From a virus (lineage: Duplodnaviria; Caudoviricetes): a stretch of 40,892 bases of DNA. Positions within the stretch are counted from its first letter, which is position 1; the number at the start of each line of letters is the position of its first letter. The notes beneath the pieces were generated by a model that made no database searches, was not told where the DNA came from, and saw only the letters and a list, made by a program, of their open reading frames with translations. Made by a program: the position numbers and the translations under genes. The stretch spans positions 1 to 40,892 of IMG/VR virus record IMGVR_UViG_3300011438_000019, one strand, 5' to 3'. Shown piece after piece: positions 1 to 40,892 of the stretch.

Positions 1-281
1 ACAGGATTTGGTCGAGTCACTACCTGACCATCCGACTGAAGATGTCCCTCCTGGAACTCTCTGTTCGCTTCCTGCTCCTCCTTCGTGAACAGAACCTCGT
101 CCCAGCTCCAAGTGTTTGGATCACGCGGAGACTCCCTCGGTATCCTGATTCTGAGCCTCAGCTTGTCTCCGTTTGCCAGCGTCTTCTGATATTTGACGTG
201 CATGTCGTTTGACGAGAAGACCGGAGTGACAGAGACTCCGTCTTGCACGACCTCTCCCTCTTTCCGACTGATGACCTTCAT
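1..281 (-). CDS. hypothetical protein, 3' end runs off the window
   Basis: Not in ORF track. Manual translation MKVISRKEGEVV...; AGGAGG upstream; ATGA overlap with the stop of 278..427; no stop before window edge. Confidence 0.65.
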   Translation of the reverse strand, partial: MKVISRKEGEVVQDGVSVTPVFSSNDMHVKYQKTLANGDKLRLRIRIPRESPRDPNTWSWDEVLFTKEEQEANREFQEGHLQSDGQVVTRPNP

Positions 282-427
282 CGCATGGCCTCCTGTTCTA
301 AGATCCAGAGTTTCCACTTCCATTCTTGAATCCACTTGTTCGCGATCCTCCGATTGATGTAGCCTCGGTCCCGCATCATTCGGAGCCTTGCGATGTATCG
401 CCGAACTCCCGGTCTGAGATCCGTCAT
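278..427 (-). CDS. small hypothetical protein (49 aa)
   Basis: Not in ORF track. MTDLRPGVRRYIARL...EQEAMR*; GAGGT RBS; fills the gap between neighbours. Confidence 0.55.
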   Translation of the reverse strand: MTDLRPGVRRYIARLRMMRDRGYINRRIANKWIQEWKWKLWILEQEAMR

Positions 428-431
428 CACC

Positions 432-719
432 TCACCATCCTTCTCCGATCGTCATGATCGACGGTCCGTGCTCTTTCCGATATTCCGACGCGTTGACGAA
501 TCCGATCTTCCCCGTCTTCTTGTCTGCCACGATGTAGAATGCCATGTCGTAGAGATCTCCCAGCGTCGGCTGCCTCCGATCCACGTATTCTGTACACTTA
601 ACGACAGGAAACGGAATCGCCTTGTCGAAGATTCGACACCTGGAGACCTCTTGCAGCGGAGAGACCCCGTTCGCTGTCTTCGAGTTCCTGCAAGTCACGC
701 AGAGTGATTCTTTGCTCAT
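432..719 (-). CDS. hypothetical Cys-containing protein
   Basis: CVTC...C...C pattern; GGGAG RBS; fits minus-strand tiling. Confidence 0.65.
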   Translation of the reverse strand: MSKESLCVTCRNSKTANGVSPLQEVSRCRIFDKAIPFPVVKCTEYVDRRQPTLGDLYDMAFYIVADKKTGKIGFVNASEYRKEHGPSIMTIGEGW

Positions 720-731
720 GCTTTCTCCCGT

Positions 732-932
732 CTATCGGAATCTGCGCCTCAGGAACTTCTGGGCATTCCGAACCAGTTGAGCGGTCTCTTCGTCTACTGC
801 TCCAGAGACAAGGAGCACCGCGCCCTCTACCTTGATGTACGTCTTGATTCTGACATCTTTCCGAGCTATGTCGAATTTCGCCAAGAGAGACTCCAGGAAG
901 AGTCTCACGCTTCGGTCTTTGTCTATGATCAT
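732..932 (-). CDS. hypothetical protein
   Basis: Start moved to MIIDKDR (ATG at 932) because GGAGG lies just upstream. Confidence 0.6.
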   Translation of the reverse strand: MIIDKDRSVRLFLESLLAKFDIARKDVRIKTYIKVEGAVLLVSGAVDEETAQLVRNAQKFLRRRFR

Positions 933-974
933 CGATGTTCCTCCAACCTCAGAGACCTCTCGAGCTTCCCACAT

Positions 975-1594
975 GGGGCAGGGAGGGTGATCTCTGAGAA
1001 ATTTTCTGGATATTTTCTAACGAGGCAGATGTCGTCAGGGACTCCGTCTCCTCGATCCAAAAACGGTCGCGATTCGGTGATCGTCGGAGAGAATCGGAGA
1101 GATGAGAGACATCGGAGAGTCTGAGAGACTGAGAGAGTCTCTGAGTCTCCTCTTGTCTCCTCCTATCGTTGATACTGATGAGAGGATGAGATGGAGAGCC
1201 AGAGAGAACTCTCAGAATCTCTCTGCATCAGAGACTCTGAGAGTCTTCGCAGGGGAGATCAAAGAAGAGACTGAGGAGATCTTCCTCGGAGCGAGAGAAT
1301 CTTTCTCTCTGAGACGAGGAGAATCTTCCTCCGAAGAGAACAGGACGAGGAAGAGCGAGAGAGATCGGAGAGAGTCAGATGATCTTCAGCAGAGATTGCG
1401 TAGCGCAGAAAGACGACAAGTTTAGCCTTAGATCGGGCCGAACAGCGGAAGTCGTTGCAAGTTCTTCCTAGAGACGACCTTTTGCCGAATCTCTGAGGGC
1501 GCTGCCAGTGGACGATCATCAGAGAGAACAGAGAGCAGAGAGCTCTAGAACAGAACAGATTGATCCGCTCTCTATGAGCCATGTGTCTGACCTG
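975..1594. other. GA/TC-rich low-complexity, probably non-coding island
   Basis: Largest gap in minus-strand gene tiling; saturated with GAGA, AGAG, TCTC and GAGACT/AGTCTC words; ORFs here are compositionally artefactual. Confidence 0.55.
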
Positions 1595-1864
1595 CTATAC
1601 ATGAATGCTTTTAGCCTCTTTCTCCTTGTCTTCTAGGATCACTCCTTCCAGCTTCCTATACAGAGTAAGGACTAGATTGGAGAGAGGGGAAGGCCGTGGA
1701 TGAGTCTGATCGAAGGTCTTCGGAAAGAAGACTCTCATCCAGAGAGCAGAATAGACGTCAGAAGAGACGAGGACGAAGTCGGCGAACTGGTATGCCGAGA
1801 GAGGAGGAAGATGCTTCGTCTCCTTGATCTGGACGCCAGAGAGAGCGCGGAAGCTGTCTTTCAC
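1595..1864 (-). CDS. hypothetical protein
   Basis: GTGA overlap with upstream gene; GGAG RBS. Confidence 0.55.
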   Translation of the reverse strand: MKDSFRALSGVQIKETKHLPPLSAYQFADFVLVSSDVYSALWMRVFFPKTFDQTHPRPSPLSNLVLTLYRKLEGVILEDKEKEAKSIHV

Positions 1865-2091
1865 TGGATCATCTCCTTCCGTTCTTCCGGGAAGTGGACT
1901 GTCTTCATGTGGTTTTCAAACTCTTCTGGAGTCTGGGGCAGTTTCAAGACTTCCGATCCTTTCAGCCCACGGAGAGCGGTGCAGAATCGGCATCCAAGTC
2001 CACTGGATCCAGAGGTCGTGTTGATCTGGACAGGTTCTCTCCAATCGATCCAGGGATAGAGCAGTTCCAGCTCCCTCTCTCTGATCATCAC
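1861..2091 (-). CDS. hypothetical protein with CxxC
   Basis: CRFC...H...H, possible zinc binder; overlap-coupled on both sides. Confidence 0.6.
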   Translation of the reverse strand: MMIRERELELLYPWIDWREPVQINTTSGSSGLGCRFCTALRGLKGSEVLKLPQTPEEFENHMKTVHFPEERKEMIQ

Positions 2092-2249
2092 TTGTCCTCG
2101 TCTATCTCAATGTCCATCAGATTCCGCTCCGCGTCCTCTCCCAGATTTTCTTCTATCTCTTGACGAAGCTTTTCTTCGGCATTCTTCTCATTCGTAGCTT
2201 GAACATGGATCTCCGTAGTGAAGGAGACTGTCCACCACTTCTTCTTCAT
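2088..2249 (-). CDS. small hypothetical protein (53 aa)
   Basis: Not in ORF track. MKKKWWTVSFTTEIHVQA...DEDK*; 4-nt overlaps with both neighbours. Confidence 0.6.
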   Translation of the reverse strand: MKKKWWTVSFTTEIHVQATNEKNAEEKLRQEIEENLGEDAERNLMDIEIDEDK

Positions 2250-2428
2250 GGCTTCCTCCGAACAGAGATCTTCAGCATCCCTGTGGAGAACTCGGCTTCT
2301 GCGGCCAGCTTGGACTCGACATCTGGGACGCCGCTCTTCAAGTTCTCCAAGATCTCCCTTTCGAAGTGATCTTCTGGAGATAGATAGAAGTCGTAGCCGT
2401 GTCCATTCGGGAACTTGTCCACCTTCAT
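2246..2428 (-). CDS. hypothetical protein
   Basis: ATGA-coupled; AGGAG RBS. Confidence 0.6.
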   Translation of the reverse strand: MKVDKFPNGHGYDFYLSPEDHFEREILENLKSGVPDVESKLAAEAEFSTGMLKISVRRKP

Positions 2429-2727
2429 GGCTTTCTCCTCTTCTGCATCCCGACCGGGAAGCTGTGGATGTCGATCTGGGGATCCATCCGCTTGAAGAGC
2501 TCAGTGATGTGAATGGATCCCTTGCAACGATGAAGATCCGGAGAGGACATCGAGGACAAGACTACTGTCCACTCATCGCAGAGGGGAGATAGGAGGAACT
2601 GAGTGTGGCGTTCCGGGATCCTCACCTGTCCACAAAACGCGATTGCGCCTGCCAGATCTGGGAATCCTCGCATGGCGAGAAAATCGCATTGTGAGCAAGT
2701 GATACCGAGGAAATATTCTGGGATCAA
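2425..2727 (-). CDS. hypothetical protein
   Basis: Overlap-coupled (TTG start); CSQC motif. Confidence 0.5.
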   Translation of the reverse strand: MIPEYFLGITCSQCDFLAMRGFPDLAGAIAFCGQVRIPERHTQFLLSPLCDEWTVVLSSMSSPDLHRCKGSIHITELFKRMDPQIDIHSFPVGMQKRRKP

Positions 2728-3203
2728 GGTCTCACCTCTTCCGTCCTGACGCTACATGAGCCGTCCGTCCATCGGCATTCCCACGAGAAGAATTGTTCTC
2801 GCACCATCGCAGAGTCCTTGAGAACATGGAGCTGGAGATAGACCGGGTCTCCAGGCTGAGACATCGCGCACTTCTTGATCTCGCTAGAGTATCTTCCCAA
2901 CCAGAATCTGTGCATCTTTCCATCCTCTGTTTGGACGGACAGTTCGCAAGCTTCCAGCTCGGTGACCACAGTGGTCGTGACAGAGCCCGATCCGACGAGA
3001 GCTCCCACGATAGCTCCTTTCATCCCAGCGACCATCCCGCCGACGATAGCTCCTGCGACCGGATGGTCGTTGTCCCGTACGACAGTCTCATTGGACTGGA
3101 GAATTCGGACCTGCGTCACCTTGCCCGGAATTTCTGAGTAGCTCCAGTGAGGCGTGTCGCATCCTATCAACACGAACAGCAAAATCCAAACGTACTTTCT
3201 CAT
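2724..3203 (-). CDS. predicted lipoprotein with glycine-zipper segment
   Basis: MRKYVWILLFVLIGC resembles a signal peptide with lipobox-like Cys; AGAIVGGMVAGMKGAIVGALVG glycine zipper. Confidence 0.65.
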   Translation of the reverse strand: MRKYVWILLFVLIGCDTPHWSYSEIPGKVTQVRILQSNETVVRDNDHPVAGAIVGGMVAGMKGAIVGALVGSGSVTTTVVTELEACELSVQTEDGKMHRFWLGRYSSEIKKCAMSQPGDPVYLQLHVLKDSAMVREQFFSWECRWTDGSCSVRTEEVRP

Positions 3204-3619
3204 CGCTTCCTCCTCTTCTTCCTTGCGGGTTTCTTGGCGTCCACGAGATCAAGGAGCTCCGTAATCTCCCTTTGAACTTCGTAGATCTTCTGCTGGAGAA
3301 TCATCAGGTGACTGCGAAGAACGACTCTGGATTCCGTGACCAGCGGCAGACCGTGAGCATTGATCAGATCGTCAATTGCTTCGTAAGGGACCTGCATTGT
3401 GACGATCCTTCTCTTCTTGTCCATCTTGAAAGCCGTTCCGATAGGAAGATCCTTGATGCGAGTGCTCGGCGGAAGGAGAAGATCATGCTTGATGTCCTTT
3501 GCATGAAACGTTCCCTGATAGACATCCACCCTGCATCCCAGACGCCGAAGAGCTTCAATGGCAGACTGGACGAAGATAGCAGGCTTCTCCGTCCTGACAA
3601 TCACTCTCTTCCTTTTCAT
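3200..3619 (-). CDS. hypothetical protein with C-terminal coiled coil and basic tail
   Basis: Start moved to MKRKRV (3619, ATGA overlap with upstream stop); ends KKPARKKRRKR. Confidence 0.6.
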   Translation of the reverse strand: MKRKRVIVRTEKPAIFVQSAIEALRRLGCRVDVYQGTFHAKDIKHDLLLPPSTRIKDLPIGTAFKMDKKRRIVTMQVPYEAIDDLINAHGLPLVTESRVVLRSHLMILQQKIYEVQREITELLDLVDAKKPARKKRRKR

Positions 3620-4014
3620 GACTTCCTCCCTTCCAGAATCCGGACAGGTTTTCCATTTATGATCCTGTACCTCTTTCCGTTCCACTCAAACGGAAAGCTC
3701 CACTTGACACTCGACGGGTGTTCATTGAACCATCTCTTTCCACACCATCGGCAGATGTATTCGGTATCCCATGCGTCGCCGACCCATCGCAGACTCCAAT
3801 GAGGGCATAGCTTCTCAAAGAAGTCTTTGGGCCGCTTCTCGTTCCACTTCAAGAGCCAGTGAACGAGAAACAAGACCACGAGGACAGTGAGGAATCCAGT
3901 GACCGCTGACCAGACAGCAAAGAGCGGATCGTTTGTGAGAGCCGTGAAGATCAGCATGAGGAAAGAACCGAATCCGCCAGCCGTGATCGCTCTCATCCAT
4001 TCTGAGGAGTTCAT
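3616..4014 (-). CDS. membrane protein with two predicted TM helices
   Basis: Two long hydrophobic stretches, then CPH...CRWC. Confidence 0.6.
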   Translation of the reverse strand: MNSSEWMRAITAGGFGSFLMLIFTALTNDPLFAVWSAVTGFLTVLVVLFLVHWLLKWNEKRPKDFFEKLCPHWSLRWVGDAWDTEYICRWCGKRWFNEHPSSVKWSFPFEWNGKRYRIINGKPVRILEGRKS

Positions 4015-4319
4015 TTTTCACCACCTTCTGGAACGAATGGCTTGCCACTCGTAGATCCCGGGAATTTCATCATCTCGGGATGTCGCCTTGCGAAGTCTCG
4101 GAAGTTCATGATCGTCGAGACCAGCTTCGTCTTCTGGTACTCCGTCGCGTCACCCTCTTCACAGAGAACTTCGTAGAAACGAAGCAAGGTAACAGCGAGC
4201 CTATCCCGAGCTCGGAGGATGAAGATGGGCTCGTCGTCGGGGATGGGTTCATCCGTTTCCCGCTTGACGAGCTGATCGCCTTTGATCTTGAACTTGTTGC
4301 AGAAGATGTCGTGCATCAC
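4011..4319 (-). CDS. conserved phage hypothetical protein
   Basis: IPDDEPIFILRARD resembles a motif I recall from phage hypotheticals; coupled overlaps. Confidence 0.6.
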   Translation of the reverse strand: MMHDIFCNKFKIKGDQLVKRETDEPIPDDEPIFILRARDRLAVTLLRFYEVLCEEGDATEYQKTKLVSTIMNFRDFARRHPEMMKFPGSTSGKPFVPEGGEK

Positions 4320-4480
4320 TTCCTCCTTTTCTCCAGAGTACGTACTTTCTTGTCCAGGTCATGGAGCTTCCCATAGATATGGAAGAGCCGAATGTGGAGA
4401 GACTGTAGAGCCACAAAGATCTGGATGATGGTCAGCTCTCTGGGAAACCTTTTGACCTTCTTAATTTTCTTCTTCTTCAT
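4316..4480 (-). CDS. small basic protein (54 aa) with N-terminal RFPR
   Basis: Not in ORF track. MKKKKIKKVKRFPRELTIIQIF...TLEKRRK*; AGGAGG RBS; stop overlaps next start. Confidence 0.65.
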   Translation of the reverse strand: MKKKKIKKVKRFPRELTIIQIFVALQSLHIRLFHIYGKLHDLDKKVRTLEKRRK

Positions 4481-4922
4481 AGTCTTCCTCCTGATCGTCT
4501 TCCGTGTCTACTTCCTTCCAGCCCTGCTCCAGAAGGAGGCCTTCCAGATGGTCGTGGATCCGGAGGAAGGTACGGATGGAATTGATCTCCTGTCCCTGAA
4601 AAATACTGTTCCGCAGGAGCTTCAATAAAGCTACCGCATCACTGAGCTTGAAGTGAAGCAGAACGTCGTTAGCAGGCTCGTTCTCCTTCACGATAGTGAG
4701 ATGGTAGAAGGACTCTGGCAGATACATCAGGTAGGGAGCGAACCTTCCAAGCGCGACCCTTCTCGCCTTGCTGTTCTCCCTGGAAGTCCGGAACCGCCGA
4801 CACTTGCACTTCGGGGCAGTACATCGCCCTCGGCAAGCTTCTCCAGTGTGATGCTTGGAGTGATGCTTGGAGTGATGGCCGCACTCACAGATGTGCGATG
4901 GCAGAGTCAGTTCGCTCGTCAT
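4461..4922 (-). CDS. hypothetical protein with Cys/His-rich N-terminal domain
   Basis: CECGH..H...C..C....CKC pattern; acidic C-terminus. Confidence 0.65.
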   Translation of the reverse strand: MTSELTLPSHICECGHHSKHHSKHHTGEACRGRCTAPKCKCRRFRTSRENSKARRVALGRFAPYLMYLPESFYHLTIVKENEPANDVLLHFKLSDAVALLKLLRNSIFQGQEINSIRTFLRIHDHLEGLLLEQGWKEVDTEDDQEEDYEEEEN

Positions 4923-5257
4923 TTTGTCCTCTCTTTCAGATCCTTCATCCCTAGGGGATGCATGGTCATGGATACCACCTTCTCGGCGAAACGACGAGAC
5001 ACTTCCGCTGTAAGATACATCAGCTCCTCGACGGAACCATCGCCTGCGTCACAGATGATGCGATCCGCAGACTCGACTGCCTGCTGGATGGCACGCTGAC
5101 GGACTCTTTCGTTGTACTGCCCCGGATAGTCTTCCTCATCCGAGATGGTGTCCACAGCATGGACTTGCTTCTGATGGATAGGGCATTTCTCCGGGCTGCA
5201 TTCTCCATTCTGGAGATGGATCCGGCAGTCACACCGATAGCGTACGATGCGGATCAT
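4919..5257 (-). CDS. hypothetical protein
   Basis: CDC...CPIH; ATGA-coupled. Confidence 0.6.
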   Translation of the reverse strand: MIRIVRYRCDCRIHLQNGECSPEKCPIHQKQVHAVDTISDEEDYPGQYNERVRQRAIQQAVESADRIICDAGDGSVEELMYLTAEVSRRFAEKVVSMTMHPLGMKDLKERTK

Positions 5258-5790
5258 GGCATCAACCTTTCTTCGCCGACTTCTTCCGTGGCATCTGGGA
5301 TTTCGTCCTTGTTGTCTTCTTCCTCTTCGTCCTCCACTCGCTTCTTCTGCGACGTGAAGGCTTTGGTGAAGAAGGACAGGCGATCGTGGAAGCGGACAGC
5401 TCTCCGGACGTTGGAGAAACCGACGTCTCCGCTCGTGGAAATGTTCTCCAAGAGCATCAAGACTTCCTCAACCTCGACCGCGCTGAAGAAGGCCAGCATC
5501 GCATCGTGCGGGATCGGGACGCCAGCCAGAGTAAACTGTTCGTCTTCTGACAGGACAGTTAGGTCGCTAGATTTGAGGTCTTCGAGTTCCTTCGCGTGCT
5601 CCTTCTTCAGTTTGTCCAAGGCTCTAGCTCTGACGAGCCTGTCTTCATCTTTGAGAATCTTGAAATAGGTGATGAACTTATCAACGTCATCACCTATCTG
5701 GAACCGACGGTTCAGGCGATCAAATTTCGCCGCCTTTCCCCGCAGTTCTTTGAGCTCTGCCACTTTAATTCTCTCTGTGATTCTCTTCAT
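5254..5790 (-). CDS. hypothetical protein
   Basis: Helical, acidic tail; AGGAG RBS. Confidence 0.65.
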   Translation of the reverse strand: MKRITERIKVAELKELRGKAAKFDRLNRRFQIGDDVDKFITYFKILKDEDRLVRARALDKLKKEHAKELEDLKSSDLTVLSEDEQFTLAGVPIPHDAMLAFFSAVEVEEVLMLLENISTSGDVGFSNVRRAVRFHDRLSFFTKAFTSQKKRVEDEEEEDNKDEIPDATEEVGEERLMP

Positions 5791-6013
5791 GCTTCTTCTC
5801 CTTTGGAAGAATGGATGTCTTGATGACTTTCCACATTCGGATTAGAACGAGCAGATAGGCCAGACCCGACGCGTACATCATGAGCCCGATTTCCCGTGAT
5901 GGCGAACGAGCCTGGAAGTCCCACAATTGAGCGAAGATCGAGGCGAGCGCACATAGCGCGATCAGACAGAGAAGCCATTCCACGATCTTACGGAAGCGTG
6001 ACATCGGCTTCAT
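5765..6013 (-). CDS. small membrane protein (2 TM)
   Basis: Two hydrophobic helices. Confidence 0.55.
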   Translation of the reverse strand: MKPMSRFRKIVEWLLCLIALCALASIFAQLWDFQARSPSREIGLMMYASGLAYLLVLIRMWKVIKTSILPKEKKHEENHREN

Positions 6014-6015
6014 CG

Positions 6016-6390
6016 CTAGCTCCGTTTGGAGCGTTTCTGGATCTTGGCGATGACCCTCGCCAATTTGAAATGCTGCGAGACGATCTTCGCGAGCAGGATG
6101 GTCAGGCGATTGAGAATGTCCTGCTGAGTGTTACGACTTCGCAGGAACTCCGCGTGAAGGTCTGTCAGCCTTTCCCATCCCATGACAGATTGGACTGCGA
6201 AGTGCGCGAGAAGAGGGTCCGTCATTAGCTGCGCCGAGAAGTTCACAGCGTCGGTGCGATCGGAGCAGGTGAGAACGATCACCTTTCCAAACTTCGGATG
6301 GTTCGTGCAGACATCATACGTTCTCTTCGGTTCGACCTTCTTCGACTTTTGGCTGCTCTGTCTTTTCTTCATGCTGTTCTCCTTTGTCAT
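6016..6390 (-). CDS. hypothetical protein
   Basis: Fits tiling; true start may be 6372 (AGGAG upstream). Confidence 0.55.
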   Translation of the reverse strand: MTKENSMKKRQSSQKSKKVEPKRTYDVCTNHPKFGKVIVLTCSDRTDAVNFSAQLMTDPLLAHFAVQSVMGWERLTDLHAEFLRSRNTQQDILNRLTILLAKIVSQHFKLARVIAKIQKRSKRS

Positions 6391-6859
6391 CTAAGGCTTT
6401 TTCGATCTCCGGCCCGAGCTTGTCAGCGACATCGCCCAGTCCGATCGTCGTGGTCGAAACTCTGCCGATCGTCTTTGTAGAGGTCTCTGAGGTCAGACCA
6501 ATTTTTGCGTCAGCGGCGGCATCCAACCTTCCAGTCTTGTGGATCTGTTCAATCATTGGAGTCCAGACCTGACCCGTTCGCCGAAGCTCGGAGATCACAA
6601 TCTGAGCGCAACCTTTCCCATTGTCTCTGTCGTACAGATGTTCCTCGATGGAAGACAGATCTCCCTCTAGATCCAGTTTCATGACTCGTCCAAAGAGATA
6701 ATCGAAGTAGCCGCCTTCTTGCTCGTCAAGAAATTTCTTGGCTTCTTCGAGGCTCATTGGCTTCGGTTTGTATTGCATAAAGCCCATCCCTTGAGGACGA
6801 GCAGCATTGTAGAGCGCCGCGAGAACAGCGCCCTTTTCGAGACCAGTGATGTCTATCAT
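6314..6859 (-). CDS. conserved hypothetical protein (IDITGL...LAALYN...FDY..GR.MK...LYDRDNG)
   Basis: Motif string recalled from uncharacterised phage and giant-virus proteins; function unknown. Confidence 0.65.
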   Translation of the reverse strand: MIDITGLEKGAVLAALYNAARPQGMGFMQYKPKPMSLEEAKKFLDEQEGGYFDYLFGRVMKLDLEGDLSSIEEHLYDRDNGKGCAQIVISELRRTGQVWTPMIEQIHKTGRLDAAADAKIGLTSETSTKTIGRVSTTTIGLGDVADKLGPEIEKALDDKGEQHEEKTEQPKVEEGRTEENV

Positions 6860-6864
6860 TTTCT

Positions 6865-7137
6865 TTAGTGTCCTTTCGGTAGATTCTGTACGATGGAAAT
6901 TGCCCAGAAACAGATGACGAGGATGGAGCCTGCGACCACGCCAAGGAGAAAAGCTGATTTTCGTTCCATGTGGTAATCGTCAAAGGCTTTCGCTTCCATG
7001 AGAACGAAAGGCCTCCCAGCTTCCAACCAGTCTGGCATGTCATCCTTTACATACCTGATGATCAGCTTGTCGTCATAGCAATCCGCTTCCAGGATCTTCA
7101 ACGTCTTCGGCGCAGAACTAAAAAAGCGGAGTAGCAT
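6865..7137 (-). CDS. hypothetical protein with C-terminal TM anchor
   Basis: Hydrophobic C-terminal helix FLLGVVAGSILVICFWAISIV. Confidence 0.6.
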   Translation of the reverse strand: MLLRFFSSAPKTLKILEADCYDDKLIIRYVKDDMPDWLEAGRPFVLMEAKAFDDYHMERKSAFLLGVVAGSILVICFWAISIVQNLPKGH

Positions 7138-7429
7138 TTTCTTCCTCTTTCGTCCGACGTTGCGGAGGGGTAGAATCTTTCAATGTTTGTGTGATGTTGA
7201 CGCAGCGTGCTCTTTCTACCATGCTGATCTCGTAGAGCTCAAATTCGTTCTTCCACGCCGGATGACGAAGGCCGAACTTGTCTCCGTGATAAGACTCCAA
7301 GACTCCCGACCATGTCGTAAACAGACGGTAGTAGGGTTTGAGGCCTCTTGGGAAAAATCGAGCGAGCCAGACTAGCATCTTTGGCTTCTTAGTGACGACG
7401 CTTTCCTCTTTTCGGGTTTTCTTCTTCAC
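7118..7429 (-). CDS. hypothetical protein
   Basis: AGGAG RBS, GTG start; contains RFFPR variant. Confidence 0.55.
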   Translation of the reverse strand: MKKKTRKEESVVTKKPKMLVWLARFFPRGLKPYYRLFTTWSGVLESYHGDKFGLRHPAWKNEFELYEISMVERARCVNITQTLKDSTPPQRRTKEEENATPLF

Positions 7430-7688
7430 GTGGATCTCCTATCCTGCGAAATTCCATTGTGTAGCCGCTCGGAGTCTCAGAGGGGATGATGAAGGCGATT
7501 ACATCCTTTGGGAACGCGGGACAAGCTGCGATCCTCACCTCTCGGATGTTGGTGACCTCAGAGAATATAGCGCTCGCCATCTCTTCAGCCTTCTCCCGAA
7601 GCCAGCGTTCCAGACCTTCCGGAGTGAGGGGCTTCGCAATGTGCTGCGTCTTGCCCCGATCTGGAGGGATGAAGATAGTGCGGCTCAT
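7389..7688 (-). CDS. hypothetical protein
   Basis: ATGA-coupled. Confidence 0.55.
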   Translation of the reverse strand: MSRTIFIPPDRGKTQHIAKPLTPEGLERWLREKAEEMASAIFSEVTNIREVRIAACPAFPKDVIAFIIPSETPSGYTMEFRRIGDPREEENPKRGKRRH

Positions 7689-8026
7689 TTCTTCGTCCCA
7701 CGTTTCTTGCCAGTCCCAAGACTCCCATACGGCGCGAATCCTCGCTGTCCTGCCTTGCGTCCAACGCGATTCTCTGGATGATCTGGGATCGGCTTGTTCT
7801 CGAGAGGGGCTGGCATTACTCTAGCCTCTCCGTCTGATGTGAGGGTGTAGATGAGATCGGATGGATGATGGCTCCGTGTCACAATGACTATCTTCTCCGC
7901 TTGCCGCATGTTCGGAAAGATGGTGTGGAGCAGCCTTCTCACATACTGGAAGAGAAGATCGTTCTGTGCCAAAGCCTTCTCATCGAGGGCGATTTGCTGC
8001 GTCTCTCTAACGAGTTCTTCTGCCAT
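7685..8026 (-). CDS. hypothetical protein
   Basis: Start placed at MAEELVR (GAGGA upstream); the ORF extends to 8080, so the start is uncertain. Confidence 0.55.
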   Translation of the reverse strand: MAEELVRETQQIALDEKALAQNDLLFQYVRRLLHTIFPNMRQAEKIVIVTRSHHPSDLIYTLTSDGEARVMPAPLENKPIPDHPENRVGRKAGQRGFAPYGSLGTGKKRGTKK

Positions 8027-8162
8027 TGTCTTGTCCTCTGTTCTTTCTGAGATGGATGGTTTCTGGGCGGGACGGTACAAAGCGGTCTAGCAGCGGGGAT
8101 CGTGCGTCTACGGGCTCCCCTCCGCGTTTAACAGGCACTCTAGGGGTCGGAATGGAGGCTCT

Positions 8163-10637
8163 TTATCGCTTTGGCTTCTTCTTTCCTTTCCTGGACTCTC
8201 GCACTTGCCTGTCTTCGCTTTCGTTGTAGTGACCATGGACAGCACGGCGTCCCTTTGTAACGATGTCTCCGCGATCCATGCTCTTCTGATCTCGCACACG
8301 ATCAGGAGTCAGCATCGCGTCCCGCTTGTGGTGTAGTCCAGGTTTGCGAGAGATAAGTGTCGCAGCCTCGCGCTTAATCCCAGATGCCACATCACGAGGA
8401 TCGAAGGGGTACGCGGTCTTTCGTCCGCTTGTGCTGGAAGGAACGGATGTCCCACCACGGACGTCTCCCTTTGGAGATCCTCCAGCATCTGGAGCCAGAC
8501 TTGTCCCGCCTCCTTGCGGGAGCATTCCCTTATCTGCCCCTCCACCATCTGCTCCCTTCTCTGGAGCTTGCTGACCCTTCAGGATCTGAGCGTATGCAGC
8601 ATTGACCATCAGCTCCTTCTGAGCGTCTTCTTCCGCGATCTGTTTCTGCTCTTCCTCGTACTCGTAGGACGTGATGCTCAGCTCCCGAGCCGCCATTGTG
8701 GAGGCACGACGGTGGGAGATATGGCTCATAGACTCCTCGAACGCGATGTCCTTGAGCTTCTCGCTCCGGTTCTCTTCGGCGATAGCTGGATACGTGATCT
8801 CGACCTTGACCTCCAGCTTGTCCGGAAGCTTCTTCATTTCCTTGGCACGTTGGAAGACGCGCTCACAGTCCTGCTGGAAGAAGCATTCCATGATGTCCTG
8901 ATAGTCTTCAAAGGTCTTGATATCCGGTTCCGTACCGACAAGAGCTCCCGCCTTCGTTCCAGAGGAGGGGAGACCGAGATACTCTTGAGAAATGCCAGCA
9001 CCGACCGCGGTGATGACCATCAGCATGTCCCAGTCCGCCGTGACATCACCAGCTCCGACTTCAGCTCGGATGCCTTGGAGCTCAGCCGCCTTGTTATGGA
9101 TGAAGAACGATCCCGGAGTCGGCGGAGTGGAGAATTGCGCTCGAGCCGTAGTGACTTCGGTTTCCCCGCCTTCCACGGACACGTCCAGGACGAACAGGTT
9201 CGCCATCTTGTTTCGGATGACGCGGTCTGTGGCAAACTCCTTCACTCGCTTCAGCCAGCCAAGGACTGCAAAGATCTCGCTTCGCCCTCGGACTTCGCCT
9301 GCGACCGTGTTGATCTTCATGTGGTAGAAATGGAGCGATGGAACTTGCCGGATGATGTACTTGATCGTTGGAATCGGCAGGTCTACGAACCATTGATACC
9401 GAGTGGGATACTGCTGATGGAGGTAGAAAATGTTCTCGCAGTCATCCGGGTCAGTGACGACCTCCCAGACAGTGGAGGGGTCGATCTGCCTGACCTTCAA
9501 TCCCCACGGAGCTTCGAAGTAGCGGGGAAACTGCTCGCCGAAGATCACGAGGTCGCGCAGAATCTGCTTCGACCGGATGACCATGCTGTTTCTGCGCCAG
9601 TGTTCGTCGAGGATCCCTTGCGCCTGCTCACGATAGTCCAAGACCTCATCCATCTTCTCGCCTGTCTGCTCATCGGGAACCGTCTTTCCGGTCGCGAGCT
9701 CTGCAGAAATGACGGTAGCCTCGACACCCTTTCCAAGGACGAACTGAGGGATGATCTTGCAGATGCGCTTCGCGATTGGATTGTGCGTCCATGCTTCGAA
9801 CGCTTTGGAGTGCATGTCCAAATAATCGAACCAGTAGAGCTGTTTGCTGTACGGGCCTGACATGAGAGGAAGGAAGTCCATCTCCCTCCCGACTCCTGAG
9901 ACATCTGTGACGACGCCAGCGTTCGCAGCGGCATCATCCAGAGCGAAGCGATCTTGTCCACTATCGAAACTGATCCCGGACTCTTTGATTCCCTTGGACT
10001 CCTTCAGATGCTTGAAGTCCTTGGACTCCTTCAGCCTGTTGAGGAGTGCGACGTCAACCTGCCGGAAGGTACGGACGAGCCTCGGATCGAGCCTGATACC
10101 GATCGGGGTCGCGCTCTCTTCTGCGCCGAGGACAGTCTTCTTGGCGAGAGACACGACGTTTCGCATGACAAGCGAAGACTCTCGCAGACGACGATAGTGA
10201 TTGCTGTGCATGTACTCCGCGATGGTTGGAAAGTGAGCTTCGCGGAACTTGCCCTGCTTCATCTCGTTCATCGTCGAGGTGATCAGCTTGGCATCAATGT
10301 CCACGACGACGGCTTCACGGAGATACTTGATGTGAGTCCCCTGAGCAGATTCATCGATCTTGCCGAGCGCGGTGACTTCCGCCTGCGTTGGTGGGTCAAT
10401 GAGTCCAGGAATGACAGCGAGCGCAGGTTTGATGCGACGCTTGTACTCCTCGATGGAGAAAGAGGATTCCTCCACTGTCAGGAGAGGAGCTTCCTCGTCC
10501 AGATAATCGCCGCCTGTATTGAATCGGTCAACGATGTCCCTCGGCTTCTTCGCCTTCGCGGAAATCGTGCGAAAGGGAAGAGCCTGATGCAGCGAAGGGG
10601 GAGCATTCGTCGGGTTCACTATGTTCGTCGAGCTCAT
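8163..10637 (-). CDS. phage portal protein with long N- and C-terminal extensions
   Basis: 824 aa downstream of terminase; portal-like core (NPIAKRI...FVLGKG; RDLVIFGE; IDPS.V..V.TDPDD; RGRSEI); disordered Gly/Pro-rich tail. Confidence 0.75.
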   Translation of the reverse strand: MSSTNIVNPTNAPPSLHQALPFRTISAKAKKPRDIVDRFNTGGDYLDEEAPLLTVEESSFSIEEYKRRIKPALAVIPGLIDPPTQAEVTALGKIDESAQGTHIKYLREAVVVDIDAKLITSTMNEMKQGKFREAHFPTIAEYMHSNHYRRLRESSLVMRNVVSLAKKTVLGAEESATPIGIRLDPRLVRTFRQVDVALLNRLKESKDFKHLKESKGIKESGISFDSGQDRFALDDAAANAGVVTDVSGVGREMDFLPLMSGPYSKQLYWFDYLDMHSKAFEAWTHNPIAKRICKIIPQFVLGKGVEATVISAELATGKTVPDEQTGEKMDEVLDYREQAQGILDEHWRRNSMVIRSKQILRDLVIFGEQFPRYFEAPWGLKVRQIDPSTVWEVVTDPDDCENIFYLHQQYPTRYQWFVDLPIPTIKYIIRQVPSLHFYHMKINTVAGEVRGRSEIFAVLGWLKRVKEFATDRVIRNKMANLFVLDVSVEGGETEVTTARAQFSTPPTPGSFFIHNKAAELQGIRAEVGAGDVTADWDMLMVITAVGAGISQEYLGLPSSGTKAGALVGTEPDIKTFEDYQDIMECFFQQDCERVFQRAKEMKKLPDKLEVKVEITYPAIAEENRSEKLKDIAFEESMSHISHRRASTMAARELSITSYEYEEEQKQIAEEDAQKELMVNAAYAQILKGQQAPEKGADGGGADKGMLPQGGGTSLAPDAGGSPKGDVRGGTSVPSSTSGRKTAYPFDPRDVASGIKREAATLISRKPGLHHKRDAMLTPDRVRDQKSMDRGDIVTKGRRAVHGHYNESEDRQVRESRKGKKKPKR

Positions 10638-10646
10638 GCGGTCTCC

Positions 10647-10895
10647 CTATCCACTGAATTTCTTGTGGGCCTTCTTTCGGATCTTCTTTGCGACATCTGG
10701 ACGACCTTCACCGTGATGCTTCTGCGCGATCTTCAGCATTCCCGCTTTCTTGTGCTGTTTGGTAAGTTCTTCTTCGGCTTCGTTGGATTCCCGGAGGCGT
10801 CGGCCTTCTCTGACTTCTCGCTTCGCAGCTTCACGGACTCGCCTCACAGAAGTGAGTTCTTGCTGTTGGAAAAATGTCGTGCCCCGATAGCTCAT
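10647..10895 (-). CDS. small basic protein, candidate internal head protein
   Basis: Shares N-terminal leader with 10892..11284; VREA and LRES sites. Confidence 0.6.
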   Translation of the reverse strand: MSYRGTTFFQQQELTSVRRVREAAKREVREGRRLRESNEAEEELTKQHKKAGMLKIAQKHHGEGRPDVAKKIRKKAHKKFSG

Positions 10896-11284
10896 TCTGG
10901 CTCCTTTGCTTTGCCTGAGATTCGGTCGAGGATCTGGCGTGCTTTCCCTTGATTCTTGAGCGCTCGCTCCAGGTCTTCGCTGAGGTATGCCGCGTTCGCT
11001 GCCTTCATTGCGGAACGAGCCATCGTGAGGCGGAACTTGTTTGGAAGGGACAGGCTCTTCTCCTGTTCGGCGACAGTGTTGATGTCACTCTTTATAGAGT
11101 TCGCCTGACTCCAGAATTGCGTCTCCATCTGACCGCGAGGACGCTTCTCCTCGTCGTCGGGACTTTGCTGATGTTGTCCCCACTTCATGCCCTTGACGCC
11201 CTTCTCTTTCATCGCCTCTCTGAGAGCGCGAACAGAAGAGAGTTCCGCATTCTTAGGAAGAGTCTGTACACCACGATACGCCAT
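10892..11284 (-). CDS. small protein, candidate internal head protein
   Basis: GGAGG RBS; N-terminal MAYRG...ELSSVRALREA. Confidence 0.65.
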   Translation of the reverse strand: MAYRGVQTLPKNAELSSVRALREAMKEKGVKGMKWGQHQQSPDDEEKRPRGQMETQFWSQANSIKSDINTVAEQEKSLSLPNKFRLTMARSAMKAANAAYLSEDLERALKNQGKARQILDRISGKAKEPE

Positions 11285-11310
11285 GGATCCTCCACCTAAT
11301 AGTTACTGCC

Positions 11311-11949
11311 TCAATAGGGCGACTTGAAGACGTCGAACGGATCACCTGAGCGTGAGCCTGCTCTGCCAAGCTGCGCGATCGCGAATCCGGGAGCTCGAGT
11401 AGCGACCAGCTTCTGACCTTGGATGTCTTCGTTCATGCACATGTGAACGACGCCGACGACAGCGTCCACCGTGTCGTCGTGGTCACCAAACGGGAAATCG
11501 CCAGCTTCGGCGACGAACCTGCGAAGAGTCGGATGGACAACGAGGACACCGTTCTCCAGGATTCCGCGCAGACGCACTCGTCCAGTCTCAAAATGTGGGG
11601 TCGTGATCTGAGCACGAAAGACTTTGTCTCCAGGAAATTTGACCGGATAGGTTGGAACATCCTTCTCCCACGCTGCCTGACCGAGAGCCCACTGGTAGGC
11701 GTAGTCCTCGATTCCGACCTTCCATGACTTCCAGAACTTGTGCTCTCGAATGATCGCTTTGACCTGCTCAGGAAATGGAATCTGGGCGCGATAGATGTCG
11801 AGCAGGTAGATGAGAGAGGCGACCCGAGCAGCCGTTGCGATGACGAACCAGTCTGCTCGCACCGTCCCATCGGGGTTCATTTTCACTCCGGGGTCTTTCT
11901 CGCTCTTGATGGCGAGGTCTGCGAACTGAACTGGTCTGAGAGTGATCAT
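11311..11949 (-). CDS. terL: terminase large subunit, C-terminal RNase H-like nuclease domain (separate gene)
   Basis: FADLA, GIED, DK..RA, FPFGDHDDTVDA match the acidic catalytic pattern of the TerL nuclease domain; own GGAGG RBS. Confidence 0.85.
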   Translation of the reverse strand: MITLRPVQFADLAIKSEKDPGVKMNPDGTVRADWFVIATAARVASLIYLLDIYRAQIPFPEQVKAIIREHKFWKSWKVGIEDYAYQWALGQAAWEKDVPTYPVKFPGDKVFRAQITTPHFETGRVRLRGILENGVLVVHPTLRRFVAEAGDFPFGDHDDTVDAVVGVVHMCMNEDIQGQKLVATRAPGFAIAQLGRAGSRSGDPFDVFKSPY

Positions 11950-12762
11950 CTAATTCTTGTTCTTCCTCCACCGGATTGCCCGATCGTCAATGTAGAATTC
12001 TGCCGGAGGCTTCACGTTTGTCACAGCATCCACTTGGAAACCATTGTTCCGGAGCCACGCTCCAAGATGAGAATGGAGTTCCTTTGGGCGAGCAGTCAAC
12101 ACGACGACGCGGTATCCTTTTGCCTTCAGATTTCTGACGAGAGTGACGCCAGCCTTCAGCGGCTTCCCGACCTTCGTGATAGGCCATCCCTCTTCGTGGT
12201 ATGCAAGGACTCCGTCGAAGTCCACGCAAGCGGTCTTCTGCTTCGGCTGGACGAGACTCTTCGCCTCTGAAATATGCCCGAGCTTCTTCATCGCACCGAG
12301 TCGGAAAGAGCCTAGACCCTTGCGGTAGTAGACTGCCTCTTTTCCGTTCCGTCTGTCAAATATGATGGTGTGCGCTACTAGTCCGCCTCTCTTCGCCGCT
12401 TGTAGCTTCGACCTGAGCGAAGTGGGATGCATCGTCACCTTGTCATTCTTGCCAGCGACGATGGTCTTGACTTCGACGACATGCTTCCCGACCCGGACGT
12501 CGAACGAGTCTTGATGACTCTCACTGACTTCTCCGCCGAGGGCTTCTGCGACGAGGCGCTCGTTCTCTTTCGTCAGGTCATATTTCTTCTTTGTGTGCGG
12601 AATATGACTGCTCTTTGCAAGGCGAACTCTGACCGACCGTTCTCTCGCGGCTTCATTGAGAACACGATCGGCTTCCTTTCCTCGGAAGACTGTCTGTGGA
12701 GGCTGTGACTCCAGAAGCCGCTGTTCGTAGAGCTCATCACGATCGGAGCCGAGACCGTTCAT
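11950..12762 (-). CDS. PD-(D/E)XK nuclease-like domain fused to HAD-family phosphatase domain
   Basis: ENE...SFDV...VVEVKT, then VDFDGVL / LTAR / KP / YIDDRA (HAD motifs I-IV). Confidence 0.7.
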   Translation of the reverse strand: MNGLGSDRDELYEQRLLESQPPQTVFRGKEADRVLNEAARERSVRVRLAKSSHIPHTKKKYDLTKENERLVAEALGGEVSESHQDSFDVRVGKHVVEVKTIVAGKNDKVTMHPTSLRSKLQAAKRGGLVAHTIIFDRRNGKEAVYYRKGLGSFRLGAMKKLGHISEAKSLVQPKQKTACVDFDGVLAYHEEGWPITKVGKPLKAGVTLVRNLKAKGYRVVVLTARPKELHSHLGAWLRNNGFQVDAVTNVKPPAEFYIDDRAIRWRKNKN

Positions 12763-13358
12763 CGGAGGACCTCCAGAATTGCAGGAATGCTGGATTTCTT
12801 GGCCGGAAAATGAAAGACCGACGGCCAGCCGAGGCGTCTGATCCTTCTGTTTCTCCTTCGATCCTTAGCCTTGTTCAGATGCCACGGCATTCCGTCTATC
12901 TCGATTGCTATTCTCCTCTGTGGGAAAGCGATGTCCACAAAAAGACGACCGACCCGATAGTTCAAGCGGATTCCTTTAATTCCACGACGACAGAGAGAAC
13001 GGAAGATAGACACTTGGACACGGGAAGTTTTGCGACGCACATTTTCACGCAGCGTCTCAGACATCCGGTCAACGAATGACTTGTTTCTCCATTTCTTCTT
13101 AGAAGCTTTGGAGTAGTTCTCGACGTCGGTATTTCTAGCTCTCGAAGAAGTCCAATTTTCTCTGTAGTCCCCTGTCTGCCATAGACGACGCCTGCTTCTG
13201 GACATTTTTGCTATGGCCTGGAGAGAATGCTTCTTTCCTTTCATTCCACCAGAAGAAAGACGGCTTCTCTTCAAAGGGTCTTCCCACGCTCTCTCCATCG
13301 AGCGACTTTGGGACTCACAGTGCTGTTGAGACCTAGCATAAATTCCGCTCGGCATCAC
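12759..13358 (-). CDS. free-standing homing endonuclease, NUMOD3 plus Vsr/DUF559-like domain
   Basis: MKGKKHS...AKMS (NUMOD3); VDIAF...IAIEIDG..WH...D...LGW (Vsr-like). Confidence 0.8.
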   Translation of the reverse strand: MMPSGIYARSQQHCESQSRSMERAWEDPLKRSRLSSGGMKGKKHSLQAIAKMSRSRRRLWQTGDYRENWTSSRARNTDVENYSKASKKKWRNKSFVDRMSETLRENVRRKTSRVQVSIFRSLCRRGIKGIRLNYRVGRLFVDIAFPQRRIAIEIDGMPWHLNKAKDRRRNRRIRRLGWPSVFHFPAKKSSIPAILEVLR

Positions 13359-14566
13359 TGTGCTCCTTCCAAATAGACGTACCCATCTTCAGGGTTAAAA
13401 TACAATTGGTTTGTGTCAAAGAAGGAGAACCACGAGCGATTGAAGATCGCGCCCTCTGCTGCTGAGATCTCGTTCTGCTTCTCCCTATCAAAATAGATAG
13501 AGCCTTGAGCCGCTCGGTCGAGCAGAAGCTCTTTGATTCCCCATCCGAACAGAACAGGCTTTCCACTGTCCGGATCTACGACTGCTCTGCCGTCATTGTC
13601 CACGAGAGGAGTACTCGGCCACAGAACTTTGTAGTCATCGGTGAGCAGCTTGACGTCCACGACCTTTTCTTCACTGCGAAGCTGATTTGGATGGTCTATG
13701 ATGCGATCGCTGTCAGTGATGTACTGCCATCCCTGCTTCATCTGTCCGGGCTTCTCTGGGTCGGGGATCATCGGATATTTGATGATGGCGCGTTCAGCAT
13801 TCGTTTTCCAGAGCGGAGACTGGATCAAAGTATTGTAGAGGTCACGACGATTCTTGCGCGTACCGACCATCGTGTACTTCGTGTAGGACTCACGGAGGTT
13901 CCAGACTGTTCCCCAGAACCAGTTCTCGATGGCGTCCATGCGTTCAACGTTCTTCGTGTTCTCGTCGTCCAGAATGTCATCGCCACCGACTCTGTGGAAG
14001 TGGCCTCCGGTGATGGCTCCAAGGACGCCGACCTTTTCGTAGGTGTAGTCCTTTTCTAGAGAATCCGTTCCAGTTCGTTTGCAGCGAAAATATCCCTTCA
14101 ACCACTCTCTCATGTCCCGAATGTCGCCGAAGTCCCTTGCGAGCCAGACGTTATCTTCAATCGTCTGACGAACCTGACCGCCATACTTGCTCGCCTGCTC
14201 ATCCGTCTTAGCAATTTGAAGGAAGCGTGCATCCACAGACTTGAGACCGCTGCGGATGAAGGACGCGTAGATTTCGTAGAGAGGCAGACCATAGGAAAAG
14301 ATCCACGACTTCCCGTGGTCCCGAGGGGCAAGCTCCAAGAGATATTTGATCATCCAGAGGAGAATCCAGTTCCTCTGGTGCTCTGGCAGTTTGAACCCGA
14401 GGTAGTAGAGAAGAAAAAACTCGGGCGATTTCAAAGTGAGTGCGAATCTGAAGTCAGGCGACAGATATTCTTGAATCAGCGATCGGACTCCATTGACACC
14501 CTTCGCTGCATTAAGCTTCTGTGCCAGTCTCTCCGGGTTGACTTTCGTGTACTTCTTTGCTCGCAC
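13355..14566 (-). CDS. terL: terminase large subunit, N-terminal ATPase domain (separate gene)
   Basis: Walker A APRDHGKS; ITGGHF..VGGDD Walker B; VGTR coupling motif; ends at F..E.QN...GAIF...WF linker. Confidence 0.9.
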   Translation of the reverse strand: MRAKKYTKVNPERLAQKLNAAKGVNGVRSLIQEYLSPDFRFALTLKSPEFFLLYYLGFKLPEHQRNWILLWMIKYLLELAPRDHGKSWIFSYGLPLYEIYASFIRSGLKSVDARFLQIAKTDEQASKYGGQVRQTIEDNVWLARDFGDIRDMREWLKGYFRCKRTGTDSLEKDYTYEKVGVLGAITGGHFHRVGGDDILDDENTKNVERMDAIENWFWGTVWNLRESYTKYTMVGTRKNRRDLYNTLIQSPLWKTNAERAIIKYPMIPDPEKPGQMKQGWQYITDSDRIIDHPNQLRSEEKVVDVKLLTDDYKVLWPSTPLVDNDGRAVVDPDSGKPVLFGWGIKELLLDRAAQGSIYFDREKQNEISAAEGAIFNRSWFSFFDTNQLYFNPEDGYVYLEGAQ

Positions 14567-15185
14567 GAGATGGAAGTCCCTTCTTAGGTTCCGGCGTCAC
14601 ATCTATAACCTGTCCCTGAGCTCTGCTGACCAGCGCATTGACGAACTGGAGGATCATCTCTGGGCCGACGCCGTGCTGCGTGATGTCCGCAATGACGCGG
14701 GACTCCACGACCCCTCCGACCTCTGACTTGGACGCGATGTTCGTCTTGTACTTTCCACGCCCTTTGAGGAAATCCTTCGCTGCGTCGTAGGCAAAGTAGA
14801 TGTCTGGCGACTGCATAGCGTCCTCCACGACACGGACGGCGCGAGGATACAGAGCGTCCAATTGCTTTTCCGTAAGACCAGACCGCTTCTTTGCGTAGTT
14901 CAGATAATAGTTTCGGAAGAGTGGATGGGCACGTCTCCAACGGTAGAAACTGTGCGGAGTGACATGGACGAGCTCGCAGGCTTCCGTGACAGGGACGCCG
15001 TCCACGATGAGGCGAGCCAGCCTCTTCTGCTTCTTCGTGATCTTATTGTAGCCTCGTGGAAGATCCCCTGTAGATACACGGATCTCATATCTCTGTGTCC
15101 GGGTCAGCCCTTTGTCCAGGCCTCTGCGCTTCATCTCATCTTTCGCTAGTCTAGGAAATCTATGGATGCCGTCAGCGCAGAGCAC
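14511..15185 (-). CDS. terminase small subunit-like HTH protein
   Basis: HTH (VTEACELVHVTPHSFYRW); directly upstream of TerL; GGAGG RBS before GTG start. Confidence 0.7.
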   Translation of the reverse strand: MLCADGIHRFPRLAKDEMKRRGLDKGLTRTQRYEIRVSTGDLPRGYNKITKKQKRLARLIVDGVPVTEACELVHVTPHSFYRWRRAHPLFRNYYLNYAKKRSGLTEKQLDALYPRAVRVVEDAMQSPDIYFAYDAAKDFLKGRGKYKTNIASKSEVGGVVESRVIADITQHGVGPEMILQFVNALVSRAQGQVIDVTPEPKKGLPSRASKEVHESQPGETGTEA

Positions 15186-15188
15186 GAG

Positions 15189-15488
15189 CTAGTTCCTCCC
15201 CTTAGATTTACTCTTCTTAGCCTTCTTGGACTCTGCATTCTGACTCGCTTTCACGGCGGACTGGAGCTCCGACTGGATGGTCGAGTAGTTCCGCGCCATA
15301 ATCATAAAGGCAGCGCAGATGAGCTGACCGACGATATGGCTCGGGCGCATAGCGACCTTCTGACCAGTCTCTTTCATCGCCGCAGCGTAGCCGACGTCGA
15401 AATTTCCACTCGCATCCTCGTCGCAGTAGACCGTCAGACGAGTGGCAGTCTTCGTCGTTTTCGGTTCCTTGCTATCTGGTTCAGTCAT
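15189..15488 (-). CDS. hypothetical protein
   Basis: ATGA-coupled; AGGAG RBS. Confidence 0.6.
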   Translation of the reverse strand: MTEPDSKEPKTTKTATRLTVYCDEDASGNFDVGYAAAMKETGQKVAMRPSHIVGQLICAAFMIMARNYSTIQSELQSAVKASQNAESKKAKKSKSKGRN

Positions 15489-15874
15489 GAACTTGCTCCT
15501 AGCTGACTTTCTGGAATAGCTCCTTCAGGCGTCAGAATTACTTTGTACTCGATCTGGAGGAGCGAGAGCTGACGATCCATCCGATCGGTTATCTTGTTCA
15601 TGAAGTCGGTGGGATCGATGAGACCCTTTTCGGCTAGGAGCTCTAGGATGCACATGATCTCGCAGCGCATGACCGCCTTGCCAGTCCAAGAGTCCAAGAC
15701 TTCGCCGATGATGCCTTCCTTCGAACGTGACGCAAGGAAATTCGCCAGATGGTCAAACCTCTTCACCTGTGCGATGTATTTCGCCTTGGAATCGTCACTC
15801 GCCTGCGCCATCCTATCGAACTGTTCCGTGTCGCCCGGAACGTACATGTCCGCTCCATGACTACTGTCAGCCAT
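15485..15874 (-). CDS. hypothetical protein
   Basis: AGGAGG RBS; tiling. Confidence 0.65.
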   Translation of the reverse strand: MADSSHGADMYVPGDTEQFDRMAQASDDSKAKYIAQVKRFDHLANFLASRSKEGIIGEVLDSWTGKAVMRCEIMCILELLAEKGLIDPTDFMNKITDRMDRQLSLLQIEYKVILTPEGAIPESQLGASS

Positions 15875-16337
15875 CGCTTTTCCTCCTATGAACTAGCAGC
15901 CAAGCATTCCAGAGATCCTCGAAGAACGAGAGCTCTACGGTCACAAGACCCGAAGCGAAGTCCCGAAGCTTGATCTTCTTAAGGTCTTTCTTCTTGGTGA
16001 AGCCGTGCTTCTTTGCCAGCTTCTTCTTCAGCTTTTCAAAACGAGCTCGGCCCTTTTTCGTCAGCGGAATCTTGCTGGCAAAGACGACGATCTCATCACC
16101 GACCGGAGCATATTTCAATTTCGTCTCTGCAAAGCTGGCATGGACGTTCAGAGACTTGCGCTTCTTGCATTCAACCTTGACCTTCTTCAAGAGTGGATAG
16201 CGACGGCGCATGTCCTTTGGGAAATACACATCAGTCGCCATCTTGCCGAAGCTCTCTGTCGTCCGATGACGACGCTTTCCGCCGAGAACTAAAGCGACCC
16301 GACGCTCCCAATTCTTCCACTTGCTCGTGTTCGCCAC
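15867..16337 (-). CDS. Holliday junction resolvase-like PD-(D/E)XK nuclease
   Basis: K..WERRVA...TDV...VECK motif of Hjc-type resolvases. Confidence 0.7.
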   Translation of the reverse strand: MANTSKWKNWERRVALVLGGKRRHRTTESFGKMATDVYFPKDMRRRYPLLKKVKVECKKRKSLNVHASFAETKLKYAPVGDEIVVFASKIPLTKKGRARFEKLKKKLAKKHGFTKKKDLKKIKLRDFASGLVTVELSFFEDLWNAWLLVHRRKSDG

Positions 16338-16345
16338 GACTCCTC

Positions 16346-16753
16346 CTAGACCTTCCAGCGTCTTCTGCTCTTCTTCCGCAGACGCAGCTTCTTCTTGCGA
16401 TGCTTGCCGACTGCAACGTCCGCTTCCTTGATCTTGGACGACTCCTTGTTGAGCCGTTTCATGTGACGAAATATGACGCGGATCTCTTTCTTCGTGACGT
16501 CGTACCTATTTGAGAGCTGAGTACTCAGACGCCTAGATTCTTTGGACGTCGTGGAGCGGATAAGCGTGTCATAGATCGCCAGATTGCGCTGCGCTTCCTG
16601 GAGATCCTTGGTCGTCGGAACGCGGATGGTCGTCCCTCCAAAGACAGTCAGCAGCTTCTCTGTGACTTCTGCACCGAAGATTCTGTAGAATTCCCCGACG
16701 AGCGACTTGGGGTAGAGACGAGACAGCTTGTCCAGTAGAAGCCGCATTGACAT
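16346..16753 (-). CDS. Mor/C-family transcriptional activator
   Basis: FGGTTIRVP...RNLAIY...LS.RY.V matches the Mu Mor family pattern. Confidence 0.75.
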   Translation of the reverse strand: MSMRLLLDKLSRLYPKSLVGEFYRIFGAEVTEKLLTVFGGTTIRVPTTKDLQEAQRNLAIYDTLIRSTTSKESRRLSTQLSNRYDVTKKEIRVIFRHMKRLNKESSKIKEADVAVGKHRKKKLRLRKKSRRRWKV

Positions 16754-16761
16754 GACGAGTT

Positions 16762-17448
16762 TTATTCTCCGGAGTCATCTTGGACAGGGCCGAACCTCAT
16801 GGTTCGAAGACTAGACGCTTCTTCGCGAGCGTGCAATAGCTTCTCTCGCACCCTGACCAGAACTAGATCTAGGAAATACTGTGATTCCTTCTTCGAGAAC
16901 CCGAACCGCCTCAGCCTGCTCGCCACACGATGACGGTTCTTGAAGAATTCGCCGCTGACGATGGACGCTGAGATGTAGTCGTAGGCTTTCTTCTGCTTCC
17001 GCTTTGCTGTTGGATCATCCCCGTTGGAGAAAGCCTTGTCGAAGAAAGAGGACAGAAGCTTGAGGATATAGCGTCGTTCAGGCGTGTCAAACGATGGGAC
17101 AGTTCCTTCGGCCTCGCGCCGGATGTCGTCGTCAGAATCTATGCTCTGGTCAATGAACGTCAGCCTCTGGTTCTGCGTGATGCAAGTGTTACAGACGACC
17201 GACCAGAGAAATGCGAAAGCCGAGCCTCTCTTGTAACTGAACTTCGGGAGAGCCGTCAAGACCTTGAGGGCGCATTCTTGTCGCAAGTCATCACGATTGC
17301 TGTACATCCTCTTCCGAGATATGGCCGCATCGATCAAAGGGTAAGTACGTCTCATGATCTCGTCTCGGAGCTTTCTCCGCGGGTGTTTGACGTAGTGGGT
17401 CATCAATTCGGTGACCTTCCTATTGTCAAAGATCCGTTTCTTCTTCAT
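16762..17448 (-). CDS. phage sigma70-like factor
   Basis: Region-2-like DDLRQECALKVLTALPKF....AFAFL; start moved to 17448 (ATGA overlap with SbcC stop, GGAG RBS). Confidence 0.7.
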   Translation of the reverse strand: MKKKRIFDNRKVTELMTHYVKHPRRKLRDEIMRRTYPLIDAAISRKRMYSNRDDLRQECALKVLTALPKFSYKRGSAFAFLWSVVCNTCITQNQRLTFIDQSIDSDDDIRREAEGTVPSFDTPERRYILKLLSSFFDKAFSNGDDPTAKRKQKKAYDYISASIVSGEFFKNRHRVASRLRRFGFSKKESQYFLDLVLVRVREKLLHAREEASSLRTMRFGPVQDDSGE

Positions 17449-19241
17449 GACATCTCCACTCGCGAGAAGCCTTTCTTCTTGATGACTGTCCACACCTTCC
17501 CGACGCGAGCCTTCAGCTCCCTTCGGTGAGAAATAACGAGAACGGTTCCTCTGAGCTCTGCCAGAATTCCAAGGACAGATTCCCGCCCTGTATCGTCCAG
17601 ACCATCCAAGAGTTCGTCCACAAGCAAGAGATTGCAAGTCCGGGACAGCCAAGAAAAACAAAGAAGTATGCAGATGTCGATCCTTCGTCGTCCACCGGAA
17701 GACTCGCCAGCGTAAGATGCAGAACCCCTTTTCGCATCGTAATGGACATAGAATAGTTCACGCTCTTCACCTCTTTTTGTCTTCCGACTTGGGACGAACC
17801 GCAATTCCGCCGAGCCTTGAAATATGTCGTTCGAGTACTCTGCCAGCTTCGTGTTGAGCGCAGGAAGAGACTCTCGGATGACGAGGGACTTGACCCCGCG
17901 ATTACCAAAGCCTTCTTCCCAGAAACGCAAGTCAGCGAGCCTTTTCTCTAGCTGCTCTTGCTGGTAGCTCAGGACGAGATGTCTAGAAATATGACGTGAG
18001 TACTGCCTCGTCAGATCTTCGATCTCTTCCCGAAATGGGGATCCGGAGGAGCGGAGTTTTCTCAGCTTCTCATGCACGAGGCTGACCCGCTCCCCCAGAT
18101 CCTGTTTCTGCATGGATTGTGATTTTCCCTCTAGTTCTTGGGAACGATGCTTCTGTCGTAGTCGGTTTAGGTTCTTCCGACCATACGCAAGCCTCCTTTC
18201 GAGATCCGCGATCTTGTCACGCCATCCCGCGATCTTATTATGGGACGCACCCCGATCGCTTCGCACGTGATCGAGATAAGCCGATAGCGTCCTTTCCGTG
18301 ATGATCCGACGACACGTCGGGCACGGCTTCCCTACCAGCTTCTCGCGATCGCGAATGCTCTCTTTCAACGCTCGCAGGTTCTTGTGTTCGAGCCTCACCC
18401 GCGATGTGAGCGCGGATATGCGCGAGACGAACTGCTCGACTCGCTCTTCCGCCTGCTCTAGCTCACCTTTTGGCAAGGCCGAGACCTTACGCTTGGCAAG
18501 CTTCACAAGAGACTTCTTTGCTTCCTCAAGCTCTCCAGTCAGCTCGTCAATCTGTCCTTGCCGAGACCTGCGAAATATACGCTCACTCTTCCGGAGCGAC
18601 GCGATGTGGCTCCGCAGACCCTTAACCTTTTCGCTCTCTCCCGAGACCTCCAATTCGAGTGTATGCAGCCGTTCCTTCCCCTCTACTATTAGATTCTTTG
18701 CGCGACGGAGAGCCTCATCGAACTCACGGAAATGGAGGAACGACTCCAGAACCTTTTTCTGCTCGGAATCTGTGAGTGCTGCGAACGGTCGAGCTCCTCC
18801 AAAGATGACGGAGTTCGTGAAGGTCTGGTAGTCCACACCGATCACAGCTTCTAGCTTCTTCTGGGTCTCTTCGTCGTGACGAGCAGAGAGGAGAGCGTCT
18901 CCCCTCCAGAAATGGAGAGCATTCCCGCTCTTCCGATGACGACGATGCCTAACGACCCTGTATTTCTTTCCGCCTATAAGGAACGAGACAGAGACGGAGC
19001 AGTTTCTCTTCGCAAACCGATTGACGACGTGGTCGTGCTTCACTCCGCGAATCGTTCTCCCGAAGAGAGCCCAGACGAGAGCTTCGATGATCGCAGACTT
19101 TCCGGCCTTGTTACTATCGGCGTCAGGTTCGTCCAAATTCTTCCCTTCCACTCGGACGATGCCCTGCCCAGACAAGGAGAGCACCTGCTTCTCCCCAAAG
19201 CTGAGAAAATTGTTGATCTCTAGTCTGCGGAACTCGATCAT
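17445..19241 (-). CDS. SbcC/Rad50 (T4 gp46-like) ATPase
   Basis: NFLSF, Walker A N.AGKS, coiled coils, CPTC zinc hook, SSGG signature, LLLVDE..DGLD, ISH. Confidence 0.92.
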   Translation of the reverse strand: MIEFRRLEINNFLSFGEKQVLSLSGQGIVRVEGKNLDEPDADSNKAGKSAIIEALVWALFGRTIRGVKHDHVVNRFAKRNCSVSVSFLIGGKKYRVVRHRRHRKSGNALHFWRGDALLSARHDEETQKKLEAVIGVDYQTFTNSVIFGGARPFAALTDSEQKKVLESFLHFREFDEALRRAKNLIVEGKERLHTLELEVSGESEKVKGLRSHIASLRKSERIFRRSRQGQIDELTGELEEAKKSLVKLAKRKVSALPKGELEQAEERVEQFVSRISALTSRVRLEHKNLRALKESIRDREKLVGKPCPTCRRIITERTLSAYLDHVRSDRGASHNKIAGWRDKIADLERRLAYGRKNLNRLRQKHRSQELEGKSQSMQKQDLGERVSLVHEKLRKLRSSGSPFREEIEDLTRQYSRHISRHLVLSYQQEQLEKRLADLRFWEEGFGNRGVKSLVIRESLPALNTKLAEYSNDIFQGSAELRFVPSRKTKRGEERELFYVHYDAKRGSASYAGESSGGRRRIDICILLCFSWLSRTCNLLLVDELLDGLDDTGRESVLGILAELRGTVLVISHRRELKARVGKVWTVIKKKGFSRVEMS

Positions 19242-19691
19242 TTAGTCCTCGTCGAACGCTTCGTCCAATTCAGCTCTCTCCTCAATCTGGTCTTGCAGGA
19301 TGTCTTCGACCCGCTTCATTCGCTTTTCCATTGACAGATCTTCCGACTTCCGAAAGGGATTTCTCTTCCCAATCGCCTTGCAGACCTTGTCCATTTCAGT
19401 TAGGTTGTACTCATGGGTCTTTTCGAAACAGACCTTGTGACCTCTCTGAAGGAGCTTCTGTGCTGTAAGAACGCGATGCTGATCTACTTCGACGTACGTC
19501 TGCGTCTGTTCCAGAGAGTAGGCTCTGCCGAAAAACACTTTGGAAACTTTCGGCCAGTATTTTTCCGCTCGTGCCCACAGAACGGACTTGTTATGTGCTC
19601 CGAGTTTATACAGAACTCCGGCAAGAGCCTTGAGCGGACTCAGTTTCTTGTCCTTCCAATTGATGTTCTCTCTTCCCTTTTCACTTCCCAT
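19242..19691 (-). CDS. hypothetical protein
   Basis: Sits exactly between Mre11 and Rad50 genes; GGAGG RBS. Confidence 0.65.
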   Translation of the reverse strand: MGSEKGRENINWKDKKLSPLKALAGVLYKLGAHNKSVLWARAEKYWPKVSKVFFGRAYSLEQTQTYVEVDQHRVLTAQKLLQRGHKVCFEKTHEYNLTEMDKVCKAIGKRNPFRKSEDLSMEKRMKRVEDILQDQIEERAELDEAFDED

Positions 19692-19692
19692 G

Positions 19693-20748
19693 TTACCCTC
19701 CGTAGAGATTCGTTCCTAGAGATATGAGACGGCTTTTTCGCCGCTCACTGTCAACCTTTGACGTGACGTAGCGAGATATGACTTCAACTGCCGTCATCGT
19801 CTTAAGAGCAGGCTCGTCTGTTCCTTCCTCTTCTCCTTCGTGATGGATCTGGCATTGAAATTTTCCAGCCTCAGCCAGTTCTTCGACATCGCCGTCGTCC
19901 ACATCCGGCCCGACTGTGAACCGAACATAGTGCCCGGAGAGCGAGCAGTGACCCTTGGAAATATCGCGCTTCAGTTCAGTGAGCTTCTCCTCATCCAATG
20001 TGACCCGTTTGAACATCGGCAGGTTCGTGTAGATCTTGCGAAGCCTGACTTTGTCGGCCAGAGAAATGTCCCAGAGGCACGGCCGATGGTTCTCACCAAA
20101 AGTGTGCTGGAGCGGACTTCCCATGTAGAGCACATTCTTCCGCAAGAACTGCGACGTGTGAAAGTCGCTCAGGAGGACGAGTCTCCATCTTTTGGGGTAG
20201 AGATCAGCGAGCTTGACGGGGCATCGAAGCAGATAGTCTCTTGGCCCGACATGGCCTCCCTGAACCGCGCTATGCAGAACGAGAACTGAAGGGCTTCTCG
20301 GGCGAGCTTTCTGAAGGCGCGACTTGAACGCGTCAGAATCCGGCTCATACGGAAAAACGAAGACGCGATCCCATACGATCTCAGGCGTCTCGACAATGCG
20401 GGCCACTTTGCGAAACGGTCGGAGAGAGTGAAGAAGACGCGCGGTGGAAGCCAGAGACATATCGTGATTCCCCAGATTGATGACTGTTTCGATGCCAGCG
20501 TCATGCGTCTCCTCCAGTTCTCGATAGACAGCGTCGTAGACTTCCACAGGGATGTAGTCTGTTTCTTCAAATATATCACCATTGAGAAGGTTCCTCCTTA
20601 TTCCCCGTTCCAGAGACTCTGCCCTCAGGATGCGGAAGACTTTCAAGATGTTGTAGAGTCGTGAGTTCATCCCGTTCTTGCGCGTCACTGCGAACTGACG
20701 CCAGTTATGAGCCTGAATGTCTCCCGTCGCTAGGAAGCGGAGATCCAT
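19693..20748 (-). CDS. SbcD/Mre11 (T4 gp47-like) nuclease
   Basis: Metallophosphoesterase motifs GDIQ, GDIF, GNHD, H, SDFH, YMGSPLQHTFGE. Confidence 0.88.
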   Translation of the reverse strand: MDLRFLATGDIQAHNWRQFAVTRKNGMNSRLYNILKVFRILRAESLERGIRRNLLNGDIFEETDYIPVEVYDAVYRELEETHDAGIETVINLGNHDMSLASTARLLHSLRPFRKVARIVETPEIVWDRVFVFPYEPDSDAFKSRLQKARPRSPSVLVLHSAVQGGHVGPRDYLLRCPVKLADLYPKRWRLVLLSDFHTSQFLRKNVLYMGSPLQHTFGENHRPCLWDISLADKVRLRKIYTNLPMFKRVTLDEEKLTELKRDISKGHCSLSGHYVRFTVGPDVDDGDVEELAEAGKFQCQIHHEGEEEGTDEPALKTMTAVEVISRYVTSKVDSERRKSRLISLGTNLYGG

Positions 20749-20756
20749 GAGTCCTC

Positions 20757-20939
20757 TCAGTCGTGCATGATCGTCGTCGGTGTCAGCTTGCCATCTGACG
20801 GGAAGTCAATGAACTCCTTGCCGTCTGAGAATTTGATGATGCGAGCACAAGGACGATGCCACACATAGCCTCGCCTAGAAATAAGATCCTCCGGCGGAAT
20901 GCTTGTCTGAGGCTTTTCACAGGTCTCGCAGATCATCAT
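20757..20939 (-). CDS. small zinc-finger-like protein
   Basis: CETC...WHRPC. Confidence 0.55.
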
Positions 20940-21418
20940 ATCGTCCCCCTTGAAAACCTCATCGGAAAGTTTAAGCGAGCGAACTCGCCGAAGAGTTTCT
21001 TTGCAGCCTTGTCGTAAACTTTAGCTGCTTCAATCGGAGAGTCAAAACGGCCTAAGAACTTTCGCTTTCCGTTTGCCTTGATCTGCACATTCCACTTCTT
21101 CCTTCCAGACCGCCTAAAGACCCCTTTGAAACCTGAGACATTGTCGCGATGTTTTCCCATGTTCATCTGATTCTGCCGATGAGTGGCATTCCTCAGGTTG
21201 CTTCTACGATTGTCTAAGCGATTTCCATTTCTGTGATCGGTTTCCAATCCTCTTGGAGGCTTTCCATTGATGAGATGATGAAGATAGATATGCGGAGTCA
21301 CTGTAGATCTGGCATGTCCGTCTTTTCCAAGATACCATTTCCTTCTGGAGACTTTGGCAAAGTCTCCATCGCTTACGATTGCGAGCTCTGGCGAATTCGT
21401 AAGCGAGATCTTTTTCAT
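20936..21418 (-). CDS. HNH endonuclease with AP2 domain
   Basis: [16 protein letters not shown]; SGFKGV...W...I...LGRF.S..EAAKVYD.AA..LFGEFA.LN. Confidence 0.92.
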
Positions 21419-21657
21419 ATCTGCTCCTCAAGGAGAAAATGGGAAGTATATTCCAAGAGCTCGACAGGGAGGGCTTCGCCGTCTTTTGTGTCCACCATCA
21501 GGATATAGAAGTTTCCCACTTTTGGATTGTAGTGACGGCGAACGCTGGTCGTCCGTGGCTGGATCCAGATCTGTGTGTTCAGATTGCTCTCATCTTTCAG
21601 CGCGTATCTGCCGTCGTCCGTCTTAGCTTTGATGATCTTGACTTCTTGGAGAATCAT
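21415..21657 (-). CDS. hypothetical protein
   Basis: ATGA-coupled. Confidence 0.55.
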
Positions 21658-22028
21658 TTCTTCTCCCTGTACGCTCCTGACGTGAATGCCGTGCGCTCCC
21701 GGACTGTGTGAAGAGCGGAGAGGATCTCGGGCTTCGTGTGGAGAATCTCAAAGCGAGAAATGGAGAACTCACCGAGATACAGTTCCTCCTGAAAGATTCG
21801 GTCTGGATGAGTACGCCAGAGCTTGTCTTCACTCTGGACGAACTCCTCCACATTGGATCCCTCAAGGCCAAGCCCAAAGAACGCATCAGGGATCTGGTAC
21901 ACTCCTACGTAGACGACGTGATAGTAAAGGTCCTTGAAAAAGATGGCGTAGTGCTCCCCGTTCAAGAGTCGGTTGTCCGAGGACGCAGCATTGACGCAGC
22001 GAGCGACGATGAGACTTCTGTCTTCCAT
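21654..22028 (-). CDS. hypothetical protein
   Basis: AGGAGG RBS. Confidence 0.6.
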   Translation of the reverse strand: MEDRSLIVARCVNAASSDNRLLNGEHYAIFFKDLYYHVVYVGVYQIPDAFFGLGLEGSNVEEFVQSEDKLWRTHPDRIFQEELYLGEFSISRFEILHTKPEILSALHTVRERTAFTSGAYREKK

Positions 22029-22036
22029 GACTCCTC

Positions 22037-22531
22037 CTATTTGATCTTCAGCGTCCGTGGGAAACGGGCTGGCCCTGTCTTCTTGCTCTTCTTGAGAAGG
22101 GCGAGCTCCCCTTTCAAGACATCATCCACACTCTCCAATTGGAGACCGTACATCTGGCGAAGAAATACAAAGTCCTCCAGATCGTGCTTGATCAACTTGC
22201 GATACTGAAGCGGATTGTTCTGGTCGAATCCGCCCTGCGGGATATGGAAGAGCTCGTGAACGACAACGAACATCTGGTAGGCCAGCTTCGAGATCTTGAA
22301 TCGCGGCTCCCAGAACTCGATAGCGTAGTCGTACTCTGGCAAGGCCAGAGCCCACGGAGAACGATTGCGGCTGATGCGTGCGATATGACCGCTCTTCCTC
22401 GACATGAATGAGCACAGAAGTACACGCTTCGTCCTCACATGCCCGAGAAGAGTTGGAAACAGTTCCTTGGCTTCCCTGAGCAGGGGTCTCAGATCTTCAC
22501 GGACTTCCCAGAGCTTCCTTTTTCGCCTCAC
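22037..22531 (-). CDS. putative phage metallopeptidase
   Basis: HELFH (HExxH) and downstream HDLEDF; C-terminal RFPR. Confidence 0.7.
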   Translation of the reverse strand: MRRKRKLWEVREDLRPLLREAKELFPTLLGHVRTKRVLLCSFMSRKSGHIARISRNRSPWALALPEYDYAIEFWEPRFKISKLAYQMFVVVHELFHIPQGGFDQNNPLQYRKLIKHDLEDFVFLRQMYGLQLESVDDVLKGELALLKKSKKTGPARFPRTLKIK

Positions 22532-22896
22532 TCTTCCTCCCCACCAAACATCTCAAATTGACCCGACCCTTTCTTGAGACGAGGATGCCTCACAATCCGT
22601 GGAGAGCGAAATGGACAGTGGGGGACTCTCCCATCCGTCAAGAACTCGCGGTCGTTTCGATTGGAGCGCCTTGTCCATTGGAGCCACTGTTCGGCGATGC
22701 TCTGTGTGATGGTCCCCACGCCGAGCCAGCGACATGCGATGATCTGGCTGTCTCGAGAGAACCCTTTAGTTCCTTCCCCTCGGGCGATCTGCTCGACCAC
22801 AGAGTAGACGGAGTTCATAGAGTAGAACTTCCGAGAGACCATGCGGCCATCGTCCATGTCGTTATTTTTCTCCCTCGGAAATCGCCTAATGGTCAT
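22528..22896 (-). CDS. hypothetical protein
   Basis: Start moved to MTIRRFPRE (22896, ATGA overlap with upstream stop). Confidence 0.55.
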   Translation of the reverse strand: MTIRRFPREKNNDMDDGRMVSRKFYSMNSVYSVVEQIARGEGTKGFSRDSQIIACRWLGVGTITQSIAEQWLQWTRRSNRNDREFLTDGRVPHCPFRSPRIVRHPRLKKGSGQFEMFGGEEE

Positions 22897-23108
22897 GGTC
22901 GGATGTTGATTCTCCGCAAGAACTGTCTGTCGGCCCATGTCACTCTTGGCTTGCTAGATTTCGCCGTCGTGAGAACTTCTTCCCTTTCAGACTGAGCATC
23001 TCCGATAGCGGACTGGTAGCCCATCCAGAAGCCGATCCGAAATGCGAACTGGAGAAGGCCAATCAGCAAGCTGAAGAAGATCAAGAGAATTCCTATCGTC
23101 ATCAACAT
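22893..23108 (-). CDS. small membrane protein
   Basis: N-terminal hydrophobic helix; GAGGAG RBS. Confidence 0.6.
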   Translation of the reverse strand: MLMTIGILLIFFSLLIGLLQFAFRIGFWMGYQSAIGDAQSEREEVLTTAKSSKPRVTWADRQFLRRINIRP

Positions 23109-23120
23109 GCTTTTCTCCTC

Positions 23121-23393
23121 TCACGCGTTCGGCTGTAGACGCTTCTCGATGTAGTCCACAGCATCTTTCACGGTCACAATCTTGTTCTCCAAGTCGTCTT
23201 CGTCTGGAATCTCAATCCCGAAGACGCTCTCGGCTTCCATGATCAGTTCCAGTCCATCTAGAGAATCTGCGCCGAGGTCAGCGCGGAGCTTCGCTTCCAG
23301 TGTGACCTCTTTTTCGGAAGCTCCAAGCTGATCGACGAGGATCTTAGTCACGAGATCCAACACATTCACTTTCTTCTTTTTCGTGTCATTCAT
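23121..23393 (-). CDS. acpP: acyl carrier protein
   Basis: DLGADSLD phosphopantetheine site; E..FGIEIPDE...I.TV.DAVDYI. Confidence 0.93.
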
Positions 23394-24330
23394 CTTTCGC
23401 TCCCTTCAAACTTTCAAAAGGCAATATCCACCGCCCGAAGTCCCGAAGTAGAGACGTGAACGCCTGCTCGATGCAGAATTTCTGGACAGTGGCCTTGTTA
23501 AACGACGTCTTCGCTTCGGAAGTCACAGTGTTAATTCTCTCGATGACTCGATTGCTACGAACGCGGCGAAGATCCATCAGCCTGAGGTTTAGCTCAATGC
23601 GCTCCTTGACACCTTCTCCGTACAGAAGAGCGTACCGATTTCCCTTTGCTTCTACCTTCTTCTGGATCTTTGGCAAGAAAAGCGTCTTGATGGAGCCGTA
23701 CTTAGATATGAGCTCCTTGGCAGTTTCTTCACCGAGACCCTTCGCGCCTCCCGGAAGAGTGTCGGTCTTGTCGCCCACAATAGAGCGGAACTCCAGGTAT
23801 TGAGCCGGACTCATGTCCAGCTTCTTAAAGAAGTTCTTGCGGGTGTAGAGCTCTGCCTTGATTGGCGACCAGACATCTATGTCCTCATCAACGAGCTGAA
23901 GCATGTCTCGATCGGAGGATATGATGGTCTTCCGCCCCTTGAGGGTGTGACACGCTGCGATAGCGATGAGATCGTCGCCCTCGGTATCTTGAAACGAGAC
24001 CTGCGCGACACCGAGCTTTGGGAGCAACTTCCTGATGACCTGGAGCTGAGTGCTCACCGACTTGTACTCCTGAGCCTGTTCCTCAGTCGGGTGCGCTCTC
24101 CTCTCCGCTCGGTCATGCTTGTAGCCCGGAAATATCTCCTGCCGAATTCTCGGCCTGCCAGAATCCCAAACGACGAGAGCCCCTGTCGGCTCAAATTTTT
24201 CCAGCGCTGAACGGATGAGGCGCAGAAATCCATAGACAACCTGGATGGGTCTACCTTTCGCCGTCAGCTCTGGAAGACGTTTCTGTAGACGCCACGCGGC
24301 ATTATTGCCATCGAAAATCAGAGTGTTCAT
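23386..24330 (-). CDS. 5'-3' exonuclease / flap endonuclease (Pol I 5' nuclease or T4 RNase H type)
   Basis: IFDGNN, VWD, R...[27 protein letters not shown]; start moved to 24330 (ATGA overlap). Confidence 0.9.
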
Positions 24331-24659
24331 GTTTCCATCTCCTCGATCAGTCTCTTCAGTTTCTTGGACAGACCACGAACCGTGATCTTCCCAGAGTTTG
24401 CCAGCTTTGCAAGGATATGACCATGACACGGCTTCGGCGTACAGTAGCAGAGAAGTCGCTTTCCCCGCAGAGCCGGAATCCTCTCCAGAAGGTCAATCCG
24501 CTTCAGCAGGTATTTCGCGTACTTCAGGAGAACTTTCTTTCGATCCGCTGGATCGCGTAGCTTGAACGGATTTCCCCATGCGGAGGGTCTACCGATGTAG
24601 ATGTCCTCCAATCTCTTCTCCTCCTTATGCCAGTTTATGACGGTCGTCCTAGGCTTCAT
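24327..24659 (-). CDS. DUF4326 family protein
   Basis: YIGRPSAWGNPF...LRGKRLLCYCTPKPCHGHIL. Confidence 0.85.
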   Translation of the reverse strand: MKPRTTVINWHKEEKRLEDIYIGRPSAWGNPFKLRDPADRKKVLLKYAKYLLKRIDLLERIPALRGKRLLCYCTPKPCHGHILAKLANSGKITVRGLSKKLKRLIEEMET

Positions 24660-25738
24660 TCTTCCTCCTCGTAGCTTTGCGCCGAAGCCTTGCGGATCAG
24701 TGCGTCGATCTCCTTCTTGTGATGAGCGTAGAACTTCGGGAACGTCCTCCTTGTCACTAGATGACCATTGAACTTATGCGCCGACCCCTTCCGCTTGAAG
24801 ACGCGGAGATCAATGGCGTACTCCCAGACTGCACGAGGATTGTCAATCCCGCGAGACCAGAAGATGGGAACCTTGCAGACCTTGAACGGCGGAGCGATCT
24901 TGTTCTTGACGACCTTGAGCTCACACATGAAGCCGATCTCATTTCCTCCCTTTCCTTTGATAGGCTTCATCTGCCGGATGCGACATCGAACCCATGCGTA
25001 GAACTTGAGCGCCTTTCCGCCTGACGTCGCTTCCTTGTTTCCCCACATCTGCCCCAGATTGACGCGCGTCTGATTGATGCAGATGAGACAGACCTTGTTC
25101 ATAAAAAGGAAACGGACAAGCCGACGGAAGAACTTGCTCATTTGGAGAGCCTTCTTCCCCATGTCGCTCATCTCCAGGTCAGCAGTCTCTGCCATCTCAC
25201 TACGAGTGGGAGTAGCTGCAATAGAATCCCATCCGAAGACGATAGGCGTCTCTGAATCCTTCTTCCTGATCTCTCTGACGATGTCGCGTATCTGCTCGTA
25301 GACGTCTTCAATCGTTTCGGCGTCCGAAATGATAAGCTGCTCCTCGTTGAGACCGACCGTCTTCACCCGACGATAGTCGAGAGAGTACTCCGCCACGATC
25401 AGTCCAGTGTAGTACCGCTGTCGCTGCGCTTCTGCGAGAGTGTGCTCCAAGACGGCGGTCTTCCCGCTTGCCTCCGGCCCGAAGATTTCTACGATGCCTG
25501 ATGGAAATCCCATTCCGTAACAGACCACACAGTCAATCGGCACGATGCCGCTGGAGACGTAGGCTCTTGGTCTGGAAAATATGGACTCGCCGAGCACACT
25601 CACCACATCGCCTTCATGATCCTTGTGTGCCTTGTGGTACTGTCGGTTGATCCGTTTCACGACTCTGCGGATAAGCCGCTCGCTGACCCCTCGGTACTTC
25701 TCCTTCCCGAGACGAGGAAATCTAAGAATTGGAGGCAT
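24656..25738 (-). CDS. recA: RecA/UvsX recombinase
   Basis: EIFGPEASGKT, WDSIAA, INQTR, SGGKALKFYA, KVVKNKIAPPFK; start placed at MPPILRFPRL (GAGGGAG upstream). Confidence 0.95.
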   Translation of the reverse strand: MPPILRFPRLGKEKYRGVSERLIRRVVKRINRQYHKAHKDHEGDVVSVLGESIFSRPRAYVSSGIVPIDCVVCYGMGFPSGIVEIFGPEASGKTAVLEHTLAEAQRQRYYTGLIVAEYSLDYRRVKTVGLNEEQLIISDAETIEDVYEQIRDIVREIRKKDSETPIVFGWDSIAATPTRSEMAETADLEMSDMGKKALQMSKFFRRLVRFLFMNKVCLICINQTRVNLGQMWGNKEATSGGKALKFYAWVRCRIRQMKPIKGKGGNEIGFMCELKVVKNKIAPPFKVCKVPIFWSRGIDNPRAVWEYAIDLRVFKRKGSAHKFNGHLVTRRTFPKFYAHHKKEIDALIRKASAQSYEEEE

Positions 25739-25919
25739 TCGGAGCTCCCTCAAATTTGGAAACGATATCCTTTAGTACCTGACAGTCCTGAGCAGAGAGA
25801 GGAGCACCGATCCGCGCCTTATTGCACACGGATCGGTACGCCTCAAGATCGCTCGGAGTCATCACGTTTAGAAACTGAGCCAGAAACGTGATGTTGATGT
25901 ACTGCTCTAAGCGATCCAT
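25722..25919 (-). CDS. small hypothetical protein
   Basis: GGAGG RBS; starts directly after TAA of 25920..26132. Confidence 0.55.
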   Translation of the reverse strand: MDRLEQYINITFLAQFLNVMTPSDLEAYRSVCNKARIGAPLSAQDCQVLKDIVSKFEGAPNASNS

Positions 25920-26132
25920 TTAGCCCTCCGAGGAGTCCTCCCCGTCCTGCTCGTCGCCTTCGGAAGCGCCAGCGTCCGGAGCGGGAGCTTTGGACTGTTT
26001 GGCCTCGTCAGACCTCTCCACCGGAGGGGCAGGCGATGGCGGTTTGCGAGTGGAAGCGGCCGACGGCCTGGAGCTAGTCCTCGTCGTCGTCCTCTTCTTC
26101 GTCTTCATCCTCGTCTTCGCTTTCGTCTTCAT
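25920..26132 (-). CDS. small disordered protein overlapping the end of the SSB gene
   Basis: GGAGG 6 nt before ATG; stop abuts next start (TAAATG); fills a 150-nt gap. Confidence 0.45.
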   Translation of the reverse strand: MKTKAKTRMKTKKRTTTRTSSRPSAASTRKPPSPAPPVERSDEAKQSKAPAPDAGASEGDEQDGEDSSEG

Positions 26133-27300
26133 CTTCTTCCTCCCTTTCCTTCTTCTTCTTTTTCTTCTTGCCTTTGAGGGATGACTTCATCTCCTCATAG
26201 ACCTCGTCGAGTTCGCCCTCGTCAGCTTCCTCTTCCTCCTCGTCTTCGTCCTCGCCCTTCGACTTCTTGGACTTTTTCTTCTTCTTCTTTTTGGACTTGG
26301 GCTCGTCCTCGTCATCATCGTCGTCCGGGACGGTGTCTTCCTCTTCTTCGTCTTCCTCCTCTTCTTCCTTGTCTTCATCTTCGTCCTCGGACTCGTCTTC
26401 GTCCTCATCTTCGTCTTCGTCCTTGGACTTCTTCTTTTTCTTTTTCTTGGACTTGGGTTCGTCCTCATCCTCGTCTTCGGACTCCTCCTCATCCTTGTCT
26501 TCCTCTTCCTCCTCGTCTTCGTCCCGGGATTTCTTTTTCTTTGGCTCGTCATCATCCTCATCCTCGTCCTCATCGGAAGAGGATTTCTTGGCTTTCTTTT
26601 CCATCTTGCGGACGAAGGCGTCCAGCTCTTCTTCGCTACTCCCCGAGACGAGCTCGTCCAGATCGTTCAGCGTCTCAAAGAGAGCGAGGCGTTGTTCCTT
26701 GGTCGGAGCGAGCAGGGAAACGTCCATCGCCTTGAACTTGTACTCGGTGTCATCCCGGCCAGTCCCTTCACGATTGACGCGAACGAGCCGACCATATTTC
26801 GGATGGGCGATGCCGAGGATGGATTTCTTGCGGAAGTCCTCATCTGCGAAGACGTCCAAGAGTCCGGTGTGCCACTTCAGAGCCAGACGGAGGATCTTGA
26901 ACTTGTTATCCTCGTAGCCCTTCACCTTGAGACCACTTTCCGTCTTTTTCACCCGCGCCACGAGAACGTTCCAGAGACCCTCGGTCTTCTGGCTGAGCAG
27001 CCCGAACAGCTTCTTCGCGGACTTGCTCTTGTCCCCCTTGAGAGCCTTCTGTCTCCGGCACGCCGGACAGCGACGAGGCTTGCCAGTCTCCTCGTCCTTG
27101 TCGTTCTGAGAACAATACACCTTGTTCGGCCAGCGTCCGTGGAACAAGACCTCCTTCCAGAACTCTCCATTTTTCTTCCACGGTTTCCCGACGCGAATAA
27201 AGGTCGAGCCCTCCCCGATCTTTGTCCACCTGTCCTTTCCGCCCTTCTTCTTCTTGAGCTTCTTCCGATGCTCTGCGACCTGCTCAGGTGTCATCGTCAC
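26074..27300 (-). CDS. single-stranded DNA-binding protein (T4 gp32-like) with ~170-aa acidic/basic tail
   Basis: H...C...CPAC zinc motif; HP..G...V.REGTG..TEY; lies between UvsY-like and RecA genes. Confidence 0.7.
   Translation of the reverse strand: MTMTPEQVAEHRKKLKKKKGGKDRWTKIGEGSTFIRVGKPWKKNGEFWKEVLFHGRWPNKVYCSQNDKDEETGKPRRCPACRRQKALKGDKSKSAKKLFGLLSQKTEGLWNVLVARVKKTESGLKVKGYEDNKFKILRLALKWHTGLLDVFADEDFRKKSILGIAHPKYGRLVRVNREGTGRDDTEYKFKAMDVSLLAPTKEQRLALFETLNDLDELVSGSSEEELDAFVRKMEKKAKKSSSDEDEDEDDDEPKKKKSRDEDEEEEEDKDEEESEDEDEDEPKSKKKKKKKSKDEDEDEDEDESEDEDEDKEEEEEDEEEEDTVPDDDDDEDEPKSKKKKKKKSKKSKGEDEDEEEEEADEGELDEVYEEMKSSLKGKKKKKKKEREEEDEDESEDEDEDEEEDDDED
26077..26600 (-). repeat. coding low-complexity repeat: D/E tracts alternating with PKSKKKKKKKSK blocks
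   Basis: Directly visible; plus strand CTTGGACTTGGG(C/T)TCGTC units. Confidence 0.9.
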
Positions 27301-27312
27301 GTCCGTATCCTC

Positions 27313-27801
27313 CTATTCGTCATCCCCATCTTCCTCCCTTTTCTTCTTGCGAACCTTCGGCTCGGAATCTTGCTCCTTGCGTATGTTCGCAGAGTACGAC
27401 TGCAAGACGTCCTTGCGCTGTTCGAATGCTCGGACGCCGTACTTCAACAAACGCTCGGCCGCTCTCCAATGACGAAGTCTCTTCTGGAGAGCCTGATATT
27501 TTCCGTTCAGCAGGACGTAGTGCTTGACGTCCGCGACACGGATCCTGCCCTTCTTGTTCTCATGCAGGAACTTGAGATATTTGATGAAGAGTCGCGATTC
27601 GAGATGCTCCAGCTTCTCCTGCAAGAGATCGACCCTTGCGGAGCACTCGGCGTAGAGAGTCGCCCACCACGCATATTTTCCAGGCTGATGGATGAGCTCG
27701 TGGTCGAGACGAAGCTTGTCTATCTTCAGTTCCCGAATGAGGTCAGACTTGTCAACCTGTTCCGGGTCAAGCCTCACTACTACGGGAAGCTTCCTCAACA
27801 C
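27313..27801 (-). CDS. UvsY-like recombination mediator
   Basis: ID...LD.E...QP.KY..W helical pattern, AFEQRK..L; size and context next to SSB and RecA. Confidence 0.6.
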   Translation of the reverse strand: MLRKLPVVVRLDPEQVDKSDLIRELKIDKLRLDHELIHQPGKYAWWATLYAECSARVDLLQEKLEHLESRLFIKYLKFLHENKKGRIRVADVKHYVLLNGKYQALQKRLRHWRAAERLLKYGVRAFEQRKDVLQSYSANIRKEQDSEPKVRKKKREEDGDDE

Positions 27802-27994
27802 GACGATGTTCCTCCTCTTCTAGCATAGTACGGATGACGCTCGGGATCATTGCAAGAGGGAGAGCGATCTCGATTGATTCGCACTTTGCTCCGTCTACCG
27901 TAACCACATGCTCCTTTCCGACCACGACAGGAACTATGTGACCAGCGATGAGTCTTTCTACCTCACTGTGAGACAAAATGTATTTCAGGATCAT
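27767..27994 (-). CDS. hypothetical protein
   Basis: GGAGGGAG RBS. Confidence 0.55.
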   Translation of the reverse strand: MILKYILSHSEVERLIAGHIVPVVVGKEHVVTVDGAKCESIEIALPLAMIPSVIRTMLEEEEHRRVEEASRSSEA

Positions 27995-28007
27995 GAGCTC
28001 CCTCCAC

Positions 28008-28023
28008 TAGAATGAAACCCTGC
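28008..28023 (-). promoter_or_regulatory. candidate phage promoter element (GCAGGGTTTCATTCTA)
   Basis: Intergenic, just upstream of an RBS; resembles motifs at 34513 and 40869. Confidence 0.3.
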
Positions 28024-30653
28024 TAGGCTACTAGATCGGTCGGCAGAATGAATTCGGATTTCCCCTTACGCTCAAGCTCTTTCATTGCACCGAGGCTCCG
28101 CCCTACCGAGACGTCAATGTCAAATGGGATTTCGCAGAACCATCCGGTCATCTTCTCAATCCACTTGCGGTCGGTCATGAACTTGTACTTCATCTCTAGA
28201 ACGTCCTGCGCTTCCTTGCGGTAGACGTCCATCGTAATGTCGTCGTGGATGACGATGACGACCTTGCTCTTCATGCGATATTTCTGGAGCCACTTGGACA
28301 TCCGCCACGCTGCCGACCATGTGATATCGCTTGCGTCTCCTTGAATTGGAGTGTTGACCGCCTGACGGAGAGCCTCATGAACGATCTTGTCTTCATCGCT
28401 GTCCACACCGAGGAGCCAGCGACGGCGGCCAAAATAGGAGAGGACGTACTTGTGCTTCCGAACAAACTCTTCGACCTCTTGTCGGTACGCATAGCAGTCG
28501 TCGTACTTGCCGAAGTAGTCGGATATGAACTTCTCCGCTCTCCGGATAGACCATCCCATATCCGCTGCCAGAGCCGGAGCGCCTCTTCCATAGAGAAGCC
28601 CGAATGAGATCATGGATTTCGATGCCGTTCTCTGTTCCTTTGTGACTTTACTCTCCGAGACACCGAAGCCGATGGCCGCTCCCATGCGATGAGGATCCTT
28701 GCCAGCGTTGAACTCCTCGATCATCATGTCGTCTTTGGCCCTGTCCGCAAAGAGCCTCATCTCGATTTGCTTCTCGTCAGAAGCCATTAAGAAATAATCG
28801 TCATTCGTTGGGACGAACTGAGACCGCAGGATGTTGGCAAGACGACCACGCTTCGGCAGGTTCTCGTGGTTCGGGTCAGCACTGGAGACTCGTCCCGTCA
28901 CCTGACCACTGGGACGGTATGTCGTGTGAGTGCGACCATCGAGGCCAGCCCACTTCTGGATTGGCTTGATGTATTTCGAATAGGACGTGGAGTACTCGCC
29001 CATCTGGAGCAGGAGCGTGATGACCTTGCTCTTCTTCTTCGCGTTCAGCTTTTCTAGGACTTCGCGCTCGGTAGAGGGATTGTCTCCGGAGGGTGTGTCC
29101 CAGAGAGGCTCACGATCCATGATCTCAAATACGAGCTCGCGCTTGTTGTCGGTGGAGTTTAGGTTGACTGGCTCTCTGTGACGCTTGACGAGCTCCAGGA
29201 TGCGTTCTTTTGGATTTGCGACCGGACGTTTGTAGCTGTGAACACGCTCCGCCGTCTCCTTGATGAGTTCACGCAGGCGGATCTGCTCGAGCTCCTTGAC
29301 CTCTGGGAACGTTCTCAGCTTGTCTTCTTTCCCCTTGACAATCTTTGGGTACTCTTCCAGGAGCTCTCCGTTGCGCTTCAGGTCTAGCTTCAGGCCAGTA
29401 ATTTCCATCTGTGCCGCTGTCCACAGATGGTACATCAGCGGAAACTTGAACGGATGATTCCACAGATTTTCTTTCTTCAGTTTCTTGTAGAGGTACAAGG
29501 CGAGCCGGAAGTCCGCGATGCAGTCGTTCATATTGTACGGATAGAGAATCTTCGCGGGGATATAGACCATGTTCCCGCCTTCCTCGGGATCCATGATCTT
29601 GTTCTCTCGCTGAAAGGTTCTCATCTCAAGCTCGTATCCACCCATTCCCAGCTTCCAAGCCCAGTCTTTGAGACCGTGTCCTCCTTTGTAGACGTTCAGA
29701 GCGTAGGAGCCGAGGCCAGTGTCCATCCAGTAATTCTTGATCCTGATCTTGTGAAGGACAGCCGTGTAGACGTAGTCATACTTTCCAAAGTGAAGAGCGA
29801 ACTTGATGTCGGGGTCTGTCCACAATTCTCCGACGGCTTCCATCACCTCTTCCGGAGACACTGTGACCTTGACTCCTACACGACCTTGGACAGGGAAACA
29901 GACGGCCGAACGGATGTCCCATGCGAAGCCGACACAGGCAATCTGAGGCTTGATCTCTTTGTTATGCGGAGAGAGCGTGCTGCCTTCGATGTCTGTCGTC
30001 AGGAAAGTCTTCTTCTTGAGCATGTCCACGTATTCTTGGAGCATCTTGCGGTCACGAATATACTCATGAGAGAACTCCTTCCCTTTATGTTTCTTCGGCT
30101 TCCCTAGATTTGACGCAAGTAGTAGCGCATCTCTGAGCATCGCAGTCGTCTGAGGATTTTTGTTCCGCAGAACGTAGGCTGGATGGACTCCGCAAACGTA
30201 GTCGCGTCCATGAGCTCGGAAGACCTGAGCGTTCAGTCTCGTGATCCCACGTTTGTGAAGAATGCTTTCGATGGCGGAGTTCCCAAGGAGAACAACGACC
30301 TTTGGATTGGTCGCTCGGATCTCCCTGAGGATATGAGGACGACAGTGGTCTATCGCGTTTGGAAACTTGGTGAGGTCGTTGTCGGCCGGACGGCATCTGA
30401 CCACGTTGGAGAAGCGGCACTTCTGGAGATCTATGCCAATCGCTTCTATCATCTCCCGTAGAAGCTGACCGGATTCTCCAATGAAGGGATATCCTTCGTC
30501 GTCCTCTTCCCCTCCGGGAGCCTCGCCTATGAAGGACCAGATCGGATCGTCCGAGCCTTCACCGTTCATGATGGGAGTCTCACACTGTTTGTACATCCCA
30601 CATGGACGGCAGAACTCGTCTGGCTCCCGGATGATGTCCAGCTTCACCGTCAT
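28023..30653 (-). CDS. polA: family A DNA polymerase with N-terminal family-4 uracil-DNA glycosylase-like domain and 3'-5' exonuclease
   Basis: UDG: CxxC..C, GEAPG..ED..G.PF.G.SG, NVVRCRP, HPAY. Exo: DIE, GKYD, YN.ND. Pol: TGRVSS.DPN..NLP, D..QIE.R, R...K...FG..YG, NTPIQG.ASD, HDD. Confidence 0.95.
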   Translation of the reverse strand: MTVKLDIIREPDEFCRPCGMYKQCETPIMNGEGSDDPIWSFIGEAPGGEEDDEGYPFIGESGQLLREMIEAIGIDLQKCRFSNVVRCRPADNDLTKFPNAIDHCRPHILREIRATNPKVVVLLGNSAIESILHKRGITRLNAQVFRAHGRDYVCGVHPAYVLRNKNPQTTAMLRDALLLASNLGKPKKHKGKEFSHEYIRDRKMLQEYVDMLKKKTFLTTDIEGSTLSPHNKEIKPQIACVGFAWDIRSAVCFPVQGRVGVKVTVSPEEVMEAVGELWTDPDIKFALHFGKYDYVYTAVLHKIRIKNYWMDTGLGSYALNVYKGGHGLKDWAWKLGMGGYELEMRTFQRENKIMDPEEGGNMVYIPAKILYPYNMNDCIADFRLALYLYKKLKKENLWNHPFKFPLMYHLWTAAQMEITGLKLDLKRNGELLEEYPKIVKGKEDKLRTFPEVKELEQIRLRELIKETAERVHSYKRPVANPKERILELVKRHREPVNLNSTDNKRELVFEIMDREPLWDTPSGDNPSTEREVLEKLNAKKKSKVITLLLQMGEYSTSYSKYIKPIQKWAGLDGRTHTTYRPSGQVTGRVSSADPNHENLPKRGRLANILRSQFVPTNDDYFLMASDEKQIEMRLFADRAKDDMMIEEFNAGKDPHRMGAAIGFGVSESKVTKEQRTASKSMISFGLLYGRGAPALAADMGWSIRRAEKFISDYFGKYDDCYAYRQEVEEFVRKHKYVLSYFGRRRWLLGVDSDEDKIVHEALRQAVNTPIQGDASDITWSAAWRMSKWLQKYRMKSKVVIVIHDDITMDVYRKEAQDVLEMKYKFMTDRKWIEKMTGWFCEIPFDIDVSVGRSLGAMKELERKGKSEFILPTDLVA

Positions 30654-31225
30654 GTCAATTCAGTCCTCTCAAGGAAGAACCGTAGCGCGGCCTGAAGAGC
30701 CGAGCCTTTCACTTCGACGTTGCGAAGATAGGTGTCTTTTGGAACTGGCAATTGCTTTCCGTCCTTGACTGCGTCCTTCGCCATCTTGAGCAGGCGGAGG
30801 AAGCCTCGGACTTCCTCCTCCACGACATAGAAATATGAAGTGGAAGAGAGCTCTTCGGGCAGATCGTCCAGAATGCTGGTCGGCTTCGATGGACGATGGT
30901 CGTCAGAAGCTTCTGGAGTACGAGACTCCGCACTCCAACGAATTAGAAGAGTCTTTCGCTTGTCTGTCCCTGCGACTTTGTGCTGGATATGGCTTCGTGA
31001 GAGAAGAAGCCTCTCCACCTTTGTCTTTAGCAGAGTCATCGCTGCCGGACGCCTCGGATTGTTCACTGTCAAGTGTACGATTCCGAGGCGTGTCCCGACT
31101 TCATCGTAGAGCGCACTGACATCAACGAATTCTCCAGCACGCTCCGACTCTGAAAGGAATGCTTCTGCCTCTTTGACAAACTTCTCATCACTGTAGTCGG
31201 TGGTAAGATGCATCGATTTTCTCAT
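30650..31225 (-). CDS. hypothetical protein
   Basis: Coupled overlaps at both ends. Confidence 0.6.
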   Translation of the reverse strand: MRKSMHLTTDYSDEKFVKEAEAFLSESERAGEFVDVSALYDEVGTRLGIVHLTVNNPRRPAAMTLLKTKVERLLLSRSHIQHKVAGTDKRKTLLIRWSAESRTPEASDDHRPSKPTSILDDLPEELSSTSYFYVVEEEVRGFLRLLKMAKDAVKDGKQLPVPKDTYLRNVEVKGSALQAALRFFLERTELT

Positions 31226-31623
31226 AGGTCAACTCCAAATTCAGCTAAGAGACTGCTCAGCGACTCATTGCGTTCTCTGTTCAGTCTGATGATGTCATCG
31301 TGAGACCACTGACGCACCTTGCCGCTGCGACTGTGCGATCCACGATGAAGGCCTCTCCCTTTTCCGGGTCGTCTGATCGCTGGAATCATCTCGATGTCCG
31401 AACGAATGGACGAGTGTCTTTCATGCGGTGGAGGAATTGGAACTCTCTCCACAAGTTTCGCGGGAACAGATATGATTTCTCTGACCCGCTTCGGTGGAGT
31501 AGGTTTCGGCGGCTTCTTTCTCTTGTCCTTCGGGAGGCGAGGAGTCTCCTTGCTATAGTGAGGCTTGCCGTCGATCATCCGCTTCTTGATGTGTTTCTTC
31601 TTCTCTGCCTCTGACCACGGCAT
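31222..31623 (-). CDS. basic, Pro-rich hypothetical protein
   Basis: AGGAGG RBS. Confidence 0.6.
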   Translation of the reverse strand: MPWSEAEKKKHIKKRMIDGKPHYSKETPRLPKDKRKKPPKPTPPKRVREIISVPAKLVERVPIPPPHERHSSIRSDIEMIPAIRRPGKGRGLHRGSHSRSGKVRQWSHDDIIRLNRERNESLSSLLAEFGVDL

Positions 31624-31632
31624 CTGAGCCTC

Positions 31633-31995
31633 CTACGAAGAGAACAGGTCTGGCCCTTCCAGAGGACTCCGGAAATATCCTTGAACGAGACCCCGAGCGT
31701 GCGCCAGACATTCCTCCACACCACTTCCTGAATCCCCACAATAGAGAGACAAGGTCTTTCCATTGTAGTAGGTGCAAGTCGGGATCGCAAAGACGCACCG
31801 GATAAAGAGCGCTGCAAGGACGACAGCGTTCTCATCGGAGCATTCAACGATCACACAATCTCGGCCACGTTGGACCGCTTCACGATGACCCTGTCCCTTC
31901 TTGTCTTGCCATGCCGCGCGGATCTCTTCTGGGAGATATCGCGTGAACATGACTGTAGATCTGTCTCTAGCTCTGTACGTCAGTTCTTCGGACAT
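31633..31995 (-). CDS. hypothetical protein
   Basis: Start moved to MSEELTY (AAGGAG RBS); the longer ORF would overlap the tRNA. Confidence 0.6.
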   Translation of the reverse strand: MSEELTYRARDRSTVMFTRYLPEEIRAAWQDKKGQGHREAVQRGRDCVIVECSDENAVVLAALFIRCVFAIPTCTYYNGKTLSLYCGDSGSGVEECLAHARGLVQGYFRSPLEGPDLFSS

Positions 31996-32015
31996 GCTTT
32001 TCTCCTTCCCAAAGA

Positions 32016-32090
32016 TGGTGGAGGTGACGGGAATCGAACCCGCTATCACCGATTTGCGAGTCGGATGATCAGCCAGCCAGCCGCACCCCC
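32016..32090 (-). tRNA. atypical tRNA-Ala-like gene (G3:U70, A73, encoded CCA; 8-nt anticodon loop CTCGCAAA)
   Basis: GGGGGTG/CACCTCC acceptor; GCGGG-TTCGATT-CCCGT T arm; CCGA/TCGG anticodon stem; weak D arm. Confidence 0.75.
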
Positions 32091-32098
32091 GAAGAGAT

Positions 32099-32171
32099 TG
32101 GCTGGGACGACAGGAGTCGAACCTGAACAGCCTGATTCATGATCAGAGCCTCCCTGCCGAGGGTCGTCCCA
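32099..32171 (-). tRNA. atypical tRNA: Gln-like acceptor (U1-A72, G73, CCA) with loop TCATGAA (anticodon ATG, C33)
   Basis: TGGGACG/CGTCCCA acceptor; CCTC/GAGG D stem; TCTGA/TCAGG anticodon stem; CAGG-TTCGACT-CCTG T arm. Confidence 0.75.
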
Positions 32172-32179
32172 GCAATTCG

Positions 32180-32737
32180 TCAGGCGTCGCCGAGGCTCTC
32201 AGTGAACGGAGCCTCGCCTTTACTCTCAGTGTCGAGCTTCGGTTTCAGCTTGATGCACTCCTGGATGATCGAGAGGATTTCGGCTGGCTGAAACTCAGCG
32301 CGGAACGTCATCCACTTGAGAGCATAGACCGCCATGTCACCACAGTTCACGCCGACCGTCTCCCCCTCTTCCCCGACGCCCTGCATCAATTCTTCCAGAC
32401 GGTCAAACTTGCGAGCGACGTTCGCATGGATGCCGATCTCACCTCGCTTCATCCATGACGCTCCGTAGTGCTGCCCCTTGAGAGCCTCCAGTCGAGAGAG
32501 AACTCCGCACATGAACGCGAAACCATAGTTCGTTTCTGGCAGACACTTCGCCAGACACTCCGCTGGATCCATGATGCCCTCTGCGACATGCAGACCGTCG
32601 CGGAATGCGCTTAGGACTTCGCGGTTCATCTCGATGGCACGGATACTCCGCTCAAGAGCGCGATTCCTCGCCAAGAAATATCGTTCCTCTTGCTGTTTCT
32701 TTTCTGCCAGAAGTTCTTGCTTCTGAGCCTCATCCAT
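32180..32737 (-). CDS. nucleotide-modification-associated domain 1 (DUF1599/Nmad1, MazG-like) protein
   Basis: K...YG.SW..RG..G....V.RK.DRL...D...Y; start moved to MDEAQK (32737). Confidence 0.65.
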   Translation of the reverse strand: MDEAQKQELLAEKKQQEERYFLARNRALERSIRAIEMNREVLSAFRDGLHVAEGIMDPAECLAKCLPETNYGFAFMCGVLSRLEALKGQHYGASWMKRGEIGIHANVARKFDRLEELMQGVGEEGETVGVNCGDMAVYALKWMTFRAEFQPAEILSIIQECIKLKPKLDTESKGEAPFTESLGDA

Positions 32738-32757
32738 TTCCTCGTCCCCCTTTGAGA

Positions 32758-33378
32758 TTAGATCATCGGCCCTTCGGCCTTTGAAATGGTTTCTATCAAC
32801 GCTATCGCGATTGGCGAGTGCTGTAGCATCTTGCATTCTGGAAACAGATGAGTCAGTGTGTTCCTCGATCTAATCCAGTGCTGCAAGAAACGACTGTTCC
32901 CTAGCAAGATCTCTTCCTCACAGAAGAAATATCTCTCCAGGATGTCACAGAACTTGACTATCTTGTAGATGTCTTCCAGACGGTCATCTGCTGTGCTGTC
33001 AGATGTGAAGACACTGAGGCGAGCGAATTGAGATTCGGAGAAGAATTTCGAGACCTCTTTGTTCTCAATCTCTTCTAGGACTTTCCGCAGTTCTGGATAC
33101 TTGTCCTTGACATTTCCATAGACGTCTCCAGTGAAGGTCTCAGGAAAGTCATGAAACATCGCTCGGAGGGCGACACGTCTCCACGTCCAACCACGAAGCT
33201 GACACGTGTCACTCCCCAGAAGATTCTCGATGTCGCTTAGAAATATGAACGCCATCATCGTCACGTGACACGTGTGATCGGCATTCGTCTGCCGAACGAG
33301 TGTCCTGAACTTTCCGTACCGTGTTACCTCACTCATCACACGGAACTGGCGGATGAAGGCAAGAGCGTCCGTCGGCAT
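32758..33378 (-). CDS. HD-domain deoxynucleotide phosphohydrolase (YfbR-like)
   Basis: R.....NADH, FHDFPE.FTGD, VK.CD.LE. Confidence 0.85.
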   Translation of the reverse strand: MPTDALAFIRQFRVMSEVTRYGKFRTLVRQTNADHTCHVTMMAFIFLSDIENLLGSDTCQLRGWTWRRVALRAMFHDFPETFTGDVYGNVKDKYPELRKVLEEIENKEVSKFFSESQFARLSVFTSDSTADDRLEDIYKIVKFCDILERYFFCEEEILLGNSRFLQHWIRSRNTLTHLFPECKMLQHSPIAIALIETISKAEGPMI

Positions 33379-34499
33379 GAATGCAGAACCTCCCTTGCTA
33401 GTTGATTCTGGGACTCCTCGTAGAAGTCCAAGATGAGACTGGTCAGCGGCTCCCCCAGAGAAACGACCCGCTCAGCAAGAAAGTCCAGGTCATTCGCATC
33501 ACTGACCCGTCCAGACTTGATGACGGTATAGAGCCAGATCATCATCGGGATGGTGTGGTTCCAATATCCTCCGCCCGTGAACCTCACCTGAGTGACAGGA
33601 AGAGGAATCTTGATGTCCCGGTAGTTCCGAAATATGTAGGAGATGTTCGCGAGCGTCTTCGTGAACTCCTCCGGAGAGACGACGTCGAAGTTTGGAATGA
33701 CCTCGGCCTTCAGCTTTGGAGCGTGGTCGTCAGAGAAGGCGCGTTCTAGCACAGTCGCCAGTGTCTTCTTATAGAGGTCGAAGTAGTAATGAAGGTTCTG
33801 GACGAAGTAGTAGATCTTTCCCATCTTCACCATCCTCGAGCCGGCAACGTAGGAGAGGAGATGGCTGAACTGGATGGCATTGTACGGCGTCCCCCAGATG
33901 ACGTCGTTGCTCCGGATGACAACGGTCATGTCCAGAACATCCTCTCGCAAAGAGAAGATCACGAGGTCATTGCAAGGATAGTCCGCCGACTTGTCCAGAT
34001 TGTCTCTCACCGGATCCCACATGGAGATGACGGCCTGACGCGAGTTCGGGTCTTCTCGTAGCTTGCGAACGACGTGCTGGATCTGGTCAATCGGAGCACT
34101 TTCTTTTCCAATGAGCTCGAGAGAACTTGCTTCGACATCAGCAAGGTAGAGCGGATAGTCGTTACCCCATTTCCGCATTCGGAGACCGTAGGCTCCATGG
34201 AAGTTCGGCTGATCCTTGTCGGCGAACCTTCGCATGTTACTGTTGAAGTACGAGATCCATTCGACGTCGCCGCTGCCCATCAAGATCCAGACGATCTCTG
34301 CCAGAGCGAAGAACGGATTGAACTTGCGTCCCGGCGTCCGCATCCAACAATGTCCGGGCTTCTCATAGACGAAGAGAACAGGCTCCGGCATCTCAAGACA
34401 GTCATGCCCTCTTGTCGTGATGCGACGTCCGTGATTCGTGATGTCTCGGATCAGTTCATAGTAGAACGATCCGAGACCTTCCCCACTGTAGACCTTCAT
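33336..34499 (-). CDS. thymidylate synthase-fold enzyme, probable dUMP hydroxymethylase
   Basis: NPFF.LAE..W, GAYG.R, DP.SRQA.I, PCN, RSND..WG.PYN, NLH.Y. Asn at the specificity position indicates dUMP; RSND/WG type and neighbours favour hmdUMP synthesis. Confidence 0.8.
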   Translation of the reverse strand: MKVYSGEGLGSFYYELIRDITNHGRRITTRGHDCLEMPEPVLFVYEKPGHCWMRTPGRKFNPFFALAEIVWILMGSGDVEWISYFNSNMRRFADKDQPNFHGAYGLRMRKWGNDYPLYLADVEASSLELIGKESAPIDQIQHVVRKLREDPNSRQAVISMWDPVRDNLDKSADYPCNDLVIFSLREDVLDMTVVIRSNDVIWGTPYNAIQFSHLLSYVAGSRMVKMGKIYYFVQNLHYYFDLYKKTLATVLERAFSDDHAPKLKAEVIPNFDVVSPEEFTKTLANISYIFRNYRDIKIPLPVTQVRFTGGGYWNHTIPMMIWLYTVIKSGRVSDANDLDFLAERVVSLGEPLTSLILDFYEESQNQLAREVLHSCRRTLLPSSASSV

Positions 34500-34512
34500 G
34501 ACCCCTCCCTAC

Positions 34513-34529
34513 GAATATGAAACCCCGAC
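34513..34529 (-). promoter_or_regulatory. candidate phage promoter element (GTCGGGGTTTCATATTC)
   Basis: In the 36-nt intergenic gap before the hydroxymethylase RBS; near-copy at 40869. Confidence 0.35.
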
Positions 34530-34535
34530 CTGAGG

Positions 34536-35510
34536 TTAAAAGGTCAGGGGGATCTGGCCGTTCGGTAAGAGCTTGGCTGGAGTAGAAGTCGGCCTGAACA
34601 GCATTCTGTTCTTGCCGACGCCGTGCGAGAGTTTCCAGTACTTCCCGAATTCGCAGAGCGAGTGCTCGATGTTCCGCAGCGTGAGCTCTCGGTTAGCGAA
34701 ATACTTGAAATCTAGACCGAGGCGGCTGAAGTGCTTTCGCTGATTGCGCCGAAGATCTTTTATCGCCCTCACCCATTCTTTCCTCTCAGCTCTAAGAGGA
34801 AATATGAGACGGATGCCGACCCTGCATCCCGGACCTGCATTGACCCAGTCGTCCTCGGAGAATGGAATGATCTTCGCATACATCAGATCAATACAGACCT
34901 CGTAGGATATGAACGGGCCGACGCAAGGGATCTCTTGCAGAAGGACGAAGACCTCTTCTAGTGACTTCGCCTTCTTGATCTTCGCATAGAGGAAATGCAG
35001 CATCCGATGGAACTTGTCCAGAACTTCAAAATACTTGTCGAGCTTACTAGCTCCCGCCTTGTTCTGCGGGAGGGTGAGATGAGCATTCGTGAAGACGGAC
35101 TGCGTCTCATGGAGCAGCCGGAGCTCGCCTCGCCATACCATCCCCTCAGATTTCTTCCAAGAGAAAGGAGTAGGGATCCCTACCTTTTCGAAGGTCTCAA
35201 CACGATTGAGAAGGCGGTAGAGAACGATATTCCAGAGCATGTGGACTTCGTCTTGGCGAGTTCTCCAGCTCTTCAGTTTAGTGATGACGTTCTTCATCAG
35301 CCAGATGGTTCCGCGGTCAAGCTCTCGATAGACGTTGGTGAACTTGTAGTCGCGGAGCCACTTGTCCTTCGTCCATGGAGGCGGTTCTTTTTTGATGAAC
35401 CTGCGGAACCAGACCATCTGCCTCTCATAGACGAAGCGGTAGAAGCCAGCGAGATGCTCTTCGATGACTTCTACCTTTGGCATGTTCATCCAAGGCTTGT
35501 CCTTCTTCAT
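34536..35510 (-). CDS. aGPT-Pplase1 / HMUDK-helical family thymine-hypermodification protein (HhH fold)
   Basis: ER......PPPWT.D..L..YKFTNVYRELDRGT; HhH-like IP.VGPF.SYE...D; GPG...G; IEH.LCE..KY. Confidence 0.85.
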   Translation of the reverse strand: MKKDKPWMNMPKVEVIEEHLAGFYRFVYERQMVWFRRFIKKEPPPWTKDKWLRDYKFTNVYRELDRGTIWLMKNVITKLKSWRTRQDEVHMLWNIVLYRLLNRVETFEKVGIPTPFSWKKSEGMVWRGELRLLHETQSVFTNAHLTLPQNKAGASKLDKYFEVLDKFHRMLHFLYAKIKKAKSLEEVFVLLQEIPCVGPFISYEVCIDLMYAKIIPFSEDDWVNAGPGCRVGIRLIFPLRAERKEWVRAIKDLRRNQRKHFSRLGLDFKYFANRELTLRNIEHSLCEFGKYWKLSHGVGKNRMLFRPTSTPAKLLPNGQIPLTF

Positions 35511-35872
35511 GACGGCCTCGAGAAACTGCGTTCCAGACCCTCCACCTGCTCCGCGATCTCCCGGAGCTCCTGAGCCAGCTTGCCTTCCTCTGCGAACTGG
35601 TCGTACATCCCGGCGTCCAGATTCCCTGCGATCTCATTGAGACGTCCAGAGATCTGGAGCTTGTGTTCTTCGTTCTTCCGCTCCTTCTTCTTTCTCCGGC
35701 AGTCGGGGCAGCGGATCGGGAAGGTGTACTTGAACTTCAGGACGAGTTCATCCCACCACGCCTTCTCGCTTTCGAACATCGTCCACGGCTTCTTGCAATC
35801 AATGCAAGGAGGCATGGTGAGCAGAGTGCCACTGTCTCTCGGCTTGTCTCTTCTTCCGGTTCTCTCTTTCAT
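35507..35872 (-). CDS. zinc-ribbon protein (zf-trcl-like)
   Basis: CIDC..W.....E..W.......P.RCPDCR. Confidence 0.75.
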   Translation of the reverse strand: MKERTGRRDKPRDSGTLLTMPPCIDCKKPWTMFESEKAWWDELVLKFKYTFPIRCPDCRRKKKERKNEEHKLQISGRLNEIAGNLDAGMYDQFAEEGKLAQELREIAEQVEGLERSFSRPS

Positions 35873-37302
35873 TATCTACTCCTCAGTCTGGGATGTCGTT
35901 GGAGACGAGGCATCTTTCCCCCACATTCCACGCATCGCAGAATCGGGGTAGAAAAATGTCCCTTCTCAAACGCGACTTCCTTGCCACAGTAGTTACAGAC
36001 TCGCGGATAGTGGAGCACGTTCTTCCATCCACGACGAAAGCATTTGACCTTGATCCTCTCTTGGAAGTTCCCGTACTCCTCCAGAAAGTCCAAGTATGCC
36101 TGCCTCCAAGCGATGTGACGGTAGTGCTGAGCGAGATACTGACCTCGATATTTCTTGATGATCTCAAACAGTCGTTCACATAAGAGACGCGGGTTTCTCA
36201 GATGCTGGACACCCTCCCATTCTTCCTCCCAGATGTGTTTCCTTGCTTTGTAGGGAAGGACAGTGATGCCAGTGACTGCTCCTCGGACGTCGTCTTTCGA
36301 GACGAACAGAGACTCGGCCAGTCGTGGCAGATATTTCCCTGTGCGACCCTTGAGCCAGCTATAGCCGTCGTCCAAGAGCATGATTGTCCCGGAGCTCAGG
36401 TGTTCATAGAAGCGGGAGGATAGCGTAGCGGTCGCCCAGATCCTCTTCCCACCGATATGAATTCCGCAGGCTCCCTTGTTCATCTTCTCTCGCTGCTGAC
36501 CTGGAGGAGCTGCTCCCGGGAAGTGGACTCTCGGCATCATCTCTTGAATCTTGTCAGGCCACTCTCCGTAGATCGCGACTCGTTTGCCCTTGTGGACACC
36601 ATAGTAGTCCGCGAGGTCTCGGACATTGGGATATGACATCCCGGGACGGTGATTGAGAGCATAGACGAGATCCCACTTCGGATTCTTGCGAACCGGAAGG
36701 GGATCTTCAATGCCGAGCATCGCGATAGTGAACGTCTCGACAGGGATGTTGAGCTCTCGGTAGGGACTTCTCCGACCGCCGTAGAGATCCCGGAACGCAT
36801 TCGTCCTGAACGGCTGCGTGAGGATGACCCACGTCTTGTCTTCGGTGAGAGAGAGCGAAGGGGCAAGCCTGTCCCATCCTTGGAGAAAGTAGCTTGGCCC
36901 GAAGCTCTCTGTCGTGAAACAGAAGCCGAGGTCTAGGTCGTGCTGGAAATAGAGCACGAGACCCTTGTACGCTGCGATCTGCATGTTTGCCCTGACCACG
37001 TACGGAAGACCCTCACCTGAGCCATAGAGGAGGCTCTGTGGCCCACATTCCACGACCAGAGCATCCAGACCCTTCACACTTCCGCCTGGAGAGTAGTGGA
37101 GGAGACCGCCGAGCCTGCCCTGCATCTCAGTCAGCTTCGGGATATGACGGTGAGAGATCTCTGTGAGGACGCGTATCTCTACTCCCGACTTGACTAGTCC
37201 CTCCCAGAGCTTCACACGCATCTTCGTTCCACCTGCTCCAGCCCATCCGACCTCTGGAATCAGGTGGAGAAGCTGTCCGTACTTGATCCAGCCGAGTGTC
37301 AT
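35872..37302 (-). CDS. GT-B glycosyltransferase, T4 DNA beta-glucosyltransferase-like, with C-terminal zinc ribbon
   Basis: IYGEW...F.G...LSSRFYEHLSSGTIMLLD resembles the nucleotide-sugar-binding segment of T4 BGT-like enzymes; CNYC/CVEC; start moved to 37302 (ATGA overlap). Confidence 0.65.
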   Translation of the reverse strand: MTLGWIKYGQLLHLIPEVGWAGAGGTKMRVKLWEGLVKSGVEIRVLTEISHRHIPKLTEMQGRLGGLLHYSPGGSVKGLDALVVECGPQSLLYGSGEGLPYVVRANMQIAAYKGLVLYFQHDLDLGFCFTTESFGPSYFLQGWDRLAPSLSLTEDKTWVILTQPFRTNAFRDLYGGRRSPYRELNIPVETFTIAMLGIEDPLPVRKNPKWDLVYALNHRPGMSYPNVRDLADYYGVHKGKRVAIYGEWPDKIQEMMPRVHFPGAAPPGQQREKMNKGACGIHIGGKRIWATATLSSRFYEHLSSGTIMLLDDGYSWLKGRTGKYLPRLAESLFVSKDDVRGAVTGITVLPYKARKHIWEEEWEGVQHLRNPRLLCERLFEIIKKYRGQYLAQHYRHIAWRQAYLDFLEEYGNFQERIKVKCFRRGWKNVLHYPRVCNYCGKEVAFEKGHFSTPILRCVECGGKMPRLQRHPRLRSR

Positions 37303-37610
37303 TTTCTCTTCTTCCCAGCCTGTTTCTTTTCGGCCCTCTCTCGAGCCTTGAGCGCCGTGGCAAGGTCTTCGTATTTCTCGACCGTCAGGCGGATGCAATT
37401 TGAGACTTCCGGGTGGATGACCAGCGTACCATCTGGGGAGGAGACCTGAACAAAGTACGGATCGTTTCCTTTGCTCTCTGAGATGCGGATGAGCCGTTTA
37501 TCTTCACCGACTCCGATTTCGATGGCGATACGATCCGCATCTCCTATGACCGTAGCGTTACGACCTTTCCACGGATTGATGCTATTGAAATTTTGCAGTT
37601 CGATGTTCAT
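37299..37610 (-). CDS. hypothetical protein
   Basis: ATGA-coupled; GGAG RBS. Confidence 0.6.
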   Translation of the reverse strand: MNIELQNFNSINPWKGRNATVIGDADRIAIEIGVGEDKRLIRISESKGNDPYFVQVSSPDGTLVIHPEVSNCIRLTVEKYEDLATALKARERAEKKQAGKKRK

Positions 37611-38209
37611 TCTCCCTCCCCATTCAACACTCTTTTCGCGAGGACTTTGTCATAGTTTTCAGAGTCTTTCTGACAAGCCCCGTTGCAGAAAATCCCTTTG
37701 GAAGTTTTCACAGTTCTCGGCTTCAGAGGATTGCGCTCTCCACAGTAGCCACAGGAAGGTTGTGAAAGTTTTCCAATGAACCTATCTTTTGCCAAAGCCT
37801 TTCCGAAAAGCAAGGCTACCTGTTCCCGAATCTGGGAAGCTTCGCACTTGTGACGGGTGTTTGTATGATAATACATCCCTTCTGACTCATCCCAAGCGAC
37901 AGCTCTCCCCTTCTCACACTCTTCACAGAAGAGATAGAGAAGAGCATTGATGAAGAGAAGATCTTGCGGAATTGCGTGATATCGCTCGTTCGCGTTGGAA
38001 CGTTCGTCTTTCACTTTGAAGCGTTTGGACTTCCGTTCTCGTTCGGACTTCTTTGTCACAAGACCGTTACATTCACAGAGGTTAAATCCCCCAAGAGAAC
38101 CTGGATATTGGACTGGACACGGAGTCTCCGGATCGTCAGTGTGACGGCTGGCAAGATGACCACAGTCCAAACAGCGTTCTCGTGAGTCTTTCTTTTTCAT
38201 TTTCTTCAT
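37607..38209 (-). CDS. Cys/His-rich multi zinc-finger hypothetical protein
   Basis: CLDCGH, CEC, CEEC, CGYC, FCNGAC; start moved to 38209 (AAGGAG RBS, downstream of the terminator). Confidence 0.65.
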   Translation of the reverse strand: MKKMKKKDSRERCLDCGHLASRHTDDPETPCPVQYPGSLGGFNLCECNGLVTKKSERERKSKRFKVKDERSNANERYHAIPQDLLFINALLYLFCEECEKGRAVAWDESEGMYYHTNTRHKCEASQIREQVALLFGKALAKDRFIGKLSQPSCGYCGERNPLKPRTVKTSKGIFCNGACQKDSENYDKVLAKRVLNGEGE

Positions 38210-38231
38210 TTCCTGTCTCCTTATCGGTTCT

Positions 38232-38266
38232 AAAAAGAAAGGAGAGGCGAATTTCTCCGCCTCTCC
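38232..38266 (-). terminator. rho-independent terminator
   Basis: 9-bp stem GGAGAGGCG/CGCCTCTCC followed on the minus strand by TTTCTTTTT. Confidence 0.8.
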
Positions 38267-38313
38267 CAGATTGAGCGATGCAGATTCACTCAGACGGTGC
38301 CACGATTTCGGCT

Positions 38314-39534
38314 CTAGTCTTCGCTCCTCTGCTTCGAACGGATCTTCTTGAAGGCGATGCGCATCTTCTTGCCGAGGAACTCGGCCTTGCCGATGAAGTC
38401 GAACTTGCCCTTGCCCTTCGACTGCCAATCGGCGGTCTTGAGACCGATCTCCTTCAGCTTGTACGCCTTGCCGAGCAGGAGCCGCACGCCGAAGCCCTTG
38501 TCGCGATTCGCTTTCGTGAACCGGACGACTCGACGTCCTCCGATGAGGACGAAGAACTTGTTCGGACCACGCTTTGAGATCTCGCCTTTGAGCTTCTCGT
38601 AACGACTCTTCGCCAGGACTGCCTTGACCGCGGAGGAGTATCCCTTCTTGACCACCTTCTCTTCCTTCGCAGGCTTGGCTTCCTTCTCTTCCCGATGCTT
38701 CCGGCCCTTCTTCTTCTTGTGTTTCTTCACGTCGCTATCCTCCTCCTCACGACGTGCCTTCATGACAGCTTTGCAGTTCGGGGCTTCGATGCAGCGCTGA
38801 CACTCCGGAACGTCGGGGTCATTGTACTTGCCGAAGCAGTCCTCCACTCCGGCCGGAATCGGCGTAGACGGAGCCCGAGGTTTGTACTTGTCGGTGTCGA
38901 TCTGGACGAGGCCCCCTTCGGCCTCGTCCTCGTCTTCATCTTCATCCTCGTCTTCGTCTTCGTCGCCGTCCTCTTCGTCCTCGTCTTCGGACTCTTCATC
39001 TTCGTCTTCGTCCTCCGACTTGGATTTCTTCTTTTTCTTTTTCTTGGACTTGGGCTCGTCTTCGTCCTCGTCTTCCTCTTCCTCGCCCTCATCCTCGTCT
39101 TCGTCCTCATCCTCATCTTCGTCCTTGGACTTTTTCTTCTTTTTCTTTTTGGACTTGGGCTCGTCCTCATCTTCGTCCTCATCTTCTTCCTCGCCCTCGT
39201 CCTCTTCCTCCTCCCCGTCCTCATCCTCGTCTTCGTCTTCGTCCTTGGATTTCTTTTTCTTTTTCTTGGACTTGGGCTTTTCGTCCTCGTCCTCATCCGA
39301 GTCCTCTTCTTCGGAGTCTTCGTCCTCATCCTCCTCAGATTTGTCCTCGTCTTCGTCGCCGTCTTCGGACTCGTCGTCCTCATCCTCGTCGGCGTCACCT
39401 TCCTCCTCGTCCTCGTCTTCATCCTCGGAAGAGGACTCGTCTTCGTCCTCGTCTTCGCGAGAATGCTTGCCCTTCTTTTGCTTGTTCTTCTTTTTCTTGA
39501 TGCCCTTCTCCTTCAGCTTCTTCTTCTTTTTCAT
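38314..39534 (-). CDS. highly acidic/basic disordered protein with Cys motif and basic folded C-terminal domain
   Basis: Start moved to MKKKKKL (39534, ATGA overlap); long D/E + K-block region; CFG...ECQRC....C. Confidence 0.75.
   Translation of the reverse strand: MKKKKKLKEKGIKKKKNKQKKGKHSREDEDEDESSSEDEDEDEEEGDADEDEDDESEDGDEDEDKSEEDEDEDSEEEDSDEDEDEKPKSKKKKKKSKDEDEDEDEDGEEEEDEGEEEDEDEDEDEPKSKKKKKKKSKDEDEDEDEDEDEGEEEEDEDEDEPKSKKKKKKKSKSEDEDEDEESEDEDEEDGDEDEDEDEDEDEDEAEGGLVQIDTDKYKPRAPSTPIPAGVEDCFGKYNDPDVPECQRCIEAPNCKAVMKARREEEDSDVKKHKKKKGRKHREEKEAKPAKEEKVVKKGYSSAVKAVLAKSRYEKLKGEISKRGPNKFFVLIGGRRVVRFTKANRDKGFGVRLLLGKAYKLKEIGLKTADWQSKGKGKFDFIGKAEFLGKKMRIAFKKIRSKQRSED
38920..39460 (-). repeat. 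coding low-complexity repeat: D/E tracts with three PKSK(6-7)SK blocks
   Basis: Directly visible; same unit as in SSB tail. Confidence 0.9.
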
Positions 39535-40130
39535 GCGGACTTTCCTCCATGGAGTAGATGACTTACTCTCCGGATCTGTCGGATACTCCTCCTCATCTTC
39601 GAGGGTGAGATCCTGAGCACGCTCCGGATATGACGTGCTCGAACTCGAAACTGCTTCCATCCGGGAACTCGCTGGCCCTGTGACCTCAGTTTGTTCTTCC
39701 GACAGAAGTCGCGCCAAGCGAATTCAATTACTTGCTCGTCAGGTTCGACGAGCATTTGAAGCAGACGAAATACCTCCGCGTCAAGGTGCGGACGGAATTC
39801 TTCCGCCTTGCTGAGGAGATACTCCCGCGAGTCAGGGACGACATCTGGAATGGAAAGAGCCTCCAATAGTTCTATCTCCGTGCCTTGTCTCTTCTTCTGA
39901 CTGCTGAACCGGATCATCTTCTTGAGACGATTGTACCACGCTCGTTTGAAATATCGGGCGAAGTACATCCCGCCTTCCGGAAAAGACTGGCAGCACTTCA
40001 CTAGAACAAGGAGGCCTTCCGCTTCTAGATCTTCTCTCGACCTGCGGAAGTCGCCCAGAATGCTGTACTTCCTCGCCGTCCAGCGGATGAGACCGCGGAA
40101 CCGACGTAGTGCTACTGTGATGTCATACAT
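39531..40130 (-). CDS. second phage sigma70-like factor
   Basis: LI...ARKY......EDLEAEG.L.L..C...F.....FARYF.....NRL...IR (region-2-like); C-terminal HTH-like segment. Confidence 0.7.
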   Translation of the reverse strand: MYDITVALRRFRGLIRWTARKYSILGDFRRSREDLEAEGLLVLVKCCQSFPEGGMYFARYFKRAWYNRLKKMIRFSSQKKRQGTEIELLEALSIPDVVPDSREYLLSKAEEFRPHLDAEVFRLLQMLVEPDEQVIEFAWRDFCRKNKLRSQGQRVPGWKQFRVRARHIRSVLRISPSKMRRSIRQIRRVSHLLHGGKSA

Positions 40131-40152
40131 GAGCGACTCCCGGTCTCAGCTT

Positions 40153-40533
40153 TCACTTCTTCATCTTGCGTTTGAGCCGTGGGAAACGACGGAGCCCTTT
40201 TCGCAATCGTGGAAAGCGGAGACGCGGGAATCTTTTGATCGCCGCGCTCGCCATCGGTCTGGTCTCCTTTCTCTTCGGTTGGGGATGGACGAAGCTCCAT
40301 TCGACGCGGTATTTTCCGCGAGAGTTTTTAGGACTTCTTGCGCCTCGACTTCCTTCCTTTTCCACGACGACGAACCACCTTCCTCGGGCGGCGTCGTGGA
40401 ATTCTTTTATGAGCTTTACTTTTGGGTCGAGGGCTAGGATACGCTTTGCGTAGGAACTTCTCGGCTCGGAGGATCCTTCGAGGGAAACTTTCTTCTCCGA
40501 CGAGGAACGTGCATCTTGTACATCTGATCTCAT
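40153..40533 (-). CDS. basic protein ending in three RFPRL repeats
   Basis: GGAGG RBS at 40533, but 206-nt overlap with 40328..40810, so the true start may be further downstream (e.g. MASAAIK). Confidence 0.55.
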   Translation of the reverse strand: MRSDVQDARSSSEKKVSLEGSSEPRSSYAKRILALDPKVKLIKEFHDAARGRWFVVVEKEGSRGARSPKNSRGKYRVEWSFVHPQPKRKETRPMASAAIKRFPRLRFPRLRKGLRRFPRLKRKMKK

Positions 40534-40810
40534 TCGGTCCCTCCACGATCATCCGTCCAATCTTGCAGTGACAGACTGATGACGGGACATCTCTGGGAAA
40601 GCGGAGAGGTCTCGGCCAGCGTTTGACGAGCCTCGGTGTCCTGATCGCGATGTTGCCGAACGGCCATTCTTCGCGCTCATAGCCTCGGTCTATATTCCAG
40701 ACCTCAGCCCACGTCGGCTTCATCTTGTAGATCTCGCCTGAAAAGAGATACACCTTATGGACGACTCGCTTCCCGGGAAATAGTTCTTGATGCGCTGTCT
40801 GATGATCCAT
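40328..40810 (-). CDS. basic protein with zinc-ribbon motif
   Basis: AGGAG RBS; CHC...CTRC; Arg/Lys-rich tail. Confidence 0.55.
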   Translation of the reverse strand: MDHQTAHQELFPGKRVVHKVYLFSGEIYKMKPTWAEVWNIDRGYEREEWPFGNIAIRTPRLVKRWPRPLRFPRDVPSSVCHCKIGRMIVEGPNEIRCTRCTFLVGEESFPRRILRAEKFLRKAYPSPRPKSKAHKRIPRRRPRKVVRRRGKGRKSRRKKS

Positions 40811-40868
40811 TCTGGCTGTCTCCTGCGGAAGGAGAAGGAGCGGGGAAGTCTAGACCGCTCCTCTGGAG

Positions 40869-40885
40869 GAATATGAAAGCTCTGC
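40869..40885 (-). promoter_or_regulatory. candidate phage promoter element (GCAGAGCTTTCATATTC)
   Basis: Upstream of the first complete gene; TTTCATATTC identical to the 34513 copy. Confidence 0.35.
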
Positions 40886-40892
40886 TGGAAAC

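Follow-up and report, generated by a model that had tools for sequence, protein, structure and literature searches.

About 25 unrelated protein families of a single phage clade hold the tetrapeptide RFPR at their flexible ends. Judging from sequence comparisons, this tag may well be a docking motif for a pocket of one candidate hub protein on newly replicated phage DNA; the main rival is direct binding of the tag to DNA.

Copies of RFPR in the window

A six-frame scan of the window, the whole stretch of 40,892 nucleotides that was analysed, confirmed the nine in-frame copies in seven genes reported earlier, all on the minus strand. Single copies occur in a 54-aa orphan (4316..4480; RFPR at 4439..4450, residues 11–14), a TerS-like protein (14511..15185, phrog_2538, E 1e-4; 15150..15161, residues 9–12), a 164-aa PhageMetallopep protein (22037..22531, PF18894; 22055..22066, residues 156–159), the orphan 22528..22896 (22873..22884, residues 5–8), and a RecA/UvsX-like protein (24656..25738, PF00154; 25712..25723, residues 6–9). 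The C-terminus of an overlapping ORF, 40153..40533, contains three copies, which span 40177..40233 (40177–40188, 40207–40218, and 40222–40233) and not 40174–40233 as first given. The last gene, 40328..40810, has an internal RWPR-xx-RFPR (40592..40621, with RFPR at 40592–40603; residues 64–73) ahead of a Cys cluster. All 4/4 orthologues of this gene have one or two R[FYW]PR motifs at the equivalent place, and the RWPR variant (40610), already part of the original prediction, is kept there as R[YW]PR in 4/4. RHPR occurs on the minus strand near the C-terminus of 22528..22896 (22579..22590), followed by a beta-clamp-like QFEMF, and at the C-terminus of 35872..37302 (35887..35898), a gene of the modification cluster with a putative product only, whose orthologue in phage G010 ends with both RHPR and RWPR. 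Sequence searches of Pfam, PHROGs, NCBIfam, and the PDB gave no confirmation of the label 'glycosyltransferase' for this gene (also given as 35872..37398), and the proposed variant RFFPR at 7346 was rejected for lack of support.

RFPR was present in 7 of 71 curated window genes as compared to 0.197 expected (Poisson p 1.9e-9) and ranked highest of all tetrapeptides in this gene set. In block shuffles (2000 for each of five block sizes, the smallest being 8 aa), RFPR never appeared in more than three proteins, and the observed p was below every value that the top tetrapeptide of a shuffled proteome reached in 200 such proteomes (lowest 3.5e-8). Outside the coding frame, the single copy previously noticed is present on the minus strand (10556–10567), but two plus-strand copies (9158 and 24457) had been missed; these three copies in five non-coding frames are at chance level (mean of 1.88 in 100 codon shuffles). 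The varied codons listed in support of conservation at the peptide rather than the DNA level were found as described, and all synonymous codons are used across the clade.

SD sites, homologue starts, and positional counterparts agree that the N-terminal copies are truly inside the proteins. GGAG/GAGG SD sites precede the starts used for RecA, TerS, and 4316..4480, and TerS homologues have the same beginning as the window TerS. The gene 22528..22896 has no SD site and starts on an ATGA overlap; its product aligns with positional counterparts in phages G001 and G009, which hold RFPR at both ends (tblastn match weak, E 0.26). No orthologue of the 54-aa orphan was found beyond the motif itself. 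In 40153..40533, an internal SD and ATG at 40254 would yield a 33-aa peptide with all three copies, and G001, G003, and G010 have an equivalent overlapping frame with 2–3 RFPR copies and an internal SD and ATG.

Conservation, placement, and carriers of the tag

The clade consists of uncultured phages of roughly 100 kb, one of which, G006, has a permuted tmRNA. No cultured relative was found, the best RecA match being 31–35% and capsid giving one weak match. Among nine related phages, 25 of 354 family representatives contain RFPR (0.49 expected, p 7e-34), and clade genes hold 70 copies in 118,318 aa vs 1.0 expected, whereas unrelated viral loci have a single copy in 391,787 aa. As predicted, orthologues keep the tag and distant homologues lack it: RFPR is present in 58/71 clade RecAs vs 0/49 more distant ones. 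It also occurs in 34/37 TerS and 38/56 metallopeptidase homologues, and in all three families it is retained in tails that are otherwise variable. In 66 aligned RecAs, R6, F7, P8, and R9 are conserved at 92, 86, 92, and 92%, while adjoining columns are below 50%. Clade RecAs are 45–62% identical and the clade is deep. In a quick RecA tree calculated with the first 45 residues left out, tagged RecAs spread over the whole clade and untagged ones are nested. In places the tag is dispensable: 17/56 metallopeptidases and five apparently full-length RecAs of one subclade do without it, and the window's own portal and HNH-AP2 proteins also lack it.

When metagenomes were scanned with the RecA alignment, only distant RecAs came back; a portal scan gave no match, no contigs were found for the untagged RecA subclade, and TerS had a single weak and unrelated match among genomes. 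A tandem-tag pattern scan matched clade proteins at 5/92 loci; except for the G012 locus, the remaining loci had no clade match and look like antisense or repeat readings. The ESM Atlas held no usable match for two candidates, and a tandem-tag profile run against the PDB gave nothing significant.

The predicted terminal enrichment was borne out, with 60/70 copies no more than 25 aa from a protein end where 24.9 are expected. Positions range from residue 2–4 through to the last four residues, and three copies finish at the C-terminal carboxylate; one predicted model places the tag in an unstructured N-terminus (pLDDT <50 at residues 1–14). Lys is nearly absent in place of Arg (KFPR 0 and RFPK 1 vs RFPR 70 in clade proteins), and the aromatic position varies (RYPR 7, RHPR 6, RWPR 3). 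Tandem copies are closely set, 18 of 26 spacings being 5–8 residues, and some carriers consist of repeats of the tag and little else. In the three best-sampled families, flanks contain K/R at 0.17–0.25 and D/E at 0.15, as compared to 0.17 and 0.13 in untagged termini.

Annotated carriers are RecA, TerS, the portal tail, FtsK, nucleases, hmU-DNA kinases, a methyltransferase, and the metallopeptidase. By these annotations, most carriers of known function act on DNA; this covers the annotated families only, as roughly half of the 26 tagged families are without annotation. Core replication proteins, the classic clients of a clamp, were all untagged (polymerase 0/9, 5'-exonuclease 0/8, SSB 0/9, DnaB 0/2, primase 0/2). 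A tagged protein encoded ahead of DnaB (G001, 46817..47467) has a predicted helical fold (pTM 0.48) with no clear match in structure comparison (best Z 5.9; T4 gp59 Z 3.9, rank 50). In the capsid/tail block, RFPR occurred in 0/50 genes of G009 and 1/48 of G001, the latter an endonuclease VII-like insert. This depletion is borderline (Fisher p 0.055 and 0.045) with the portal, whose tail is tagged in 3/5 phages, counted outside the block. Head proteins of the clade have a second short motif, [RK]LRE[AS]. In T4, the capsid targeting sequence and the gp21 cleavage motif L/I-X-E are short peptide addresses on unrelated phage proteins (PMC9026906). Both are confined to proteins of the head, with cleavage after Glu, whereas RFPR appears to avoid capsid and tail proteins; the T4 precedent fits the separate LRE[AS] motif instead.

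Known motifs and alternative explanations

Like RFPR, the beta-clamp binding motif, with the consensus QL[S/D]LF or QΦx[L/M]x[F/L] (PMC11139829), is short and found in the disordered ends of numerous unrelated proteins that act on DNA. RFPR differs in having no Gln and an invariant Pro-Arg, and in being absent from polymerase and 5'-exonuclease. Gln at position 1, five residues ahead of the hexamer Phe, was found in 2/62 RecA, 0/39 metallopeptidase, and 2/37 TerS copies; at position 4, L/M precedes the first Arg in 28/62 RecA copies, and TerS and metallopeptidases mostly have R/H/K/Q there. The position-1 Gln is present only in fused ends of the HMUDK_hel family. The window's HMUDK_hel/aGPT-Pplase ends with a beta-clamp-type hexamer, QIPLTF (34539..34556, minus strand), a QxxLxF end occurs in 4/6 called genes of this family, and in the G001 and G005 orthologues the hexamer position is fused with RFPR. 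Two small tagged proteins have QxxLF/QxxMF ends. The PCNA-binding motif APIM, [K/R][F/Y/W][LIVA][LIVA][K/R], also binds weakly to the beta clamp, whose pocket accepts Gln-free motifs (PMC11139829). RFPR is likewise terminal and, as Arg followed by F/Y/H/W, matches APIM positions 1 and 2; however, Lys is unused and Pro-Arg is followed mostly by Leu/Glu/Thr/Tyr, which does not match positions 3–5. RFPR departs from both consensus patterns, although in the HMUDK_hel family it overlaps a motif of beta-clamp type.

A direct DNA hook was considered because ATP-dependent DNA ligases contact DNA through the identical tetrapeptide in their OB domain (LIG1 R871-F872-x-R874), with similar flanks (LRFPRF) and the same F/H exchange. 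Phe would be wedged in the minor groove or stacked on a modified base, and the Arg residues would hold the backbone. As with AT-hooks of chromatin proteins, many enzymes would thereby gain affinity for phage DNA. The hook is possible but clearly less probable than docking. The annotated carriers act on DNA, the phages encode hmU-type modification enzymes, some carriers are hardly more than tag repeats, and the tandem spacing is too close for two distant pockets and suits DNA well. In contrast, the ligase motif is held in a folded domain at the nick with R871 paired with Asp, and the clade tag, although it matches the R-[F/H]-P-R pattern, lies in free, variable tails of non-ligases, at either end and often repeated; only one RHPR, in G006, is a true ligase motif. 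Flanks are often acidic, three copies end at the carboxylate, and modification gene sets vary among clade members while the tag does not. As the flanks are not especially basic, a defined pocket fits better than charge-driven DNA binding. AT-hooks have a Gly-containing Arg/Pro tetrapeptide core with basic flanks and bind the minor groove. RFPR resembles them as an Arg/Pro core repeated in unrelated DNA-acting proteins, but has an aromatic residue instead of Gly, another order, and flanks that are not uniformly basic; RGPR was not found in 591 clade proteins.

It is unlikely that RFPR is an Arg-directed modification site or a degradation or protection signal, recognised by a kinase, a methyl- or ADP-ribosyltransferase, or a protease adaptor and timing the activity or turnover of DNA-acting proteins. 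The near absence of Lys and the terminal, unstructured placement would suit such a role, and [RK]LRE[AS] in head proteins indicates that peptide-level processing signals exist in the clade. Yet N- and C-terminal use is interchangeable, and among the matches of Pfam and PHROG scans no kinase or transferase common to the clade stood out as a candidate. For the three copies that end a protein, cutting by a protease behind the final Arg was rejected. That the repeats reflect an element at the DNA level or an artefact of composition is highly improbable: the common Ser/Thr-Arg-Lys-Ser coding sequence reads RFPR when reverse-complemented, nine antisense copies occur in the clade set, and most of the 92 tandem-scan matches lack clade homology, but of the 87 coding-strand copies, 81 or 82 fall in the reading frame of a gene (70 in called genes, 11–12 in genes missed by the caller) and shuffles never came near the observed count. 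Frame bias and codon variety refute this explanation.

Candidate hubs and significance of the tag

Docking or addressing still appears to be the best reading of the tag and, on sequence grounds, a reasonably probable one; the original prediction had not considered the ligase OB-domain precedent for a DNA role. Untagged core replication proteins, the near absence of the clamp-motif Gln, the close tandem spacing, and the untagged RecAs and metallopeptidases count against docking. In such docking, both Arg would pair with acidic residues of the hub and Phe-Pro would fill a hydrophobic pocket. A single copy would suffice for oligomers such as RecA, portal, and FtsK, whereas carriers that are small or monomeric often have 2–4 copies. 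Behind the fork, the phage chromosome would in this way collect proteins for recombination, junction resolution, base modification, and initiation of packaging, as well as newly arrived mobile nucleases and methyltransferases.

The leading named hub candidate, put forward tentatively, is the host beta clamp, bound via a non-canonical motif, because no phage clamp was found. Neither PF00712 nor PF00705 matched in five records each, in which controls were detected; these records are 22–68% complete (CheckV), so that a diverged clamp could be missed. PF09116 had no match in clade records, nor was any control detected with it, and no clamp loader was seen among the clade proteins scanned. A T4 gp45-type system would have both clamp and loader genes in the phage genome. 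The next candidates are the acidic scaffold-like protein 38314..39534, the phage SSB, or another host protein. The untagged 38314..39534 (minus strand) has a long acidic/basic disordered region, a Cys cluster, and a predicted MotA-CTD/YjbR-like double-wing domain (Z 7.3, rmsd 3.3 over 97 aa to 2a1v; Z 7.2 to MotA in 6k4y). The SSB-like protein (26074..27300, minus strand, phrog_1192) is also untagged and has a long acidic tail.

A more speculative and rather doubtful possibility is that RFPR, as a portable localisation signal, addresses proteins to a DNA compartment built by the phage. Here a scaffold, e.g. 38314..39534 or the acidic-tailed SSB, would coat or condense the chromosome, mini-proteins with several RFPR copies would cross-link it, and entry would be limited to tagged proteins. 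Mobile nucleases and methyltransferases would then have to gain the tag to reach phage DNA, and RFPR would be a linear counterpart of the 'nuclear localisation signal' in a phage of 100 kb for which neither a shell nor a clamp was detected.

To our knowledge, few short linear motifs (clamp motifs, the SSB tail) organise an entire sub-proteome of a bacterium or phage, and among the titles and abstract openings listed in the literature search, nothing dealt with this tag. Because the tag can be read from sequence, it marks orphan genes as likely to encode proteins that act on DNA, and it points to a candidate hub or compartment. If RFPR is a DNA hook, it would be a new minimal DNA-binding element; whether it binds a hub or DNA, it could serve as a portable tag.

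Enrichment and placement of the RFPR tag

Nine in-frame copies of the tetrapeptide RFPR had been noted in seven minus-strand genes of the window. All were found at the noted positions apart from the triple copy at the C-terminus of ORF 40153..40533, whose start was off by three bases (40177-40233, minus strand). In 71 curated minus-strand genes (13,683 aa), RFPR was the top tetrapeptide, occurring in seven proteins versus 0.197 expected. Its p value was smaller than any that a tetrapeptide reached across 200 shuffled proteomes, and local block shuffles of the window proteome placed it in at most three proteins every time. The three copies in non-coding frames are in line with the 1.88 expected from codon shuffles.

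The window is a tailed-phage fragment encoding a portal, split terminase, SbcCD-like nuclease, RecA/UvsX, SSB and family A polymerase as well as thymidylate-synthase-like (TS-like) and HMUDK_hel modification genes. Clade protein records trace to contigs of about 100 kb. Twelve further records (G001-G012) were fetched. G010 overlaps G002, G011 overlaps G003 and G007 repeats G004; G012 was left out, its clade membership not being established. Using our own simple gene caller on the nine remaining phages, window included (G000-G006, G008 and G009), we obtained 591 genes (118,318 aa) with 70 RFPR copies versus 1.0 expected. Control sets gave one copy in 391,787 aa of 75 unrelated viral loci (2.6 expected) and six in 330,823 aa of 80 metagenome loci (2.5 expected). 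With one representative per family, RFPR occurred in 25 of 354 families versus 0.49 expected (p 7e-34). The coding strands carry 87 copies in total; the 17 outside called genes comprise 11–12 in frames of missed genes and 5–6 off frame. Every synonymous codon of Arg (six), Phe (two) and Pro (four) is used.

The proposed terminal placement was confirmed: 60 of the 70 copies lie within 25 aa of a protein end (24.9 expected), as do 39 of 47 in proteins of at least 150 aa (9.7 expected). The wider consensus is [IPV]-x-R-F-P-R-[LETY]; Tyr, His or Trp replaces Phe in some copies, and Lys almost never replaces Arg.

Tagged proteins and their orthologues

Among annotated proteins, the tag is carried by RecA (8/8), FtsK-like proteins (4/4), the metallopeptidase (5/7), the portal tail (3/5), HMUDK_hel (2/6) and TerS (5/6 as called; in the sixth, RFPR lies upstream of the called start). 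Three nucleases (endonuclease VII-like, PDDEXK and AP2-ended) have it too, as do two 5-hmdU DNA kinases, a SAP-domain protein and a methyltransferase with weak similarity to Dam. Of the 26 tagged families, about half are orphans; several are small and hold two to four copies, often at both ends. No RFPR was found in the clade census in polymerase (0/9), SSB (0/9), UvsY-like (0/9), 5'-exonuclease (0/8), TS-like (0/7) or SbcC/D (0/6) proteins, nor in the terminase large subunit, DnaB, primase, HU-like or sigma-like proteins. The capsid/tail block had 0/50 tagged genes in G009 and 1/48 in G001, a depletion of borderline significance.

In a RecA protein search, 71 homologues had at least 45% identity before a fall to about 35% (among the best 120 of 5178). 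RFPR occurs within the first 32 residues of 58 of these 71, and RHPR, RWPR or RYPR in four more. Distant RecAs had been expected to lack the tag, and none of the 49 next-ranked ones in the same best 120 of 5178 has it. Among the nine clade RecAs without a tag, four begin inside the domain and look truncated; the other five (P0053, P0061, P0066-68), all from a single subclade, seem to have genuinely lost it. Untagged rows nest among tagged ones in a quick tree of 74 rows (first 45 residues removed, rows below 330 aa left out). The four tag positions are 86–92% conserved in an alignment of 66 clade RecAs, with surrounding columns below 50%. RFPR was also present in 34 of 37 TerS homologues (35 counting RYPR; the other two look truncated) and 38 of 56 metallopeptidase homologues (39 counting a variant); both search profiles included the motif and may favour tagged matches, the domains giving most of the score. 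Homologues of the metallopeptidase (window 22037..22531) often end in [KR][IV][GKH], even where RFPR is lost.

Overlapping frame and neighbouring features

The triple-ended ORF 40153..40533 lies in the +1 frame relative to 40328..40810, with which it overlaps. G001, G003 and G010 also keep this frame open and alignable, with VxWxF plus an RFPR cluster and, in each, an internal SD and ATG directly before the cluster. Both a long product and a 28–43-aa peptide are therefore possible. The frame is absent in G006, where only one ORF is present and a segment of it shows faint similarity; a frameshift product at 40153..40533/40328..40810 is possible.

A second recurrent peptide, [RK]LRE[AS], occurs at portal N-termini, the major capsid N-terminus, in protease/scaffold and in small head-block ORFs (window 8163..10637, residue ~150, and 10647..10895; G001 14144-18021; G009 34742-39242). 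RLRE was found in 15 of 354 families versus 1.7 expected. The peptide fits an L-x-E prohead-protease site like that of T4 gp21 (PMC9026906). Head-block proteins further include an ATLF-like domain and a DRAT-like ADP-ribosyltransferase domain (Pfam; L167 3483-4295 and L185 17739-18905, both minus strand).

The terminase large subunit (window 11311..14566) consists of two ORFs, and several clade members have different genes inserted between them. A permuted tmRNA gene (RF04321, 85 bits) lies between TerS and TerL in G006 (L188 13395-13627), a possible host clue. Near modification or recombination genes, an acyl carrier protein (PF00550) is encoded at window 23121..23393 and also in G002. A tRNA-like element at 32016-32090 (minus strand) has a four-base anticodon left undetermined by ARAGORN and no Rfam match.

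Possible function of the tag

The tag can sit at either terminus of unrelated proteins, requires just four residues and retains both Arg and the Pro, as would be expected of a ligand that fits a single binding site. Its main rival as an explanation is direct binding to DNA. Our search confirmed RFPR as the conserved OB-domain motif of ATP-dependent ligases, where, according to PMC9256674 and PMC6344480, Phe inserts into the minor groove and the final Arg contacts DNA; close tandem spacing of copies fits the same role. The mixed charge of the tag flanks, on the other hand, favours a protein pocket. A modification or degradation signal is less likely, since some copies form the last residues of the protein.

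For docking to a shared partner, the host beta-clamp is one candidate. No phage clamp was detected in the clade records, which are incomplete; therefore, any clamp partner would be the host's. In support of this candidate, four phages have a QxxLxF hexamer at the end of HMUDK_hel, and two phages have this position fused with RFPR; the clamp pocket also accepts Gln-free motifs such as APIM (review PMC11139829). Against it, RFPR matches neither the clamp-binding (CBM) nor the APIM consensus, and the polymerase lacks it. All nine clade polymerases (window 28023..30653) carry a C-terminal F-x-x-P-x-x-[FL], possibly a second docking motif.

The other candidate is a putative phage scaffold, 38314..39534, conserved in 4/4 records covering the region, although no link to the tag was seen. 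Besides a long acidic stretch, it is predicted to contain a double-wing domain; the four best matches to that domain are of YjbR/MotA type, with middling Z scores (6.5-7.3). Both 38314..39534 and the SSB-like 26074..27300 contain very long D/E tracts interrupted by Lys runs. At its C-terminal end, 38314..39534 has a Cys cluster and the predicted MotA-CTD/YjbR-like domain; G003 and G006 also encode both domains as separate ORFs.

By the features tested, RFPR falls outside CBM, APIM, the ligase motif, T4 capsid-targeting peptides and the AT-hook. Short peptide addresses and cleavage motifs have T4 precedents (PMC9026906); no publication on the RFPR tag was found in the titles and abstract openings searched. 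We infer that RFPR works like a hub-docking motif. Taken together, we concluded that the tag is real and clade-defining.
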